Assembly (NCBI GenBank): GCA_963798915.1 | Contig: CAWCVB010000002.1 | Coordinates: 416,001 to 480,000 of the forward strand | Origin: an uncultured Gemmatimonadales bacterium | GTDB lineage: Bacteria; Gemmatimonadota; Gemmatimonadetes; Gemmatimonadales; GWC2-71-9 | Length of the DNA stretch: 64,000 nt | Reading direction: 5' to 3' | Shown here: positions 1 through 64,000 of the stretch, one piece after another | How the letters are laid out: every line of letters begins with the position of its first letter | How positions within the stretch are numbered: the stretch's first letter is position 1 | The notes under the pieces: generated by a model | Databases searched by the model: none | What the model was told of the DNA's origin: nothing | The model's input: only the letters and a program-made list of their open reading frames with translations | Program-made: the position numbers and the translations under genes

Positions 1-338
1 AAAGGCATTGCGCGGCGATTCAGTTGCCGTCAGGGAGTTATTCCAAGAATTTCCAGACCAAGTGCGATTTAATGCCCAGCGTATGGCGGTTCAGGTAGCC
101 GGCTGTAAGTCCGATGTTATCATGGCTCATCTTCCGCTCAGTTCGGTTCAAGTCGCCGCAATTTCGGACCTTCCTCAGGTCAGACGGGAGCTTGCCCTCC
201 GATAGCAGGTCTGCTGAAGTGATGGCTCGCCCTCTCAGCTTCTGAGGGCGGGCAATCATACGGGAGTCTGGAGGATGCAAGAAGGGGGTGAGCGATCGCC
301 AAGTGAAATGCCTTGCGTGGCCGCCCCCCCCCGTCCTC

Positions 339-890
339 CTACCAGTTTATCTCATACCGACACACCCGTCCCCCTTTCGCCCGGCATTCCGTTTCCGTCA
401 CGCGCGCGTTCTCCACGCCGCACATGGCCAGCGCCTTCTTGTACCAGCCGATCACCGTGAGGCAGTCGGGGGCGCTGAAGGTCTCGGCGTCATAGGTCGT
501 GAGGCGGGCGGAGCGCTCGCCGGTTTTCTCATATTCTCGGCGGCCGGTCTCGTAGTACGCGTCGTAAATGCCCGGCGCCTTGGAGAGAAAGCCGTGCGGG
601 TCGCCCGGGGTGAGGTAGCCCGAGTGCAAGGTGCCCAGATTCTTGACGGCGGACGCTTCGCCCAGCTTCTCGAAGAAGTCGGTGCGGCCCTTGCCGAGCA
701 CCTGCACGATCGCATCGTCCAGCCGCTTGCCCAGGTCGAAGGGGTACCAGTTGGACGTGAAGACGATCCGGAGTGAGCGTTGATCGTCCGGCGGAAGGCT
801 GGCAATCACCCGGTCGAGTCCTTCCTTGCCGCCATGCTCCTCGGCGAACGCCAGGCGGGACTTGAGGACGGCACCCTTGACCTGCTGCAC
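339..890 (-). CDS. V4R/DUF2378 (TIGR02265)-like small ligand-binding protein
   Basis: GTG start after GGAG; C-terminal ECRAKGGRVCRYEINW resembles the V4R motif; VKG...WYP pattern. Confidence 0.65.
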   Translation of the reverse strand: MQQVKGAVLKSRLAFAEEHGGKEGLDRVIASLPPDDQRSLRIVFTSNWYPFDLGKRLDDAIVQVLGKGRTDFFEKLGEASAVKNLGTLHSGYLTPGDPHGFLSKAPGIYDAYYETGRREYEKTGERSARLTTYDAETFSAPDCLTVIGWYKKALAMCGVENARVTETECRAKGGRVCRYEINW

Positions 891-904
891 GGCGGCTCCA
901 GGCG

Positions 905-946
905 GGAGGTTGGACGTTGGACGCTGGAAGTCGGAAGTTGGAGGCG
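905..946. repeat. Degenerate heptamer array (GGACGTT-type, 6 units)
   Basis: ggaggtt ggacgtt ggacgct ggaagtc ggaagtt ggaggcg. Confidence 0.75.
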
Positions 947-1005
947 ATGCATGCACCACGCAAGCCGAGTCTCAAGCGTGCTTGTAATGACAGCGCGCGA
1001 GAGCG

Positions 1006-1101
1006 TCTAGCCGTCTAGCCGTCTAGCCGTCTAGCCATCTCGCCATCTCGCCGTCTCGCCGTCTCGCCGCCGAGCCGCCGAGTCGCCCAGTCGCCCAGCC
1101 G
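1006..1101. repeat. Octamer tandem array (TCTAGCCG/TCTCGCCG, ~12 units)
   Basis: Visible directly; overlaps the 3' end and stop of the minus-strand gene ending at 1031. Confidence 0.9.
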
Positions 1102-1453
1102 CATGCGCGGCAAATGTGACGGCGGCCAGGAGTTCGAGCGTGCGTCCGGAGGCGACCTGCCCCGACGCGGCCAGCACCACACCCAGATTCAGCGCCGCAT
1201 AGGCGATCGCGGGTGGAACAGGCGACCCGCGTGCAGGTGCGTGGGCGTGCCTTGGCAGGATCCAGTACGCCACGCCCAGTGTCAGGTTGCCGAACCAGCC
1301 CAGCGGCATCAGTTCCTGGTGCCAGGTCCGGATCCAGGCGGGCAGGTGTGCCGGGAAGCCCGTCTTGGCGCTGAGCAGCACGGCGCCACCGGCCGATCCG
1401 ATCACCAGCGCGAGCAGCGCGGTCCTCACGAAGAGGATCGTCAGCGCCGGCAC
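1031..1453 (-). CDS. Small membrane protein, heme-copper oxidase subunit I/NnrS-like fragment family
   Basis: HQELMPLGWFGNLTLGVAYWILPR motif, ~4 TM; paralog of the neighbouring gene. Confidence 0.6.
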   Translation of the reverse strand: MPALTILFVRTALLALVIGSAGGAVLLSAKTGFPAHLPAWIRTWHQELMPLGWFGNLTLGVAYWILPRHAHAPARGSPVPPAIAYAALNLGVVLAASGQVASGRTLELLAAVTFAAHAAGRLGDSAARRRDGETARWRDG

Positions 1454-1454
1454 G

Positions 1455-1845
1455 TCAGCGGGCGCGCACGCGCGGCCAGAGCGACCATGCCATGATGGCC
1501 ATGGCGCAGGAACTGCATGAGCGCGGCCAGCGGCAGCCATGGTCCGGATATCAAGGTGGGCTCGGCAATGAGCCGGAGCAGCAATCCCGCATTGAGCAGG
1601 AAGAACACCGCCCAGCCGCGCCAGTCGGTGGGAGCCACGCCCCGCGCCACCCGCGGGAACATCCAGTAGGCGACGCCCGCCACCAGCTGTGAGAGCCACC
1701 CGAGCACGAGCAGGTGCAGATAGGTAGGCCACGCCCCCGCCACCCATGCGTTGTCGCGCCAGAGTGCGCGTACCACGCCCAGCAGCAGCGCGGCGACCAG
1801 GCAGGTGAGTGCGCCGCGTATCAGGTACCGGACCAGGCGGGGCAC
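1455..1845 (-). CDS. Small membrane protein of the same family (probable frameshift near 1506)
   Basis: HLLVLGWLSQLVAGVAYWMFPR motif; alternative frame gives a plausible end AMAIMAWSLWPRVRAR*. Confidence 0.6.
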
Positions 1846-1854
1846 CCTGCCTGG

Positions 1855-2353
1855 TCAGTCTGCGCCGGGTGGAACCTGTGATCGCGCCGGCATGGTATCG
1901 AGCGCCGCTGGCCGCACCTCGGGATGCCGAATGTATCCGCCCTGGAGGGCGGCGTTGCTCAAGACCAGTGAGCGCCACCACCATCGCCACCAGCGCCAGC
2001 CAGGTGAGCCAGCCGGGACCCGGTCGTCCGCCTCGACGCAGCACCAGGGCCAGCAGTGCCACCGCGCCGGCAGCCAAAGTCACGAAGAACGCGGTATCGG
2101 CGGCTTCCTCGTGCTCATGAATCAGGCGGCGGTTGGCCCAGGTAGCATCCTCGATCTGCTCCTCCGCTTCGTGGCCGGTCTGGCGCGCCGCGAATGCGCC
2201 GGCACCCGTCAGGATCGAGATGGCCAGGCCCACCGTCACGATGTCACGACGCTTCCAGATGAGTCCCCACGCGAGCAGCAACATCGAGAAGATGGCGCCG
2301 AAGATCGGCAGGTGATTGATCATCAGGTGCAGGTGGGCCATGCTCCAGTTCAT
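1855..2353 (-). CDS. DUF2231-like His-containing membrane protein (frameshift near 1963)
   Basis: HLMINHLP, TGHEAEE, IHEHEEAA; shifted frame continues AALQGGYIRHPEVR to TGA at 1855. Confidence 0.65.
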
Positions 2354-2365
2354 TTCCGTCTCCCG

Positions 2366-2800
2366 TCAGGGCTTGGTGGTGGCCGCGCGGCCGGTGATCT
2401 CGCGAATGTGAATGCGGAACAGGACGTCCCGAAAAGGCGCCGGATCCTGGGGCGTGAGCACGTCGGGCGCTACCGCCCGGAGCGCCTCGAGCGTCTGCTC
2501 GCGGCCCGGCCCGGCTTGATCTTCTTCATACCAGCTGCCCTGCACCACTACACTGGTCCAGTCGAAGATGCCCTCAGTCTCGTCCACCTCGAAGGCCACG
2601 TACGGCGAATGGCGGAGCACCTCCACCTTGCTGCCTTCCTGCGTGCGGCAGGCCAGCCACGCACCATGGTACACGTAGCCCAGCGGCACGATGTTCACGA
2701 GCTCACGGATCTGGTATGCGATCCGGCCGACGTGATTGCGGGCCAGCACTTCCCGGCACTCGGCTTCGGTCAGCTCGCGGAAACGGGCTTGGGTGCTCAT
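2366..2800 (-). CDS. Pyridoxamine 5'-phosphate oxidase-like flavin-binding protein
   Basis: ECREVL..NHVGRIA, GSKV..LR..P.VAFEVD, WTSVVVQG. Confidence 0.85.
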   Translation of the reverse strand: MSTQARFRELTEAECREVLARNHVGRIAYQIRELVNIVPLGYVYHGAWLACRTQEGSKVEVLRHSPYVAFEVDETEGIFDWTSVVVQGSWYEEDQAGPGREQTLEALRAVAPDVLTPQDPAPFRDVLFRIHIREITGRAATTKP

Positions 2801-4539
2801 GGTTTCTCCATGCTCGATCGGAGCGCATTCAGGATTACGGCCACATCGATGGCCTCCTGCAGGAGGGCGCCCACCGTGGGCGCGATGAACCCGGCGGCCG
2901 CAAAACCCATCGCGGCCATGCTCAGGCCCAGTCCCGCGCCGATGCTCTGCCGGGCGATGTGCATCGAGCGCCGGCCGATGGCCAGCGCCTGTCCTGCCAG
3001 GGCGATGTCGTCGTGGAGCAGCACCACGTCCGCCGCCTCCGCACTGATCCCGCCCCCATGGGCGGCGAGCGCCATGCCGACGGACGCCGCCGAGAGCGCC
3101 GGCGCGTCATTGGTGCCGTCACCGACCATGAGCACCCGGCGGCCGGCTGCAGCAAGTGCCTGCACGGCGCGGACCTTGTCCTCGGGCAGCAGGTCACCCC
3201 GCGCATCGGCGATCCCGACACTCGCGGCGACGGCGGTGGCATTGGCCTGAGCATCGCCCGACAGCAGAATCGTATCCCGGATGCCCGACGCACGCAGCCC
3301 CCGGATGGTGTCCTTGAGCTCGGGCCGCAGGTGGTCGGCATAGGAGACGATGCCGGCGCCCTGACCGTCGATCGCGACCCATGCCTGCAGCCCGCCATTG
3401 TGGCCCAATGCCGCCAGCGTGGAAGCGGCCGCCGGCTGCTCGGCGCGGATATATGAGGGCGCGCCCACCAGAACCGCGCGGCCTTCCGCCATCCCGGCGA
3501 CGCCGCGGCCTGCTGACTCGGTGACCGCGGAGACTGGCGGCAGCACCGCCACCTCACGGAGGGCGGCCTCCGTCAGGGTGCGGGCGAGCAGGTGGCCACT
3601 ATGGCTCTCGACCGCGCCAGCCAGCCGCAACAGTTCCATGCGGTCCACACCTGGCGCAACGGTGATGACGTCCACTTCGGGGCGGCCAATGGTGAGCGTA
3701 CCGGTCTTGTCGAACACCACTGTGTCAACCCGCGAGAGCGCCTCGAGGGCGCCGCCGTTCCGCATCACGATGCCCCGTCGTGCCGCCCGGTTGATGCCAC
3801 CAATGATGGCGACCGGCGTCGCCAGGATGAGCGGGCAGGGCGTGGCCACGACCAGGACGGCGAGAATGCGGGTGGAATCGTGTGATATGAACCACGCCCC
3901 GACGCACACTGCCAGCGTGAGCGGCGTGAACCAGACGGCTGCCCGGTCGGCGGTCCGCTGGATGGGCGCCTTGCTGGCCTGCGCCGTGCGCACCAGCTCG
4001 ACGATCCGTGCATACTGGCTCTCGGCGGCCGGGGCCGTCACGGTCATCGTGAGGGCACCTTCCTGGTTCACCATTCCGCTGCGAACCGTGGTTCCCTCCT
4101 CGGCGAGTACCGGGATCGCTTCGCCGGTGAGACTCGACGTATCGAGGTGCGAACGACCCTGGCGCACGACCCCGTCGCAGGGGATGACTTCGCCGGGCCG
4201 GACCAGCAGCACCTCCCCGCGCTCCACCGTGCCGACCGCAACATCCTCGACCGAGTCGCGGACCCGATGCGCCCACCGCGGCGCCGCCGCCTCGAGGTCC
4301 CGCACCGCACGGGACGCCCGGCCCTCGGCGTAGCGCTCGAGTGCCTGGCCACCGGTGAGCATGACGACCACAACCAGCCCCGGAATGGGTTGGCCCAGGA
4401 TGACGGCGGTAATGATGGCAAGTGTAGCGACAACGTCGGCGGCGAATCGTCCCTGCAGCATGCCGCGGAAGGTGCGCCAGGCGATTGGCGCCCCGAGGAG
4501 AAGCAGCGCCGCGGTGAGCAGGACCCGGGCGCTGGGCAC
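2797..4539 (-). CDS. Heavy-metal P1B-type ATPase (PCP motif, P1B-5-like)
   Basis: TGE, TPCPL, DKTGTLT, GDGTNDAP, QEAID. Confidence 0.9.
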   Translation of the reverse strand: MPSARVLLTAALLLLGAPIAWRTFRGMLQGRFAADVVATLAIITAVILGQPIPGLVVVVMLTGGQALERYAEGRASRAVRDLEAAAPRWAHRVRDSVEDVAVGTVERGEVLLVRPGEVIPCDGVVRQGRSHLDTSSLTGEAIPVLAEEGTTVRSGMVNQEGALTMTVTAPAAESQYARIVELVRTAQASKAPIQRTADRAAVWFTPLTLAVCVGAWFISHDSTRILAVLVVATPCPLILATPVAIIGGINRAARRGIVMRNGGALEALSRVDTVVFDKTGTLTIGRPEVDVITVAPGVDRMELLRLAGAVESHSGHLLARTLTEAALREVAVLPPVSAVTESAGRGVAGMAEGRAVLVGAPSYIRAEQPAAASTLAALGHNGGLQAWVAIDGQGAGIVSYADHLRPELKDTIRGLRASGIRDTILLSGDAQANATAVAASVGIADARGDLLPEDKVRAVQALAAAGRRVLMVGDGTNDAPALSAASVGMALAAHGGGISAEAADVVLLHDDIALAGQALAIGRRSMHIARQSIGAGLGLSMAAMGFAAAGFIAPTVGALLQEAIDVAVILNALRSSMEKP

Positions 4540-4541
4540 GG

Positions 4542-5231
4542 TCAGCCCGTAGAAGCTGGTTCAGGTCGGCGCAACATGAAGCCAACGCCGCGCACCGTCG
4601 AGATCAGCGACTTGCCGGCGGCGTCATGGAGTTTTCGCCTGAGGTTGCCGACGTGGACATCGACCACGTTGCTCTCCGGGTCGAAGTGCATGTCCCAGAC
4701 CTTTTCCAGCAATGTGGTCCGGCGCACGACCTCATCCGGGTGCAGCATGAAGTATTCAAGCAGCTGGAATTCCTTGGGCGTGAGCTGGAGCTTGCGCCCA
4801 TCCACGGCGGCCTCGTGCCGCAACCGGTCCACTTCGAGGGTACCGACCTTGAGGTTCTCCGCTCGCGCGGTGCCGCCGCGACGGTGGAGTGCACGGATCC
4901 GGGCCAGCAGCTCCTCGAAGTGGAACGGTTTGGCGAGGTAATCATCGGCTCCTGCATCGAGCCCGCGGACCACGTCCTCCGCTGCATCGCGGGAGGTCAG
5001 CATCAGGATCGGCGTGGTGCGCCCCTCGCGCCGGAGTTCAGTGGCAATCTGGAAACCGTTCTTCTTGGGCAGCACCACATCCAGCAGGATGACGTCGTAG
5101 TCGTAGACGTGGGCCAGCATGGTGGCCTCGTCACCGTCGGGCGCCACGTCCACAACGTGACCTTCCTCCTTGAGGCCCTGCTCGACAAACCCGGCAACTT
5201 TCCGGTCATCTTCGACTACGAGGATTTTCAT
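4542..5231 (-). CDS. OmpR/CusR-family response regulator
   Basis: Receiver (VEDD, LLD, GADDYLAKPF) plus winged helix (NVVDVH, TVRGVGF). Confidence 0.95.
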   Translation of the reverse strand: MKILVVEDDRKVAGFVEQGLKEEGHVVDVAPDGDEATMLAHVYDYDVILLDVVLPKKNGFQIATELRREGRTTPILMLTSRDAAEDVVRGLDAGADDYLAKPFHFEELLARIRALHRRGGTARAENLKVGTLEVDRLRHEAAVDGRKLQLTPKEFQLLEYFMLHPDEVVRRTTLLEKVWDMHFDPESNVVDVHVGNLRRKLHDAAGKSLISTVRGVGFMLRRPEPASTG

Positions 5232-5314
5232 CGTTCCGTTCTCCGGGGTGACTTCGTGGTGGGAATCTGGCGCCGGAGCGATGAACGGCGCCCAAACAGA
5301 TCATGAAGAAAGGC

Positions 5315-6550
5315 TCACGACTCTCCAACTGGCAGATCGAGGACGAACTTCCCCCCTTTTCCAGGCTGCGCCACGACCGTGAGGTCGCCGCCGAGCAGGC
5401 GCGCCAGCCGGCGCGAGAGGGGGAGACCGAGCCCCACGCCCTGGCTCTCCTCGCCTGGCCTGGTGACGTAGATATCGAAGATAGTGTCCACGTTTTCGGG
5501 CTGGACGCCGGGCCCGTTGTCTTCCACCAGGATAATGATCCGCTTGCCCGTGGTGTCGAGCGCACTCCGGATCGTTACATGCCCCTTCTCCGGGGCGTGG
5601 CCAATGGCGTTGCCGAGGAGGTTGACGAGGATCTGCTCCAGCCGGGACGCATCGGTGGCCGATGGGGGAAGCCCCGGCGTCAGCTCCATGTGCAGGCGCA
5701 CACCCTTCTGCCTGGCGGTCGGCGTCACCCGGCCCACGGCACCGCGAATGACCGGTGCAAGCTCCACGGTCCGGATGGTGACCCGAAGGCGGTCTTCGTC
5801 AAGGCGACTGAGGTCCAGCAAGTCATTTATGAGACTGACCGCCTGCCGGGCCGAATCGAGCACCTCGTAGGCGGCCGGTGGCACCGTGGCGGGATCCTTC
5901 TTGCGCACGAGCAGCTCCGACCAGCCGAAGACCGCGGCCAGGGCATTGCGCAGCTCATGATTGACCGTGGCGAAAAATCGCTCGCGGGCCCGCTGCAGCT
6001 GCTGCACTTCTTCCAGGAGACGGGCGCTTTCCTCGTGCAGTGACGCATTCTCGATGGCCGCAGCTGTCTGCGCCGCGAGCAGCTTGGCAATCCGCTCATC
6101 CATGTCGCTGAACTCGGCCGCGCCGATCTTCTCGGTCAGGTACAGGTCGCCCAGGGTGCCACGCCGACCCACGACGGGCACGCCCAGGAAGGAGTGCATC
6201 GGCGGGTGATTGGGCGGAAAGCCGGCAGACTCCGGGTGTTTCATGAGATCGGGCAGCCGGATGACGCGTCCTTCGCGGATCACCAGGCCGAGGATGCCGT
6301 GCCCTTTGGGCGGATTGCCCAGCCGGGCCCGCTCCTCGGTCGAGATGCCGTAGGTGGTGAAGCTCTCGAGCAGCCGGCCGTCCGGACCCAGCACGCCAAT
6401 GGCGGCGTAGCGCGCTCCGATGATGTTGGCCGCGATCTCTGCCACATGCTGCAAGACGCCCTCGAGGGAGAGCTCGGAGGTCAGCAGCGTGCCTGCCGTA
6501 ACCAGGCGCTCCAGGCGCTCCGCTGGCGGGGATGAGGCCGAGATATCCAT
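5315..6550 (-). CDS. Cytoplasmic GAF-domain histidine kinase, DosS/DevS-like GAF
   Basis: HPESAGFPPNHPPMHSFLGVPV; HELRN H-box; NLLGNA, DNGPG, GLGL boxes. Confidence 0.9.
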   Translation of the reverse strand: MDISASSPPAERLERLVTAGTLLTSELSLEGVLQHVAEIAANIIGARYAAIGVLGPDGRLLESFTTYGISTEERARLGNPPKGHGILGLVIREGRVIRLPDLMKHPESAGFPPNHPPMHSFLGVPVVGRRGTLGDLYLTEKIGAAEFSDMDERIAKLLAAQTAAAIENASLHEESARLLEEVQQLQRARERFFATVNHELRNALAAVFGWSELLVRKKDPATVPPAAYEVLDSARQAVSLINDLLDLSRLDEDRLRVTIRTVELAPVIRGAVGRVTPTARQKGVRLHMELTPGLPPSATDASRLEQILVNLLGNAIGHAPEKGHVTIRSALDTTGKRIIILVEDNGPGVQPENVDTIFDIYVTRPGEESQGVGLGLPLSRRLARLLGGDLTVVAQPGKGGKFVLDLPVGES

Positions 6551-6608
6551 GGGGTTCCTTGTGGCGTGCTTCATTAAAGCTTAATGCGTCCTGCCCTAAA
6601 GTCCGAGC

Positions 6609-7433
6609 ATGTCCTACCGGTTCATTATCGCTGCGGTCGATGAAAGCGCGACCGGACGCGAAGTCGCCGCGGCCGCATTGGGTCTGGCGAGTCGCAGCGG
6701 GGCGCGCCTCGGTCTGCTGACCAGCATTCCCTCCAGCGCCGCGCTCAGTCCTGCGCGCCTGGCCGCCGCAAGCACCGCGCTCGCCGAACTCCGTGACTCG
6801 CTCCCGGCGTCGCCGGGCGCGCAGCCCACCACCGTTTGCTGCGTCGTGCGTGGCCTGCCCGGAATCGAAGTGCCGCGCCACGCGGAGGAGCACGGCGCCG
6901 ACCTCATTGTCGTAGGGCACACGCCACGGACCCAGTCGGCCCGTCTCCTGGTGGGCGACACCGCCGATGCAGTCACCCGTCGAAGCCGAGTGCCCTGCCT
7001 GCTGGTGCCGCCGGGCCAGGACCTCTACGGGCCGGTCGTTGTTGCGGTTGATGGCAGCCGGCACTCGGCGGCGGTGCTGGAGGCGGGCTGCCAGTTTGCC
7101 GCGGCCATCGGGCAGCCGGTGCACGCGGTGACGGTGGAATCAGCCCGCTACGAGGAGCACTACGGCGGCGCCATTGCGGTACCACTCGCCCGAAGCGAGA
7201 TCCTCGAGAGTATCGTGGCAGCGGCAGCGTCCCGCTACCAGGTGGCGCTGGAACTCGAGGTGCGGCAGGGCCACCTGGCGGAAGAGATCCTGGCTGCCTG
7301 CACGGCGCACGACGGCCACGTGCTCGTCATTGGCTTCCATCGCGGTGGACCTGCGGGTGTGATGGAGGGGGCCAGCGTCGGTCGCCGACTGGTGCATGCC
7401 AGCGATTCTGCGGTCCTGACCGTTCCCATCTGA
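6609..7433 (+). CDS. Tandem-domain universal stress protein
   Basis: Two USP domains (AAVDES, ADLIVVG, GDTADAV; VAVDGS, VLVIG, SVGRRLV). Confidence 0.9.
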   Translation: MSYRFIIAAVDESATGREVAAAALGLASRSGARLGLLTSIPSSAALSPARLAAASTALAELRDSLPASPGAQPTTVCCVVRGLPGIEVPRHAEEHGADLIVVGHTPRTQSARLLVGDTADAVTRRSRVPCLLVPPGQDLYGPVVVAVDGSRHSAAVLEAGCQFAAAIGQPVHAVTVESARYEEHYGGAIAVPLARSEILESIVAAAASRYQVALELEVRQGHLAEEILAACTAHDGHVLVIGFHRGGPAGVMEGASVGRRLVHASDSAVLTVPI

Positions 7434-7530
7434 CCTGAAGAAGCGTTCATGAAGGTTTCAAGGCCGCCCCATGGGGCGGCGGCAATCTTGTGTTATCCAG
7501 GGAATTGACTCGAACAGTGAGGACGTACAC

Positions 7531-8001
7531 GTGCGATCCAGACTCCTGCTGTTGCTGCTGCTTGCGGCGTGCGGTGGAAAGGGGGATGCCGGTGGCGAGG
7601 CTGCGCCTGCGGGACAACCAGCGGACGGTCAGGCCGGCACGGCATTGACGGCATTCCAGATGAAGAATGGCATCGGTCCGGTGACGGAAGAAGTGACCCT
7701 CGGTCCGATCGACCGGGCACTGGCAGAAACCGGTGAGCAGATCTTCGAGGCTCGCTGCAGCGCGTGCCACAAGCTTGGCGAGCGCTACGTGGGCCCGCCG
7801 CTGGGTGACGTGCTGACCCGCCGGACCCCGGCATACGCCATGAACATGATGCTCAACCCGGACACCATGTACACCCGCCACCCGGAGGCGCGGGCACTGC
7901 TGGCGCAGTATGCCACCCAGATGCCGAACCTCCAGCTCAAGGTGGAAGAGGCCCGGGCCATCGTTGAGTACATCCGGAAAGAAGCCGCGGAGCAAAAGTG
8001 A
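7531..8001 (+). CDS. nos-associated monoheme cytochrome c lipoprotein
   Basis: Lipobox LAAC, CSACH, YVGP, axial QMPN; directly upstream of nosZ. Confidence 0.9.
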   Translation: MRSRLLLLLLLAACGGKGDAGGEAAPAGQPADGQAGTALTAFQMKNGIGPVTEEVTLGPIDRALAETGEQIFEARCSACHKLGERYVGPPLGDVLTRRTPAYAMNMMLNPDTMYTRHPEARALLAQYATQMPNLQLKVEEARAIVEYIRKEAAEQK

Positions 8002-8050
8002 TCCACGGCCAACGTAGTGACATCCGCGGCGTGGCCGCAGGGGGACGTGC

Positions 8051-10076
8051 ATGAAGTCTGTCAGGAGTGGAATCCCGTTCGCGGGCGCCGCGGCGCTCGC
8101 CGTCGTGCCTGCTTGGATCCTGTGGCCCTGCGGGTGCCCGTGTGGGAGATACAGCAGCGGACGCGGCGCAGCGGGTCTATGTGGCGCCCGGCCAGTATGA
8201 TGAGTTCTACGCCTTCCTGTCCGGCGGCTTTGACGGGCAGGTCGGTGTCTACGGCCTGCCGTCGGGCCGGCTGCTCCGGCATGTCCCGGTCTTCTCCCAG
8301 AATCCGGAGAATGGCTGGGGCTACACCGAGCAGACCAAGGCCATGATGAACACCAGCTTCGGGTTCGTGCCGTGGGACGATTCCCATCACCCGCAGCTCT
8401 CCCAGACAGACGGCGTTCCCGACGGGCGCTGGCTTTTCATCAATGGCAATAACACGCCGCGCATCGCCAGGATTGACCTCACCCGGTTCGAGACGGAAGA
8501 AATTCTGGAGATTCCGAACTCGGCCGGCAACCACGCCTCGCCCTTCGTGACACCCGACAATCGCTATGTGGTCGCGGGCACCCGGTTCAGTGTGCCCACG
8601 CCGCAGCGCGACATCCCGATCGCCGATTACAAGACCGATTTTGCCGGGTTGCTGACCTTTGCCCGGGTGGACAGCGCCACCGGGCACATGGCCATCGCCT
8701 TCCAGATCCGGATGCCCGGGTTTGACTATGACCTGTCGCACTCGGGCAAGGGGCCCAGCGACGGCTGGTCGTTCTTCACCTCGTACAACAGTGAACAGGC
8801 GAACGAGCTGAAGGAGGTCAACGCCTCCCAGAACGACAAGGATTACATCGCCGCAGTGAACTGGAAGCGGGCCGAGCAGTGCGTGGCGGAGGGCAAGGCA
8901 AAGAGTGAGCCGGCCCGGTATGCCCACAACATGATTGGTGCAGACGGGATTGCGCGCACCGAGTGGGGCAGCTCCGTCAAGGTGCTCCAGCCCACCGACT
9001 GTCCGGAACTGGTCTATTTCCTGCCCACACCCAAGTCTCCTCACGGCGTGGACGTGGATCCGACGGGCGAGTACATCGTCTCGGGTGGCAAGCTGGCGAC
9101 CGTGATCCCGGTGCACTCGTTCAGCAAGATGCTCGCGGCCATTCAGGCCAAGTCGTTTGCCGGCGAGGTGGATGGCATCCCCATACTCAAGTACGAGTCG
9201 GTGATGCATTGCGAGGTGCAGAACCCGGGCCTGGGCCCGCTCCACAACGAATTCGATGATCGGGGCAACGCGTACAGCTCGCTCTTCATCAGCTCCGAAA
9301 TCGTCAAGTGGCGGGTCAAGGACTGCCAGGTGCTCGATCGCGTCCCGGTCTACTACTCGATCGGTCACCTCATGATTCCCGGCGGCGATAGCCGGAAGCC
9401 ATTCGGCAAGTACGTGCTTGCGCTCAACAAGATCACCAAGGACCGGTACCTGCCCACCGGACCCGAGCTGGCGCAGTCGGCCCAGCTGTTCGACATCTCG
9501 GGCGACAAGATGAAGCTCCTGCTCGACTTCCCGACCATCGGCGAGCCGCACTACGCTCAGGCCCTGCCGGCCAGCATGATCAAGGATCGCCAGCAGAAGG
9601 TCTACTCGCTGGCCGGTAACACCGATCCCTTCGTGACCAGGTCGGAGAAGGAGACCCACGTGGTGCGCAAGGGTTCGCGTGTCGATGTCTACATGACGGC
9701 GATTCGCAGCCACTTCGTGCCCGACAACATCGAAGGCTTCCAGGTGGGCGACTCGGTCTACTTCCACGTCACGAATCTGGAGCAGGACTGGGACGTGCCG
9801 CATGGCTTCGCGGCCATGGGCGCCAGGACGGCCGAACTGCTCATCATGCCGGGGCAGACGCGGACCCTGACGTGGGTCCCGCAGCGGGTCGGGGTGTTCC
9901 CGTTCTACTGCACCGATTTCTGCTCGGCGCTGCATCAGGAGATGCAGGGGTACGCCCGGGTGTCGCCGCGCGGCAGCAGCGTGCCCATCGCCTGGAACGG
10001 GCCGTCGGGCTCGCTGGGCAAGGCCAAGCAGGTCGCGGCTGGTCACGCGGCGCACGCCGCCGTGGCGGCGGACTGA
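8051..10076 (+). CDS. nosZ: Sec-dependent (clade II) nitrous-oxide reductase; 1-nt frameshift in signal peptide near 8108
   Basis: DDSHHP, GNH, PHG, PLH, GH, EPH CuZ His motifs; CuA CTDFCSALHQEM; ATG 8051 after GGGGA, lipobox LGSC in the downstream frame. Confidence 0.97.
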
Positions 10077-10083
10077 GCCGGCC

Positions 10084-11103
10084 ATGATGTCCCGTCGAGC
10101 CCGCCTGGTGATGGCCATCGGAGCCCTGCTCATGCTGGTGGCCTATGTGGCGCCGCTGTGGCGCATCCAGCTGCTCGCGCCGCAGTATCCGGAGGGGTTG
10201 GGCCTCCGCATCTGGGTAAGCCAGGTGCGGGGCGCCAGCCCGCCGGACCTCAACAGCATCAACAACCTGAATCATTACATCGGCATGAAGCGGATCGAGC
10301 CCGGTGCGATTCCGGAGCTGCGCTTCATGCCATGGATCCTTGCTGGCCTCATTGCCAGCGGACTCCTGGTGACACTACTCGGGCGACGAAAAGTGCTGCT
10401 GGGCTGGCTGGGGACCGCCTCGCTGGTGGCGCTCATCGGCCTCGCCGACTTCTGGAAGTGGGGTTACGACTATGGGCATGAGCTGGATCCGCATGCCATC
10501 ATCAAGATCCCGGGCATGAGCTACCAGCCGCCCCTGATCGGCGGCAAGCAGTTGTTGAATTTCCACGCCACATCCTGGCCGGACCTTGGGGGCTGGGTCA
10601 TTGTTGCCGCCCTGGTGCTCGCGCTGGCCGCCCTGATGCTCGATCGCCGCCGCTCGGCGGTCGCAAGCGCGGCTGTTGGTGCGCTGGTCGCGTGCGCCCA
10701 CGCTCCCCGGGCCATTCTGTATGGTGAAGAGGCCTGCGATCACTGCCACATGGTCATCACCGACCCGCGCTTTGCCGGACAGCTCGTGGCCAGCACGGGC
10801 CGGGTCTACGCCTTTGACGATGTCGGCTGCCTTGCCGCGTTCGCGGCCACGGGACCGGTGCAGGGCGCCCAGGTGCACGGCATCTTCGTCAACTCCTACG
10901 TGGCCACCGACAGCCAGTTCGAGGCCGCCGGCATGGTGTACCTCCGGAGCGCGGTCCTCCGCACGCCGATGGCGAGCGGGCTGGCGGCGCTTCGCCCGGG
11001 CGCCGAGGCGGACAGCGTCCGGGCGCTGCTGGGAGGCGAGCTGCTGAGCTGGGCGGAGGTGGTTGCCGCCGCGGACGAGGCGGCGCTGGCGCCGGTACCA
11101 TGA
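10084..11103 (+). CDS. nosL: NosB-NosL fusion
   Basis: N-half APQYPEGL...INNLNHYIGMK (NosB-like); C-half CDHCHMVI, FDDVGC, TPMASG (NosL). Confidence 0.85.
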   Translation: MMSRRARLVMAIGALLMLVAYVAPLWRIQLLAPQYPEGLGLRIWVSQVRGASPPDLNSINNLNHYIGMKRIEPGAIPELRFMPWILAGLIASGLLVTLLGRRKVLLGWLGTASLVALIGLADFWKWGYDYGHELDPHAIIKIPGMSYQPPLIGGKQLLNFHATSWPDLGGWVIVAALVLALAALMLDRRRSAVASAAVGALVACAHAPRAILYGEEACDHCHMVITDPRFAGQLVASTGRVYAFDDVGCLAAFAATGPVQGAQVHGIFVNSYVATDSQFEAAGMVYLRSAVLRTPMASGLAALRPGAEADSVRALLGGELLSWAEVVAAADEAALAPVP

Positions 11104-12317
11104 CCGGAGCGCTGTTCCTGATGGTGTTGATGGGTGTGCCGGCCCGAACCATCGTGGTCGCGCCCGGTACGTCAATCGCCACCGTGGCGGACGCACTTGG
11201 CCGGGCCGTGGATGGCGACACCATTCTGGTGCAGCCCGGTGTGTATCACGAGGCCGAACTGCACGTGACGAAGCAGGTCGTCATCCTGGGGCGGGACATG
11301 CCGGTCCTGGATGGGGGCGGCCGGCCAGTCCTCTTCATCGAGGCCGACAGCGTCGTCGTCGAGGGCCTCCTCATCCGGAACGTGGCGTCCAGCTTTACCG
11401 ACGACCGCGCCGCCATCCGGACGGACGGAGTGGATGGGTGCGTCATTCGCGGCAACGTCATTCGCGACAGCTTCTTCGCGATCTATGCGGCCCGGTCGAG
11501 CAACTGCATCATCGCCGGAAACCGTGTCGTCGGGAGCGGGAAGGGCGAGACGTTCAACGGCAATGCCATTCACCTCTATAATACCCGCGGATTCCTGGTG
11601 GAGCGGAATGACCTGCGCGGCCACCGCGACGGGATCTACATCGAGTTCGGCCGGTTGGCGACGGTCCGAAGCAACCGGAGCGAGGGAAACACGCGCTACG
11701 GGCTGCATTTCATGTACTCCGATTCCTGCGAATACCGCCAGAACACCTTTCATGCCAACCGGGCGGGCGTGGCGGTGATGTATTCCCACGTCGTGCTGAT
11801 GATGGGCAACAGCTTTTCCGGCGCGACCGGTGCCGGCGGCTACGGCCTCCTGCTCAAGGAAATCGGCGAGAGCCGACTGGAGGACAACGTCTTCAGCGGA
11901 AACACTGTGGCGCTGTCCGTCGAGGGGAGCGAGCGGCTGGTGGCGCGCGGCAACCGCTTCCAGCGGAATGGCTGGGCGGTGCGGCTCTCCGGCGCGGCGG
12001 ATGGTGGCCGCTTCGAGCGCAACCAGTTTGTGGGAAACGCCTTCGATGTGGTCACCAGCACTCGTCATGCCGCCACCCACTTCTCGGCAAACTTCTGGGA
12101 CCGCTACGAGGGCTATGACCTCGATCGGGACGGCCGGGGTGATGTCCCGTTCCGTCCCGTGCGGCTCTTCGGCCTCATCGTGGAGCAGCATCGCGGAGCG
12201 ATCATCCTGCTGAACAGTCTGCTTGTGGACCTCCTTGAAACCGCGGAACGGGTCGCGCCGGTGCTCACGCCCGAACTGCCGGTCGATTCCATGCCACTGA
12301 TGCGGTGGCACGCGTGA
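11100..12317 (+). CDS. nosD: Nitrous-oxide reductase maturation protein NosD
   Basis: Beta-helix; HRDGIY, RYGLHFMYS, GYDLDRDG. Confidence 0.95.
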   Translation: MTGALFLMVLMGVPARTIVVAPGTSIATVADALGRAVDGDTILVQPGVYHEAELHVTKQVVILGRDMPVLDGGGRPVLFIEADSVVVEGLLIRNVASSFTDDRAAIRTDGVDGCVIRGNVIRDSFFAIYAARSSNCIIAGNRVVGSGKGETFNGNAIHLYNTRGFLVERNDLRGHRDGIYIEFGRLATVRSNRSEGNTRYGLHFMYSDSCEYRQNTFHANRAGVAVMYSHVVLMMGNSFSGATGAGGYGLLLKEIGESRLEDNVFSGNTVALSVEGSERLVARGNRFQRNGWAVRLSGAADGGRFERNQFVGNAFDVVTSTRHAATHFSANFWDRYEGYDLDRDGRGDVPFRPVRLFGLIVEQHRGAIILLNSLLVDLLETAERVAPVLTPELPVDSMPLMRWHA

Positions 12318-13093
12318 GCGCGCTGACATCGCCGCGCCAACGACGCCGGCTCGCCCTGGTGGCCGCCAGCGGCATCCCGGTGGAGACACGCGCGCTCGAC
12401 AAGTCGTTCGGTCCGCTGGTGGTGCTCCGCCAGGCGAGCGTCACGTTCCATCCTGGACGCACCACGGCGCTCATCGGGCCGAACGCGGCCGGGAAGACGA
12501 CCCTCCTCAAGTGCATCCTCGGGCTGGTGCGCCCCGATTCGGGCGTGATAATGGTTGGTGAGCACGTGGCCGGTGCCGGGGAGGCATATCGCCGGCTGAT
12601 CGGATACATGCCGCAGTCAGCCAGCTTTCCCGAGCACCTGACCGTGGGGGAAGTGACCCGCATGATCCGTGACCTGCGCGGGAGCGAAGGCATTCCGGAC
12701 AATGAGCTGCTGCAGCGGTTCGAGCTGGCCCGATTCCACGATAGCGCGGTGCGCACCCTCTCGGGCGGCACCAGGCAGAAGCTCAACGCGGCACTGGCCT
12801 TCATGTTCCGGCCGCAGGTGCTGATCCTGGACGAGCCCACCGCCGGACTGGATCCGATCGCGGCCGGGATTCTCAAGGAGAAGGTGGCGCAGGCGCGCGA
12901 TGCCGGTGCGACGATCATCATCACCTCGCACGTCATCGCTGAACTCGAGGAATTATCGGATGACGTGGTGCTGCTGCTGGACGGCGCCGTCTGCTATCAG
13001 GGCCCGCTGGGCAGGATCAGCCGGGAGACCGGCGAGGCCCGCCTGGAACGCGCCGTCGCGGCCTTGATGCGTCCGACCGGCCGTCAGCCATGA
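12314..13093 (+). CDS. nosF: ABC ATPase NosF
   Basis: GPNAAGKT, LSGG, ILDEPTAGLD; GTGA overlap with nosD. Confidence 0.92.
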   Translation: MSALTSPRQRRRLALVAASGIPVETRALDKSFGPLVVLRQASVTFHPGRTTALIGPNAAGKTTLLKCILGLVRPDSGVIMVGEHVAGAGEAYRRLIGYMPQSASFPEHLTVGEVTRMIRDLRGSEGIPDNELLQRFELARFHDSAVRTLSGGTRQKLNAALAFMFRPQVLILDEPTAGLDPIAAGILKEKVAQARDAGATIIITSHVIAELEELSDDVVLLLDGAVCYQGPLGRISRETGEARLERAVAALMRPTGRQP

Positions 13094-13878
13094 ACGTGAC
13101 GGGCAAGGTTTTCCGCTACCAGCTCGAGAACGTGCGCCGAAGCCGCGCCGTGCTGGTCTATGCCTTGCTGCTGCTGGTGGTGACCCACTCACTGCTGCAT
13201 TTTGGCGGGGGCGGCTCGAGGGCACTGCTCAGCCTGCTGAACGTGGTCCTCATTTTTGTGCCGCTGGTGAGCCTGGTGTTCGGGACCGTCTATCTCTACG
13301 GCGCGCGCGAGTTCATTGAACTCCTGCTGGCCCAGCCGGTAAGCCGGCGCGCGCTGTTCACCGGACTGTGGGGCGGGCTCACGCTGCCGCTGGTGCTGGC
13401 CTTCGTGCTGGGAACCGGATTGCCCTTTCTCTGGCATGGTGGACTGGGCGGGATGATGCTGCCGCTCGGTATGCTGCTGCTCTCCGGCAGTCTCCTTACC
13501 GCCGCCTTCAGCGCCGTGTCCATGTGGATTGCCATCCGCGTCGATGACAGGGCCCGGGGACTCGGCCTTGCCCTGGCGGCGTGGACCGTCACCGCCATCG
13601 CCTGGGACGCTCTTGTCCTGCTGGTGGTCGCCCTTGCCGGTGACCGGCCGCTGGAGTTCGTCCTCCTGGGCCTCTCAATGGCCAATCCGGTGGATGCGGC
13701 GCGCGTGGGCCTGGTGCTGACGCTGGATGCACCGGCGCTGATGGGCTATACCGGCGCGGTCATGCGTCACGCGCTGGGTGCTCATGGCGGCGCGCTATTG
13801 AGCGTCGGTGCCTTGCTGCTCTGGGCGACGTTGCCCCTCCTGCTGGCTGCTCGCCGCTTCCAGCGCAAGGATTTCTAG
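13090..13878 (+). CDS. nosY: ABC permease NosY
   Basis: REFIELLLAQP, NPVDAAR, ALMGYTGA, RKDF end. Confidence 0.92.
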   Translation: MNVTGKVFRYQLENVRRSRAVLVYALLLLVVTHSLLHFGGGGSRALLSLLNVVLIFVPLVSLVFGTVYLYGAREFIELLLAQPVSRRALFTGLWGGLTLPLVLAFVLGTGLPFLWHGGLGGMMLPLGMLLLSGSLLTAAFSAVSMWIAIRVDDRARGLGLALAAWTVTAIAWDALVLLVVALAGDRPLEFVLLGLSMANPVDAARVGLVLTLDAPALMGYTGAVMRHALGAHGGALLSVGALLLWATLPLLLAARRFQRKDF

Positions 13879-13981
13879 GCTGAAGGCTCAAAGTTCGAGG
13901 CCAAAGGCGCAAGGCCCAAGGCGTTATCCTCGCTTCAGCCTTCAGCCTTCAGCCTTCAGCCTTCAGCCTTCAGCCTTCAGC
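13879..13981. repeat. Palindromic heptamer element (GCTGAAG-like x6 / core / CTTCAGC x7)
   Basis: Begins right after the nosY stop; core GCCCAAGGCGTTATCCTCG recurs at 14674-14692. Confidence 0.9.
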
Positions 13982-13982
13982 C

Positions 13983-14017
13983 TTGCCCTATGCTATCAGT
14001 GATGCTATCATGATGTC
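13983..14017 (+). promoter_or_regulatory. Sigma70-type promoter/operator of vapBC, probably leaderless
   Basis: TTGCCC-17bp-TATCAT with extended TG, ATG 6 nt later; ATGCTATCA direct repeats. Confidence 0.65.
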
Positions 14018-14242
14018 ATGACACGCACCACTATCACAATCCCCGAAGAGTTGCTGGATCGGCTCAGGGTCGCCGCTGCTCAACAGCGGCGATCCATCGC
14101 GGCGCTGGTGCGCGAGGCGGTGGAGGAGATGGTCGCGCGGGTTCGGCCGCGTCCGCGCAGTCTCGGCATCGGGTCGTCAGACCACACCGACACCGCCCGG
14201 CGCACCGCCGTTGAGCGGCCGGAGCCCCGATCGTGGCGCTGA
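14018..14242 (+). CDS. vapB: CopG/ribbon-helix-helix antitoxin
   Basis: RTTITIPEELL...SIAALVREAV; overlaps the PIN gene. Confidence 0.88.
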   Translation: MTRTTITIPEELLDRLRVAAAQQRRSIAALVREAVEEMVARVRPRPRSLGIGSSDHTDTARRTAVERPEPRSWR

Positions 14243-14652
14243 TTCTCGACACCGGCCCACTGTACGCATCGCTTGACCGAAGCGACGCCGACCACGAAGC
14301 CTGCCGTCGACTCATCGAAGATGCGGGCGAGCCCCTCGTCATCCCTGCGCCTGTGCTGGTCGAAGTGGATTACTGGATTCACCTGCGCCTCAATCCCGGG
14401 GTCCTGGTGGCGCTCCTCGATGACATCGTGACTGGCGCGTACATGGTGGAAGCGCTACTACCGGAAGACTACCGTCGCGTCCAGCAGCTCTCGGACCGCT
14501 ACGCCGACAGTGATATCGGGTTCGTCGACGCCGCGGTGCTGGCCATCGTGGAGCGACTGGGTGAGCCGAAACTCGCGACTCTGGACCGGAGACACTTCGG
14601 GCTCCTGCGACCACGCCACGTGGATGCGCTCACGCTCGTCCCCTCTGCATAG
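14233..14652 (+). CDS. vapC: PIN-domain toxin
   Basis: ILDTG, VLVEV, GFVDAA, ATLDRRHF. Confidence 0.92.
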   Translation: MALILDTGPLYASLDRSDADHEACRRLIEDAGEPLVIPAPVLVEVDYWIHLRLNPGVLVALLDDIVTGAYMVEALLPEDYRRVQQLSDRYADSDIGFVDAAVLAIVERLGEPKLATLDRRHFGLLRPRHVDALTLVPSA

Positions 14653-14659
14653 GTGCTGG

Positions 14660-14709
14660 GCTGAAGGCTGAAGGCCCAAAGCGTTATCCTCGTTCAGCCT
14701 TCAGCCTTC
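14660..14709. repeat. Second copy of the palindromic heptamer element
   Basis: gctgaag gctgaag gcccaaa gcgttatcctcg ttcagc cttcagc. Confidence 0.9.
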
Positions 14710-15270
14710 GACACGATGCACGGACTCACACAGCACCAGCTGGCCCACCGCGGGCGAGGCGCCCCGGAGCCGCACCACGTACTGATAGCCCAGGTCGAAG
14801 GGCGCCGTGGCATCCACCGGCGTGATGCTGATGACTTGCGAGTCGGCCACCAGCAGGGCGCCACTGGCGGGCTGGGCGATGAGTGCCAGCATGGGCGCGC
14901 TGGTGAGCCCGCCACCGGTCGCCGTGATCTGGGCCGAGCCCAGCGCGCCCACCGCCGTGGCGTGGCCGTCCGGCGTGACGCTCACCATGCCGGTGTTGGA
15001 GGACGTCCAGGTGACGGCCGGGGCTTGGACCTCCTGCCCATCGGCAGCAAAGGCCTGGACCGTGAGTGGCCGCACATCGCCGGCCGTGGTGAACAGCACC
15101 GCGCCGGGCACGATCTCCAGCCGGCTGGCCACGCCCGGAGCGGGGCCCGGCCCAAGGCCCGGCCCGGTGCTGTCCCCGCCGCCGCAACCGAGCGCCAGCA
15201 GCAGCGCGAACCCCTCGACCATCCGTACCCAACGCCCGCTGGCGGCGCGGCGACGCTTCAGCACGTCCAT
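14701..15270 (-). pseudogene. Truncated N-terminal copy of the Ig-like lipoprotein at 16605-19105
   Basis: 14731-15200 closely matches 18585-19040; similarity ends at GQLVL, stop lies in the repeat. Confidence 0.8.
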
Positions 15271-15437
15271 GCTGTCACTCCTGGATTGGGATCGTGATCG
15301 CCGGCCGGATTCATCGCATCCAGTCATCCATCAGCCGCGTCAGCTCGCCGGCGCGGCGAAGCTCCCCGTCAGGGGCTGGTGCTCCTGGCCGCCGCAGTCA
15401 TGGCGCCCATCAGCCGCCACCGATAGCTTTGGGCGTC

Positions 15438-15635
15438 ATGACCTCAACGGCCCATCAGCTCCAGGATCAGCTTCTCTCAGGCCTCAGTGCCGAGCGGAAG
15501 CTGCTGCTCAGTGAGGGCCTGCGGCACGCGGCCTGGGAGCTCAAGGCGGCCTGGATCCGGAACCAGCACCCCGAGCTCACGCCGCGCGAGGTGACGGAGC
15601 GGGTCCGCCAGTTGTTTCTCCATGCCGGCACCTGA
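15438..15635 (+). CDS. Small antitoxin-like protein (MenA1-like)
   Basis: 65 aa, IRNQHPELTPREV; overlaps the nucleotidyltransferase gene. Confidence 0.6.
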   Translation: MTSTAHQLQDQLLSGLSAERKLLLSEGLRHAAWELKAAWIRNQHPELTPREVTERVRQLFLHAGT

Positions 15636-16185
15636 GGTCTACTCCCACTTCCTGCAACCCCTCAACCTCACCGGCTTCCGCTACATGGTGACCGGCGGGC
15701 TCGCGGCCATCATGTACGGCGAGCCTCGGCTGACCAACGATGTGGACCTCGTGCTGGCCTTGCGGCCGGGAGAAGCGCGTCGGCTTGCGCGTGCGTTCCC
15801 GGCGGCGGCGTACTACGTGCCGCCGGTCGAGGTGATCGAGGAAGAGGCCTCGCGGTCCGCAGCAGGGCATTTCAATCTCCTGCATCTCGAAACGACGCTC
15901 AGGGCCGACGTGTATCTGGTCGGTGACGACCCGCTGGGCGCCTGGGGCATGGCGCACCGCCGTCAGATTCCCATCGCCGGCGAGAGCGTCTGGGTGGCAC
16001 CGGCCGAGTATGTGATCGCCAAGAAGCTGGTGTACTATCGCGACGGCGGCTCCGACCGCCACCTCCGCGACATCAATGCGATGCTGCGCTTGAGCGGCGA
16101 CGTGATCGACCGCGCGTTGCTGGCGGACTGGATCGGGCGGCTCGGGCTCGAGCGCGAGTGGGGGCGACTCGAGCCCGGCACCTGA
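15622..16185 (+). CDS. Nucleotidyltransferase, MenT1/AbiEii-like putative toxin
   Basis: YMVTGGLA..YGEPRLTNDVDL motif; KL..RHLRDI. Confidence 0.75.
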   Translation: MPAPEVYSHFLQPLNLTGFRYMVTGGLAAIMYGEPRLTNDVDLVLALRPGEARRLARAFPAAAYYVPPVEVIEEEASRSAAGHFNLLHLETTLRADVYLVGDDPLGAWGMAHRRQIPIAGESVWVAPAEYVIAKKLVYYRDGGSDRHLRDINAMLRLSGDVIDRALLADWIGRLGLEREWGRLEPGT

Positions 16186-16214
16186 CGCCGTCAGCCGCCA
16201 ATTCGCCAAGGTTC

Positions 16215-16565
16215 GTGGTTCAGCTGACAAGTCGCCGTGCCCGCGGCCTCGGCGCCGCCCTGGCGCTCTGGATCCTCGTGGCCGTGGCCTACGACGCGCT
16301 TATCCTGCTCGTGGCCGCCGGCGCCGGCGACCGGCCGGTGGAAGTGCCGCTCCTGGCCCTCTGCCTGCTCAACCCGGTCGATGCAGCGCGAGTCGGCCTG
16401 GTGCTGGCGGTCGATGCGCCCGCGCTCATGGGCTACACTGGCGCCATCATGCGGCGCGCCCTGGGACAGGCCGGCGGGATCGCCCTCACGCGCTCCGCCC
16501 TGGTGCTCTGGGCCACGATTCCCCTGCTCGCCGCCCGGAGGCGGTTCGGGCGCAAGGACTTCTGA
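16215..16565 (+). pseudogene. Diverged 3' fragment of nosY
   Basis: RARGLG..ALA...NPVDAARVGLVL..DAPALMGYTGA...RRF.RKDF matches the nosY C-half; no credible start. Confidence 0.85.
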
Positions 16566-16604
16566 CGCACGTCCTCGAGGAGCGATGGAGCAGGGGCGTG
16601 CACC

Positions 16605-19105
16605 TCATTGGCGACTCAAAGTCAGCGTGAGCTGGTAGCTCGCGGTTCCGCCGCCATCTCCGTTCACCCCAATTTTCGTCGAGAAGACGTAGAAGCTTGC
16701 CGCCAGCGTTCCAGTTCGATCAACCTGCACCGTGTCCGACGTTCCGGCGCCATTCAGGCATGGACGTATTAACACGGTATCGATTGTCGTGGCACCCACC
16801 AGAACTGCCTGGGCACCTGATCCACCCGCGGCCGGGCAGGTTCCCGCAAGTGAACCGGTCAGGGTATACCGCATCGGTGCAGTCAGTTGGAACCCCACCG
16901 CAAGGCCGAACTCCGCAACCGAGCTCCTGCCGGTGATTGTTCCGTCAGCAGAAAGCGAGATGGCAGAGGACGAGACTGTTCCTGAGCCTGAACTGTTTGC
17001 GGTTCCGATCACGTTGGCACAGGTCGCGGCATCGCTGAGACTGGTGCCGTCGCGTTCGATAAGGCAATTGTTGGGAGAATCGGGAAAGTCGAAGACGCTG
17101 ACACCGACAAGGCTCTGGATTCCGAAAAATGCCACAGAGCCCGGGCTCGAGTCAGTGACCTGAAGCATCGCCTGGGCGTCCGGTGCGATCTCGAATGATA
17201 CCGGCATCGGGATCCCGAAGAGTCTCGCCTTCACGAAGGCATAGAAGACCTGCTGGCCGGTATCGGCGGCGAGGAAATCGGTCTGGCAGGTGAAGACCTT
17301 TTGTCCCGATGTGGCAGCGAGATCGGTGCAGCCCGGCCGGCTCAGCTCCAAGGTGAACCCGCCATTGCCATCCGGCACTTTCCGCCGGATCTCCACACCA
17401 TCCACCGCGTCCAGTCCGAGGTAGGTCACGGGATCGAGGGTCACGGTAAACGTGGCCTGGTCGCCCAGCTGGGTACTGTCGCCCGCGCGGACAGAGGGCG
17501 GTGTGACAGTGAACGTGCCCTTGGGTGAGGTGGCGAGCGGGCTGAAGCTGGGTTCGAAGCTGGCGCTCAGCAGGGTGATCTTGAGCAGCTTGGCCAGCAG
17601 CTCGACCGAGCTGCCGGTGCCGGCCTTGAGGAAGGGTGTGAGCTGGAATCCCGAGGCATAGGTGGGGTCGGCGACCTGGGCCGTCTGGCTGGCGAGGTCC
17701 ACCGACTGGGTGAGGCCGCCCTGGAACTTGAATGCGTCGAATTCCAGCGCGCTCACCTGCAGCGCCTTGAGGAAGGGGTTCACCAACGCCAGCTTGGCAA
17801 AGCCGGCACCTGAGACCGCCAGTTGCGCCCGAAAGGCGGAGTCGAACGGGGTGGGCAGGGCGGGCTTGAAGCTGCCATCGGCGTTGCTGGTCAGATTCAA
17901 TACCGGGTTGCAACCTGCGGTGCAGTCCACCCCCACTGAGGCATCGGCGTGCGCCTGCACAAAGAGGTCAAAGCCGAACCCACCCAGGTTGAGCTCGCCG
18001 CCAGCCTTGAAGCTGACGCCGAGCGGTACTGCGGGTGAAAGTACGGCACCCACCGGCCCGCCGAACGGCAGAATCAGGACGCCAAGCGCCTTGCTGCACT
18101 CGACCGAGCCGTTGAAGGCACCTGTCAGTCGCGGATCGGCCGTGAGACTTCCATCCAGACCGCCTGTCAGCACCAGGCGCTGGAGGCCGCCCAGGCTGGC
18201 GTCATACTGAAAGTCGAGACTCAGGTTCGGGGTGACATCGAAGCTGAAGTTCTGCAACGTGAAGAGCGAGGCAGTGATCTCCACGCCCTCCTCGACCTTG
18301 CACTCGAAGGGGCCCAGCTCGAACTCCTGCTCCGCGCTTCGCGTGCTGACATAGCTGGCTCGGCCGCGGAGCCTGATCCCGCCGTCTGGCGTCACATCGG
18401 GATGGAACGCGCGGCTTGCCTGGGCACTCAGCACCTTGGGCACGTTGGCCAGCGATATGCTTTCATTGATCACGAGCTGCTGGAAGAGGTCGGGCAGGGC
18501 CACGACTTCGAGCGTGGCATCCACGGCGCTGCCCGCGGCGGCCACACTCACCACCCGTCCGCCGACCGTGGCGCCGCCGGAGGCCAGCACCAGCTGGCCC
18601 ACCGCGGGCGAGGCGCCCCGGAGCGCACTACGTACTGATAGCCGAGATCGAACGGGGCGGTGGCATCCACCGGCGTGATGCTGATGACTTGCGAATCGGC
18701 CACCAGCAGGGCGCCACTGGCGGGCTGGGCGATGAGTACCAGCATGGGCGCACTGGTGAGCCCGCCACCGGTCGCCGTGATCTGGGCCGAGCCGAGCGCG
18801 CCCACCGCCGTGGCGTGGCCGTCAGCGGTGACGCTCACCATGCCGGTGTTGGACGACTGCCAGGTGACGCTGGGTGCCAGGACCTCGTGGCCGTCCGCAT
18901 CCAGCGCACGCACCGTGAGCACCCGGCTCTCCCCCGCCTGGGTAAACAGTACCGCGCCCGGCACGACCTCCAGCCGGCTGGCCGTGCCCGGCCCGGGACC
19001 GGGCCCAGGGCCCGGGCCGGTGCTGTCCCCGCCGCCACAGCCCGTCAGGGCAAGGAACAGCAGGGACGGCACCAGCCCCGACAGGGCAAGCGGTCTCGAT
19101 GTCAT
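16605..19105 (-). CDS. Large secreted lipoprotein with Ig-like (Big_2) domain; 1-nt frameshift near 18624
   Basis: Lipobox LTGC, VTWQSSNTGMVSV..DG; duplicate at 14760 has the extra C that restores the frame. Confidence 0.75.
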
Positions 19106-19305
19106 CGGCTCCACTCCTCGATCAATTGGGCCAGCTCTGTGCTGCCCTTGAAAGTTCGTTTTTCTCCGGTGCCCAGTCGTTCGACCACGCCGGCACAATC
19201 CGCCGCCGGATCGGTCGCCACCCGGCGGATTCGGAGCATGAAGTAGCTCAACCGGTCAGGAACAACCGGCGCAGCATCGGCCTGCGTGGTTTGCGCGTTT
19301 GCCAT
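19102..19305 (-). CDS. Small hypothetical protein (67 aa)
   Basis: FMLRIR...GVVERLGTGEKRTF...EL pattern; stop overlaps the start of the next gene. Confidence 0.7.
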   Translation of the reverse strand: MANAQTTQADAAPVVPDRLSYFMLRIRRVATDPAADCAGVVERLGTGEKRTFKGSTELAQLIEEWSR

Positions 19306-19381
19306 ACGCGCTGCATGTTAGGGCACCGCTGCCAAGGCGCCGTCAAACGGGTGCCAACCTCTTGCCTCGTGGACGTTTGGC

Positions 19382-22300
19382 ATGTACTCCCTGGAGACGC
19401 TGGGATGCGTCCGGCTGACCATCAACGGCGTGCCGCTTCTGGCGGGACGCCGCAAGCTTCTCTGCGTGCTTGCCTTTCTCGCCCGCTCCCGCCACCCGGT
19501 AAGCCGCTCCCGGCTCGCCGACCTCTTCTGGCCCGGGGACAACGAGTCTCGCTCCCGCCGCTCGGTACGCCAGGCGCTGGCGGAACTGCGGCGCGCATTG
19601 GGCGGGGCAGCAGCGTTGGTGGAAGACGACGGCGGCGTGATGCTGGCGCCAGGCACCCTGGAGGTGGACGCATCGCTGCTGGAAGCCGCCATGCAACGCG
19701 GCGACTGGAGGCAGGCATTCGAGCGCTGGGGTGGAGATTTTCTGCCCGGACTGGAGGATGTCGGCGGGGAGGATGTTCGCATCTGGCTGGAGACGGAGCG
19801 CCAGGCGCTGAGCCTGCAGTTTGCCCAGGCCGCGGAGGCGCTGGCATCCGACGCGGAACTGAGGAGCGAGTGGGAGAGCGCCCTCGCCGTCACCTCTCGC
19901 TGGACCGAGGCGCTTCCCCTGGACGAGCGAGCGGTCTTCCGCCAACTCCAGCTCCTCCATCGCGCCGGCCGCGGGAATGAATCGGCTCGCCAGCGCGCGG
20001 CTTATATCGAACGGGTGCGGCGTGAGCTGGATGCCGAGCCCTCCGCACAGTTCCTTCGTGATACCGGTGTCCTCGCCACTCCGCCCACGGGCATTCCATT
20101 GCCGGGGGCCTCTACTGCGCTGCTGTACCCGACCTCATCGGCGGGCACCCCGAACTCACCCGGCTCAATGCGCTGTGGGACCGGGCTCGGCGAGGCCAAG
20201 CCGCGGTCGGCATGGTTGAGGGTGAGGAGGGGAGTGGCAAGAGCCGGCTGGTGGACGAGTTTCTCCGGTCGCTCGGCGAACAGGACCCACAGACGCTTTT
20301 CCTTCGCGCGCGCGCCTTCGAGGCGGAGCGCGATCGGCCCTGGGTCCTCGCCCGACATCTGCTGGCGCCATTGGCCGCCGCACCGGGTCTGGCCGCCGCG
20401 CCGGCGTCGGCACTGCGGGCGCTGGCCGCGCTGGTGCCGGACGTGATCGCCCGCTTTCCCTCTCTTCCGGCGACCGAACCGGATGACATCGCCGAGGCCG
20501 TGACGCGGGTACTGGCTGAAGTGGCCGCCGAGGTGCCAGTGGTCATGGCGGTGGACGACATGGACCTGGCTGATGCCAACAGCTCCGAGCTGATCGAAAC
20601 ACTCTGCCGGAGACCGGTGCCGGGCATGCTCCTGCTGGCGACATTCCGGACCGGTACCTTGCCTTCGCTGGTGGACCTCGCGCGACGATCGCCCGATGCG
20701 GCAGCATTGAGTCACCTGAGGCTTGGACCACTCACGGCGGCGCAGGTCGGCCAGCTACTGGCGAGCATGGGCGAGTTCGATCCGGCCGGCCGGGAGGCGC
20801 TTGCCCGACAGCTGCACGCCGAGAGCGGGGGAAACCCGCTCGCGGTGGTGGAATTCGTCACCGGCCTGGCGCAGGACGGCGGGATCGCACCGGGGCCGGT
20901 GGGACGGTGGACGGTGCGGGCATCGCATGACTCGGCGTTGCCATTACCGTCGTCGCTGCAGGATGCGATTGGCGCTCGGCTCCGCCGGATGCCGCCAGAT
21001 GCAATCCGAGTCCTTCGTGCCGCTGCGGTGCTGGGCCGGGAATCGGAGCTCGACCTGCTCCTGAGCGTCTCCAGTCTCGATGCCAGACGGCTTGAGGACG
21101 CGATCGGCGAGTTGGTGGAACACCGGCTGCTTCGGCTGGTATCAAACACGCCCGCCCGCCTCGAATTTGGCCATGAGCTGACTCGCCGCCTGGTATACGA
21201 GGGCACGCCGCCGCTTGAGCGGCAGGCGTTGCATCGCCGGGCCTATCGGGCCCTTCGTCACGCGGAGGCCGATGCCGCGCGCGAGTCAGCGCTGGCGTAC
21301 CATCGTGTTCGCGCCGGTCGCTGGCGCGCCGTATCCAGGCAAGGCCTGGTGGCCGCGGCCAGCCTGACCGTGGTGATCGGAATCGTCGCGGCATCGTTGG
21401 TGGCACACCCAAGGCGACATCCGGACGCGCGACGGATTGCCGTGATGCCTTTCGTTGCCGCTGGTGACAGCGCCGCCGGCGAGCTGGCCGCGCTGATGCC
21501 GCAGCTAGTCGACGTGGCCTTGATGGGTGCGCCAGGGATCGAGGTCGAGGAACTCACGGGGGATTCCGCTCCACTATCGGCCAGCGACGAGGCGCGGCGA
21601 CTCGGTCGGCACCTGCGCCTCCAGGGAACGGTGGGCGTGAAAGGATCCCGGGTGGAGATCCGGGCGTCGCTCCGTGACGCGCAGCATCCGGACCAGATCA
21701 TCTCAACCGCCGAGGGTGAAGGCGCGCTGGCCGACCTCCCGGCCGTGGCTGGAGATCTCATCCGGGCATTGTTGCCGGATCTGCCGACGTTGCGACTGTC
21801 GCGCTTTCGTCTGAGCGCCGCCCACACCACATCGCTACCGGCGCTGCATTCGTATCTGCTCGGCGAATTGGATGCGCGCCGACTTGAAATGGAAGCGGCC
21901 GCGCATGCGTTCTGGCAGGCCGCTCAGGCCGATCCGGACTTTGCCGCGGCCTGGCACGAGCTCGCACGCGTGAACGACTGGTACGCGCTGGGGAATCGCG
22001 CGCAGATACTGGAAGATTCCGCCGTGCGGCACATGGACGGGCTCACCCCACGCAGCCGGCTGAATCTCGAGGGGTGGCAGCTCTTTGCGTCCGGGCAGCC
22101 GGACGATGCGGAGCGGCGGTTTGAATCGGTGCTGGATTTTGCGCCGGGGACGCCGGAAGCGAGCATCGGGATGGCGGAGACGCTGTTGCATTTCAACTGG
22201 GCACGTGGCCGGGATGTGGACGAGTCCCAACCGTACTGGGAGGCCGCGCGCGACGCCGACCCGGATGACTGGCGGCCCCACGTGCACCTCTGGCAACAGG

Positions 22301-23351
22301 CGGCGCGGCAAGGGCGAGTGTCCGATGCCGCGGTCGAGCTTCGGCGACTCATTGCGCTGGAGGGCGAAGGAGAAGCGGCCCGCTCTTTCAGGATCGTCCT
22401 GGCCGGGCTGGAGGCAGACTCGGTGGCGGTCATGCGGCAGCTTGATGCAGCCACCGACATCAGTGCGTGGGAGCTGACGGACCTCACGGAGGAGCTCGGC
22501 GCAACTGTCGGGAGACCTGATCTCGCAGAGGCGACTGCCACACGCCTCGCCTTCCCCACGCGAAATCCCGAGCTTCGCGCTTTTGGTCATGAACTGCTGG
22601 CGCATCTTGCCCTGGCGAAAGGACAATGGCGCCGGGCCCTGGCCCAGCTGGATAGTGCGGAACAGCTGGAGCCGGTCTCGGCGGGAACCGAGCGCGCACT
22701 CTTCTGGTCCACTCCATTCCTCCCGCCCGGACTGAATCCGGATTCGGGTCGGCGCGCGGCGCGCCTGCGGCTGGCCGGCGCGCCGCTCCATCGGGTGCGG
22801 CGAACGTTCGATTTCTGGTTTGATTTCGACCGCACTCGCGAGCCGCTGCTGCGCAAGTATCTCGACCACTTGCTTGCTGCCCAGCTTGGAGAGGCGACCT
22901 CGCCGGGACTGCCCATCAGCGGCCTCGCGGAGTGGAGCGACTCGCTGGCGCGCGTGCAACCGTTTCTTGAACGAAGCGCCGCGGCATGGTCGGCAGCCGG
23001 AGCAGGGGACTCTGCGGATGCGATCACTCTGCTTCTGGGCTCATGGAACGGGACGCGGGCAGTCGAACCGAACCTGTCGGTGTTTTTCGCGCGTCCCTGG
23101 GATCGGTGGCTCATGGCCCAGGCGCTTGCGCAGAGCGGACGGCAGCAGGAAGCGCTTCGGTGGTACGGGGGGCTCGGCGTGGTGTCGCTCGCCGACTATG
23201 CCTACACGGCGCCAGCCGCGCTCGAACGGGCGCGCCTTCTGGAGCGGCTGGGGCGCCCCGAGGAGGCCCGGTGGGAGTATCGGCGATTTGTCAGCCTGTG
23301 GGCGGCGGCGGACCCGGAATTCCAGCCGGAGGTGGAGATGGCAAGAGAGAG

Positions 23352-23370
<19 letters not shown>
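19382..23370 (+). CDS. SARP/BTAD transcriptional regulator with AAA ATPase, TM helix and TPR region; frameshift near 20128
   Basis: wHTH-BTAD N-terminus; LIG..PEL, GEEGSGKS, AVDD, SGGNPL; TM after RWR; RRIAVMPF; TPRs. Confidence 0.82.
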
Positions 23371-25302
<1,932 letters not shown>

Positions 25303-25376
25303 CCCACTGTGACCCACCGCACCACCTCGACACTCCCCGAGTGTGATTGTAGGACCACACACTCTGGGAGGGTCCC

Positions 25377-25826
25377 ATGCGAGCGCGAGAATTGATGACG
25401 CCGGCACCGGCCTGCTGTACGACCTCCGATTCGATACAGGATGCAGCGAAGATGCTCGGCTCCTACGACGTGGGCTCATTGCCCGTCGTAGAAAGCAACG
25501 AGGGTGGCCGGCTGGTCGGTATCGTGACTGACCGCGACCTGGTACTCAACGCCCTGGCCGAGGGGAAGTTCGATGCCAAGGTTGGCGACGTCATGACGGC
25601 AGAGCCGCGCGCCGTGCAGGAAGACGATGATATCGCCGAGGTCGAGCGGATCATGGCGGAGGAGCAGGTGCGCCGCGTCCCGGTGATCAACCGGCAGGGT
25701 GGTATCGTGGGCATCATCAGCCAGGCCGACCTGGCCCTGTGTGACGAAGGTGTCAGCGAACGGCAGGTGGCCCGCGTGGTGGAGCGGATCTCGGAGCCGA
25801 CCACCGAGCCGGCACCGCGCGCCTGA
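25377..25826 (+). CDS. CBS-domain protein
   Basis: VGSLPVV, VGIVTDRD, VRRVPV, GIISQAD. Confidence 0.92.
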   Translation: MRARELMTPAPACCTTSDSIQDAAKMLGSYDVGSLPVVESNEGGRLVGIVTDRDLVLNALAEGKFDAKVGDVMTAEPRAVQEDDDIAEVERIMAEEQVRRVPVINRQGGIVGIISQADLALCDEGVSERQVARVVERISEPTTEPAPRA

Positions 25827-25885
25827 CGCTTCCGCGGTCGCAGCCGGAATCGTAGCTTCCGGGCTCCTTCGACGGAGGCTCCAGC

Positions 25886-26800
25886 ATGAAGCGTCTGATC
25901 GCACTCGCGCTCGGCCTCGGGTGGACCGCGGCCTGCGGCCGGCAGGACCAGCCAGCCCGGACGGCGGACACGCCAGCCGCCGCCACCCATGTGGCGACCA
26001 TCGGCGGGCTGTCCGCGCCCGAATCCGTCATCCACGACACCGACCAGGACGTCTACTTCGTCACCAACATCAACGGGAACCCGGGTGCCAAGGATGGCAA
26101 CGGGTTCATCAGCCGTGTGACGCCTGACGGCTCGATCGACTCGCTGCACTTCGTCATGGGTGGGCGGGATGGCGCGGTCCTCAATGCGCCGAAGGGGACT
26201 GCGATAACCGGTGATACCCTCTGGGTCGCCGACCTCGATGCCGTGCGAGGGTTTGACCGGCACACCGGCGCTCCCCTCGCCACCGTCGAGTTCGGAGCAC
26301 GGGCTCGATTCCTCAACGATCTTGCCGCCGGGCCCGATGGGCAGCTCTACGTCAGTGAAATGGGCGTGGCGGCCAACGACCGGGGAGAAATGTCGCCGAC
26401 TGGACTCGACAATGTCTTCCGCATCGGTGCCGGCCACCGCATCGCGTCGGTCATGACCCGGGCCAAGGTGCCGATGCCCAACGGCATTGTGATGCATGCC
26501 GGTGCGCTGCTGATCGGCAGTTATGCGGACTCGGCAGTGCGGCAGTGGCAGGATGGAGTAGACAGCCTGATCACCGTGGGCCAGGCCAGCGGCACGGTGG
26601 ATGGGCTGGCCGTGCTGGATGACGGTCGGGTGATTGCCTCCAGCTGGGACGACTCCACCATCGCCGTGGTCGGCGCGACTCCTGAACCACTGGTAACGGG
26701 CGTTGCCGCTCCCGCAGATTTCGGGGTGGACCGGAAGCGTCATCGGCTGCTGGTTCCCCAGCTCACCGAAGATCAGGTGCAGATCTGGCAGCTGCACTGA
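25886..26800 (+). CDS. SMP-30/gluconolactonase-like beta-propeller lipoprotein
   Basis: Lipobox TAAC, PES, NAPKG, FLND, PNGI, DGL. Confidence 0.8.
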   Translation: MKRLIALALGLGWTAACGRQDQPARTADTPAAATHVATIGGLSAPESVIHDTDQDVYFVTNINGNPGAKDGNGFISRVTPDGSIDSLHFVMGGRDGAVLNAPKGTAITGDTLWVADLDAVRGFDRHTGAPLATVEFGARARFLNDLAAGPDGQLYVSEMGVAANDRGEMSPTGLDNVFRIGAGHRIASVMTRAKVPMPNGIVMHAGALLIGSYADSAVRQWQDGVDSLITVGQASGTVDGLAVLDDGRVIASSWDDSTIAVVGATPEPLVTGVAAPADFGVDRKRHRLLVPQLTEDQVQIWQLH

Positions 26801-26816
26801 CCTGCCAATCCAGGTG

Positions 26817-26850
26817 CAGAAAGCCCGGCCAAACAGCCGGGCTTTCTGTT
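26817..26850. terminator. Intrinsic terminator
   Basis: CAGAAAGCCCGGC-caaaca-GCCGGGCTTTCTG. Confidence 0.8.
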
Positions 26851-27023
26851 GTACCATGCCCTGCATTTCTGGCAGCCGACCGCGTCCGTACCCTGCCGTT
26901 TTCGGACGCTGGTACGGTCATCCCGGCCGATGCCGCGGGCACGCGAGGTGCGGAAAAGACTGCGGCGCCGGCCCGATACCGCAGGAGCCGGCAGGCACTC
27001 AGACAAGAAGGAGACTGACCCTC

Positions 27024-27554
27024 ATGTATCTCACCACCATGCGCCGTCGTGGCGACGGCATGAACAACCTGCGGCGACTGACGTCTGCCCTCGATGATGC
27101 CTTTGGCAACTGGCCCATCGGCCAGGCACTGGAGGGGTCGATCACGTCGGCGTGGGTTCCGGCTTGTGACGTATTCGAGGACAAGGACAGCGTCAAGATC
27201 GTGATGGAGGTGCCGGGCGTCGCCCCGGATGACGTGAAGCTGCAGATCGAAAACAACATGCTCAGCATCCGGGGCGAGAAGCGCCAGGTGGCCGAAGAGA
27301 CGGCCGAACGAGTGCATCGCTATGAGCGGAGCTACGGGACCTTCGAGCGGACCTTCTCGCTTCCCACCACCGTGGATGCCGACCAGATCGAGGCCGATGT
27401 GTCAGACGGCGTGCTCACGGTGCTGCTGCCGAAAGCCGAGCGGGCCCGGCCCCGGCAGATCCAGGTGAAGTCGGGTGCGACAGGGCGAAATAAGGAACAG
27501 CCCTCACTCGAGTCCCGCACGGCCCGTAGGGATACGGAGCCCACTCCGAAATAG
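27024..27554 (+). CDS. Hsp20 small heat-shock protein
   Basis: WVPACDV, ERSYGTFERTFSLP, DGVLTV; AGGAG RBS. Confidence 0.95.
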   Translation: MYLTTMRRRGDGMNNLRRLTSALDDAFGNWPIGQALEGSITSAWVPACDVFEDKDSVKIVMEVPGVAPDDVKLQIENNMLSIRGEKRQVAEETAERVHRYERSYGTFERTFSLPTTVDADQIEADVSDGVLTVLLPKAERARPRQIQVKSGATGRNKEQPSLESRTARRDTEPTPK

Positions 27555-27595
27555 CGCGGATGGCCGGCACGCGCGAGGCGGCATAAGCTTCGCGC

Positions 27596-28726
27596 GTGCT
27601 TGACCGCATCCCGTTTCACGCTGCCAGCATCAATCACCGCATTGCCGGCCTCGACATGCGCGAGGACTTCGTGCTGCACGACGACGACCAGGCGTCGTTG
27701 CTGGCGCGGGCCGCGGCCCAGGGCCGGGTGCTGGTGCCGATCTCGACCTGCAACAGGATCGAGTGGTACCACTGGGGTACGGCCGAATCGCCGGACACGC
27801 CCGTCTCCACCCGTGCTCCGGTCGCGCGCCTCACCGGTCGAGCCGCGGTGCGGCACCTGTTCGCTGTTTCCGCCGGGCTGGAATCGCAACTGGTCGGCGA
27901 ATCCGAGATCCTGGGCCAGGTGCGCCGGGCCTGGACCCGAGCCCGCAATGCGGGCGCCACCAACCTCCCCGTCAACCTCATCTTCAGCCAGGCACTGAGC
28001 GCTGGTCGCCGGCTGCGCCGGGACACCTGGGTCGGGCGGCATGCGCGGTCGGTGACCCAGGCAGGCGTCCGGCGCGTGCTCCAGGGTCGTAAGGAACCTC
28101 GGGTCCTGGTGCTCGGTGCCGGCGAGGCGGTGCGAAGCACGTTGCGCGAGCTATCCGCCATGAAGCTTCGTGACGTCGCGATCGTGTGTCGTCGGCCGGA
28201 GATGGCGCTTCCTCTCGTGGCCGATCGCGCCAGCTGGTCGCTGGCCCCCTGGAGCCGACTGGCCGAGGAATGCCGGCGAGCCGACATCATCATCGCCGCG
28301 ACGGCGGCACGGCAGCCGGTGATCGGTCCCACGTTGCTGGACGGCCGCCGATGCACGCTGCTCGATCTTGGCGTCCCGAGAAATGTGGATCCCGCCGTCC
28401 GGCACTTGGCCGGCGTCGAGCTGCTGGATCTCGACGACCTTCGGCTGGAAGGCTGCGAGCCGCGCGCTGAGCTGCTTCAGCAGGCCTGGCAAATCCTGGA
28501 TGCCGAGCTGGACCACCTGGGCGACCTGCTCAAGGCCAGGTCGCGGGCACCGCGGCTGGCGGCGCTGCACCAGGAAGGCGCCCGCATCGCCAGCGAAGAA
28601 GCCGAGCGGGTCCTGCGTGAGTTGGATCAACTGGACCCGTCGGGTGAAGCGCTGGTCCGTCAGCTGGCCGAGCGGGTGGCGAAACGGGTGCTGTTTCCGG
28701 CCTCACGACTGATTCGCGAGGTCTGA
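27596..28726 (+). CDS. hemA: Glutamyl-tRNA reductase (short, divergent)
   Basis: STCNR, HLF.V.AGLES..VGE.EILGQV, GAGE, DLGVPRNVD. Confidence 0.85.
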   Translation: MLDRIPFHAASINHRIAGLDMREDFVLHDDDQASLLARAAAQGRVLVPISTCNRIEWYHWGTAESPDTPVSTRAPVARLTGRAAVRHLFAVSAGLESQLVGESEILGQVRRAWTRARNAGATNLPVNLIFSQALSAGRRLRRDTWVGRHARSVTQAGVRRVLQGRKEPRVLVLGAGEAVRSTLRELSAMKLRDVAIVCRRPEMALPLVADRASWSLAPWSRLAEECRRADIIIAATAARQPVIGPTLLDGRRCTLLDLGVPRNVDPAVRHLAGVELLDLDDLRLEGCEPRAELLQQAWQILDAELDHLGDLLKARSRAPRLAALHQEGARIASEEAERVLRELDQLDPSGEALVRQLAERVAKRVLFPASRLIREV

Positions 28727-29796
28727 TCGTCGCTGGCGGGATTGAGGATTCGGCGGCAGTGCGGGTTGGTGCAGCCGGGGCAATGCAGCGCGTACTGCCG
28801 CGACGCCAGGGTGGCACTGGCGAGGTGTGCCCGGACAATGTCGGCCAGGGCATCGAGAAAGATCGGGTTGTCGTTGAGGGCCGGGGCGCGCACATACCGC
28901 GTGATCCCGGCCCTTCTGGCAAGGTGGCCATACTCAATGTCCAGCTCGCTCAGCGTCTCGATGTGGTCGCTGGTGAACGCAATTGGCACCACCACCACGT
29001 TCCGCTCCCCGCGCGCACCCAGCCGCCGGATAACCGATGCGGTACTCGGCCCCAGCCACCTGACCGGTCCCACCTCGCTCTGGTAGGCCAGCAAGTAGCG
29101 ATTGCGGGATCCGAGCCGCTGCATGACTCCATTGACGCTGGCGCCGATCTCCTGCGGGTAGGGATCGCCCCGGTCGATCACGCTGAGCGGCAGGGAATGG
29201 GCGCTGAACAGGATCACGGCGCCGTCGCGCTCGCTGGCCGGAATCTGCTCGAGCCCCGCCCGGACGCTCCCGGTCATCGCGTCGAGAAAGCCGGCATGCA
29301 CTGGCCAGCGGTCGATCACGCTCCAGCGAACCGCCTGCTCGACCCCAACGCGCGCCGCCGCGCGCCACAGTTCATTGAGGCTGGAGCCGGTCGTCGCGCA
29401 GGAAAACTGAGGGTACTGGGTGAAGGCCACCGCGCGCGTCACGCCATCGTGATGCATGGCCCGCAGCGCGTCCTCGCTGTTCGGACGGGCGTACCGGAAC
29501 GCGACATAGAACCGGTGCGGTGCGGTGTCGGGCGAGAGGCGGTCGAGCCGCCGCACCATCGCCTTGCCCTGTATGCTGGTCCAATGGAGGATCGGCGAGC
29601 CGCCGCCAATGCCCTCGTAGAGCTTGCGCACCTTGGGCGACCGCCGGCGCGCAATGAACGGCCCAAGCCAGCGCTGCAACGGCAGCTGGATGATCTCGCG
29701 GTCGGCGAACAACTCGAGCAGAAAAGGCTCGACGTCGTCGAGGGTTGCGGGACCGCCAAGATTCAGCAGGACAATGCCGGTTGGCGCGGAAGACAT
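28660..29796 (-). CDS. hemH: Ferrochelatase with C-terminal Cys motif
   Basis: LLNLGGP, QYPQFSCATTGSS, FSAHSLP, DHIETL.ELD, CPGCTNPHC. Confidence 0.95.
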   Translation of the reverse strand: MSSAPTGIVLLNLGGPATLDDVEPFLLELFADREIIQLPLQRWLGPFIARRRSPKVRKLYEGIGGGSPILHWTSIQGKAMVRRLDRLSPDTAPHRFYVAFRYARPNSEDALRAMHHDGVTRAVAFTQYPQFSCATTGSSLNELWRAAARVGVEQAVRWSVIDRWPVHAGFLDAMTGSVRAGLEQIPASERDGAVILFSAHSLPLSVIDRGDPYPQEIGASVNGVMQRLGSRNRYLLAYQSEVGPVRWLGPSTASVIRRLGARGERNVVVVPIAFTSDHIETLSELDIEYGHLARRAGITRYVRAPALNDNPIFLDALADIVRAHLASATLASRQYALHCPGCTNPHCRRILNPASDDQTSRISREAGNSTRFATRSAS

Positions 29797-29867
29797 GCGC
29801 GGGAATGTGCGGTGCCGATCTGGTGGGCACCATCCGAGAGACTACGGAGTTAAAGCGGCGATCCCGC

Positions 29868-30521
29868 CTAGCGGGAAACCAGCCCCGTGTCCAGCGCGAG
29901 CTTGGTGAGCCCCGCGACCGTCTTGATGCCCAGCTTTCGCATGAGACTTTCGCGGTGGGTTTCCACGGTGCGATGACTGATGCCGAGTTCGGCCGCAATT
30001 TCCTTGTTCGTCCGACCCAGGGCGATCCCCACCAGCACCTCTCGTTCGCGACCGGTGAGGGCGTCGAGCGGTCCGGGCACTTCACCCGACTCGCCGCGCA
30101 CCGCGGCCCGCAGGCGGTGCGCAATGGGTGCGCTGAAATATTCCTCGCCGTCCTGCACCGCGCGGATGGCGCGACGCAGCTCGGTCGCGGCCGAATCCTT
30201 GAGCAGGTAGCCATGTGCGCCTGCCCGGACGCTCTCCAGCACATACTCCGGGTTGTCATGCATGCTCAGGATCAGGATCCGCGCCGTGGGCACCGACCGG
30301 CGGATCCGCGAGGCCGCCTGCAGCCCCGACTCGCCCGGCATCGAGATGTCGAGCAGCACAATGTCAGGTTGGTGTTCCTCGGCCAGCTGGACGGCCTCGC
30401 CCGCCGTGGCCGCTTCCGCAACGATGCTGAACCCCGGCTCACCCTCGAGCACGTGGCGGATCCCTTCCCGCACCACGGTGTGGTCGTCGGCCACCAGGAC
30501 CCGGATGTCGGCATTCATCAT
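29868..30521 (-). CDS. NarL/LuxR-family response regulator
   Basis: ADDH, LDISMP, GYLLK, LuxR HTH. Confidence 0.95.
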   Translation of the reverse strand: MMNADIRVLVADDHTVVREGIRHVLEGEPGFSIVAEAATAGEAVQLAEEHQPDIVLLDISMPGESGLQAASRIRRSVPTARILILSMHDNPEYVLESVRAGAHGYLLKDSAATELRRAIRAVQDGEEYFSAPIAHRLRAAVRGESGEVPGPLDALTGREREVLVGIALGRTNKEIAAELGISHRTVETHRESLMRKLGIKTVAGLTKLALDTGLVSR

Positions 30522-30537
30522 GGATGCAATCTATCCG

Positions 30538-32283
30538 TCACACGGGCACGATGATATCGAGCACCACGCCGGGCTCCGCGCTGCTCCGCACTTGTACGGA
30601 GCCTCCCAGAGCGGTGATCCGCTCGCGCATGCCCGCCAGGCCCATGTGGCCCTCAAGTTCGAACCGGTCGGGATCGGCGTCGTCCGGCAGCCCACGGCCG
30701 TCGTCCCTGAGGCATAACTGCAGCTGATGCTCACGTCGGGTGATCGTCACATCCACGGCGCCGGCGCCGGCATGGCGCAGCACGTTGCTGAGGCCTTCCT
30801 GCAGCGCCCGGTACAGTGCCAGTTCGGTGGCCGTGTCGAGGGTGGGAAGTTCGTCGGGCGCATCGAAGGAAAGCGTGATGCCGCGCTGCCGGGTCATTTC
30901 GCCCGCGAGCGACCGCAGTGCCGGCAGCAGCCCCAGGTCGTCCAGCAGCGAGGGTCGAAGGTCGTTCACGACATTCCGGATGCTGCGAATGCCGGTGTCC
31001 ACCAGGCCCAGGACGCGATCGAGGCGGGAGGCCTGGGCCGGTGCGGCGTCGCTGCGCAGGAGTCCCAATTCCATCTTGACGGCGCTGAAGACCTGGGCGG
31101 TCTCGTCATGCAGCTCACGGGACAGCCGAAGTCGTTCCTCCTCGTGCTGCGCCACCATGCGCGCGCCCAGCCGCTCCAGTTCCCGCCGCCGCGTCTCCAG
31201 GCGCTGGGTGAGCGCCGCGTGCTCAAGGGCTGCTCCGACCTGGTGGCCGAGGGCCAGCAAGAACCGCTGGTCCAAGGCCGTGAAGGGGTCGCGCACCGGG
31301 CCGGTCAGCAGAAGTGCACCGCAGACACCGGTGCCCTGAAAGATCGGGAGTGCGGAGGCAAACCGCCGGGTCGCCGGGTCGCCCACCGCCGCCGGGATCT
31401 CGCGCGCCATCGCCCCGCCGATTGCCTCGGCGTGGATTCCCTCCGGCTGGCGGCCGGTCCAGTTGCCGGCTGTGCCGGCGCCTCCCGCATACCCTTGGTG
31501 ACCGGCATCGAGCAGGTACAAGGCCGTCCCGGTCACGCCGGGCAGGGCGAGCGGTCGCTCGAGCAGGATGTTGATCAGGTCGCTGCTGCCCGCCCCCAGG
31601 CGGATATCGGCAGAGAGCGCGCTGAGCGCCTCGATGCCCCGGCGCAGGTCGTCCAGCACCACGATCAGGAACCCGGTACCAACCGAGAGTTCGAAGATGA
31701 TGTCGAGGTAATATCCCCACGGAGCCCAGGCACCCTGCGCCCGGAGGAAGGGATAGTCCAGGTGGTGGAGCCCCCACAGGAGCAGCGCGATACCCACGAC
31801 GGCCGCGCCCGCGGCACCAACCCGGCGTCGGTAATCGAGGAAGACCAGTCCCGTCCAGATGGATGCGAGGCTGAGGAAGAGCACCATCGGCAGCGCGGCC
31901 AGCAGGAAGCTGTCGAGCTGGTAGATCGCGAAATAGCTCCAGCCCAGCGGCAGGAGGAGCATCAGCGCCCAGCGCGGGTTGAGGCTGACGCCGCGCGAGA
32001 AGGAGAGCGCGGACCAGAGCAGGGCCAGCGCCGTCCAGCCGGTCAGCACCTGGTGCGCGAACAGCAGCGTACGGTTGGCCGTGAGCAGGAAGAGCAGGAT
32101 GGCGAGGATCCGCAGGATGTAGGCGGCCCAGGTCACCGTCCACCAGCCGAACCACGCCTTGCGATAACGCTGGTACAGGAATGCGGAGAGTACCGCCAGC
32201 GCTGCCGTGATCACGGCCTGCAGCAGCGCCGCATCGAGTTCGAGAGGATCGCTGACCGGCGGCGGCATGGTGACCTGCAGCAT
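30538..32283 (-). CDS. Membrane sensor kinase (multi-TM, GAF-like, HisKA_3)
   Basis: EERLRLSRELHDE, QEGLSNVLRHA, DDGRG, GLAGMRER. Confidence 0.9.
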   Translation of the reverse strand: MLQVTMPPPVSDPLELDAALLQAVITAALAVLSAFLYQRYRKAWFGWWTVTWAAYILRILAILLFLLTANRTLLFAHQVLTGWTALALLWSALSFSRGVSLNPRWALMLLLPLGWSYFAIYQLDSFLLAALPMVLFLSLASIWTGLVFLDYRRRVGAAGAAVVGIALLLWGLHHLDYPFLRAQGAWAPWGYYLDIIFELSVGTGFLIVVLDDLRRGIEALSALSADIRLGAGSSDLINILLERPLALPGVTGTALYLLDAGHQGYAGGAGTAGNWTGRQPEGIHAEAIGGAMAREIPAAVGDPATRRFASALPIFQGTGVCGALLLTGPVRDPFTALDQRFLLALGHQVGAALEHAALTQRLETRRRELERLGARMVAQHEEERLRLSRELHDETAQVFSAVKMELGLLRSDAAPAQASRLDRVLGLVDTGIRSIRNVVNDLRPSLLDDLGLLPALRSLAGEMTRQRGITLSFDAPDELPTLDTATELALYRALQEGLSNVLRHAGAGAVDVTITRREHQLQLCLRDDGRGLPDDADPDRFELEGHMGLAGMRERITALGGSVQVRSSAEPGVVLDIIVPV

Positions 32284-32320
32284 CGAAGAAAGGTAATTGC
32301 GCTGCTATCTTTCTCCGACC

Positions 32321-33685
32321 GTGACTCACGACCACAGCAGCAGGATTGACTCGCCCCTGTCGCAGGCGCTGGAGCGCCTCGTGATTGTGCTGCGCGAGAC
32401 GCCACGCGCAGCAGAAGTGCATGCCGAGCTCGCCGCTGCGGCCGCACGCCTGGCCGCCGCCCTCCGCCGCTCCGAACGGATCGAGGCCGGTGTCGAGGGG
32501 TCCAGTATCGCCGAGACCGTCACCCTGCGCGGCCGGTTGCTGGCGCGCGCCGTGGACTGGCTCGAAATCAGCCCGGGCGCGACGGCTGGCGCCATGCTCG
32601 ACCTTGCCCGCGCGCTGGCCAGCGACACCGCTCCAATACCGGCGGCCGATGGAGTGACGGTCGCGCTCGTGACCCTGCCACGGCCGATGGAGACCGGTCC
32701 CGTCCGGGTGGCGGAACCAGGGATTGCCGGGCTGGACGCCGGACTGGGGGACGACGACGCGGGGGACAGCGAACTCCTGCGACTCACCGACGAAGTGCGG
32801 ACGGCGTCGGTCCAGCGAGACTGGCACGGGGTGCTCCAGCATGCCCAGGCGCTGCTGGATTACGCGGAACTGGATACGGCGGTACGGCGCACCAGGATCA
32901 TCCAGGCTCGGCGCGCGCTGCCCATGGCCCGGCTCCGCGAGCTGGTCGAGCACGCGCTGCGACACCAGGAAGACCAGCTCGCCACGGGTGACGTCCTGGC
33001 GCGCATCGGCCCCGACGGCCATCAGGTCATGGTCGAAGCGGTGGCCGAAAGTGAATCGCTGGCCGCCCGGCGGTTCCTGCACGACCAGCTGGGCCGGACG
33101 CCCGAGGCCTTCCCGCTGCTGGTGCCGCTGCTCGAGCGTGGCACCGCGTCGCAGGCCCGGCATGCCGCCGGCATTCTGGCGCGGCTCGCCGATGAGCGCG
33201 CCCTTGCACCCCTTGCCTCCGCGCTGTCACACCAGGACGACGCCGTGCGAGCCGAAGTGCTGCGCGCGCTGGCCAGGTTCGATCACCCGACGGCACGGGC
33301 CGCGTTGCTGGAGGGGCTCCGTCATCAGAGCTCGAGCACCAGGATCGCGGCGGCACAGGCGGTGGGCAACGCAGGCATGCTCACGCTCGCGCCTTCGGTA
33401 ATGGGCGTCCTGCGCGAGGAGGCGGACAGTTCCGTGCGGCGGGCGTTGGCCACGGCCGCTGCCCGGTTGGGGACCGTCGAAGCCCTGGAGGAACTGGTGC
33501 GGATCGCGGTGGGGCGGAAGCGGCTGTTACGCGGCGGCTTTCCGGTTGAGATGCGGCTCGATGTGGTCGCGGGGCTGGCGGCGGCGGCGACGCCCACTGC
33601 CAGGCGAGCACTCGACCGGATCGTGCGCGAGGCGGACCGCGTCGTCCAGCGGGCAGCAGATACCGCGCTGAATGTGAGACGTTAA
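32321..33685 (+). CDS. HEAT-repeat protein
   Basis: Repeated L..AL.H.D..VR.....AL helical units. Confidence 0.75.
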   Translation: MTHDHSSRIDSPLSQALERLVIVLRETPRAAEVHAELAAAAARLAAALRRSERIEAGVEGSSIAETVTLRGRLLARAVDWLEISPGATAGAMLDLARALASDTAPIPAADGVTVALVTLPRPMETGPVRVAEPGIAGLDAGLGDDDAGDSELLRLTDEVRTASVQRDWHGVLQHAQALLDYAELDTAVRRTRIIQARRALPMARLRELVEHALRHQEDQLATGDVLARIGPDGHQVMVEAVAESESLAARRFLHDQLGRTPEAFPLLVPLLERGTASQARHAAGILARLADERALAPLASALSHQDDAVRAEVLRALARFDHPTARAALLEGLRHQSSSTRIAAAQAVGNAGMLTLAPSVMGVLREEADSSVRRALATAAARLGTVEALEELVRIAVGRKRLLRGGFPVEMRLDVVAGLAAAATPTARRALDRIVREADRVVQRAADTALNVRR

Positions 33686-33760
33686 GACGGGGAAGACGGG
33701 AAGATCTATTCCGCCAGACCTTCCCGTCTTCCCGTCTTCCCGTCTTCCCGCCTTCCCGCC
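33676..33760. repeat. Palindromic octamer element between convergent genes
   Basis: AAGACGGG-type arm, then TTCCCGTC x3 and TTCCCGCC x2. Confidence 0.88.
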
Positions 33761-34530
33761 TACGGATGGTGCAGCGCGAATCCGCCCACATGCACGTCCA
33801 GATTGTGATTGATGCGGAGTCCGACGATGCCGTTGAGGTCGCCGGGAGTCGCATCCATTTCGTAGACGCTGGTCCCGTTGACCAGGAACTTCGCCTTGCC
33901 GGGCGTCGTCGCATCGATCTCAAGCTTGTTGGTCGCCTTGCCCGCGGCATCCTGCGACTGCACCGCAGCGTTCGCCACCCAGCCGTCGGAGACGTTTGAC
34001 GTTTCCGCGCCGTTCCGCTTCTTGATCAGGAACTTGCCGTCGCCCCGGACCAGGAAATAGGTGTATTGCTGGCCCTCACCGCCCAGCGCCTTGCCGCCGA
34101 AGAAGAGGCCGTAGCCCTCCGGGTGCGTTGGCGCCTTCGTCTGGGTGAAGGTGGCCACGGTATGGAAGGGCCCATTGGCCTTGTCACTGGCCCGGTACAG
34201 GATGGCAGCGGGTCCCATCGTGGCATGGAACCCGTCGCCCATGGTCACGAACTTGACGTTGGCGAGCGGCGCATCCCGGTCGGTGCGGGCGGCCCAGCCC
34301 TCGGGAAGGGTGCCGCCTCCCTGGACCTGGTGGTCCGGGTCGGCGTGATCCATGCCCTTCATATCGTGATCCATGCCCTTCATATCGTGATCCATGCCCT
34401 TCATATCGTGATCCATGCCCTTCATCTGGGCATGGGCCGAATCGGTTTTGGGTGTGGTGGTGGGCTGCTGCGCCAGGGCAGGGGTGGTGGCAAACAGGGC
34501 TGCGGCGGCCATCAGGGTCAACGACTTCAT
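33760..34530 (-). CDS. Secreted protein with (MKGMDHD)4 tract and beta-sandwich domain
   Basis: Signal peptide ALA-Q; Met/His repeat; HPEGYGLFFGG. Confidence 0.8.
   Translation of the reverse strand: MKSLTLMAAAALFATTPALAQQPTTTPKTDSAHAQMKGMDHDMKGMDHDMKGMDHDMKGMDHADPDHQVQGGGTLPEGWAARTDRDAPLANVKFVTMGDGFHATMGPAAILYRASDKANGPFHTVATFTQTKAPTHPEGYGLFFGGKALGGEGQQYTYFLVRGDGKFLIKKRNGAETSNVSDGWVANAAVQSQDAAGKATNKLEIDATTPGKAKFLVNGTSVYEMDATPGDLNGIVGLRINHNLDVHVGGFALHHP
34344..34425. repeat. 21-bp coding tandem repeat x4
   Basis: cgtgatccatgcccttcatat units. Confidence 0.95.
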
Positions 34531-34611
34531 CGGTGTGTCTCCGTAGGGGGTTGAAGGCGGCTCCGGGGCGCGGTATGCTTCTGCCTCGCCCTACCGTTCG
34601 GAGCGCCGTCC

Positions 34612-34776
34612 ATGCTGCTGTATTACTTCGGGATGATCTTTGCCATCATTGGCGCCGGCGCCATCCTCTTTGCGCTGCCGTTCGTGAGCGCGGTCATTGG
34701 CGGGCTCGTGAACGCCATGATCACGTTCATGGCCGGTCCAATCGTGGACAAGTTTCTCGCCCGCCGCAAGAGCTAG
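34612..34776 (+). CDS. 54-aa membrane microprotein (below the ORF-track cutoff)
   Basis: GGAG RBS; MLLYYFGMIFAIIGAGAILFALPFVSAVIGGLVNAMITFMAGPIVDKFLARRKS*; GC3-rich codons. Confidence 0.7.
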   Translation: MLLYYFGMIFAIIGAGAILFALPFVSAVIGGLVNAMITFMAGPIVDKFLARRKS

Positions 34777-35138
34777 GCGTTCGGCTTCTCGTCCAGCGTG
34801 CTGGCCTCCGGCGCCAGCGCGGCCCGGTGCGCTCCTTCAAGATTGATCCGAAAGTTGCCGAGCAGTTCGCGGAGGCCGCGGACCTTGACCTGTTGGCCGC
34901 CGCCTCGCCGGGTCAGCATGGCCATGTTGCCGGCCGTGTCCGCCAGCCGGTGCAGTCCCTTCAGCTGGCAGTTGGCCTTGATTTCGTCGAGCATCCGGGC
35001 CAGCGAGCGGACCGCGGCCTCATCGGCCTGCTGGATGGCCATGGACTCGATGGTGCGATGAATCCGGTCCAGCTTGGGCGACAGGGTCTTGAAGTATTCG
35101 AGCCGCGCCTGTTGTTGGTTCGAGAGCTTGTGGGCCAT
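34773..35138 (-). CDS. Helical hypothetical protein, possibly Hpt-like bundle
   Basis: Typical codon usage; LARMLDEIKAN...GL.RLADTA. Confidence 0.65.
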   Translation of the reverse strand: MAHKLSNQQQARLEYFKTLSPKLDRIHRTIESMAIQQADEAAVRSLARMLDEIKANCQLKGLHRLADTAGNMAMLTRRGGGQQVKVRGLRELLGNFRINLEGAHRAALAPEASTLDEKPNA

Positions 35139-35272
35139 GCCGGAATGTAAGGGCATGGCCCGGCCCATGCCCGGGCGGACCGGCGTCCCATCGCTGAAAC
35201 CGGCCCGTCCCAGGGACCGTAGGCGGGTCACATTCGACGATGCACGGGAAGCACCCCTGAGCGGGCATACGC

Positions 35273-38200
35273 ATGAAACTGTCTGACATTTCGATCCGGC
35301 GGCCCATCTTCGCGAGCATGATGAGCCTGGCGCTGGTGCTCTTCGGCGTCATCGGCTACCGGCTGCTGCCAGTGCGCGAGTACCCCGACGTCGATCCACC
35401 CATCATCTCGGTCTCCACGGTGCTTGCCGGCGCCAATCCGCAGGTGATCGAGTCCGCCATCACCGATCCGCTCGAGGAAGAGCTGAGCACGGTGCCTGGC
35501 CTGCGCACCCTGACGAGCAGCAGTGCCGAGCAGGTCAGCAATATCACGCTCGAGTTCAACCTTGAGCGGGACGTGGATGACGCCGCGCAGGATGTCCGCG
35601 ATCGAGTCTCGCGGGTGCGCGGGCGCCTGCCGCAGGATATCGAGGAACCGGTCATCGCCAAGCAGGAGGCCGACGCCCAGCCCTTCTTCTGGCTGGCACT
35701 CTCGGGCGCCAACTATTCGCTCCTGCAGCTCTCGGACATTGCCGACCGCCTGGTGAAGGCGCGCCTGCAAAGCCTGCCGGGCGTGGGTCGGGCCCAGATC
35801 GCCGGCGAGCGGCGCTATTCGATGCGGGTCTGGCTCGACCCATCCGCGCTGACGGCCCATGAACTGACGGTGCAGGATGTCGAGGCCGCCATCCAGTCGC
35901 GCAACGTGGAAGTGCCGGCCGGCCGTATCGAGAGCCAGCGACGCGAGTTCAGCGTGCGCACGCTGGGCGAACTCAAGAACCCGGACGAGTTCGGCGAGCT
36001 CACCGTGGCCAATCAGGGTGGCCAGCTGGTGAAGCTGCGCGATCTGGGCCACGTCGAACTCGGGCCGCAGGATATTCGCAGTGTGCTCCGCTACAACGGC
36101 ACGTCCGCCGTCGCCATCGGCGTGGTGCGGCAGTCCAAGTCCAACCTGATCGAGGTGGCGGACGAGATCCGGGCGGCCCTGCCGGAGATCCAGGCGCAAT
36201 TGCCGCCCGGCGTGGACATCATCCCGGCGTTTGACGGCTCGACCTTCGTCCGCCGCTCCATCAGCGAGGCCCAGGAGACGCTGATCATCGCGGCGGTGCT
36301 GGTGATCCTGATCATTTTCGTCTTCCTCCGGAACCTGCGCGCCACGATCATTCCCGGGCTCGCCATCCCCGCCTCCATCATCTCCACCTTTGCCGTGATG
36401 TATTTCCTGGGCTTCTCCGTCAACAACCTGACGCTGCTCGCCCTGACGCTCGCCATCGGCATCGTGGTGGACGATGCCATCATCGTCCTGGAAAATGCCT
36501 ATCGGCACCAGGAAGAGCTGGGCGAGTCTCCTGAGGATGCCGCCATCAACGGCACCCGCGAGATCGCGTTTGCCGTCGTCGCCACCACCATTTCCCTGGT
36601 GGCCGTCTTCATTCCGCTCGCCTTCCTCAAGGGCAATACCGGACGGCTGTTCAACGAGTTCGGCATCGCAGTGGCGGGCTCGGTGGTCATCTCCGGCTTC
36701 GTCGCCTTGACGCTGACGCCCATGCTCTCGGCCAGGATCCTGCGGGTGCCCAGCCGGCACGGCTGGATGTACCAGAAGCTCGAACGCGGTTTTGACCGCT
36801 TGGCCTCCGGTTACGGACGCCTGCTGGATCGCGCGCTGCGGCACCGGCTCCTGGTGGTGGTCGGCGCCCTCGGCACCCTGCTGCTGGCCGCCTACTTCTT
36901 CTCGTCGCTCAAGCGAGAGTTCATCCCGCCCGAGGACAAGGGCTACTTCGTCATCTTCACCCAGGCGCCCGAGGGCAGCACGATCGACTACACCGACCAG
37001 TACCAGCGCCAGGTGGAGACCATCCTGGGGCGAACCAAGGACGTCGAGGGGTACTTCAGCATTATCGGATTCGGCGGGAACGTGGCGGGCGGCATCATCT
37101 TTGTCCGCCTCACCGACTGGTCGGTGCGCGACCGCAGGGTGGACGATGTACTGAACGAAGTGCGGCCTCAATTGTTCGGGATCTCGGGCATCATGGCGTT
37201 CGCCCAGAATCCACCTGCGTTCGGCTTCGGCAATCCGGTCCAGTTCGTGGTGCAGAATCCCAACTTTGATTCGCTCCGGATCGCGATGGACACGATGGTC
37301 ACCCGCGCGCGCGCCATTCCCGGGCTGCTCAACGTCAACACCGACCTCCGGGTCAACAAGCCCCAGCTGGAGGTCACCTTTGACCGCGACCGTGCCGAGG
37401 ATCTTGGCGTGCCGGTTCGCGCGGTGGCGAGCACCTTCCAGACCCTGCTGGGCGGGCGCCGCGTGAGCACCTTCACCCGCGACAACAAGCTGTATGACGT
37501 GATCGTCCAGCTGGAAGCCGAGGACCGGGCCACGCCGTCGGACATGAGCGGGCTCTTCGTCCGGGGCGAGCGTGGCGGCCTGGTGCAGATGTCCTCGCTC
37601 ATCCACAGCAACGAGAACGTCGGCCCGCGCCAGCTCAACCATTTCAACCGGGTGCGCGATTTCACCCTCCAGGCGAGCCTGGCCCCCGGCTTCACGCTCG
37701 GTGAGGCCCTCGACTCGCTGAATGCGCTCGCCACCGAAGTGCTGCCGCGAAACAGCTCCGTGGCACTGGCGGGCGAAAGCCGGGAGCTCAACGAAAGCGG
37801 GACCTCGCTGTACTTCGCGTTCCTGCTCGCGCTGGTCGTCGTCTTCATGGTGCTCGCGTCGCAGTTCGAGTCGCTGGTGCACCCGTTCACGGTACTCCTT
37901 GCAGTGCCACTGGCGGTCACCGGGGCGCTGGTCACGCTGTGGATCGCGGGATCGACGATCAACCTCTACAGTCAGATCGGCATGATCCTGCTGATCGGCC
38001 TGGTGACCAAGAACTCGATCCTGCTGGTGGAGTATGCCAACCAGCTCAAGGATCGGGGCATGAGCGGCGCCGACGCGGTGCGTGAGGCAGGCCGGATCCG
38101 CCTCCGGCCCATTCTCATGACCAGCGTGGCCACCATCATGGGCGCCATTCCCATCGCCTACGGTCTCGGTGCCGGGTCCATCAGCCGGCGGCCGCTGGGC

Positions 38201-38344
38201 TACGCCATTGTGGGCGGGCTGCTGTTCTCCACCACACTGACGCTGTTCCTCATCCCGGTGGTGTACGTGTTGTTCGACGGCCTGCGCGAGCGCCGCCGGG
38301 TCCGCGCCGGCAGTCCGCGGCCGGCGGCGGAGGTGACCGAATGA
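35273..38344 (+). CDS. RND efflux permease (AcrB/MdtB family)
   Basis: GIVVDDAI, KNSILLVE, RLRPILMT. Confidence 0.97.
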   Translation: MKLSDISIRRPIFASMMSLALVLFGVIGYRLLPVREYPDVDPPIISVSTVLAGANPQVIESAITDPLEEELSTVPGLRTLTSSSAEQVSNITLEFNLERDVDDAAQDVRDRVSRVRGRLPQDIEEPVIAKQEADAQPFFWLALSGANYSLLQLSDIADRLVKARLQSLPGVGRAQIAGERRYSMRVWLDPSALTAHELTVQDVEAAIQSRNVEVPAGRIESQRREFSVRTLGELKNPDEFGELTVANQGGQLVKLRDLGHVELGPQDIRSVLRYNGTSAVAIGVVRQSKSNLIEVADEIRAALPEIQAQLPPGVDIIPAFDGSTFVRRSISEAQETLIIAAVLVILIIFVFLRNLRATIIPGLAIPASIISTFAVMYFLGFSVNNLTLLALTLAIGIVVDDAIIVLENAYRHQEELGESPEDAAINGTREIAFAVVATTISLVAVFIPLAFLKGNTGRLFNEFGIAVAGSVVISGFVALTLTPMLSARILRVPSRHGWMYQKLERGFDRLASGYGRLLDRALRHRLLVVVGALGTLLLAAYFFSSLKREFIPPEDKGYFVIFTQAPEGSTIDYTDQYQRQVETILGRTKDVEGYFSIIGFGGNVAGGIIFVRLTDWSVRDRRVDDVLNEVRPQLFGISGIMAFAQNPPAFGFGNPVQFVVQNPNFDSLRIAMDTMVTRARAIPGLLNVNTDLRVNKPQLEVTFDRDRAEDLGVPVRAVASTFQTLLGGRRVSTFTRDNKLYDVIVQLEAEDRATPSDMSGLFVRGERGGLVQMSSLIHSNENVGPRQLNHFNRVRDFTLQASLAPGFTLGEALDSLNALATEVLPRNSSVALAGESRELNESGTSLYFAFLLALVVVFMVLASQFESLVHPFTVLLAVPLAVTGALVTLWIAGSTINLYSQIGMILLIGLVTKNSILLVEYANQLKDRGMSGADAVREAGRIRLRPILMTSVATIMGAIPIAYGLGAGSISRRPLGYAIVGGLLFSTTLTLFLIPVVYVLFDGLRERRRVRAGSPRPAAEVTE

Positions 38345-39630
38345 GCGGTGGGTTGCTGCTGCTGGCCGCGCTGTCACTGGTCCGGCAGGGGCCGGCCGAT
38401 ACCCTGCCGGTCGTGACGCTGCCACAGGCCATCGAAGAGGCGGCCCGCCTTGACCCCGATTACGTGCGGGCGCTGGGTAACGTCTCGTCGGCGGAATGGG
38501 GACGGCGCGCCGCACGCGTCGCGTTCGTGCTGCCCAGTATTTCGGTCAGCACCGACTTCACCCGCTACAGCTCGGCGTTCTTCAATATCGGGACCGGCGC
38601 GCTGCAGAACCGCTCGGTGACAGCGCAGGTCAACGCGCAATACGAACTGCTGAGTCTCCGGAAACTGGCCGAATTGTCCCGCTCGAGCGCCGCTGCAGAG
38701 CGGGCCGGCGCGGAGGAGCAGCAGGCCCGCTTTGCCGCCGCCATCGTGACGGAGAGCGATTACTACGCCGTGCTCGCGTCGGTCGAGCTGCTGCGCAGCG
38801 CGGAAGATCGAGTGAAGCGGGCGGACGAGGGACTGTCGGTGGCGCGCGCGCGGGTGAGCTCAGGCGCGGCGGTCCGGAGCGACTCGCTGCAACTGTACCT
38901 GGAACTCACCCGGGCCCGGGTGGACCTGCTGCGCCAGCGCTCGGCCCTGACGGTCGCTCGCCTGGAACTGGGGCGTCGCATCGGGCGGGAGGGCCCGGTG
39001 GATGCAGCCCCGCTGGATTCCGCCGCAGTGCCTCCGCTGCCGGTCTCGCTGGACCAGGCCGTGGCGCTTGCGCTCCGTTCGGGACCGCAATGGCGGGCCG
39101 CACGCGCCTCGGAGCGGGCCGCCGCTGCAGTGCTGAGGGAGCGCACCAGCGATTTCTTCCCGACCGTGAACCTCACGGCCTCGCACCAGCGCTATGACAC
39201 CAAGTTCTTTCCCAGTGCGCGCAATGTCAGCGCCGTGACGCTCGGAGTCCGCTGGACGCTCTGGAATGGCGGACAGCGCGAGATCGCGATGGCCGAGGCA
39301 CGCACCAGCCGTAATGTGGCCCAGGCAGTCCGGGCCGACCTGGAACGGGGAGCGCGGGCGGACGTGACGGAAAGCTTCGAGGCATTCAACACCGCGCGCG
39401 CCTCGGTGGATCTTTCGACCACCGCGCGCCTGGTGGCGCAGGAAAACTACCGGGTGCAGGAAAGCCGCTATCGCGCCGGCGCCGCCACGATTCTCGATCT
39501 GCTCGATGCACAGGTGGGGCTCACACAGTCGGACGCGGACCTGGTTCAGGCGCGCTATGGTACCCGCCTGGCGCTGGCCGGGCTGGAAGCCATGCTGGGA
39601 CAGAGACTCTTCACGGGGACCATCGAGTGA
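38341..39630 (+). CDS. TolC-family outer membrane factor
   Basis: RYRAGAATILDLLDAQ; overlaps the RND gene. Confidence 0.92.
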   Translation: MSGGLLLLAALSLVRQGPADTLPVVTLPQAIEEAARLDPDYVRALGNVSSAEWGRRAARVAFVLPSISVSTDFTRYSSAFFNIGTGALQNRSVTAQVNAQYELLSLRKLAELSRSSAAAERAGAEEQQARFAAAIVTESDYYAVLASVELLRSAEDRVKRADEGLSVARARVSSGAAVRSDSLQLYLELTRARVDLLRQRSALTVARLELGRRIGREGPVDAAPLDSAAVPPLPVSLDQAVALALRSGPQWRAARASERAAAAVLRERTSDFFPTVNLTASHQRYDTKFFPSARNVSAVTLGVRWTLWNGGQREIAMAEARTSRNVAQAVRADLERGARADVTESFEAFNTARASVDLSTTARLVAQENYRVQESRYRAGAATILDLLDAQVGLTQSDADLVQARYGTRLALAGLEAMLGQRLFTGTIE

Positions 39631-40697
39631 TCGCCACACGCCAACTGTTCATCCTGTCGCTTGCGCTCTCGGCGTGCGGCAAGGCCGGGGACCCTGCGGT
39701 GCGCGGTGCCGGCGCACCGGGCGCCACGCCGCCCATGCCGGTCGAGGTGGCCGCCGCGTTCACCGACACGGTGCTCGACGCCATTTCGGCAACGGGCCAG
39801 ATCGAGGCGGTGCAGTCCATCGATCTGCGGCCCGACGTCGAAGGGCGGATCACCGCCATCCTGGTTCGCGAGGGCAGTTATGTGGGCCAGGGTACCGGGC
39901 TCTTCCGCATCGACGATGCCGAGCTTCGGGCGCAGGCAGATCGGGCCCGCGCCGACCGGGACCTGGCGCGGCAGAACCTCGACCGCACCAAGGAGCTGCT
40001 GGCGCAGAATGCCAGTTCGCAGGCCGAACTGGAACGGGCCGAGGCGGCCTTCCGCAGCGCCGCGGCATCGCTGGCGTTGCTGGAAGTGCGCATCAACCGG
40101 TCCACCGTGCGCGCGCCCTTTGCCGGCGTCATGGGCCAGCGCTACGTCAGTCTGGGCGATTACGTGACCACTTCCACCCGCCTGGCGTCGCTGCAGACGG
40201 TGCATCCCGAGCGGGCCGTCCTGACTGTGCCTGAGCGATATGCGGCCGCGCTCGAGCGCGGCCAGAAGGTGAACTTCCGTGTGGCGGCGCTGCCGGGGCG
40301 GCAGTTCACCGGGACAGTAGATTTCGTAGATCCGGTCGTGGCCATGCCGGGTCGCACCATCACCGTGAAGGCACTGGTGCCCAATGGCGATCGGTCGCTG
40401 CAGGCCGGCATGTTCATCGAGGCGCGGCTGGCCACCGCGGTGCGCCCGTCGGCGGTGGTGATCCCGGAGGATGCGGTGCTCCCGCTCCAGGGGACCAATT
40501 TTGTCTGGGTCGCGAAGGACAACAAGGCGAGCCGCCGCCAGGTCGAGCTCGGCGTGCGCACGCCCGGCTTCGTCGAGGCGCAAAGCGGCATCAACAGCGG
40601 CGACATGGTGGTGGTCGGCGGGCAGGAGCGCCTCCAGGAAGGCGCGCCCGTCGCTGCCACGGTGGTGCAGCGCAAGCGGGAGACCGTGGCGGAATAG
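39627..40697 (+). CDS. RND periplasmic adaptor subunit
   Basis: Lipobox LSAC, VRAPFAG, GMF, VIPEDAV. Confidence 0.93.
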   Translation: MIATRQLFILSLALSACGKAGDPAVRGAGAPGATPPMPVEVAAAFTDTVLDAISATGQIEAVQSIDLRPDVEGRITAILVREGSYVGQGTGLFRIDDAELRAQADRARADRDLARQNLDRTKELLAQNASSQAELERAEAAFRSAAASLALLEVRINRSTVRAPFAGVMGQRYVSLGDYVTTSTRLASLQTVHPERAVLTVPERYAAALERGQKVNFRVAALPGRQFTGTVDFVDPVVAMPGRTITVKALVPNGDRSLQAGMFIEARLATAVRPSAVVIPEDAVLPLQGTNFVWVAKDNKASRRQVELGVRTPGFVEAQSGINSGDMVVVGGQERLQEGAPVAATVVQRKRETVAE

Positions 40698-42626
40698 TGC
40701 CCACACGCAGACCGAGCCGGATCGGTGTTCCGGGCGCCGTCAGATGCTTCATCTCGACGGCGCTGCTCATTCCTGCGGCCGTGTCGCCACTGTGGGGCCA
40801 GGCGGCCGGGCGGTGGGCCATGCTCCTGGGTGGCGGCGTGCGCGGCATGCTGCGGGCCGAACTTCGGCTGGCCGACCAGCGTGGTACGCTCTGGCTCGAG
40901 ACCGACTCCGCACCTGTTCCACTCACTGAAGTACATCTCGACGGCGCTACGGTGCGCTTCGCCCTGCCGGGCCGCGACCCCATCACGTTTGCCGGCGAGG
41001 TGCAGGGAAGCGTGCTTCACGGCACTGCCCGTGCGGACACGGGCGCACCCCGTCTGTGGACGGCCACCCGGCTGCAGCAGGTCACGGAGTACTATCCCTC
41101 ACTGCCCCGATTCACCTTGCGCCAGATCATCAGCGGCCGCCGCGACACAGTCTCACACCTGCCGGGCATGTGGGTGGCGGCGGCGCGCGCCCAGGCAGAA
41201 GACCTTGGCGGCCGCTACGAGAGGCTGGCGCGCGCGGCCGGGATGACGCCGCTGGCGGGTGCACAGCTCGCCCAGCTGGGACCTCAGCGCGCGCTCGGCC
41301 TCGTTGACCGGGCCCGGGCGGCGGCGGCGAGCCGCGCCACGCTGGAGCAGATTCGCCGGCAGATTCCCGGTCCGGAAACACAGGCCGCCTTTGACCGCAT
41401 CTTCCGGCCCAGGGGCCACTGGCTCGTGGACGTGCACGACGCGGCGCTGGCCTTTGCGCAGGCGGCTTCGCCTGGCGCGGGACTGGCCGACGTGCGGTCG
41501 GCACTCACGGCCATCGGATGGTTTCAGGCCGATTCCGCCCTGACTGATGCCGACGTCATGTCGGCGCTGTACCGTCTGCATGGGCTGATGAGCACCGACA
41601 GCGCTCAGGTCAATCCGCTGCTCGACGCCATGCGCCGCGCCGATCCCCGGCACGCCACCGCCGCCGTCCTGCTGCTGCACGCCTACGATGCCGCCGACCA
41701 GTGGCATGCCTCCGCGCTGCGCTTCCTGCTGGAGGCGCCGTGGATCGGCGCCGCGCCGTCATCCATCGCCGCGCGAATGCGTGCGAGCTGGGGCGACTCG
41801 TTGCCGCTCCCGGCGGTCGAGTCGCGTTACTTCGGGTCGCCCCAGGCGGTGCCGCGCTACGGTGTGTCCCGCGCCACTTTTCGGTCGCCTGGTCCGGGCC
41901 GACAACTGGTCGGCGCGGCAATGGCTCGCACGACATCACCAGGAGACGCTGCTGGAGACGCTCCGGCTCCTCCCGGCCAGCTTTGCGCCTGACGCGGAAC
42001 TGGCCACGCCGACCGAACGGTTCCGCCTGACTACCGTGCGGCGGGAAGCGGAATCACGGGACAACGGCTTCCTGGAGCCGCACGAAACCATTGTCGTGGA
42101 TGATGGCTACATGCCATTGCTGGCGCTGGCCGCGGCGGTCCATGAGTGGCAGCACCTTGCGTTCGAGCGCGAGCGGCGCCGGCGCGATGCCAGCGAGAGC
42201 GGGGAAGTGGTGACGCTCCACGGCGGCGATCCATATGTGGCCGAAGGGGTGGCCGAGTGGCGCACCGACGAACTGCTGCGTCCGCTGGCGCCGGCGTTTC
42301 CACTGCTGCTCATGGGCGAAGCGGAGAAGCGCATCCGGCTGTCCGCCAGCGGGACGGAGCCGCACGCGCTGGGATATCTGCTGGTCCGCGCGCTGGCCGC
42401 GGCCGTCCCTGACGCCGCCCGCCGCCGGCAGCTCCTGCTGCGCGCAGTCGATGATCCGGCGAGTGTACTTTCCGAGGCGACACTGGTCGAAGCCTGGCAT
42501 GCCCACGCCGCGGCTCCTGACTTGATCTATGGCGGGACCGGCCGCCGCGCGCTCATTCCGGAGACCACTTTTACGGTCGAGGACGGATTTCCGGATCCCG
42601 TGGCGGAGCGCGTGCTGGTGGAATGA
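40697..42626 (+). CDS. Secreted putative zinc metallopeptidase; frameshift near 41866
   Basis: Two overlapping ORFs join as YGV-PAPLF; HEWQH plus downstream EGVAE. Confidence 0.6.
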
Positions 42627-42684
42627 CCATGGCACGCGATGCCAACCCCCGAACCATGACGGACTCTCAGCAAGGATACTGACC

Positions 42685-43158
42685 ATGCCCATCTCATCGG
42701 GACATCCCGCTCCTGAATTCTCGCTGCCTTCCGACGAGGGCGCTACCGTGTCCTTGAAGGCGATGCGCGGTTCGCCCGTCGTGCTCTACTTCTATCCCAA
42801 GGACGACACCAGCGGGTGCACCACCGAGGCGTGCGAGTTTCGCGATGCCTGGCCGGAGGTCAAGGCCACCGGGGCCCGGCTCTTCGGCGTGTCACCCGAC
42901 GGCATCCAGTCGCACGAGAAATTCCGCGCCAAGCTCAAGCTGCCGTTCCCGCTGCTGGCCGATGCGGACCACGCCGTGGCTGAGGCCTACGGGGTCTGGG
43001 GTGAGAAGTCGATGTACGGCAGGAAGTACACGGGTATCCTCCGGACCACGTTCCTCATCGATGCCGACGGCCGCATTGCCCAGGTGTTCGAGAACGTGAA
43101 GCCGGCGGGGCATGCCGCTCAGGTCCTGGCGGCCCTCCATGACATGGCCACCCCGTAA
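42685..43158 (+). CDS. bcp: Peroxiredoxin BCP/PrxQ
   Basis: YFYPKDDTSGCTTEACEFRD. Confidence 0.95.
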   Translation: MPISSGHPAPEFSLPSDEGATVSLKAMRGSPVVLYFYPKDDTSGCTTEACEFRDAWPEVKATGARLFGVSPDGIQSHEKFRAKLKLPFPLLADADHAVAEAYGVWGEKSMYGRKYTGILRTTFLIDADGRIAQVFENVKPAGHAAQVLAALHDMATP

Positions 43159-43286
43159 GAATACGGACCAGCGAACGCGAATCGCTTCGCGGCCGGCCGT
43201 CGTTATCTTTGGTGCGCTTCGCCCGGGTCTCAGGCGCTCATCCGGGCGGTGCCGTATCCACCTCAGCGCCATGACTCGATACTGCC

Positions 43287-44369
43287 GTGACTGTTCGCGT
43301 CCTGCTGGTCTCATGCCTCTCCTGTCTCGCGGCCTCCGCCTGCTCGCCGGCCCGGTCGGCGCCCGCGGCCGCGGATGTTACCGCGGCGTCGGATTCGACG
43401 CTCATCGCTCCCGGCGAGCGGCACTTCGCCAATGTCCGACAGCTAACCTTCGGCGGAAATAACGCGGAAGCGTATTTCTCCAGCGACGGCAAGCAGCTCA
43501 TCTTCCAGCGGCAGGCGGAGCTCAACACCGGTTGCGACCAGGAATACATCATCAATACCGATGGCACCGGTGAACGCCGGGTGTCCAACGGCAAGGGCCG
43601 CACCACCTGCGGCTACTTCTACGATAACGACCACCGCATTCTCTACAGCTCGACCTTTGCCTACTCACCGGCCTGCCCGCCACCGGCCGACTATTCCAAC
43701 GGGTACGTCTGGCCACTGGGACATTTCGAGATCTACAGCGCTCGCGCCGATGGCAGCGAGTTGACGCCGCTCACCAACAACGGCGCGTACAACGCCGAAT
43801 CCACCGTGTCGCCGGACGGGAAGCACATCATCTTCACCAGCACCCGTGATGGCGATCTCGAGTTGTACACGATGAACGTGGATGGCACCGACGTGCGCCG
43901 GATCACTCACCGGCTGGGCTACGATGGCGGGGCATTCTTCTCGCCCGATAATGCGAAGATCGTGTGGCGGGCGCAGTATCCCGAGACGGCCAGTGACTCG
44001 GCCGACTACCGGGCGCTGCTCAAGCAACGATTGGTGCGACCGACCAGGCTGGAGCTGTGGATCGCGAATGCGGATGGGAGCGACCCGCAGCAGCTGACCC
44101 ATCTGGGCGGCGCCAACTTCGCGCCGTACTTCACGCCCGATGGCCAGCGGGTCGTCTTCGCCTCCAACTACGAGACCCCCAAGGGGCGCAATTTCGATCT
44201 CTACCTGGTGAACCTGGACGGGTCCGGGCTCGAGAAGATCACCACCTCGCCCGAGTTCGATGCCTTCCCCATGTTCAGCCCCGACGGCAGGCAGCTGGTC
44301 TGGGCCTCCAACCGGAACGAGCAGCAACCGGGCGAGACGAACCTGTTCATTGCGGACTGGGTCGAGTGA
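43287..44369 (+). CDS. TolB-like PD40-repeat protein
   Basis: Repeated FSPDG units, signal peptide. Confidence 0.88.
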   Translation: MTVRVLLVSCLSCLAASACSPARSAPAAADVTAASDSTLIAPGERHFANVRQLTFGGNNAEAYFSSDGKQLIFQRQAELNTGCDQEYIINTDGTGERRVSNGKGRTTCGYFYDNDHRILYSSTFAYSPACPPPADYSNGYVWPLGHFEIYSARADGSELTPLTNNGAYNAESTVSPDGKHIIFTSTRDGDLELYTMNVDGTDVRRITHRLGYDGGAFFSPDNAKIVWRAQYPETASDSADYRALLKQRLVRPTRLELWIANADGSDPQQLTHLGGANFAPYFTPDGQRVVFASNYETPKGRNFDLYLVNLDGSGLEKITTSPEFDAFPMFSPDGRQLVWASNRNEQQPGETNLFIADWVE

Positions 44370-45100
44370 CGGCGGCACCAGATCGCGACGTCGCGGTGCC
44401 ACCGGCCCGCGAACGGTCGGCACTGCGGGAATGGACCAAGTCCATCCTCATTGCCGTCGTGATCTGGCTGGTGCTGCGTGCCTTCGTGGTGGAAGCGTTC
44501 CGCATTCCGTCGAGCAGCATGGAGAACACCCTGCTCAAGGGTGATTTTCTGTTTGTCAACAAGGCGGTATACGGGCCGGTGCTGCCATTTACCGATATCC
44601 ACCTGCCCGCCTTTCGCCAGCCTCGGCGCAATGACGTGGTCGTCTTCGACTCCAAGGAGACGCCGGGCATGGCCATCGTGAAGCGGCTGATCGGCGTCCC
44701 GGGCGATACGCTTGCCATGCGGGCAGGTCAGCTGTATCGCAACGGTGCGCTGGTGCCGGAACCCTATGCCATCAACGCCGCCCCCGACCGGAGCGAAGCG
44801 CCGGCCAGGCGGGCCCAGATGCGCAGCTGGCAGATCCGCCATCTCGCGGGCGTCAGCGCCGCCGATTACCAGCCCGATCTGCATGACTGGGGCCCGGTGG
44901 TGGTGCCGCCCGATTCGCTCTTCATGATGGGCGACAATCGCGACGATTCCTATGACAGTCGCTACTGGGGCTTCCTGGCGGAAAAGAAAGTCCGCGGCAC
45001 CCCGCTCGTGATCTACTACAGCTACAACCCCGACAGCTGGAAAGCCCTGCCGTTCATCACGGACATTCGCTGGGGCCGGCTGCTGCACCGCCCGCAATGA
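44366..45100 (+). CDS. lepB: Signal peptidase I
   Basis: IPSSSMENTL, VKRLIG, GDNRDDSYDSR. Confidence 0.95.
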   Translation: MTAAPDRDVAVPPARERSALREWTKSILIAVVIWLVLRAFVVEAFRIPSSSMENTLLKGDFLFVNKAVYGPVLPFTDIHLPAFRQPRRNDVVVFDSKETPGMAIVKRLIGVPGDTLAMRAGQLYRNGALVPEPYAINAAPDRSEAPARRAQMRSWQIRHLAGVSAADYQPDLHDWGPVVVPPDSLFMMGDNRDDSYDSRYWGFLAEKKVRGTPLVIYYSYNPDSWKALPFITDIRWGRLLHRPQ

Positions 45101-45801
45101 CCGCATCCCGGCGCTTCCTGCGCCTGCTCTGGGAATGGACCCGTTCGGTGGGTGGCGCCCTCGTGGTGTTCCTCGTCCTGCGGGCCTTTGTCATCGAGGG
45201 TTACCACATTCCCTCCGGGAGCATGGAGCGGACCCTGCTGGTGGGCGACTGGCTCTTCGTGAACAAGGCGCTCTACGGCGCCGAGGTCCCACTGCTTCAT
45301 GCCCGGCTGCCGGCCGTGCGGGAACCCCGGCGCGGCGATGTCGTCGTGTTCGATTCCAAGAGTGACCCCGACCAGAAGATCGTCAAGCGACTCATCGGGC
45401 TGCCGGGCGACACGCTGGAGATGCGTGCGAGTCACCTGATCCGGAATGGCGAGCGAATACCGGAGCCGTACGCCGTGCACACCGACACCACGCTCACCGC
45501 CGAGGCCTACCGGGCGGAGATGCGCCAGTGGCAGGTGCACTATCTCCTGGGCGGAAACAGCGAGGCCTACCAGCCCGACCTCCAGAACTGGGGCCCGCTG
45601 GTCGTGCCCGCCGGGTCGCTATTCGTGTTGGGAGACAACCGGGAGAATTCGCTCGACAGCCGCTTCTGGGGATTCCTTCCGCGCGAGAACCTTCGCGGTT
45701 CGCCCATGATCGTGTACTACAGTTACGATGCGTCGGCCTACGACCCGCTGCCGTTTCTGACGGATATCAGGTGGGGACGGATCTTCGAGCCGATCCGCTG
45801 A
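45097..45801 (+). CDS. lepB: Signal peptidase I, tandem paralog
   Basis: IPSGSMERTL, VKRLIG, GDNRENSLDSR. Confidence 0.95.
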   Translation: MTASRRFLRLLWEWTRSVGGALVVFLVLRAFVIEGYHIPSGSMERTLLVGDWLFVNKALYGAEVPLLHARLPAVREPRRGDVVVFDSKSDPDQKIVKRLIGLPGDTLEMRASHLIRNGERIPEPYAVHTDTTLTAEAYRAEMRQWQVHYLLGGNSEAYQPDLQNWGPLVVPAGSLFVLGDNRENSLDSRFWGFLPRENLRGSPMIVYYSYDASAYDPLPFLTDIRWGRIFEPIR

Positions 45802-45805
45802 CGCG

Positions 45806-46096
45806 CTACAACTCCCGACTCCTGGGCGACTCCGGACTCATGGCCGGGCCGGATCCGCGCCGCAGGTACACGGCGCTCCGGCTGCAATTCTGGCAGCTGA
45901 GCGTGATCCGGCCGCCCTGGTCTTCCTCGCTGTCACGGGGCGGCGTGCGGATGATGTCCGGAGAATCACAGGATGGACAGACGAGGGCTTTCCGGTCCCG
46001 ATCGAGCGCGATCAAGATCAGGGCTTCAGGCGCACGATACTCCTTGATGCCCCGGCGTCCCACAGCAAAACCCTTCCGACGGGCGGACTGGCCCAT
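45806..46096 (-). CDS. Small zinc-ribbon protein (start uncertain)
   Basis: CPSC...CQNC. Confidence 0.55.
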   Translation of the reverse strand: MGQSARRKGFAVGRRGIKEYRAPEALILIALDRDRKALVCPSCDSPDIIRTPPRDSEEDQGGRITLSCQNCSRSAVYLRRGSGPAMSPESPRSREL

Positions 46097-46172
46097 AAGC
46101 TGCATCACCCGCCAGCTGTAATTTAGGGCCATGGGGCGGCCCCCGACAATCGCCCTGAGGAGGACACTGCCA

Positions 46173-46568
46173 ATGCGTTCCATTCTGCTGGCTTCCGCGG
46201 CGCTGCTCAGTGCAGCCCCGCTGGCGGCGCAGGCGCGCCATCTCGTCCATGTGCGAGGCGACGCGGCCCAGGACGAATACAGCTATGATCCGGCCACGGT
46301 GACCGCCAAGCCGGGTGATGCCATTGTCTTCCGGGTGGAAGGCGACGGCAAGCACGCGATTTCATTTGAAAAGAACATTCCCGCGGCTGCGCGCGAGGCA
46401 CTCAACCGCGGCATGCCGAACCGGGTGGGTGACTTGTCAGGCCCCTTGCTCTCGAAGGGGCAGGAGTACAGGGTCACCCTGCCCAGGAACCTTCCCGCAG
46501 GCCGGTACCGCTTCTTCTGCCTGCCGCACCGGGCCTATGACGAAGTGGGCTGGCTGGTGGTGCAGTAG
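46173..46568 (+). CDS. Plastocyanin/azurin-like cupredoxin
   Basis: GGAGG RBS, signal peptide, KHAISF, YRFFCLPH. Confidence 0.85.
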   Translation: MRSILLASAALLSAAPLAAQARHLVHVRGDAAQDEYSYDPATVTAKPGDAIVFRVEGDGKHAISFEKNIPAAAREALNRGMPNRVGDLSGPLLSKGQEYRVTLPRNLPAGRYRFFCLPHRAYDEVGWLVVQ

Positions 46569-46610
46569 GTTTACGGTCGTCGGTCGTCGGTCGTCGGTCG
46601 TCGGTCATCA
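46569..46610. repeat. GTCGTCG x4 heptamer array
   Basis: Starts after the cupredoxin stop; inverted counterpart at 49900. Confidence 0.92.
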
Positions 46611-46658
46611 GGCGTGCATTCGTCTGCGGCCACAGCCACTACCAGCCACCCCGGACAT

Positions 46659-46880
46659 ATGTCGCAGGCCCAGCCGCTCGGCAGACTCTCTCGCACCGTC
46701 GCCGGCCTCATCGGCATCATCTGGATGGCCGCCGGCCTGGCTGCCATCGGGCTTGGCGCAGTGGCGCGCGAGTGGGGCAGTGTGCTGCTCGGTGTGCTGG
46801 CGGTCTACTTCGGCGGCATCTGGTGGCAGGTCGCGCGCACCGGCCGCTACCTCGTGTGGCCCTTTCGGCGACGCCGGTGA
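46659..46880 (+). CDS. Small 2-TM membrane protein
   Basis: Two hydrophobic helices, basic C-terminus. Confidence 0.65.
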   Translation: MSQAQPLGRLSRTVAGLIGIIWMAAGLAAIGLGAVAREWGSVLLGVLAVYFGGIWWQVARTGRYLVWPFRRRR

Positions 46881-46995
46881 CTGCGACTCATGACCCATCA
46901 CCCCGCAGCCCGCGACCAGCGACCCGCGACCCGCGACCCGCGACTCATGACTCATGACCCATCACCCGCGACCCATGATCCATGACCCCTGACCT
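46879..46995. repeat. GACCCGC/GACYCAT heptamer array (~16 units)
   Basis: Fills the whole intergenic gap and contains the next ATG. Confidence 0.9.
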
Positions 46996-47920
46996 CAATC
47001 GCCGGGAGTTCGTGGCTGCGCTCGGCGCCGTGACAGTGGCCGGGAGCGCGTTGCCCGGCCCGGCGCCCGGGTTGCCTGCCACACGCCTCGTCCTGCTTGG
47101 CACTGGCGGCGGTCCCACGCCCAAGCGTCGCCGAGCCGCACCGGCCCAGGTGATCCTCGCCGGCGACTCGGCATACGTGGTGGATTGCGGCAGCGGCGTC
47201 GCCCGGCAGCTGGTGCTGGCTGGCGTCCCGATCCTGGCCCTCAAGCATGTCTTCATCACGCATCACCACTCGGACCACAACGCCGACTATGGAAACCTGC
47301 TCCTCCTGTCGTGGGCCAGCGGGCTTGTCCGCCCGGTGGATACATGGGGACCCCCTCCGCTGGCACGCATCACCGAGCTCTTCCTGGAGATGAGCCGGCC
47401 TGACATCGACGTGCGCATGGTGGATGAGGGCCGCCCGGCGCTGGCGCCTCTGATCCGGGTCCACGAGGTGTCTGAAGCCGGTCTGGTAATGCAGGACGCC
47501 AATCTCCGTGTCACTGCCGCGCGAGTGGAACATCCCATGGTCGAGCACGCGTACGCCTATCGGTTCGACGCAGCGGATCGAAGCATCGTCATTTCCGGTG
47601 ATACCGCGCGCTCAGATGCGCTGGTCAGGCTGGCGGCAGGCGCGGACGTGCTGGTGCATGAGGCGTTCTACCCGCCAGCCGTCGAGGGGATGGTCAAGGG
47701 CCGGCTGAATGCCGAACCACTCCGGCGGCATCTGCTGGCGAGTCACACGTCGGCCGAGGATTGTGGCCGGGTCGCGGCAGCGGCGGGGGTGAAGACACTG
47801 GTGCTCTCGCATTTTGTCCCGGCCGAAGATCCGCCGGTCAGCGACGCGATGTGGGCTGATGCGGCAGGAAAGCATTTCAAGGGGAAGATCGTCGTAGGGC
47901 GGGACCTGATGGAGGTCTGA
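46982..47920 (+). CDS. Tat-exported MBL-fold hydrolase (RNase Z/arylsulfatase-like)
   Basis: NRREF signal, LGTGGG, THHHSDH, SGDT, LVHEA. Confidence 0.88.
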   Translation: MTPDLNRREFVAALGAVTVAGSALPGPAPGLPATRLVLLGTGGGPTPKRRRAAPAQVILAGDSAYVVDCGSGVARQLVLAGVPILALKHVFITHHHSDHNADYGNLLLLSWASGLVRPVDTWGPPPLARITELFLEMSRPDIDVRMVDEGRPALAPLIRVHEVSEAGLVMQDANLRVTAARVEHPMVEHAYAYRFDAADRSIVISGDTARSDALVRLAAGADVLVHEAFYPPAVEGMVKGRLNAEPLRRHLLASHTSAEDCGRVAAAAGVKTLVLSHFVPAEDPPVSDAMWADAAGKHFKGKIVVGRDLMEV

Positions 47921-48308
47921 GGGGAGAGCCGGCGATGTCCTGTGCATCGCCGGTGAGCAGTCAACTCGTACCTGGAATGATGCTGACGGATGGCTCGCGT
48001 TGTAAATTGCGACTCGTACAGCCAGACACGTTCCATCCCATATACACGCGGATGGTCATGGCACCCCCTCGCCGGATGCTGCATCCTTTTCAGATGCTGG
48101 TACGTGCCCTCCCGGTTGGCTGTTCAAACGGGGATGATGCTGGGACGGATCCGGGCGGAGTTGCATCCATCCGGCTGATATCCGGACACATGCAGGTGGA
48201 TACAGCAGGTGCGATCTCCGGCCTGGAAAGCCGTATGCGAGTGTCCGGTGGGCTCACACTTCCACAGGTGTTTACGAAGCACAACTTGTATCTGGCATGG
48301 CACGAGCC

Positions 48309-48980
48309 ATGACATTGCCTGAGCAGGCCTCGGGCGCTGGCTCCTCAACCGCAACCGCCGCGTCAATGCTGCCGCGGTCGTCGGCGAAGCTCCGGCGGCT
48401 GCGGCTGGCAGCGACGATTGGGATCGTGCTCCTGTGCCTCGGCTGCACTGCGAGCTGGAATGCGCTGGTTCGGTATTCCGAGCTTCCCGCAGTCGAGGGC
48501 ATGACACCCGAAATGGGTGTCTACGCGGAGGTGCTGCGCTACTTTCGGGCCAGCTGGGGTCTGCCCGAAGTGCTGCTCTCAAACCGTCCCCCCCAATCCG
48601 ACATCTCCACGGTATTCCGCTCCGGTCACGGCGTGGTGCCGGGCCACTGGGCCGATACGCTGCAGCTGGAAGTCCTGACGGCCCTGGCTGACTCCAGCCT
48701 GGCGCAATTGGCCCCGCATCCAGCCATCGAGCAGGCGGCAGCACTGGCAAGGATTCCAGTGAGAGAGGGCACTCCGGCTGACGCCATCCGACCTGATCAG
48801 CCGAACGAGCCTCGGATCTGGTTTTCTCGTGCTGGATTCAATCGCGACAGCACCGTCGCGGCCATCAACGTGCAATTCTGGTGCGGGTACCTGTGCGGTC
48901 ATGGTGTCACGCTGCTGCTTGCTCGCCGGCCAGGCAACCAGTGGAAAGTCTGGCATGGATTCCTGCACTGGATTTCCTGA
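48309..48980 (+). CDS. Hypothetical membrane-anchored protein
   Basis: One TM; C-terminal FSRAGFN...CGYLCGHG. Confidence 0.6.
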   Translation: MTLPEQASGAGSSTATAASMLPRSSAKLRRLRLAATIGIVLLCLGCTASWNALVRYSELPAVEGMTPEMGVYAEVLRYFRASWGLPEVLLSNRPPQSDISTVFRSGHGVVPGHWADTLQLEVLTALADSSLAQLAPHPAIEQAAALARIPVREGTPADAIRPDQPNEPRIWFSRAGFNRDSTVAAINVQFWCGYLCGHGVTLLLARRPGNQWKVWHGFLHWIS

Positions 48981-49100
48981 TGGCCGCGATACCTGAGATC
49001 GAAAGCTGATCGGGCACCGGATTGCTTCGGCCACTGCGCTGCCTCGCACTGACGTGTGAAGCAACCATTTGCGACCCGCGAGCCGCATCTATATTCCTCC

Positions 49101-49814
49101 ATGCCATCCCCACTCCGCCTCGCCTTGGTCGGCGACTACGATCCTGCCGTCACCGCCCACCGCGCCATTCCGGTAGCGCTGCGTCTCGCCGGTGAAGCAC
49201 TCGACACTCCGCTCCTTTACGAGTGGGTTGACACCACCACACTCGGCTCGGACGCAGAAGGTTCCCTCGCCGGTTACCAAGCCATATGGCTCGTTCCCAA
49301 CAGTCCCTACGCCAACACGGTCGGTGCGCTGTCGGCCATCCGTTTCGCCCGCGAATCCGGACGTCCGTTTCTCGGCACATGTGCCGGCTTTCAGCACGCC
49401 ATCATGGAGTACGCGGGCGCCGTCTGGCAGCTCGGACGGTCCCAGGCGGCTCACGCCGAACTCGATCCCGATGCGGTGCACCCGGTCATTGCGCCTCTTG
49501 CCTGCTCACTAGTGGAAGAGCAGGGCAGAGTGCGCTTCGCGCCCGGCTCACAGCTGGCCCGGCTGTATCATGCCGGTGAAGCCATTGAGGCCTATCACTG
49601 CAACTACGGTCTCAATCCATGGCACGCCCAGCGTCTGGATACCGGCGCGCTACGCGCCACGGCCTGGGACGACGCCGGCGACATCCGCGGTGTCGAACTG
49701 GCTGATCATCCATTCTTCGTTGCCACGCTGTTTCAGCCTGAACGGGCGGCGCTGGAGGGTCGAGTACCTGCGGTGGTCCGTGGATTGGTGGAGGCGGCAC
49801 GCTGTGAGCTATGA
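49101..49814 (+). CDS. Stand-alone CTP-synthase-like glutamine amidotransferase domain
   Basis: LGTCAGFQH, YHCNYG, HPFFVATLFQPE. Confidence 0.85.
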   Translation: MPSPLRLALVGDYDPAVTAHRAIPVALRLAGEALDTPLLYEWVDTTTLGSDAEGSLAGYQAIWLVPNSPYANTVGALSAIRFARESGRPFLGTCAGFQHAIMEYAGAVWQLGRSQAAHAELDPDAVHPVIAPLACSLVEEQGRVRFAPGSQLARLYHAGEAIEAYHCNYGLNPWHAQRLDTGALRATAWDDAGDIRGVELADHPFFVATLFQPERAALEGRVPAVVRGLVEAARCEL

Positions 49815-49884
49815 GCTGTGCGCGGTGAGCTGTGCGCGGTGAGCTGCGCGCGGTGAGCTGCGCGCTGTGCGCTGTGCGCTGAGA
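49801..49884. repeat. GCTGTGC/GCGGTGA heptamer array (12 units)
   Basis: Overlaps the upstream stop (CEL*). Confidence 0.88.
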
Positions 49885-49899
49885 GTATGGTAACTTTCG

Positions 49900-49974
49900 C
49901 GACCGACGACCGACGACCGACGACCGACGACCGACGACCGACGACCGACGACCGACGACCGACGACCGACGACC
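49900..49974. repeat. CGACCGA x10 heptamer array
   Basis: Perfect; reverse complement of the 46576 array. Confidence 0.95.
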
Positions 49975-50063
49975 ACCCATCTTGCCCACCTTGCCTGTTC
50001 CGCCTACCATCCACTTGACCGTGCCGTTTGTGAGATTCGACTCGAACGACGTGCAATACATAC

Positions 50064-51119
50064 ATGCGTATCGCCCAGGTAGCCCCGCTCTATGAAAGCG
50101 TGCCGCCCAAGTATTACGGCGGCACCGAACGTATCGTCTCTTACCTCACCGAAGAACTGGTGCGCCAGGGACACGAGGTGACCGTGTTTGCCAGTGGGGA
50201 TTCGGTCACCACTGCCCGGCTTGTCAGTGGCTGCCCGCGATCGCTCCGGCTGGACAAGGACTGCATTGACCAGATGGCCCACCATCTCGTCATGCTGGAG
50301 CAGCTCTACCGGCAGGCGGACGAGTTCGATGTGGTCCATTTTCATCTCGACTATCTGCACTTCCCCTTCTCACGTCGCGAAGGCCTCACCCGGGTGACCA
50401 CCCTGCACGGGCGACTTGATATTCCGGATCTGGTGCCGCTCTACCGGGAGTTCGTCGATGAGCCGGTGGTGTCGATCTCCACCTCGCAACGGACGCCGAT
50501 TCCATGGGCCAACTGGCAGGCCACGGTGTACCACGGCCTGCCGGACTCCCTCTACCGGTTTCATCCTGAGCCCGAAGGCTATCTGGCCTTCATCGGCCGG
50601 ATCTCGCCCGAGAAGCGGGTCGATCGTGCCATCGAGATTGCAAAGCGGGTGGGGATGCCGCTGCGCATCGCCGCCAAGGTGGACCCGGTCGACAAGGACT
50701 ACTTCACCTCGACCATCGAGCCGCAGCTGGACCACCGGCTCATCGAATTCGTGGGGGAAATTGGCGATGCCCAGAAGGATGAGTTCCTCGGCAACGCTGC
50801 GATGCTGTTGTTCCCCATCGACTGGCCGGAACCATTCGGCCTGGCAATGATCGAGGCGCTGGCGTGCGGAACACCTGTGGTCGCCTATCGCCATGGCGCC
50901 GTGCCCGAAGTCCTGGAGCAGGGCCGGACCGGCTTCATCGTGGACCACCTGGATGCGGCCGTGGAAGCGGTTCGCCAGCTGTCCCGGCTCAGCCGGCAGG
51001 GCTGTCGCGAGGCTTTCGAGGAGCGCTTCACGGCCCAGGAAATGGCCCGGAACTACGTTCGGGTGTATGAGCGTCTCATCCGCCAGCATCCCTCGCCCAT
51101 GCTGGAGGCCGCCGGCTGA
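50064..51119 (+). CDS. Glycosyltransferase family 4
   Basis: PPKYYGGTER, GRISPEK, EPFGL..IEALACGTPV. Confidence 0.93.
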   Translation: MRIAQVAPLYESVPPKYYGGTERIVSYLTEELVRQGHEVTVFASGDSVTTARLVSGCPRSLRLDKDCIDQMAHHLVMLEQLYRQADEFDVVHFHLDYLHFPFSRREGLTRVTTLHGRLDIPDLVPLYREFVDEPVVSISTSQRTPIPWANWQATVYHGLPDSLYRFHPEPEGYLAFIGRISPEKRVDRAIEIAKRVGMPLRIAAKVDPVDKDYFTSTIEPQLDHRLIEFVGEIGDAQKDEFLGNAAMLLFPIDWPEPFGLAMIEALACGTPVVAYRHGAVPEVLEQGRTGFIVDHLDAAVEAVRQLSRLSRQGCREAFEERFTAQEMARNYVRVYERLIRQHPSPMLEAAG

Positions 51120-53326
51120 TGACCGAGGAAGTCGTTCGCATCAGCGATACGTTCTACATTCTCTCGACTTCGGCCCGTATCGACGATCGCACCCAGGTCC
51201 TCAAGCAGGGCGACACGTTCGCCATCTTCGACCGTTACGGCGACATCGAGACGCTCGGCATGGGCGAGTTCGGGCTGTACCACCAGGACACCAGGTTTCT
51301 CTCCCGGCTCTCCCTCCGGATCGCGGCCCATCGCCCCCTGCTCCTCAGCTCCACCATCAAGGTGGACAACGCCATCCTGGCCGTGGATCTCATGAATCCC
51401 GATCTCTGGAAGGATGGCGAGCTGGTCATCCCCCGAGGGACGCTTCATGTCTTCCGGTCCAAGGTGCTTTGGCAATCGGCCTGCCACGAGCAGCTGCGGC
51501 TCCACAACTACGGGCGGACCGAGGCGGATTTCACACTGTCACTCGCGTTCGACGCCGACTTCGTGGACATCTTCGAGGTAAGGGGCGCCGAACGTAAACA
51601 CCGCGGCCGGCGGCTTCCCGCCGAGGTGACCGATGGGGCGCTGCTGCTCGGCTATGAAGGCCGGGACCATCGGCTGCGCTGTACCCGCATCAGTTTCGAC
51701 CCGGTTCCCGCCCAGCTCGACCAGACGGGCGCCAGCTTTGACGTCCATCTCGAGCCCGGCGGCGAAGCCCGCCTCCGGTGGGCCATTGCGTGCGAAGTCG
51801 AATCGCGGGCCGAAGCCACCCACGAAGTTGCCGTGGGTGGGTCGCCCGGGCCGGGTCACGCCTGGTACGAGGACGCGGCCAGCAAGGCGGTCGATGCGCT
51901 CGCCGCCGAGGGCGCCGCGGACCCGAGGGTATCGACCTCGAATGAGCAGTTCAATGAGTGGCTCAGCCGCTCGCTGGCCGACTTGTACATGCTGGAGACG
52001 GTGACGGCCTACGGGGAGTACCCCTACGCCGGCGTGCCCTGGTACAGCACGCCATTCGGGCGCGATGGCATCATCACGGCGCTGCAGTATCTCTGGTTCA
52101 ATCCGGCCATTGCGCACGGCGTCCTGACATATCTCGCTGCCACCCAGGCCGACAAGGAAAGCCCCGCGCAGGATGCCGAGCCCGGGAAGATCCTGCATGA
52201 GACGCGCGCCGGCGAGATGGCGCAGCTGGGCGAGGTGCCGTTCTCCCTCTATTACGGCACCGTGGATGCGACGCCACTGTTTGTGGTGCTGGCGGGTGCC
52301 TACTTCACGCGCACTGGCGACCGGGCACTGGCGGAGCAGCTCTGGCCCAACGTGGAGCGCGCCCTCAACTGGATCGATGTGTACGGGGACGCCGATGGTG
52401 ACGGCTTTGTCGAGTATGCCAGTCGCGCGCGCCAGGGCCTGGTGCACCAGGGCTGGAAGGATTCATACGATTCCATCTTCCATGCTGATGGTACGCTGGC
52501 CGAGGGACCGATCGCGCTGTGCGAAGTGCAAGGTTACGTCTGGGCTGCCAAGCGTGCCGCGGCCATGCTGGCGACGGCCCTCGGCCAGCCCGACCGCGCC
52601 GATGCCCTGACCCGCGAGGCGGAGGCGCTGCGGCAGCGCTTCGAGACGGCATTCTGGTGCGACGAGCTTTCCACCTATGTCATCGCGCTCGATGGCAGAA
52701 AGCGGCCGTGCCGGGTACGGACCTCCAATGCGGGCCAATGCCTCTTTACGGGCATTGCAAGTCTCGACCACGCCCAGCGCACCGCGGCCACGCTCACCAG
52801 CGAGCGGTCCTTTTCCGGGTGGGGCATCCGTACCGTCTCGGCCACGGAATCGCGCTACAATCCGATGTCCTACCATAACGGCTCCATCTGGCCGCACGAC
52901 AACTCCCTGATCGCGGCCGGGTTCGCGCGCTACGGGCTGCGTGACCATGCCGCCGCGGTCCTGAGCGGCCTCTTCGATGCAAGCCACTTCTTCGACCTCC
53001 GCCGCATGCCGGAACTCTTCTGCGGTTTTCGCCGGCGTCCAGGCGAAAGCCCGACGCACTACCCGGTTGCCTGTTCCCCGCAGGCGTGGGCGTCGGGCGC
53101 CGTATGGATGCTGCTCCGGTCCTGCCTGGGACTCCAGGTCCGCGGCGCCGAACGGCAGGTCACATTCTACAAGCCGTTTCTGCCACCCTTCCTGGACGAG
53201 GTGCGGATCGAGGAACTCGGGGTGGGCGACGCGAGTGTCGACCTCATCCTCACGCGGTACGGCGATGACGTCGGTATCAACGTGCAGCGCCGGGACGGCG
53301 ACGTGGCCGTCACGGCCGCGAAGTAA
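51119..53326 (+). CDS. Amylo-alpha-1,6-glucosidase / glycogen-debranching family protein
   Basis: AGVPWY..FGRD, EPGKILHE, GWKDS, YHNGSIWPHD. Confidence 0.92.
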   Translation: MTEEVVRISDTFYILSTSARIDDRTQVLKQGDTFAIFDRYGDIETLGMGEFGLYHQDTRFLSRLSLRIAAHRPLLLSSTIKVDNAILAVDLMNPDLWKDGELVIPRGTLHVFRSKVLWQSACHEQLRLHNYGRTEADFTLSLAFDADFVDIFEVRGAERKHRGRRLPAEVTDGALLLGYEGRDHRLRCTRISFDPVPAQLDQTGASFDVHLEPGGEARLRWAIACEVESRAEATHEVAVGGSPGPGHAWYEDAASKAVDALAAEGAADPRVSTSNEQFNEWLSRSLADLYMLETVTAYGEYPYAGVPWYSTPFGRDGIITALQYLWFNPAIAHGVLTYLAATQADKESPAQDAEPGKILHETRAGEMAQLGEVPFSLYYGTVDATPLFVVLAGAYFTRTGDRALAEQLWPNVERALNWIDVYGDADGDGFVEYASRARQGLVHQGWKDSYDSIFHADGTLAEGPIALCEVQGYVWAAKRAAAMLATALGQPDRADALTREAEALRQRFETAFWCDELSTYVIALDGRKRPCRVRTSNAGQCLFTGIASLDHAQRTAATLTSERSFSGWGIRTVSATESRYNPMSYHNGSIWPHDNSLIAAGFARYGLRDHAAAVLSGLFDASHFFDLRRMPELFCGFRRRPGESPTHYPVACSPQAWASGAVWMLLRSCLGLQVRGAERQVTFYKPFLPPFLDEVRIEELGVGDASVDLILTRYGDDVGINVQRRDGDVAVTAAK

Positions 53327-53408
53327 GCCGACCCCGACTCTGGCGCTCCGAAGCCGGAACCGTACCTTCGAGGAACACCCATCACTCCTCCTCGCTCCGG
53401 AGCAGACC

Positions 53409-53705
53409 ATGATCCAGCGCATCAGGCGTCTCGATGTTGGCCAGACCGCCAAGGTCCTCGGCGTGCTCTACCTCCTGCTTGGGATCGTCTTTGCGGTGAT
53501 TTTCGGCCTGTTTGGCATGATGGTCCCGGCCAGCATGCGCACCGAGCCGGGCATGGCGATGTTCGGGGCAAGCTTCGTGATCTTCATGCCCATCATGTAC
53601 GGCGTCCTCGGTGTGGTCTTCGGGGCCCTGGTGGCAGCGCTGTACAATCTGGTAGCCGGCTGGACCGGCGGTCTGCAGCTGGAGTTCGAGCCGGCAGGCG
53701 AGTAA
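53409..53705 (+). CDS. Small membrane protein (DUF3566-like)
   Basis: GGAG RBS; 2 TM; LYNLVAGWTGGL. Confidence 0.75.
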   Translation: MIQRIRRLDVGQTAKVLGVLYLLLGIVFAVIFGLFGMMVPASMRTEPGMAMFGASFVIFMPIMYGVLGVVFGALVAALYNLVAGWTGGLQLEFEPAGE

Positions 53706-53764
53706 GGCTACCGGGGTGGCGGAATAGACAGACCGGAGCAACCTGACCGTGGAAGGCGCATTCG

Positions 53765-54190
53765 ATGACTCTGCCAGGACTGGCGCCATTTTGCCGGGCT
53801 CGGCACCTGTTGCTCGGCGTTGTGCTGGCCCTCCCGCTGTCGGGGTGTGGCGTCTCGGAGACGTGCACGCTCATCGGCTGCCGCTCCGGCCTGATCGTGC
53901 GTGTGAGCGCCCTCCCCGGAGACAGTGCCGCGATCACGCTCATTGAGGTGGGTGCCAATTCGATCACCCTGACCTGCAACTCGCCCGATCAGTGTCAGGA
54001 GGTCGGAGTGCTATTTGCCGACAGGACCCCGGTCACCGCTACCGTCCTCGTAAGCTCCGGAGACGTCTCAAGGTCGTTCGACGTCGTACCTCAGTATGCA
54101 TTGCAGCGGCCCAACGGCCCTGGCTGCGAGCCGGAGTGCCGAACCGCAGTGGTAAATCTGGACATGACGCACGCGAGTTCGTGGCAGTAG
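53765..54190 (+). CDS. Hypothetical Cys-rich lipoprotein
   Basis: Lipobox LSGC, CTLIGC, PNGPGCEPEC. Confidence 0.7.
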   Translation: MTLPGLAPFCRARHLLLGVVLALPLSGCGVSETCTLIGCRSGLIVRVSALPGDSAAITLIEVGANSITLTCNSPDQCQEVGVLFADRTPVTATVLVSSGDVSRSFDVVPQYALQRPNGPGCEPECRTAVVNLDMTHASSWQ

Positions 54191-54216
54191 TAGTACTAAC
54201 TACTACGCGACATTTC

Positions 54217-54244
54217 TTGACATCCGTCGCCCGCCCGATACGTT
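54217..54244 (+). promoter_or_regulatory. Sigma70-type promoter
   Basis: TTGACA-16bp-TACGTT, preceded by GTAGTAGT-acta-ACTACTAC inverted repeat. Confidence 0.5.
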
Positions 54245-54298
54245 GCTGGCGTTCCAGTGCCCGGCCCACCACGGCCGGAACCATGTCCAGGAGGCTGG

Positions 54299-54703
54299 GT
54301 GGGTACCGAACTTGGCGGTTCGCAGATCTCGTCGCTGATGGAGACTCTGCCCGGCATTGCCCAGGTGCTCCGGAATCCGGTGGCAGACGCCATTGTGCAT
54401 CTGTCCCGCGCCGCGGCCCGGATGGACGAATTCCGGGTGGCGGACGCCGAAGAGCTGCTGCAGTACGCCGTCCGGCGCAGTCTGCTGGGCGAGAGCGAGG
54501 CCGAGCAGGTGATCGAGGAAGTTCGCGCGGCCAACCAGAAGCGGCTGGACCGGAACGCCGCGCACAAGGCACAGGCCAAGTCGGCGTCGTCCAAGCCCAG
54601 GAAGAAGCCGGTCCCGGTCAAGAAGCCGGCCAACGTGGTCAAGAAGCGGGTGACGGCGCATCACCCGGTGAAGAAGAAAACGGCGGCGAGGGCCAAGCGG
54701 TGA
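54299..54703 (+). CDS. Hypothetical protein with Lys/Ala/Pro-rich basic tail
   Basis: AGGAGG RBS then GTG; histone-H1-like C-terminus. Confidence 0.75.
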   Translation: MGTELGGSQISSLMETLPGIAQVLRNPVADAIVHLSRAAARMDEFRVADAEELLQYAVRRSLLGESEAEQVIEEVRAANQKRLDRNAAHKAQAKSASSKPRKKPVPVKKPANVVKKRVTAHHPVKKKTAARAKR

Positions 54704-54719
54704 CGTGACCCGCAGGGGG

Positions 54720-56408
54720 TCAGGTCTGAAAATCCCTGATCGCCTCGCTCAGCCGCTGCGCGCCCTGCAGCAGCTCGCTTGCCGCCGAAGCCATCTCTTC
54801 CGTACTGGCGCTCTGTTCCTCCGCCGCCGCGGTGACCTCTTCACTCGCGGCGGCGTGGTCATTGGCGCTTTGGGCCACCTGTGCGGTCCGGGTGCCCAGC
54901 TCGTCGGCGATCTCCCGGTTCTGCTGGGTTTCGTGTGACACGGCCCGTGCCGCCTCGTGCACCTCTTCCACCGCCCTCGCGATTTCATCGAGGGCATTGG
55001 CCGCTGCGTGGGCCACGCCTTCCACGCCGGCCACCTTGGCCGATCCCACTTCCATGGTTCCGGACACCGTGCGAATTTGTCGGCGAATGAACTCGACCGT
55101 CTTGGTCACGTTCTCCGCCGCATTCGCGCTGGAGTCGGCCAGTCGGCGCACTTCTTCGGCCACCACGGCAAAGCCGCGGCCATGCTCGCCGGCTCGCGCC
55201 GCCTCGATAGCCGCGTTCAGGGCGAGCAGGTTGGTCTGGGACGAGATCTGCTTGATGAGGTCGATGAACTCGGTGATCGCCTCGCTCTCGCGCGCGAGCT
55301 CCTGGACCTGCCCCGCGGAGGTCCGGACCACTTCGCGTACATCGAGCAGGGTGCGTCCGGCATTCTCCACGTCGCCGCGATGATCGGCCGCCAGGCTGCG
55401 GATACGATCGCCCAGCTGGACCACGCGGTTGGCCGCCTGGGCATTGGCGGCTGACGCTTCGCGCAGGGCCTCGAGCAGTGCCCCCGCCTGATCCATGCCC
55501 GTCCGTTGCTGTTCGGCGCTGGTGGCGACCCGGACCATGGCGGTGGAAATCTCGCCGCTCGATGCGGCCAGCTCCTCGCTCATGGCGCTGAAGTCGGTGG
55601 CGCTGGAAGATATGGCGTTGGCCTCGCGGGTGACCGAGCCCACCACCTCGCGCAATCGCCCGCCCATGTGGTCCATCGCACGCCCCAGCTGGTCCAGCTC
55701 GGTGGGCATTGCGCCCAGCGCCAGGGGCCGCAGGTCGCCGCCGCCGAAGCGGTCGGCAGCGCCGATCAGCCGCCGGAGCGGGTTGTCCACCGCGCGGATG
55801 GTCGCAGTCGAGGCGCCCACTCCAATCAGCAGCACCGCCACAAACAGCAGCCAGAGCGCGTTGCGCCGCCGCCCGGCCTGGTCGCGCAGGGCCTGGGCCT
55901 GGAGTCGGGCCCGCTCGCCTTGCGAGACCGAGAGCGACGTGACGTCGCTCAGCAACTCTCCGCTGGGCGCCGCAGCTTCGGCCGCAGCGGCACGCGCCTC
56001 ATCACCACGGCCAAGATCGCTCAGCGCATGAGCAGTGGCGTAGGCCACCTCCGCCTGGGCCTGGGCCGATTCAATGCGGTTGAGCGTGAGCTGGTCTTCG
56101 GTCGTGAGTCCGGCCAGGTCGCGGAACTGGCGCTGAAAATCGTAGGCGGAGTCGCCGCTTGCGACGAACTGCCGCAGGAACTCAGGCTCGGGACGGGACA
56201 GGTACTGTTCCGCGGCGCGCACTTCCGCTGTGACCGAGCCCACCAGGCCGGTGGAGAGCTGGCTGCCTCGAACTACCGCGTCGAGTTGCTGGTCGGCTGT
56301 TCGGCCCAGGGAGACAATCGCATTGACGCCGATCACGGCAATGAGCAGCACCAGCAGGACCAGCAGACCCATGGTGGCGGTGATGCGGCTGCGGAGACTC
56401 TGCAGCAT
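54720..56408 (-). CDS. Methyl-accepting chemotaxis protein
   Basis: 2 [33 protein letters not shown]. Confidence 0.96.
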
Positions 56409-56411
56409 GGC

Positions 56412-57527
56412 TCACTGGCCTCCTGCGAGCCGGAGCGCGCCATTGCGGACCACCGCGACGTACACCTCACGCGTGGGAACGTCACCCAGTGAATCGAAGG
56501 CGATCCGCCCGGTCACGCCATCGTAGGGATGCTGGAGGTCCACGCCCATGAGGCCCTCACGAATTCGCGTGCGGCTGGTGCCCACCTTGGCCATGACCCG
56601 GGCCAGGATGTGGAGCGCGTCGTACGATGCCGCCGCGGGCTGATTGGGCAGGGGCTCGCCGGGATACTTGGCCTTGTACGCGGCGACGAAGCGCTGGTTT
56701 GCCGCCGTCTCCAGCTGCGGCAGATAGGCGAGTGTCTCGTAGACGCCTTCAGCCAGCTGGCCCGCCTGTTCGATACCCTCCAGCCCATCGGCGCCCAGGA
56801 GCGGCAGGTCAATGCCGCGCGCATGCGCCTGCCGCAGGATCGCTTCGGCTTCGCTGCGGTTGCCGGCATCCACGATGAACTGGCTGCCGCCCAGCTTCGC
56901 CATCCGGTCGAGGTAGACGCCGACATCGGGCGCCGTGCCCAGGTAGGGCGACTCACCCATGAGTTCGCCGCCGCGACGGGTGAATTCGGCCACGAAGCGC
57001 TGGCGGACTCCGCGCCCGTAGGGGTCGTTCAGGTACAGGACGGCGCCCCGCACCAGGCCGAGCCGCTCCCGGATCCAGCGAGCCAGCGCCTGGCCATGTT
57101 CGTTGTCACTGGGACAGACCCGGAAGATCCATGGACCAGCCCGCGAGACCTCGGGCGCGGATGAGGAGGGCGAGATCGCGACGATCGGATTGGCGCCGCC
57201 GTTGTACACCGGAGCCGCGGCGAGCGTGGTGCCGGAGAAGAGGTGCCCGATCACCGCGACCGCATCGCTGGCGTAGAGCGTGTTGGCCACCACCACCGCT
57301 GAATCGGCGCTGCCGTAGTCGTTCTGTTCCAGGAGCGTGAGCGGCCGGCCGTTGACTCCGCCGGCCGCGTTGATCTCTTCGATGGCGAGTTCCGCGCCCA
57401 GCCGCATCGGGCGACCGACCGGATCGTCAAAGGCGCCTGCGAGGCCCACCGGGATGGGTGCGGCACCACCACAGGCCGCGAGTACAGGCAGCATCGTGGC
57501 CAGCACGAGATGGCGAAGCTGGAGCAC
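56412..57527 (-). CDS. LivJ-type (branched-chain amino acid) substrate-binding lipoprotein
   Basis: Lipobox LAAC, AIEEINAAGGVNG, FRVCPSD, YDGVTGRIAFD. Confidence 0.9.
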   Translation of the reverse strand: MLQLRHLVLATMLPVLAACGGAAPIPVGLAGAFDDPVGRPMRLGAELAIEEINAAGGVNGRPLTLLEQNDYGSADSAVVVANTLYASDAVAVIGHLFSGTTLAAAPVYNGGANPIVAISPSSSAPEVSRAGPWIFRVCPSDNEHGQALARWIRERLGLVRGAVLYLNDPYGRGVRQRFVAEFTRRGGELMGESPYLGTAPDVGVYLDRMAKLGGSQFIVDAGNRSEAEAILRQAHARGIDLPLLGADGLEGIEQAGQLAEGVYETLAYLPQLETAANQRFVAAYKAKYPGEPLPNQPAAASYDALHILARVMAKVGTSRTRIREGLMGVDLQHPYDGVTGRIAFDSLGDVPTREVYVAVVRNGALRLAGGQ

Positions 57528-57614
57528 CGGGTATCTCCGCAGGCGGACCGACAGGTGGGTGCCGCCGTGGATGAAATGGGGGTCAACGCCCACTAGGTTA
57601 GGGATGGAGGGGCC

Positions 57615-57646
57615 AAAAAAAAAGAGGCCGCCCGCTGGGCGGCCTC
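57615..57646 (-). terminator. Intrinsic terminator
   Basis: GAGGCCGCCC stem plus T9 on the minus strand. Confidence 0.9.
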
Positions 57647-57662
57647 CCGGAGGGGTTTCGGC

Positions 57663-58226
57663 TCAGGTGCCGCGCGGTAGTCCCCGGCCCCAGGCGTCCA
57701 GTACCCGGCCATCGACCAGGCTCACGGACGCCACCCGCTCATCACCGCCCACCCGCCAGGTCAGGCGCATCATCCGCCCTTGGCGGACCCACTGCATCAT
57801 CCACTGGGGACCTTGCACCTTGGCGCCCACCCGGCCGTAGGCGTGTTCGAGCGCGTCACGCCAGCCGTCCAGCTGATCGGGTGCGACGTCCGAGCTCAGG
57901 GTCAGCACGGCGGTGGCCGAGTCGATGGCGGAGAGCCACACCTTGACGTTGCTCCCGCGCACCGGGTCGGGAACGGTGCCCCGGCACTCGGAGACGCGGT
58001 GGTCACGACGTGCACGGTCGCAGTGGAGCGACGAACCTCCGAGCGCTCGCATGCGGGCGGCGACATCGGCCAGCGAGGCGCCGGCGTGGAAGCCGAAGAA
58101 CTGCAGGGCACTGGTATCTGGTGCAACGGCTTGCGCAGTGGCCGGGCGGATGTCAGCTGTCAGGACAGCGAGGGTGGCGACGCTGAGCACAAGGGCAAGT
58201 CGGGTGAGGACGGCACGAAGGTGCAT
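57663..58226 (-). CDS. Hypothetical secreted protein
   Basis: Signal peptide, typical codon usage. Confidence 0.7.
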   Translation of the reverse strand: MHLRAVLTRLALVLSVATLAVLTADIRPATAQAVAPDTSALQFFGFHAGASLADVAARMRALGGSSLHCDRARRDHRVSECRGTVPDPVRGSNVKVWLSAIDSATAVLTLSSDVAPDQLDGWRDALEHAYGRVGAKVQGPQWMMQWVRQGRMMRLTWRVGGDERVASVSLVDGRVLDAWGRGLPRGT

Positions 58227-58262
58227 CGGGGCATCCGGGCAAGAGTCGATGGTTGGTACCGC

Positions 58263-58300
58263 AAGAACAACACCGCGCCGGGCCAGGGGCCCGGCGCGGT
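58263..58300 (-). terminator. Terminator after csp
   Basis: 13-bp GC stem followed by a U-rich tail on the minus strand. Confidence 0.65.
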
Positions 58301-58323
58301 GGCAGCGCGCAATGGCGCGGGAA

Positions 58324-58524
58324 TCAGGCCTTTCGGACGTTCGCCGCCTGCAGTCCCTTGGGGCCTTCGACGATGTCGAATTCGACCTCGTCACCTTCGG
58401 AGAGGGAGCGGAACCCATCCATGGTGATTGCGGTGTGGTGGACGAAGACGTCCTTGCCGCCTTCCTGCGCGATGAAGCCAAAGCCCTTGGCGTCGTTGAA
58501 CCACTTTACCGTGCCCTTCGCCAT
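58324..58524 (-). CDS. cspA: Cold-shock protein
   Basis: [31 protein letters not shown]. Confidence 0.97.
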
Positions 58525-58725
58525 TGCGGAAAACCTCTGCTGTAGGGGGCACATGTGCCCCGGTCAGGCTCCTGGCCCGGGTGGCCAGGCAACAAAAAGA
58601 CCGATCGGAACGACTATCCGAACGGCCGTCTTGCATGCTGCGATCAGGTGTGACGGAGCTCCTGCAGTTTCATATTCTAAGCTGCCGCCCGATCTGGAAC
58701 TTGTCAATATCGCGTGGGGCTGGGG

Positions 58726-59262
58726 TCACCGCTGGCGCCGGAGCACCATCCGGCCATTGCGCACCTCGTGCGCCAGCAGCCAGCGCTTCCGGGGGAGTCC
58801 GCCCCCGTAGCCCACCAGTGCGCCCCGGGCGCCAACCACCCGGTGGCAGGGTATCAGGACGGCGAGCTGGTTGGCGCCCACCAGCTGCCCGACCAGGCGG
58901 GCATGCAGCCCGGTGACCCGGGCGATATCGCCGTAGGAACAGGTGTCCCCGAAGGGAATCCGGCACAGTTCCCGGTACACCGCAGCCTGGGCCACTGAGA
59001 GGCTGAACCAGCGCTCGAGGTAGGCGGGATAGCGGAAGCGCTTGAGGCTGCCGCTGAAGTAGGCGTCGAGCAGCGCCACGGTCCGGGTGCAGGGGCCCGG
59101 CGCGGCACGGATATCGGGCGCACCGCCTCGGACCCGGACCTGCCAGTGCAGCCGGCCCGCCCGTCCAGGAAACCCAACGACCAGGGGGCCCTCCGGCCCT
59201 TCGACCAGACTCAACGGCCCGATCGGCGACTCGTAGGTGGCGGTTTCAAGAGCAAGAGACAC
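58726..59262 (-). CDS. ogt: Methylated-DNA--protein-cysteine methyltransferase
   Basis: IPFG...SYG, IPCHRVV, GYGGG. Confidence 0.9.
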   Translation of the reverse strand: MSLALETATYESPIGPLSLVEGPEGPLVVGFPGRAGRLHWQVRVRGGAPDIRAAPGPCTRTVALLDAYFSGSLKRFRYPAYLERWFSLSVAQAAVYRELCRIPFGDTCSYGDIARVTGLHARLVGQLVGANQLAVLIPCHRVVGARGALVGYGGGLPRKRWLLAHEVRNGRMVLRRQR

Positions 59263-59279
59263 GAATGAAGTGTACTGCA

Positions 59280-59385
59280 AGACGGCTGGACGGCTAGGCA
59301 GGAGGGGCAGGACGGGCAGGACGGGCAAGGTGGGTGCTCGGCCGCTCGACCGTCGACCCGTCGCCCGTCTTCCCGCCTGTCCGAC
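59280..59385. repeat. Degenerate 8/9-mer palindromic array between divergent genes
   Basis: gacggctg gacggcta ... cgggcagga units, mirrored by cccgtc/tcccgcc units. Confidence 0.6.
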
Positions 59386-59397
59386 TATCTTCCTCCC

Positions 59398-60012
59398 ATG
59401 CCAATCCCATCAACGCTGGTCATCCGCACGTTTGCTGACCGGTCGGAAGGGCTGGCCCACTTCGTCATGCGGGCCGGCGAAGCCCCCCGGCTGCTTGCGT
59501 TTGACGATGCCTATGGCTGCCCGATCGACAACGCGCTGTCCGCCCTCGAATGGACCGGCGCCGTCGGCATCCTCCGGGACGAGGACATGCTCCACGCCGC
59601 GCGTCTCACCAGCGAGACCGCCGCCGCCGTGATCGAGCGGAAAACGGAGAACGGTGTGCGGTGCTACGTCTATCTCGGCCCCCGCCTGGACGCGCCGCCG
59701 ATGGACGTGTTCGAGGGCGCAGTGCTCTTCGACGAGCCCGGTGTCAAGGCCGTGGAGTTCAGCCAGCGGGCCCACGCCCTGGCGCACTTCCTGCGAGCAA
59801 CCTCCGGCGCAGGTGCCCTGGTGGCCATGCTCGGCCGTCGGGCGCCCGAAGTGCGTTATCTCCGCCGCTGGCTCGGCGCAATCCTGGAACATGTCGAGCC
59901 ACCCTGCGCCATGGTTGGCGGCTGGTTCGCCGTCAGCTCGGCCGGAGTCCTGTTCACCGCCAACGGGGGCGAGCCGTCCTGGCGCTATGTCGAGGTGGGG
60001 TCAGAAACATGA
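59398..60012 (+). CDS. Hypothetical protein with internal duplication
   Basis: FADRSEGLAHF and FSQRAHALAHF. Confidence 0.75.
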   Translation: MPIPSTLVIRTFADRSEGLAHFVMRAGEAPRLLAFDDAYGCPIDNALSALEWTGAVGILRDEDMLHAARLTSETAAAVIERKTENGVRCYVYLGPRLDAPPMDVFEGAVLFDEPGVKAVEFSQRAHALAHFLRATSGAGALVAMLGRRAPEVRYLRRWLGAILEHVEPPCAMVGGWFAVSSAGVLFTANGGEPSWRYVEVGSET

Positions 60013-60587
60013 AGCTGCTGTTCTCAGCAGGTGCTGCCGTGATGCTTGTCTTCTCTGCTGCCACGACCGCCGTCGCCCAGGCGACGGTCATCCGTCCCGA
60101 CCGGCGGCTTACTCCGGCCGAAACCGAATTGCGCTCGGCCTTGTACCAGCTTCGCGACTCACTGGCGACCCTGTCCGGCGCGGCCGCGCGGATGGATCGC
60201 GATTTTGCCCGCACATCTCCACCCGCCCTGGTCTCACGGGCGCGCCAGGTCCAGCTCGGCTGCGAGGCCGCAGCGCGCAACATTCCTGACCCTGAGGCCA
60301 AGGTGCGGTCCCACCCCATGCGGACCGAACTGGAAGCGAAGCAGCAGGCCCAATTGCTCAAGGCCTACACCGAACTTGACCAGGCCCTCACGGCCTGCAG
60401 CAAGACCTTTGGTGCGATGGCGAAGCCCGGCGCCGGCGAAGAAGTCCGCGGCTACGGCAATGCCAGAATCCGGTCGCTCAACGTGGAACTCAAGCGCTAC
60501 GGCCGAGCCGCGGACGACTTCTTCAGCGCCCTGCGGATTCCCAACCGGCCGCTGGGCGCCGGGCCCAACCCTTTCAACAACGGCTGA
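60009..60587 (+). CDS. Hypothetical secreted helical protein
   Basis: Signal peptide AVA-Q; overlaps the upstream stop. Confidence 0.75.
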   Translation: MKLLFSAGAAVMLVFSAATTAVAQATVIRPDRRLTPAETELRSALYQLRDSLATLSGAAARMDRDFARTSPPALVSRARQVQLGCEAAARNIPDPEAKVRSHPMRTELEAKQQAQLLKAYTELDQALTACSKTFGAMAKPGAGEEVRGYGNARIRSLNVELKRYGRAADDFFSALRIPNRPLGAGPNPFNNG

Positions 60588-60607
60588 AATCAGGTCCCCG
60601 GCAGCCA

Positions 60608-60640
60608 GGGAGGGCGGCGTTTGCCGCCCTCCCGTCTTTT
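60608..60640 (+). terminator. Intrinsic terminator
   Basis: GGGAGGGCGGC-gttt-GCCGCCCTCCC-gtctttt. Confidence 0.88.
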
Positions 60641-60739
60641 GTGGACATGTGTTCATGTGGATACACATGTCCACAGCATGTGGAAAGACCGGCGCAGCCC
60701 ATGCCGGGACAGTGACTTGCGGGCCCGGCTTCTTCCACA
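60640..60739. promoter_or_regulatory. Cluster of five DnaA-box-like nonamers
   Basis: TGTGGACAT, TGTGGATAC, ATGTCCACA, TGTGGAAAG, TCTTCCACA (1-2 mismatches to TTATCCACA). Confidence 0.55.
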
Positions 60740-60769
60740 TTCAAAGTGAGCTAAACCGAATAAAATCAG

Positions 60770-60802
60770 GCACTTGCGCGATTCTGACGCAAGTGCAATT
60801 AT
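60770..60802 (+). promoter_or_regulatory. Putative promoter with overlapping inverted repeat
   Basis: TTGCGC-17bp-AATTAT; GCACTTGCG-N9-CGCAAGTGC. Confidence 0.5.
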
Positions 60803-60806
60803 GAGT

Positions 60807-61221
60807 GCACGCGATTCGTCACGTGTGCGGACTCCGGGTTCGTGCGGCGAGCGATGAGCGGTTCGGCTGGATGTGCGGTGGAGGCAGGCGAACTTCCCAA
60901 GGGTATCGTCTGTCGTTGAGACCGAATCACATTCAGTCGGGCTGGCGAGGCCAGTCGCGTGCCTCGTCCACCCCGATCTGGCGCCTCGGGGTGCAGTGTG
61001 AACGGCCGATCCGCGACTCGGTCGGACTCGCAGCGCCAGCAGTGATGAACCAGGTGGGATGGCCATCCGGCCTGGGAATCAACGTTGAAGCCCCATCCGT
61101 GTCCTCCCGATCGGGAAACCGGCGGCGGCACCAGGGAGAAGAACGGCGGCGCAAGCTCCGCCTTCAGCCTGTCACTGCGAGAAGCGGCCATCCAGCCACG
61201 ACTGGGTGGCCGTTTCGTTTT
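60807..61221 (+). ncRNA. Unidentified large structured RNA (one RNA or two in tandem)
   Basis: No credible ORF; many helices with G-U pairs, GAAA/GCAA tetraloops, pseudoknot, 3' terminator. Confidence 0.75.
61181..61221 (+). terminator. Terminator closing the putative ncRNA
   Basis: GAAGCGGCCATCCAG / CTGGGTGGCCGTTTC then GTTTT. Confidence 0.8.
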
Positions 61222-61233
61222 GGGGAGATGGGA

Positions 61234-61308
61234 GCTGAAAGCTGAGAGCTGAAGGCTGAAAGCTGAGAAAGGCTGAGAGCTGAGAGCATTTAGCCCTCAG
61301 CTCTCGGC
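61234..61308. repeat. GCTGARA heptamer palindromic element
   Basis: Seven GCTGA units, then tttagc cctcagc tctcggc; contains the stop of the yhaM-like gene. Confidence 0.85.
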
Positions 61309-62297
61309 AGCTCCTGCCCATCCCGACCCCAATCAAACCTGCCCCGGTAGGCCCGCCGGCGATCCAGCTGCCAGAGGGTCCGGGTGCTGGTCAGCGCATC
61401 CTCGACAAAATTCTCCGGATCAGCGAGCGCGTCTGCCATGCTGGCAGACTTGGCGCTGGCGTTGTCAGCGTAATGCAGGATCTCGGCTTCCAGTGTCATG
61501 GGCGGAACCGCGGCGCCGAATTCGAGCCGCCCATGGTGCGAGAGGATCATGTGCTGGATCAGCTCGGCTTCGCCATCGAGGCAGGGCGCCGGCTCGCACG
61601 AGCGCAGGGCGCGGTCGAACATGAGTGCGCCCAGTACGACGTGTCCCAGCAGCCGGCCCGCCACGGTGTAGTCGAAGACCCCATCCCAGCGATAGCACTC
61701 CAGCTTTCCGATATCGTGCAGCAGTGCGCCGGCCAGCACGAGGTCTTCGTCGCCGCCGGAAACCTTGGCGATGGTGCGGCCGATCGCCGCCACCTCGAGC
61801 ACATGCTTGAGCAACCCGCCCAGGGCGGCGTGGTGGCCCTTGGGGCTGGCCGGGCATTCCGCAAAACGACGGCGGAAGTCGTGGTCTTCGAAGAAGAGGT
61901 CGAGCGTGCGGCGCAACCGTGGGCCTCGCACCGCTGAGCGCCATTCATCCAGCTTGCGCCAGTATACCTCCGGGTTGCCCACCGACGGCATGAGGTCCGC
62001 AAGGTCAATCTGACCTGTCGGCAGCACCCGGATGGAGCTGATGCTGAGCTGGCGCTTGCCCCGGTATTCACCCACTTCGCCAATGATCTGCGTCACCAGT
62101 CCCTTGCTGATGCCGGCCACCCGCTGCTGGTCCGGACCCCAGAAGGGGGCGGAATCGATCTGACCGGTGGCATTGCCGAGGGTGAGGACAGTGCAATCCT
62201 TGTCGCCACCATACGAACGGACCTGGACATCCCATACCAGGAAGGGGTGTTGAATCCGCTCGCCGATGGCGAGGCGTTTCAGGTCGCGAATGGTCAT
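61290..62297 (-). CDS. yhaM: OB-fold + HD-domain 3'-5' exoribonuclease YhaM/Cbf1-like
   Basis: PAS..HHA..GGLLKH, LLHDIGK, GHV, ILSHHG..EFG, HYADN. Confidence 0.88.
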   Translation of the reverse strand: MTIRDLKRLAIGERIQHPFLVWDVQVRSYGGDKDCTVLTLGNATGQIDSAPFWGPDQQRVAGISKGLVTQIIGEVGEYRGKRQLSISSIRVLPTGQIDLADLMPSVGNPEVYWRKLDEWRSAVRGPRLRRTLDLFFEDHDFRRRFAECPASPKGHHAALGGLLKHVLEVAAIGRTIAKVSGGDEDLVLAGALLHDIGKLECYRWDGVFDYTVAGRLLGHVVLGALMFDRALRSCEPAPCLDGEAELIQHMILSHHGRLEFGAAVPPMTLEAEILHYADNASAKSASMADALADPENFVEDALTSTRTLWQLDRRRAYRGRFDWGRDGQELPRAEG

Positions 62298-62367
62298 GAT
62301 TGGCAAAGTTATCGCCCGGTCATGACAACCGATAGCTCGCGCCCGCCAGCCATGCTAATTTGCGGCC

Positions 62368-62775
62368 ATGACCGACGCACAACATGTGCTCCTGCTCGAC
62401 GGCGACGACATCCGGCGCCGCGCCTTGGCTGCGATGTTCCGCGCCGCAGGGCACGTGACCATTGCCGAAGGCGCCGGGGCGGCGGCCGTGGATGCGCTGG
62501 TGGCTGGGCCCGACGCGGCCACGCCCGGCTTTGACGTCCTGGTGCTGGACCTGGCCCTGCCCGGGCTGGATGTCAGCGCCCTGCGGCGCGCGGTGGCGCC
62601 GGAAGTGACCACACCGCCGGACTCGCTGGAGAGCGCCGAGCGCCGCCACCTGGTGCGGGTGCTCGAGTACACGGCCGGCAACCGCCGGCAGGCGGCACTG
62701 CTGCTCGGCATCTCCCGATCCACCCTGCTCAACAAGATCCGCCGCTACGGCATTGAGCACGCCGGCCGCCGCTGA
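62368..62775 (+). CDS. Partial receiver domain fused to Fis-type HTH
   Basis: VLLLDGD, FDVLVLDLALPG; SLESAERRH...GNRRQAALLLGISRSTL. Confidence 0.82.
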   Translation: MTDAQHVLLLDGDDIRRRALAAMFRAAGHVTIAEGAGAAAVDALVAGPDAATPGFDVLVLDLALPGLDVSALRRAVAPEVTTPPDSLESAERRHLVRVLEYTAGNRRQAALLLGISRSTLLNKIRRYGIEHAGRR

Positions 62776-62782
62776 CCAGTGG

Positions 62783-63214
62783 TCAGTGCACGATGCGCAG
62801 CCGGCCCAGGCGCGACAGCACCATGGAGCGCCTGACGCCGTGATACTCCACCGTCCAGGTCCCGTTGGACACGCCGAGGCCAATGGCCGTGGGGGCCACA
62901 AGGATGGCGTGGCTGGGCCCGCTGAGGGCCACCTGCCGCGCTGCGGGACCGGCTTCCTGCCAGCGCACCGTGGTGTCTCCCTGCGCTACCAGCACGATGG
63001 TGATGCTGTCGGGACGGATTTGCAGTACAGCGACCTGGCTGCTGGTCAGCGCCAGCATCCGGGCCCGCATGTGGGCGCGCGCCAGCCGCTGCACTTCGTT
63101 TTCGACCGTGATGGTGGCCAGGGGCCGCTCCAGGTGCGGCACAGTGATGAGCACCATCAGGCCAAGCAGCACGATGACCAGCAGCACTTCAATGAGCGAC
63201 ATGCCCTTGCGCAT
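62783..63214 (-). CDS. Prepilin-type GspH/FimT-like pseudopilin
   Basis: KG-MSLIEVLLVIVLLG N-methylation motif. Confidence 0.85.
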   Translation of the reverse strand: MRKGMSLIEVLLVIVLLGLMVLITVPHLERPLATITVENEVQRLARAHMRARMLALTSSQVAVLQIRPDSITIVLVAQGDTTVRWQEAGPAARQVALSGPSHAILVAPTAIGLGVSNGTWTVEYHGVRRSMVLSRLGRLRIVH

Positions 63215-63391
63215 GCGTCCAACATGGCGGCCCCGGAGGCATCATCGTCATTCTTTCCGTGCGCGCCGGCGCGCGGCCACGCGCGCCACTTGCCCGCATG
63301 CGAGTGTGGCGGCATACTAGCAAGCCCGCACTGCACCGTCCCCGTTCCCGGAGCAAGCTGCCGCGTGCTGATTGGCCGTCTCGATTCAGCG

Positions 63392-64000
63392 ATGTATCAG
63401 GCAGGTGGCCCGCTCCACGCCGTCTTCCACGCCAACGCGCAGCTCGCCGCGAGCCGCGGTGAGGAACAGCTCCGCTCCACCGCTCTTGGCGCCTATCTCG
63501 TCATGCGCCTGGTGGCGCGCACCTTGGCGGAAGGCGAGACGGATGGCACCGCGCTGGAGCTGCAGCGCATCAGCACCACTCACTTCGTTGATGGCCTTCC
63601 AACTACCTTGGCGGAGTGCGCCCATCTGCGGCTGCTGCTCACGGCGCTGATGGATGACCCCGATCGAGGACAGCTGCGGCACGCACTCTGGCGCTACGCC
63701 GGATGGCTCGAACGGGAAGGCCGGCTCGACATGGCGCTGGAGTCGCTTCGGCTGGCGGCGCGCACCTGGCGCGGAGAGATTCCGCCGCGAGATTTCACCG
63801 CCCTGGCGCTGGACGTGGGGCGGGTCAATCGGCAACTGGCCCGGCATGACCTTGCCCAGGACGCGTATGCCGCCGCCGCCGAGGGCGCCGCTGCCACCGG
63901 CGACCGGAGCGCACAGTTGCGGGCCAGGCTCGGAACCATCTCGGTCCACCGCCTGCGCGGCGAGATGTCGGGTCTCGATCACGCCCTCCATGCGCTCCTG
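63392..64000 (+). CDS. TPR-like helical protein, runs off the window
   Basis: Open frame MYQAGGPLHAVF...YAGWLEREGRL...AQDAYAAA with no stop before the end. Confidence 0.65.
   Translation, partial: MYQAGGPLHAVFHANAQLAASRGEEQLRSTALGAYLVMRLVARTLAEGETDGTALELQRISTTHFVDGLPTTLAECAHLRLLLTALMDDPDRGQLRHALWRYAGWLEREGRLDMALESLRLAARTWRGEIPPRDFTALALDVGRVNRQLARHDLAQDAYAAAAEGAAATGDRSAQLRARLGTISVHRLRGEMSGLDHALHALL

Follow-up and report, generated by a model that had tools for sequence, protein, structure and literature searches.

The window analysed here is a 64,000-nucleotide stretch from the genome of an uncultured Gemmatimonadales soil bacterium (G000), which was compared with the genomes of its relatives (G001, G004, G006 and G008). 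It contains 15 tandem-repeat arrays of period 7–9 (TRF, score ≥40, at least 3 copies), where simulation of 30 windows at each of Markov orders 1, 3 and 5 gave means of 0, 0.13 and 0.07. All of the approximately 14 arrays listed in an earlier note on this DNA were recovered by TRF and sequence inspection, in the same places or a few bases away (Table 1). As that note had also observed, there is no transposase or integrase in the window, and no recombinase was found among the 66 ORFs scanned with Pfam.

Table 1. Repeat arrays and associated features of the window.
Position	Strand	Feature	Evidence
905..942		Heptamer array GGAAGTT/GGACGTT, 5.4 copies, single arm	TRF, sequence
1004..1102		Octamer array, consecutive blocks CGTCTAGC, CATCTCGC, CGTCTCGC, CGCCGAGC/T, CGCCCAGT	TRF, sequence
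13879..13984	+	Hairpin from nosY stop: degenerate GCTGAAG-like arm, loop GCGTTATCCTCG, CTTCAGC x7.4	TRF, sequence
13879..23453		Stretch found only in G000 among compared genomes, between nosY and thiC riboswitch	Comparison with relatives
14018..14652	+	vapBC-like toxin-antitoxin pair (ribbon-helix-helix and PIN proteins)	Pfam
14659..14709	+	Hairpin past vapC stop: GGCTGAA x2.4, loop GCGTTATCCTCG, TTCAGCC x2.4	TRF, sequence
16237..16565	+	Second, partial nosY 3' end within insert	76/109 aa identical to resident nosY
23352..23422	+	Two direct GCTGAAR arrays flanking small GC hairpin; insert right edge	TRF, sequence
23466..23563	+	TPP riboswitch, upstream of thiC	Rfam RF00059, 60.3 bits (gathering score 54.3)
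23824..23884	+	Two-armed heptamer hairpin in thiC frame, ~aa 76–96 from ATG 23597	Sequence, fold
25251..25310	+	GCTGAAA/GCTGAAG units over thiC stop, then degenerate CTTCAGCC units	TRF, sequence
33684..33758		Octamer hairpin, arms AAGACGGG and CTTCCCGT, filling convergent-gene spacer	TRF, sequence
46574..46606	+	Single-arm CGGTCGT x4.7, after copper-binding protein gene stop	TRF, sequence
46883..46994	+	Mixed GACCCGC/GACYCAT heptamers after small membrane-protein ORF	TRF, sequence
47921..49976		2-kb stretch, three ORFs; absent from G001 and G008, partial in G006	Comparison with relatives
49800..49974	+	GCTGTGC/GCTGAGC array (11.7 copies) and CGACCGA array (10.7 perfect copies)	TRF, sequence
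59281..59369		Imperfect hairpin, nonamers GGCAGGACG facing 7/8-mers TCGACCCG..., divergent-gene spacer	TRF, sequence
61233..61308		AGCTGAA/AGCTGAG array and short complementary arm	TRF, sequence

One difference in gene content is a 9.6-kb insert (13879–23453) bounded by GCTGAAR arrays. The check for filled and empty sites proposed in the earlier note found this one case, occupied in G000 and empty in G001, G006 and G008, where nosY and thiC are adjacent. The insert carries vapBC, an AbiEii-like ORF, the partial nosY, an AAA_16/TPR protein and other ORFs. Its left edge is the strongly folding hairpin at the nosY stop (RNA fold -55.8 kcal/mol, z -7.4) and the stop codon of a 1052-aa ORF falls in the first GCTGAAR array of its right edge. 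The vapBC-like pair has no homologue among nine same-genus genomes, its best relatives being 81–82% identical and from Chloroflexota MAGs. It is flanked by two hairpins with a common loop, found in the whole genome only at 13921 and in the hairpin past vapC (fold -27.9 kcal/mol, z -3.6). The partial nosY has 70–72% nucleotide identity to the nosY of the relatives. The island is a mosaic including this second nosY fragment, not a clean cassette.

Gene content also differs at other arrays. The 2-kb stretch at 47921 has no array at its left edge and arrays at its right (49800–49881 and 49900–49974), upstream of a glycosyltransferase gene; its ORF at 49056–49814 matches a CTP synthase C-terminal-related family. 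At the first array of the window (905..942), G001 and G008 are approximately 1.3 kb longer, and at 46574..46606 G001 and G006 are longer by 3.6–4.9 kb. The extra G001 DNA at these two sites encodes a multicopper oxidase and a Ser/Thr kinase with a PD40 repeat protein, respectively; these are ordinary genes, with no recombinase or mobile-element genes among them. The junction of the thiC stop array (weak fold, z -2.0) is syntenic in G001, and the junction at 46883 has hairpin arrays in G001 and G008 as well. Nonamer hairpins occupy the G001 spacers equivalent to those of the octamer hairpin at 33684 (fold -36.9 kcal/mol, z -5.2) and the imperfect hairpin at 59281 (z -2.4). The array at 61233 folds well (-42.5 kcal/mol, z -4.3) and the single arm at 46574 has no stable fold (z -1.35). 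No T-run follows the hairpins inspected (13879–13984, 14659–14709, 33684–33758 and 61233–61308), which are therefore not canonical intrinsic terminators.

The genome-wide scan for periods 7–9 suggested in the earlier note revealed a clear peak at these periods, with 321, 127 and 119 TRF rows for 7, 8 and 9, the next highest being 48 for period 14. After merging, G000 has 551 arrays at 426 loci, making up 0.76% of the genome, with mean copy numbers of 6.6 (period 7), 5.5 (period 8) and 4.9 (period 9). The intergenic 7–9-base arrays are real, fast-changing and far beyond chance. Their units had been thought to belong to unrelated families, which is not so: networks of units one substitution apart take in 242 and 66 of the 312 arrays for heptamers, 107 of 120 for octamers and 104 of 118 for nonamers. 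This connectivity is far higher than that of random units for periods 8 and 9, and within the null range for period 7. A two-armed palindromic layout, said to be frequent, applies to about a quarter of the arrays, 134–140 of the 551 being matched by a significant complementary arm no more than 120 bp away (control 3–5); the remaining three quarters are single arms without a partner.

With respect to the genes, for which a crude GC3 method of calling was used, arrays are most frequent in convergent spacers (0.82 per kb), followed by tandem (0.59) and divergent (0.43) ones. The location at gene ends described earlier mostly holds, with 101 of 428 adjacent 3' ends no more than 5 nt from the array; an exception is the hairpin at 23824–23884, inside the thiC reading frame. 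Candidate in-frame arrays make up only 34 of the 426 loci, and ThiC and the linker of NadE include arrays that are read in frame. An element consists of a single array of 7–9-base units, or of two such arrays in inverted orientation, and usually starts at or adjoins a stop codon.

Comparison with the relatives separates the site from the unit. Of 28 mapped syntenic spacers with an array in G000, 26 also have one in G001, yet only four have the same unit; among 197 mapped spacers lacking an array in G000, 42 have one in G001. In the nosY–thiC spacer, G001, G006 and G008 each have their own hairpin unit, and orthologous spacers may differ even in period, with a nonamer in G000 and an octamer in G001. 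Clean empty and filled sites, representing both gain and loss, are found between convergent stop codons. In the thiC hairpin (fold -43.2 kcal/mol, z -4.9), both partners have changed in 9 of 24 pairs across six species, with pairing preserved. Array sites persist across species while their units are replaced, and inverted pairs stay complementary when the unit changes. The description of a structure-defined element family, resting on layout over sequence, is borne out by these conserved sites, changing units and co-varying arms. Single events are beyond reconstruction because the relatives are fragmented MAGs at approximately 75% nucleotide identity to G000.

Unit families are species-specific bursts, with particular units now at dozens of loci in a single species. 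Three copies of TCTAACCG have 55 matches in G001, one in G006, one in G004 and none in seven other same-genus genomes, the unit being present at approximately 27 loci in G001 and at one locus each in G006 and G004. Three copies of CTCGCCGT have 23 matches in G000 (11 loci) and none in nine same-genus genomes. Searches of 40 genomes from other genera gave no match to either. Among 177 pairs of loci separated by less than 2 kb, 47 have a unit in common, compared to 14% of random pairs. Some loops are common to separate loci. In a sample of seven TCTAACCG matches (six loci) in G001, four have by visual reading a loop near TTCTTACCTTCGGGT and a fifth has that loop in reverse complement, and the loop of the AAGACGGG hairpin in the window is also found near C5:14181, on a different contig. 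Among 47 short loops in G000 there are two similar pairs, against 0.35 expected from shuffles, and most are unique, which indicates that whole-hairpin copying is not the rule in G000.

These bursts bear on the strongest of the alternatives, in which each array grew in place by slippage from a chance duplication and was kept as a useful terminator or RNA stabiliser, with no copying between loci. Conservation of sites across species, enrichment past stops and between convergent genes, the prevalence of unique loops in G000, the networks of units one mutation apart and the variant blocks within an array, which at 1004–1102 differ by 1–2 bases, would all be compatible with it. It does not explain how one unit came to occupy some 27 loci in G001 and another 11 loci in G000 alone, why orthologous spacers have units of different period, why separate loci have loops in common, or why arms co-vary within thiC, where termination would be harmful. 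Growth by slippage alone is therefore considered unlikely. The earlier proposal that the arrays are scars of slippage repair likewise fits the changes in copy number but leaves the species-wide bursts of single units unexplained.

REP and REPIN elements are reportedly associated with RAYT transposases, according to Bertels and Rainey in 2011. The search for a co-occurring RAYT gene suggested in the earlier note found, elsewhere in the genome, a RAYT-like gene and an IS200-type Y1 transposase gene; these have ordinary hairpins, and no arrays, at their flanks. In G000, two REP/MITE-like families are neighbours of arrays, with copies within 100 bp of an array in 19 of 24 (F1a), 10 of 10 (F1b) and 19 of 23 cases (F2), where approximately 8% would be expected, although these families were found from array flanks outward, which biases their choice. 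By visual reading, CGTC... and GTAG... stand at one end of the hairpin families. Intergenic hairpins in general show no enrichment near arrays (12 of 159, baseline 5.4%), and the window arrays match neither the REP families F1–F4 nor, in their flanks, any other array locus. At the C11 locus, a unit of approximately 225 bp, made up of REP, F2 and a heptamer array, is repeated three times as a BIME-like mosaic.

Integron attC sites are imperfect palindromes that follow the cassette gene and are defined by structure over sequence. The arrays likewise include imperfect palindromes set more by structure than by sequence, and the earlier note had proposed that they act as recombination or insertion sites for small gene cassettes; such cassettes would enter and leave as at attC. 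Over 397 kb, 14 of 38 spacers at synteny breaks have arrays, as do 34 of the 251 that are syntenic (OR 3.7, p=0.0015), but the enrichment falls to an OR of 2.4 (p=0.047) when only spacers of 30 bp or more are counted. In the window, five of 12 loci are at breaks and one is inside the island, and five of eight indel edges have arrays. The density around accessory genes that had been reported amounts to only a modest excess over the larger region. Full synteny holds for 34 of the 49 classified array-bearing spacers, with 14 at breaks and one inside an island. Syntenic flanks, which had been named as evidence against the cassette idea, are the majority. Conversely, 24 of the 38 break spacers have no array, as do all but one of 17 spacers inside islands. 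The arrays bounding the 9.6-kb insert and the matching hairpins around vapBC, with a loop unique to them, count in favour of such sites. However, the insert is a mosaic, neither array nor loop accompanies any of 80 vapBC-like loci in other genomes, and the window has no integrase, attI or row of cassettes. Nearly all mapped array spacers are shared with G001, and the extra DNA of G001 has no mobile-element genes. Repeat-bearing loci in Xanthomonas are described as more stable than controls (PMC4692102), unlike the modest excess at breaks seen here. Structure-defined cassette recombination is thus improbable; one filled and empty site stands, a general role is not supported, and the arrays do not resemble docking sites for cassettes, leaving their reading as cargo boundaries weak. 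Arrays at insertion and deletion edges are mostly a by-product, because arrays and indels both occupy the spacers between transcription units. Recombination or duplication does happen at arrays now and then, as at vapBC.

A slightly smaller chance still is given to regulatory repeats of the Xanthomonas and Nostoc type, in which a quadruplex formed by the G-rich strand would modulate expression. In the mRNA sense, G-rich arrays outnumber C-rich ones by 137 to 59 among the 213 within 60 nt past a stop, as in Xanthomonas, and some units have a GGG run every 8–9 nt (such as AAGACGGG and ACGGGCAGG). Yet the commonest heptamers (ACCGACG, ACCGTCG and AAGGCTG) have no G-run, the mean copy numbers given above also count against it, and complementary arms, with their fold energies and the co-variation in thiC, indicate duplex hairpins. 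That the arrays are artefacts of short-read metagenome assembly and binning is scarcely conceivable: contigs of the relatives do often stop at arrays, as C6 and C151 of G001 do for the last array of the window (position 61090), but arrays lie inside long contigs with flanking genes intact, orthologous spacers are occupied in separately assembled genomes, and the thiC frame is kept open by the arrays in six genomes aligned across the hairpin.

Cyanobacterial STRR repeats are grouped with the heptamer repeats of Nostoc and Xanthomonas. STRRs and REP/BIME were the analogues named previously; the layout resembles STRRs and some loci are BIME-like. The Xanthomonas (GGGAATC) and Nostoc (GGGGAYT) repeats are described as genome-wide, mostly non-coding tandem heptamers, single or in inverted pairs, within 50 bp past the stop on the coding strand, scarcer between divergent genes and conserved in position between species while length and sequence vary (PMC4692102). 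This is the arrangement seen here, and between Xcc and Xac 83% of the Xanthomonas repeats are described as keeping their gene context (Rehm et al. 2015, PMC4692102). By comparison with those accounts, G000 has dozens of units, of periods 7, 8 and 9 and mostly without G-runs, its unit families differ among species of one genus, its arms co-vary and some of its arrays are translated in frame. REP, REPIN and BIME sequences with RAYT transposases are described as extragenic, hairpin-forming and in species-specific families, with clusters tandemly repeated together with flanking DNA, as in the three-fold mosaic at C11 (Di Nocera et al. 2013, PMC3733652). The arms here are short tandem units in variable number rather than the one fixed 20–40-bp palindrome described for REP, most arrays lie away from any REP, and many lack a partner arm. 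The plentiful intergenic heptamer direct repeats of marine Beggiatoaceae, with many sets per genome, are reported as one unit, TAACTGA, in 169 direct sets and one indirect (MacGregor 2015, PMC4679880), while G000 has many units and frequent inverted pairs. Borgs, archaeal extrachromosomal elements, have fast-evolving tandem repeats, some in genes, that are described as adding disordered regions to proteins (PMC9879509); ThiC and the NadE linker are comparable, but in-frame candidates are a small minority here.

Overall, these are multi-unit, BIME/STRR-like elements. On balance, it is somewhat probable that the arrays are a lineage-specific intergenic repeat family, like those of STRRs and Xanthomonas in layout and BIME-like at some loci, that spread by copying. 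Copy number would shift by replication slippage, and units or whole hairpins may be copied between loci through ectopic template switching or by some enzyme. It may be templated copying inside the hairpin, or substitution of the hairpin as a whole, and not selection alone, that maintains the match between the arms, because co-variation is seen also inside thiC, where a terminator would be harmful. Once in place past a stop codon, the hairpins probably become putative transcript 3'-end structures.

Fifteen arrays with periods of 7–9 nt were found in the window (TRF, score of at least 40, at least 3 copies), and simulated windows held a mean of 0 to 0.13 (30 windows for each of three Markov orders). 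TRF rows are present at every place in the window where the earlier note had named an array, and each was confirmed in the sequence. At the same threshold across the source genome (G000; 3.31 Mb, 66% G+C, 17 contigs), TRF rows peak sharply at periods 7 (321), 8 (127) and 9 (119), the runner-up being period 14 (48). Once overlaps are merged there are 551 arrays at 426 loci, 312 of period 7, 121 of period 8 and 118 of period 9, spanning 25,164 bases or 0.76% of the genome.

The arrays are mostly intergenic. By a crude GC3-based method of gene calling, 286 lie wholly and 91 partly outside predicted ORFs. Open, coding-looking frames are present on both sides at only 34 of the 426 loci, and some of these are false, such as the right edge of the insert in the window, read on the wrong strand. 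Arrays per kb of spacer are highest between convergent genes (0.82), followed by tandem (0.59) and divergent genes (0.43). An array overlaps or lies within 5 nt of 101 of the 428 adjacent gene 3' ends, and the adjoining genes occur in both orientations. Stops are followed within 60 nt by 213 arrays, of which 137 are G-rich in the mRNA sense, 59 C-rich and 17 neutral. As described in PMC4692102, the heptamer repeats of Xanthomonas and Nostoc are single or in inverted pairs, follow soon after stops on the coding strand, are rare between divergent genes, and keep their position between species. The G000 arrays share with this and the STRR type the tandem units of about 7 nt at many intergenic sites, the excess in non-coding DNA, the location near stops, the G-rich coding strand, and the rarity between divergent genes. 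Those repeats have a dominant, quadruplex-capable G-run unit and favour four copies, whereas G000 has 112 distinct canonical units and its top heptamers lack G-runs. No description of such arrays in the Gemmatimonadota was found in the literature searched, and the term 'Gemmatimonadetes' is absent from PMC3733652.

Features of the window, of the rest of the source genome and of related genomes. Plain coordinates are window positions; C2, C5 and C11 are contigs of the source genome G000, the window being C2:416001-480000; G001 (the main same-genus comparison genome), G006 and G008 are relatives; L numbers are locus labels.
Position	Feature	Detail
905-1102	Array region	About 1.3 kb extra in G001 and G008; the G001 extra encodes a multicopper oxidase
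13879-23453	9.6 kb insert	Separates nosY from the riboswitch and thiC
13879-13984	Insert left edge	GCTGAAG hairpin
13921 and 14681	Hairpin loop GCGTTATCCTCG	Found nowhere else in G000
14018-14652	vapBC	Between two hairpins with the common loop
16237-16565	Partial nosY copy	Truncated; corresponds to the 3' end of nosY; 76 of 109 aa identical to resident nosY
23352-23422	Insert right edge	GCTGAAR arrays
23824-23884	thiC array, in frame	ThiC residues about 76–96, counted from the ATG at 23597
33684	Hairpin	Arms and loop in common with a hairpin near C5:14181
34344-34425	Perfect 21-bp tandem repeat, 3.9 copies (TRF score 164)	Inside ORF 33760-34530, minus strand
46574-46606	Array, single arm	3.6–4.9 kb extra in G001 and G006; the G001 extra encodes a Ser/Thr kinase and a PD40 repeat protein
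47921-49976	Segment missing in G001 and G008	Arrays at right edge only
49056-49814	ORF, 'CTP synthase C-terminal region-related (seleno)protein' family	NF004836, 290.7 bits, cut-off 260; present in G006, absent from G001 and G008 at the corresponding place
53298-54189	Segment missing in G001	Array at neither edge
C2:114029-114592	RAYT-like gene	66.7 bits on NF047646, below the cut-off of 80
C2:114593-114980	Tandem array, unit about 27 nt, about 9 copies	Next to the RAYT-like gene
C2:384349-384810	IS200/IS605 TnpA	71.4 bits, cut-off 55; about 31 kb upstream of the window
C2:749487-749549	(GAGGGTC)x9 in frame in NadE (NAD synthetase) (L152)	Residues 285–305
C11:64150-65000	Mosaic cluster (L156)	Unit of about 225 bp, three times in tandem
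G008 C173:1995-2045; G006 C432:633-685	Perfect hairpins (L020 and L017)	End GTAGGGG..., like a GTAG-tagged REP
L065 1880-2150	Long array, unit of about 11 nt, GAGGTCAGCGT	Gemmatimonadota MAG, 60% G+C; downstream of a vapC homologue

The unit families, taken as unrelated in the earlier note, are linked by single substitutions into few networks. The heptamers make up two large networks (242 and 66 of 312 arrays), the octamers one (107 of 120) and the nonamers one (104 of 118). The largest octamer and nonamer networks contain 23 and 12 units, against means of 3.5 and 1.9 for random units of like composition. The largest heptamer network, at 41 units, shows no excess over random (mean 24.6, maximum 42). 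The tetramer CGTC, or GACG on the other strand, is within the unit of 212 of the 551 arrays. Shuffling of the unit letters would give about 62, and the excess is present in all three periods. Because the arrays are not mutually independent, this counts as a lead rather than a test.

Nine other genomes of the genus, fragmented MAGs of about 75% nucleotide identity, were used for comparison. Alignment of 430 kb of G001 to G000 gave 397 kb in colinear chains, with 24 indels of at least 400 bp. Of 28 mappable syntenic spacers with an array in G000, 26 also bear one in G001, where the threshold was laxer, and only 4 have a canonical unit in common. An array is also present in G001 at 42 of the 197 mapped spacers that lack one in G000, 26 spacers being unmappable. 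The site of an array is conserved and its sequence is not. There are also clean pairs of empty and filled sites, for example at two convergent stops 3 bp apart in G000, where the G001 counterpart has a hairpin element of about 150 bp. At orthologous spacers even the period may differ, as where a G000 nonamer corresponds to TCTAACCG in G001, and parallel mutation at each site is unlikely to explain this. Downstream of a gene for a metallo-beta-lactamase-fold protein there are arrays in G000 and G001, and a single GC-rich perfect hairpin in G008 and in G006.

Particular units have multiplied in particular species. Three tandem copies of TCTAACCG match 55 times in G001, at about 27 loci, once in G006, once in G004, and nowhere in the 7 other genomes of the genus or in 40 genomes of other genera. 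Likewise, three copies of CTCGCCGT match 23 times in G000 (11 loci), with no match in the 9 same-genus or the 40 other-genus genomes. Family-wide searches sampled one genome per genus and were repeated within the genus. GGCTGAA x3 is found in 6 of the 10 genomes of the genus, G000 included, with 4 to 51 matches each, and the unit of 85 of the 162 arrays in the G001 sample is also present in G000. Overall density is 777 arrays per Mb in G008, 620 in G005, about 380 in G001 (430 kb sample), 349 in G006, 167 in G000 (whole genome), 67 in G007, and 0–100 in eight genomes from other genera and families of the order, the samples other than G001 and G000 being small (10–60 kb) and partly syntenic with the window.

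Loops are also shared between loci. On inspection, 4 of 7 TCTAACCG matches (6 loci) in the G001 sample have a loop resembling TTCTTACCTTCGGGT, one more match has the reverse-complemented version, and the hairpin between nosY and thiC in G008 has a similar loop. Most short loops in G000 are unique: 47 of them include 2 similar pairs, where shuffles give 0.35. For loci less than 2 kb apart, a unit is in common (at most 1 mismatch) in 47 of 177 pairs, compared with 14% of random pairs.

A complementary arm is found within 120 bp of 134–140 of the 551 arrays, against 3–5 in a reversed, non-complemented control. Searching out to 400 nt gave partners for 103 left arms, with loops of up to 20 nt in 37, 20–40 nt in 15 and longer in 51, including a cluster of 13 at 120–140 nt. 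The pairing of arms is kept even within the coding frame of thiC. The thiC array encodes a segment between the ThiC-associated and radical-SAM domains, and a hairpin is present at the same place in G001, G002, G005, G006, G008 and the other-genus genome G016; it is missing in G004, G014 and G015. Its unit differs among genomes, with both arms changing jointly. In a six-species alignment there are 24 consensus pairs, 9 of them kept through changes on both sides. Since a terminator inside the essential thiC gene would be harmful, we infer that the complementarity owes its maintenance to the mode of mutation or replacement of the element, and not to selection for termination alone. The NadE repeat also lies between two domains, CN_hydrolase and NAD_synthase. 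The 21-bp repeat in the window is within an ORF that has no Pfam match and, if in frame, would give a peptide repeat of 7 residues.

With the arrays masked, 144 of the 426 loci have a flank or loop similar to that of another locus, including two large groups of 62 and 35. REP/MITE-like families were identified beside the arrays. F1 is a hairpin with a sequence starting CGTC, often as an inverted doublet. F2 is a 60-nt element; some copies on different contigs match at all 60 positions (100% identity), suggestive of recent spread. Copies lie within 100 bp of an array locus in 19 of 24 cases for F1a, 10 of 10 for F1b, 19 of 23 for F2, 5 of 8 for F3 and 4 of 8 for F4, against 8.4% of random intergenic bases, the choice of families being biased in that they were picked starting from array flanks. 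A general clustering of hairpins with arrays was rejected, with 12 of 159 generic perfect intergenic hairpins near arrays and a baseline of 5.4%.

Mosaic clusters of the BIME kind, in which REPs and other short motifs are repeated in tandem, occur at one locus, on C11, where REP, F2, a (GACCGAC)n heptamer array and nonamer-like pieces make up the unit. A single Rfam match on two mosaic loci (28.3 bits, gathering score 168) was taken as chance. The window arrays have no F1–F4 match, no flank matching another array locus and no BIME-like cluster. A REP or REPIN is a fixed imperfect palindrome of 20–40 bp, one end of which bears an unpaired tag, GTAG or CGTC; it is associated with a RAYT gene that has its own REPs on either side. 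The arrays have no fixed palindrome, and CGTC, where they carry it, is inside the repeated unit and does not form an end tag; separate REP-like families with CGTC- or GTAG-type ends exist in G000.

It is concluded that the arrays are probably a dispersing repeat family of BIME/STRR-like character. They would be produced by slippage, by arm-to-arm templating, which is known for quasipalindromes, and by ectopic copying. More specifically, an enzyme of the HUH/Y1 type that acts on single-stranded DNA, for instance the IS200-type or the RAYT-like protein of G000, might generate the arrays and move them. The short target of this enzyme, possibly CGTC, would be present in every unit, and cutting and rejoining at targets exposed as single strands just 3' of genes would add, remove or transplant whole units or hairpins. 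If true, this would account for the species-specific bursts, the shared loops, the co-variation of arms even within genes and the proximity of REP/MITE-like elements, and the arrays would be a minimal mobile element with hardly anything in it beyond the repeated site at which it is cleaved. The involvement of such an enzyme is nevertheless considered unlikely. The earlier note had raised a co-occurring RAYT or tyrosine recombinase; G000 has three Y1_Tnp and four Phage_integrase matches, none of them in the window. Both the IS200/IS605 TnpA and the RAYT-like gene are flanked by ordinary GC hairpins and not by arrays, and the hairpin beside the RAYT-like gene is not high-copy (1 copy at up to 2 mismatches). 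The array of about 27-nt units next to this gene ends in a GC hairpin, inverted relative to the hairpins across the gene. A Y1 match is present in each of the 5 genomes whose density exceeds 150 arrays per Mb and in 3 of 10 with 100 or fewer, to which no weight was given, the five dense genomes being of one genus and the samples spanning 10–60 kb.

The arrays might instead be recombination sites for the capture of small gene cassettes, as proposed in the earlier note. The suggested enrichment at synteny breaks exists as a modest excess. Arrays are in 14 of 38 spacers at an indel edge, 34 of 251 syntenic spacers and 1 of 17 spacers inside islands (break versus syntenic, odds ratio 3.7, p=0.0015); with spacers of at least 30 bp only, the proportions are 14 of 33 and 30 of 129 (odds ratio 2.4, p=0.047). 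Most arrays, however, are at conserved junctions, and most break edges have none. The 12 array loci of the window divide into 5 at breaks, 1 inside the insert, 5 syntenic and 1 at a G001 contig end.

One insert in the window, of 9.6 kb, lies between nosY and thiC. In G001, G006 and G008, a hairpin array, a TPP riboswitch and thiC come immediately after nosY, with a different unit in each genome. Besides a vapBC-like pair and an AbiEii-like ORF, the G000 insert carries unknown ORFs, an AAA_16/TPR protein and a second nosY, which is partial; the insert is therefore a mosaic. A second nos cluster may once have been present here, or have been partly imported; nos genes of G006 were matched on more than one contig. 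NCBIfam gave only weak matches for the insert ORFs, and PADLOC gave no match for 9 of them and no defence-island annotation. A conserved loop for the whole GCTGAAG family was considered and rejected, the loop being confined to the two hairpins around vapBC. No homologue of vapC was found in the 9 same-genus genomes at E<=1e-10, and the best relatives of vapBC are in Chloroflexota MAGs (81–82% aa identity). Neither the GCTGAAG array nor its loop was found at any of 80 vapBC-like loci in other genomes, so the hairpin is a local host feature and not a part that travels with the vapBC cassette. An AT-rich repeated stretch 5' of vapB (GCTATCA...TGATGTCATG) is apparently conserved between two loci of Gemmatimonadota that were inspected. 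At L065, TTTCACT heptamers are found upstream of the vapC homologue. Other Gemmatimonadota may have repeat styles of their own.

An integron has an IntI, an attI and a row of gene-attC cassettes in the same orientation, which the window lacks, and its attC moves with the cassette, unlike the vapBC hairpin. As the earlier note stated, there is no transposase or integrase among the 66 window ORFs, and no match to either was found in the extra or missing DNA at the window indels, insert included. A new cassette-capture system is thus not borne out, given the modest break excess, the hairpin not carried with vapBC and the lack of a recombinase in the window. Insertion of cassettes is at most an occasional side effect.

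A role as intrinsic terminators agrees with the strong hairpins predicted for the two-armed loci of the window, with RNA folds of -55.8 (z -7.4), -27.9 (z -3.6), -43.2 (z -4.9), -36.9 (z -5.2) and -42.5 kcal/mol (z -4.3); no stable RNA fold is predicted for the single-armed array at 46574 (z -1.35). In a Rho-independent terminator, however, the GC-rich hairpin is followed by a U-tract, and inspection of the sequence found no T-run after the hairpins at 13984, 14709, 33758 and 61308. A possible supply of promoters by C-rich arrays was checked through the boxes TTGCCC ... TACCAT/TATCTT; TATCT is found after 15 of 539 arrays against about 6 expected, and the other enriched 5-mers resemble degenerate array tails.

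For annotation, the arrays break MAG assemblies, can provide stop codons, and insert peptide segments in proteins such as ThiC and NadE. Arrays of short units downstream of genes have been described in cyanobacteria and Xanthomonas, where, to our knowledge, both their origin and their role are unsettled. This genus of the Gemmatimonadales is a richer case, its arrays differing from those of Xanthomonas and Nostoc in their many unit families per genome, spread over three periods, their species-specific bursts, their arms that co-vary even in a coding frame, and their mixing with REP/MITE-like elements. Taken together, these features favour active copying over slippage alone, and the genus supplies concrete loci and candidate enzymes with which it can be tested.

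Follow-up and report, generated by a model that had tools for sequence, protein, structure and literature searches.

A structured non-coding RNA of a probable new family in Gemmatimonadales, preceded by an array of DnaA-box-like sites

We describe a structured non-coding RNA of ~410-413 nt, supported by nhmmer copies and a 136-pair model, at 60807-61221 on the + strand of a 64-kb stretch of Gemmatimonadales DNA (the whole stretch analysed, hereafter the window). The locus is very probably a genuine structured RNA gene in its own right and the first known member of its family. Our best guess is that the product either binds a protein or assembles with itself, and that DnaA governs its synthesis. 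We hold the explanation as a whole, weighted towards the part that the comparisons demonstrate, to be probable, and its components are graded separately below.

Homologues were collected with nhmmer at a threshold of E<=10, which placed the RNA in the window and at 8 of 14 loci from relatives (L-numbered below), giving nine copies in total, of which six are full-length (window included) and three are truncated by contig ends. All relatives recovered are Gemmatimonadales MAGs, and the RNA appears, as far as sampled, to be specific to that order. The copies fall into two clades, A (which includes the window) and B, that share only ~57% identity, and the resulting nine-sequence alignment allowed a check for covariation, as an earlier, preliminary description of this DNA had called for; compensatory changes were found. 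That description had proposed that the + strand encodes a structured RNA of ~410 nt that stands on its own, and on this point folding statistics, covariation, ARAGORN and Rfam agree. The + strand of 60800-61225 folds to -210 kcal/mol (z -3.46, with none of 100 shuffles as good), against -169.9 (z -0.21, 38 of 100 shuffles as good) for the - strand, and the G-U pairs said to favour the + strand do so, with 111 G.U against 15 A.C cells in the model.

RNAalifold applied to the raw nine-row alignment returned only 73 pairs, some of them wrong long-range ones, and was replaced by a final model that combines a consensus of per-sequence pair probabilities with helices from a compensatory scan. In this 136-pair model 90.9% of 867 cells in the nine-sequence alignment are paired, against 36.6-45.0% with the partners slid, a figure that is inflated relative to the slid controls because the model was built from the same nine sequences. 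Changes on both sides occur in 30 pairs, against 2-6 in the slid controls; with nine sequences from two clades only, many of these compensatory cells trace to one split. None of 500 shuffles matched the observed paired fraction or covariation score, in a comparison where kindred sequences can outscore shuffles without any structure, and the measure of further pair types showed no excess over shuffles (458/500). Each sub-domain is predicted with the same architecture when the sequences are folded singly. The locus thereby displays what generically marks a structured non-coding RNA, a strand-specific conserved structure backed by compensatory change, and the fold has been kept by compensatory substitutions across the ~57% identity.

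The model resolves two domains, a 5' domain of two helical sub-domains and a multi-helix 3' domain, joined by a compact core in which an H-type pseudoknot locks three adjacent hairpins. Its parts are as follows:

60812-60857, + strand: 5' sub-domain I, an outer helix around hairpin 60824-32/60838-46
60861-60942, + strand: 5' sub-domain II, a long outer helix (60861-67/60936-42) with two inner helices
60944-60968, + strand: hairpin with the invariant 9-nt loop CAGUCGCGU (60952-60960)
60969-60993, + strand: hairpin whose loop is the pseudoknot partner, paired in all copies
60980-61037, + strand: pseudoknot, 60980-60984 with 61033-61037
60997-61032, + strand: two-part hairpin (60997-61001/61028-32 and 61003-09/61018-24) with the invariant loop UCCGCGAC (61010-61017)
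61039-61178, + strand: 3' domain, closed by 61039-47/61170-78 and holding hairpin 61050-75, helix 61084-91/61161-68, arm 61092-61136 (loop of GNRA type), a junction strand that never varies, GAAGAACGG (61138-46), and a GCAA hairpin (61144-60)

Within sub-domain I the inner hairpin is 98% paired with four compensatory pairs, and the architecture is recovered in 5 of 6 sequences folded singly, the window's own minimum-energy fold being different. The outer helix of sub-domain II is 100% paired, with six one-sided changes and one compensatory pair, and both inner helices are predicted in all six sequences folded alone. One of them, 60884-91/60906-13, had been read by eye from the window; it is 77% paired in the MAFFT alignment, yet its appearance in 6/6 single folds bears that reading out. 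A further helix proposed at the same time, 60807-16/60953-62, is unproven: it is 78% paired, its invariant 3' side precludes compensatory change, and it competes with two supported helices.

In the core, the first hairpin (60944-60968) has a stem that is 98% paired with two compensatory pairs, and its loop lies within a 17-nt invariant run (60949-60965). The second, 60969-76/60986-93, already read in the preliminary description, is 100% paired with two compensatory pairs (CC/GG becoming GU/AC). The 7-bp pseudoknot proposed for its loop holds for a 5-bp core, which is 100% paired and compensatory at 2 of 5 pairs (one C-G becoming U-A, another G-C becoming A-U or G.U), but the two outer pairs form in clade A only. 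Both parts of the third hairpin are 100% paired, with two and three compensatory pairs respectively. Its loop UCCGCGAC contains CGCGAC (61012-17), which complements GUCGCG (60954-59) in the loop CAGUCGCGU of the first hairpin in 6/6 sequences and never varies. Both this candidate loop-loop contact and the putative helix between the 5' end and the loop are invariant, so that covariation lends them no support.

The 3' domain folds in the same way in all six sequences taken singly, and the helices assigned to it beforehand withstand comparison: the closing helix is 89% paired with three compensatory pairs, hairpin 61050-59/61066-75 is 88% paired with three, and helix 61084-91/61161-68 is 87% paired with two. 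Both GNRA hairpins that had been recognised are found in every copy, namely the GAAA/GCAA hairpin at 61111-22 and, at 61144-60, the GCAA hairpin. Clade B has a 6-nt GCAACA loop in the former, and in the latter a 2-nt indel gives it exactly one extra base pair. A further junction strand, CGGCGGC, also belongs to the invariant elements.

Comparison of the copies marks the RNA locus as non-coding. Long ORFs do lie over the RNA on both strands (146 aa on the + strand, 130 aa on the - strand), and six database 'proteins' match the antisense one, so that either ORF might be taken for a protein-coding gene; we give this next to no credence. GC by codon position is flat over the RNA (0.66/0.62/0.67), against 0.70/0.45/0.79 in a real neighbouring gene; substitutions by codon phase are likewise flat (9/15/12, 11/13/14 and so on), as are inter-clade differences within a 190-nt indel-free block (14/19/16). 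Seven of eight inter-clade indels are not multiples of 3, Pfam returned no family for any of the three ORFs that overlap the RNA, and the ORFs of the two strands are equally 'conserved', as DNA identity alone predicts. On the absence of codon periodicity, the frame-breaking indels and the Pfam result, coding was ruled out for practical purposes. ORF calls over the RNA number only 6 in a set of 5.8 billion proteins, against 1192 clusters for the neighbouring gene, and these spurious calls say nothing about the spread of the RNA.

The RNA also matches no known family in the collections searched. The preliminary description saw no signature of RNase P, tmRNA, SRP, tRNA or a common riboswitch, in keeping with which Rfam 15 at gathering thresholds gave no match in the gap that holds the RNA and none in 141 kb of relatives' sequence (14 loci), and ARAGORN found no tRNA or tmRNA gene in the 64 kb. 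The Rfam scan that it suggested as a check thus produced no full-length match in the gap, 6S included. Permissive Rfam searches returned only noise (26 matches at E<=10 for 60550-61350 of the window and three at E<=5 for the L008 copy). Bacteroidales-1 and Chlorobi-1 are orphan structured RNAs of wider FCB-group bacteria, and kinship with them had been suggested; it finds no support, as neither family appears even at E<=10 (window) or E<=5 (L008), and the two short motifs that prompted the idea are not conserved as such between clades (GAAUCAAC against GAUAGAAG or GAUGGAAG, and GUCCUCCCG against GCCCUACCG). Membership of OLE, ROOL, GOLLD, raiA or HEARO was rejected in the same way, with no Rfam match in the window gap or the relatives. 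That the RNA is a diverged form of a known family (Bacteroidales-1, Chlorobi-1, 6S, RNase P, tmRNA or the OLE/ROOL/GOLLD/raiA group) has in its favour the suggested likeness of those two motifs and a size near that of RNase P RNA and tmRNA; given that none of these appears at the permissive thresholds, at gathering or with ARAGORN, we consider it highly improbable. A search of the openly accessible literature, which also asked for new large RNAs, found no published structured RNA, ncRNA, riboswitch or 6S RNA for Gemmatimonad*.

The features that flank the RNA or end it are these:

60608-60633, + strand: terminator of the upstream gene, outside the RNA unit (terminator scan; this genome only)
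60640-60739, no strand assigned: array of five DnaA-box-like 9-mers, ATGTCCACA (twice), GTATCCACA, CTTTCCACA and TCTTCCACA
60745-60771, + strand: AT-rich conserved block from the last box to the -35, which resembles an UP element or could be a short element for unwinding
60769-60780, + strand: invariant block GGCACTTGCGCG, identical in 6/6, with a putative -35, TTGCGC (60774-60779)
60797-60802, + strand: putative -10, AATTAT, 17 nt past the -35, with a predicted start at ~60807-60809
61181-61221, + strand: intrinsic terminator, a 15-bp hairpin then UUUCGUUUU (terminator scan, site 61195-61210)

At the 3' end, the terminator proposed for the RNA has a full stem at 61181-61216 and a U-tract to 61221, and hairpin and U-tract are present in 9/9 copies while the stem sequences differ between clades. 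At the 5' end, the promoter claimed for the RNA is suggested by a -35/-10-like pair conserved in 6/6 homologues, but a consensus promoter scan of the window gave no site here, the -10 falling under threshold. The pair matches 8 of 12 consensus positions, and the GGCACTTGCGCG block occurs once in the window. The -10-like hexamers are AATTAT, GATACT and AATACT in clade A, at a spacing of 17 nt, and TAGATT, TAAATT and TAGATT in clade B, at 16 nt, with A2 and T6 retained in all six. The AT-rich block is 59% AT in a genome of 67% GC, only 0.4% of 27-nt windows being equally AT-rich, and within it GAGCTAAMCCGAAKAAA is kept in both clades. We infer a promoter for the RNA, deduced from conservation alone, from which transcription would begin near 60807-60809, close to a conserved ACG. 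A terminator-like hairpin on the - strand (60796-60770), in the unconserved promoter spacer, was treated as chance.

The RNA occupies a gap bounded by a + strand gene that stops at 60587 and a convergent - strand gene that ends at 61290 (ORF calls, window), in agreement with the ~700-bp gap between convergent genes described before. The upstream terminator, presented there as an insulator, proved specific to this genome: it is absent from the 110 nt ahead of the first box in the five other full-length homologues, where the upstream gene reaches to within ~4-25 nt of the first conserved box. Upstream, orf204, a secreted protein (sec192) and the RNA are arranged in one constant order on one strand in clade A and clade B alike, in those contigs that are long enough to show it (L003, L001 in part, L008 and L012). 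The RNA might accordingly be the 3' untranslated tail of the orf204-sec192 operon, or be processed from it, and work with that operon: besides the constant order, in five of six homologues the stretch from the stop codon of the upstream gene to the boxes contains no terminator, and therefore read-through or processing is possible. We think this unlikely, since the window keeps the RNA despite a strong intervening terminator, the invariant -35 block and -10-like hexamer stand at a fixed spacing in 6/6, and a 3' UTR would not normally hold a box array of ~150 nt. The constant neighbour orf204 has no Pfam or NCBIfam family (its sole match, to FtsX, scores 15 bits where the cut-off is 255), no usable match in Atlas and none among PDB sequences; an AlphaFold2 model from 19 hand-picked sequences of >1192 matches reached a pLDDT of 67.7, and Foldseek against the PDB gave no match at E<=0.001, with best TM-scores <=0.22.

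Downstream of the RNA the neighbourhood varies. The preliminary description saw no same-strand gene to regulate, which is right for the window and four other copies but not for four clade-B copies. In five of nine copies the next gene is convergent, being one for an HD-domain protein in L001, L002, L003 and the window itself (a synteny that is a consequence of how the loci were fetched) and Kup in L009; in the other four (L007, L008, L010, L012) a same-strand glycosyltransferase operon, with deacetylase and LPG-synthase-like genes, lies behind the RNA terminator and a conserved TTGAC, its GT4 gene starting 34-91 nt beyond the aligned RNA end. In these four copies the order of RNA, terminator and gene is the classic attenuator layout, and the RNA could be a cis-acting leader or riboswitch of that operon. 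This is very improbable, although marginally less so than kinship with a known family: the operon is absent and the next gene convergent in the other five copies, the TTGAC right behind the terminator suggests that the operon has its own promoter, and there is no riboswitch family match. A same-strand gene directly downstream and run by the element's terminator, as a riboswitch or leader would have, is not conserved here. The downstream gene varies, and therefore the RNA would act in trans.

Between the RNA and the convergent gene, and reaching past the end of the latter, lies a repeat of a different kind, an inverted pair of heptamer arrays, (GCTGAAR)n, at 61227-61308. It is a dispersed REP-like element outside the RNA, with 19 matches in the window where 0.10 would be expected, spread over five sites at gene ends, and was also reported by a tandem-repeat finder. 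Plasmid and phage collections held no DNA similar to the RNA locus.

Ahead of the putative promoter, each of the five 9-mers of the array is within 2 mismatches of TTATCCACA, and such dense groups of 9-mers are what defines a DnaA-box cluster in PMC5043019. The window has 13 sites at 7-8 of 9 matches in 64 kb, and five of them lie within these 100 bp. For TTNTCCACA at <=1 mismatch the window total of 21 is that expected by chance, and five of the 21 fall within the 100 bp of the array. A perfect TGTGGA-N8-TCCACA occurs only once in the 64 kb. The boxes stand at the same offsets from the -35 in 6/6 homologues (-118/-116, -107/-105, -95/-93, -53 and -42), except that the window and L008 each lack one box. 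Boxes within 2 mismatches number four in L001 and five in L003, and in clade B one per copy reaches 7/9, the others scoring 5-6/9 with a TCCACA or TGCACA core, all scores being against the E. coli consensus. Dense box clusters outside oriC can bind DnaA and regulate adjoining genes (PMC5043019 and PMC2533591). That these sites control the RNA gene as DnaA sites is a serious contender which we nonetheless put somewhat short of probable; another factor that recognises TCCACA would fit the array equally well.

Array and AT-rich block might instead constitute the chromosomal oriC, or a DnaA-titrating cluster, with the RNA gene embedded in it or abutting it in the manner of ccnA. Five boxes with <=2 mismatches in 100 bp are compatible with this, as is the AT-rich block ~10 bp past the last box, roughly the origin layout of PMC5043019, and CcnA provides a precedent as a 182-nt ncRNA gene inside an origin with DnaA boxes (PMC8959179). 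An origin combines a box cluster with an AT-rich unwinding element of tens of bp, as a rule close to dnaA/dnaN and at the switch in GC skew. Of these features, the box cluster is present, but the AT-rich block spans only ~27 bp, no repeated DnaA-trio pattern is discernible by eye, and the GC skew is flat without a usable switch. No replication-linked domain was found among 49 window proteins scanned (from 58 candidate ORFs, nine of them left out), in a window that ends 3 kb to the right of the locus. The fixed spacing of the boxes to the -35/-10 pair suits a regulated promoter better, and we judge an origin or titrating cluster to be improbable.

In our favoured account of a regulated, trans-acting RNA, the five sites at fixed upstream positions would control the promoter, and RNA output would then follow the state of the replication initiator. 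As a weaker inference, the invariant elements, namely the complementary loops GUCGCG and CGCGAC and the junction strands GAAGAACGG and CGGCGGC, would form a specific tertiary or quaternary interface, with which either a protein or another molecule of the same RNA would engage. We favour this over a mere antisense or cis-regulatory action. We advance a ribonucleoprotein or self-assembly mode of action tentatively, with rather less confidence than we would need to call it likely. The invariant loops CAGUCGCGU and UCCGCGAC could alternatively be mRNA seeds of a trans-acting base-pairing small RNA. The invariant runs sit in hairpin loops, the terminator has a U-tract as in many such RNAs, and CcnA works through loop-mRNA pairing (PMC8959179); but pairing with mRNAs would hardly call for so ornate a 413-nt fold, which has 136 pairs as well as GNRA loops and a pseudoknot, and the two 'seeds' complement each other, which suggests an internal or RNA-RNA contact. 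Base pairing with mRNAs is therefore unlikely in our estimation, if a little less so than a 3' untranslated origin.

OLE, ROOL and GOLLD are larger than the ~413-nt RNA described here. Together with raiA they resemble it in being hundreds of nucleotides long, free-standing and lineage-restricted, with covariation-backed helices, pseudoknots, GNRA loops, invariant hairpin loops and a role that is not evident from the neighbours. In contrast to these families, the present RNA belongs to a different phylum, has no Rfam match in sequence or structure, and shows no association with phage, tRNA or membrane-protein genes. In OLE, ROOL and GOLLD, conserved loops form kissing-loop bridges between copies (PMC12286853), and one reading of the complementary invariant loops seen here is that they may form such a bridge.

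The nearest likeness for the regulation is to CcnA of Caulobacter crescentus, an ncRNA gene which, like the present one with its box-like sites, lies beside or among DnaA boxes, and whose expression is tied to cell-cycle regulators. According to PMC8959179, CcnA is 182 nt long and sits within an origin that has been proven as such; CtrA drives its expression, and its loops act by pairing with mRNA, while the RNA here is ~413 nt with an ornate fold, at a locus without other origin features; no homology is expected. In Bacillus subtilis, dense groups of 4-5 intergenic DnaA boxes outside oriC are conserved in relatives and some regulate the adjacent gene, e.g. sda (PMC2533591). Those clusters flank protein genes, whereas the putative boxes here adjoin an RNA gene and are weak in clade B. 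A further likeness is to 6S RNA and CsrB/RsmZ, trans-acting regulatory RNAs that are abundant and are made from dedicated, regulated promoters and ended by dedicated terminators. In length CsrB is close to the present RNA. The latter differs from 6S and Csr/Rsm RNAs in having no Rfam match, and from 6S in lacking a single long hairpin with a central bubble. A Csr/Rsm-type sponge was rejected: GGA is not enriched, with 7-12 per copy against 8.0-9.2 in shuffles, of which 1-4 are unpaired.

Few large RNAs with an intricate and conserved fold are known from bacteria, and where the function has been solved they have proved to be ribozymes or guide RNAs, to scaffold ribonucleoproteins or to assemble themselves into cages. 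Gemmatimonadota are a phylum known mostly from metagenomes, for which we found no described lineage-specific RNA, and the present one would add a new RNA family from it. For annotation, the finding means that spurious proteins are occasionally called over this RNA (6 database entries). The RNA is also a compact target for cryo-EM or chemical probing, being ~413 nt long and having candidate kissing loops and a pseudoknot that the comparison supports. A more far-reaching possibility, which we regard as speculative and unlikely, is an ornate new RNA class wired to the replication initiator, whose level would report DnaA activity by way of the five conserved boxes, whose two complementary invariant loops would lock the fold or bridge two copies into an RNA-only dimer or oligomer, and which in that form would influence the cell cycle or replication of Gemmatimonadales; bolder still, the gene would lie in the chromosomal origin itself. 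Possible control through DnaA boxes provides an unusually concrete handle, by which it could be tested directly whether the initiation of replication is linked to a structured RNA.

The 702-bp gap between the + strand gene ending at 60587 and the convergent - strand gene ending at 61290 lies in a window of 66.8% GC and folds in a strand-specific manner. On the + strand, 60800-61225 reaches -210 kcal/mol (z = -3.46; 0 of 100 dinucleotide shuffles equally stable), against -169.9 kcal/mol on the - strand (z = -0.21; 38 of 100 shuffles equally stable). Two terminator-like elements flank the RNA:

60608-60633, + strand: terminator-like hairpin and T-run, found by terminator scan
61195-61210, + strand: terminator-like hairpin and T-run, the tip of a 15-bp stem (61181-61216), then UUUCGUUUU

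All relatives were found through a single anchor gene, the convergent HD-domain neighbour (YhaM-like at 141 bits, under the family cut-off), with which we queried a genome collection. This returned 14 loci (L001-L014), all from Gemmatimonadales or Gemmatimonadota MAGs, the best with 79% protein identity to the HD gene. Searching the window and these loci with a profile recovered nine copies of the RNA, six full-length (window, L001, L003, L008, L009 and L012) and three cut by a contig end (L002, L007 and L010); the end of L013 preserves 47 nt of the RNA terminator. L004 and L014 stop inside the HD gene, L006 stops short of the expected place, and the RNA is absent from the 2-4 kb of downstream sequence in L005 and L011. 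The comparative results rest on these nine sequences in two clades, A (window, L001, L002 and L003) and B (L007, L008, L009, L010 and L012), with 89-97% identity within clades and 55-58% between them. Four independent MAG contigs break in the last 47-160 nt of the RNA (L002 ending at 11169, L007 at 12462, L010 at 15811 and L013 at 11123), three of the four near the same profile position (291-313), which suggests that the assembly graph branches inside the RNA, either because co-assembled strains share an identical 3' domain or because a genome carries this domain more than once.

Our structure model, built from per-sequence pair probabilities on the alignment, an exhaustive all-sequence helix list and manual checks of long-range helices, comprises 136 pairs in 19 helices, one pseudoknot among them. 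Standard pairs fill 90.9% of 867 cells in the nine-row alignment, against 36.6-45.0% after the 3' partners are shifted by 1-3 columns, and both partners have changed in 30 pairs, where the shifted controls give 2-6; since the model was built from the same sequences, the paired fraction is biased towards high values, an effect that bears less on the compensatory counts. None of 500 shuffles matched the observed paired fraction, compensatory pair count or covariation score, and a measure of further pair types was not above the shuffles (458 of 500). Some pairs occur in three states or vary inside one clade (e.g. columns 24/40, 147/167, 181/238, 207/222 and 247/379), so the covariation signal does not come from one split alone, and the excess of G.U over A.C cells (111 to 15) assigns the RNA to the + strand. 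Sub-domains folded singly in each sequence give the same architecture in both clades, and we therefore attribute the low scores of two inner 5' helices to alignment error. Conservation does not differ between paired columns (53.0% invariant) and unpaired ones (52.6%); invariant runs also occur at the pseudoknot (GCCUCG) and in the 3' junction (CGGCGGC and GAAGAACGG).

The preliminary description had read several helices by eye. Its hairpin 60969-60976/60986-60993 is confirmed in the homologue alignment, as are the helix 61039-61047/61170-61178, the hairpin 61050-61075, the helix 61084-61090/61162-61168 (now 61084-61090/61161-61168) and both GNRA hairpins, and its helix 60884-60891/60906-60913 is seen in per-sequence folds. 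The proposed 7-bp pseudoknot stands as a 5-bp core (60980-60984/61033-61037) with covariation (C-G to U-A; G-C to A-U or G.U), but the two outer pairs are limited to clade A. The proposed first helix, 60807-60816/60953-60962, is not proven: it is 78% paired, its 3' strand falls within 17 nt that never vary, which leaves only one-sided changes possible, and it competes with the hairpin stem 60944-60951/60961-60968 and the outer helix of 5' sub-domain I. Within the invariant loop of that hairpin, GUCGCG (60954-60959) perfectly complements CGCGAC (61012-61017), part of the loop of the third core hairpin, which is likewise invariant. This match is present in 6 of 6 sequences and without any variation; CGCGAC may be an alternative to the RNA 5' end as the partner of the first loop.

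A protein-coding reading of the region was rejected. Three ORFs overlap the RNA (146 aa on the + strand, 130 and 137 aa on the - strand), none with a Pfam match, and their codon-position GC is flat, e.g. 0.66/0.62/0.67, against 0.70/0.45/0.79 in a real neighbouring gene. Substitutions by codon phase show no three-base periodicity (9/15/12 and 11/13/14 in clade A, 18/21/18 in clade B), the 49 fixed inter-clade differences in a 190-column indel-free block fall 14/19/16, and 7 of 8 inter-clade indels break the frame, not being multiples of three. Only six predicted "proteins" in a 5.8-billion set match the antisense ORF, against at least 1192 clusters for the adjacent gene orf204.

Comparison of the gap with Rfam 15, proposed in the preliminary description, gave no match at gathering thresholds, and ARAGORN found no tRNA or tmRNA, in agreement with the initial view that RNase P, tmRNA, SRP, tRNA and common riboswitches are absent there. 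A suggested kinship with Bacteroidales-1 and Chlorobi-1 was not borne out: a permissive scan of 60550-61350 gave 26 matches (E 0.03-9.5), all far under gathering scores and mostly microRNA-type hairpin models that fall on two palindromes beyond the RNA body, with neither family, nor 6S, RNase P, tmRNA or SRP, among them. A 6S-like RNA was rejected on the fold, which is no 6S-like rod, and a Csr-type sponge because GGA motifs are not enriched. Plasmid and phage collections held no similar sequence; open-access papers and bioRxiv main texts yielded no relevant report of Gemmatimonad* structured RNAs, ncRNAs, riboswitch candidates or 6S, and nothing relevant in the recent large-RNA discovery literature.

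Other elements were noted in passing. At gathering thresholds the whole window yielded one RNA, a TPP riboswitch on the + strand (23466-23563; 60.3 bits against a gathering score of 54.3); a ThiC gene follows it directly, called as an ORF at 23498-25267 but probably starting further downstream. Heptamer arrays (GCTGAAR)n occur in the window at 13935-13981, 14660-14712, 23352-23417, 25249-25302 and 61227-61308 (19 matches against 0.10 expected) and in L002 (6301-6367), L003 (1251-1420) and L013 (10967-11030), always at gene 3' ends and often as inverted pairs able to form long hairpins; this dispersed family of the lineage resembles a REP-like element or a bidirectional terminator. A nosL/nosD-like cluster with an ABC transporter (10084-13878) and the PIN-domain gene that follows it (14233-14652) are unrelated to the RNA.

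Upstream of the RNA, orf204 (59398-60012, +) and a small secreted protein (60009-60587, +), whose start overlaps the orf204 stop, are constant in both clades. The orf204 protein, 93% identical in L003 and ~50% in clade B, is unusually conserved, its neighbours showing ~75% where it shows 93%; its homologues are annotated only as hypothetical and, where the organism is stated, come from Gemmatimonadales, and sequence-family and predicted-structure searches matched it to no known family or fold. We consider it a candidate protein partner of the RNA. Downstream lies the convergent HD gene in the window, L001, L002 and L003, a convergent Kup transporter in L009, and a same-strand GT4, deacetylase and LPG-synthase-like operon in L007, L008, L010 and L012, so that the absence of a downstream same-strand gene, as originally described, holds for the first five loci but not for the last four. 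Since the RNA persists whichever of these three neighbours lies downstream, and two of the three are convergent, we reject a cis-regulatory role. In these four clade-B loci the GT4 operon starts 34-91 nt past the point where the RNA alignment ends, and a conserved TTGAC precedes it, immediately following the RNA terminator (15600-15640 in L008); TTGAC may be the operon's -35, in which case terminator and next promoter abut. An elaborate core with a pseudoknot, together with loops and junction strands that never vary, suggests that the RNA presents a specific interface in three dimensions, which would bind a protein or a second copy of the RNA. The precedent for the latter option comes from OLE, ROOL and GOLLD, in which conserved loops are described as intermolecular kissing bridges between copies (PMC12286853); the RNA here has two complementary invariant loops.

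Conservation in both clades extends ~170 bp 5' of the RNA and includes an invariant block, GGCACTTGCGCG, occurring once in the window. Its TTGCGC, a putative -35, is followed after 16-17 nt by a putative -10 (TAGATT or TAAATT in clade B; AATTAT, GATACT or AATACT in clade A), positions that would place the start near a conserved ACG (60807-60809). A consensus promoter scanner reported no promoters, this pair falling under its threshold; thus, of the promoter and terminator first ascribed to the RNA, the terminator stem 61181-61216 stands and the promoter is inferred from conservation. The insulating upstream terminator is present at 60608-60633, but only the window has one between upstream gene and boxes, and some read-through from the upstream operon may therefore reach the RNA.

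Further upstream, TGTGGA/TCCACA boxes are repeated, in the window as ATGTCCACA (twice), GTATCCACA, CTTTCCACA and TCTTCCACA, each at most two mismatches from the perfect DnaA box TTATCCACA, a divergence described as conventionally allowed (PMC5043019). The motif is at chance level window-wide (21 matches against 21.3 expected), yet five of the 21 fall within 60640-60739; five of the window's 13 strong boxes lie within that 110 bp, against at most one per 110 bp elsewhere in the window and the relatives' loci, save homologous sites in L001 and L003. Offsets from the -35 are kept in six copies (-118/-116, -107/-105, -95/-93, -53 and -42), and clade-B boxes, though weaker (5-7 of 9 matches), keep a TCCACA or TGCACA core. 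The 27 nt from the last box to the putative -35 are 59% AT, in the top 0.4% of the window. Against its relatives, the window genome shows three gains, namely an additional box and a perfect inverted repeat of 13 bp (TGTGGACATGTGT ... ACACATGTCCACA), both at 60640-60675, and the terminator just upstream; it has lost the box at -53.

We tentatively interpret the array as a putative DnaA-controlled promoter, by analogy with two reported precedents. In B. subtilis, DnaA is reported to occupy stably eight intergenic clusters of 4-5 boxes, at some of which it regulates the adjacent gene (PMC2533591), and here five boxes lie upstream of the RNA; in Caulobacter, the ncRNA gene ccnA is placed inside the origin, among DnaA and CtrA boxes (PMC8959179), and here the RNA adjoins the DnaA-box-like array. 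Alternatively, another factor specific for TCCACA would recognise the boxes, or the array would be an origin-like element, against which stand the flat GC skew of the window and the lack of replication genes among the 49 window proteins scanned, out of 58 candidate ORFs. We rate the RNA as a new family within a known kind, the orphan large structured bacterial RNAs, and its unusual, testable twist is the conserved DnaA-box-like array.
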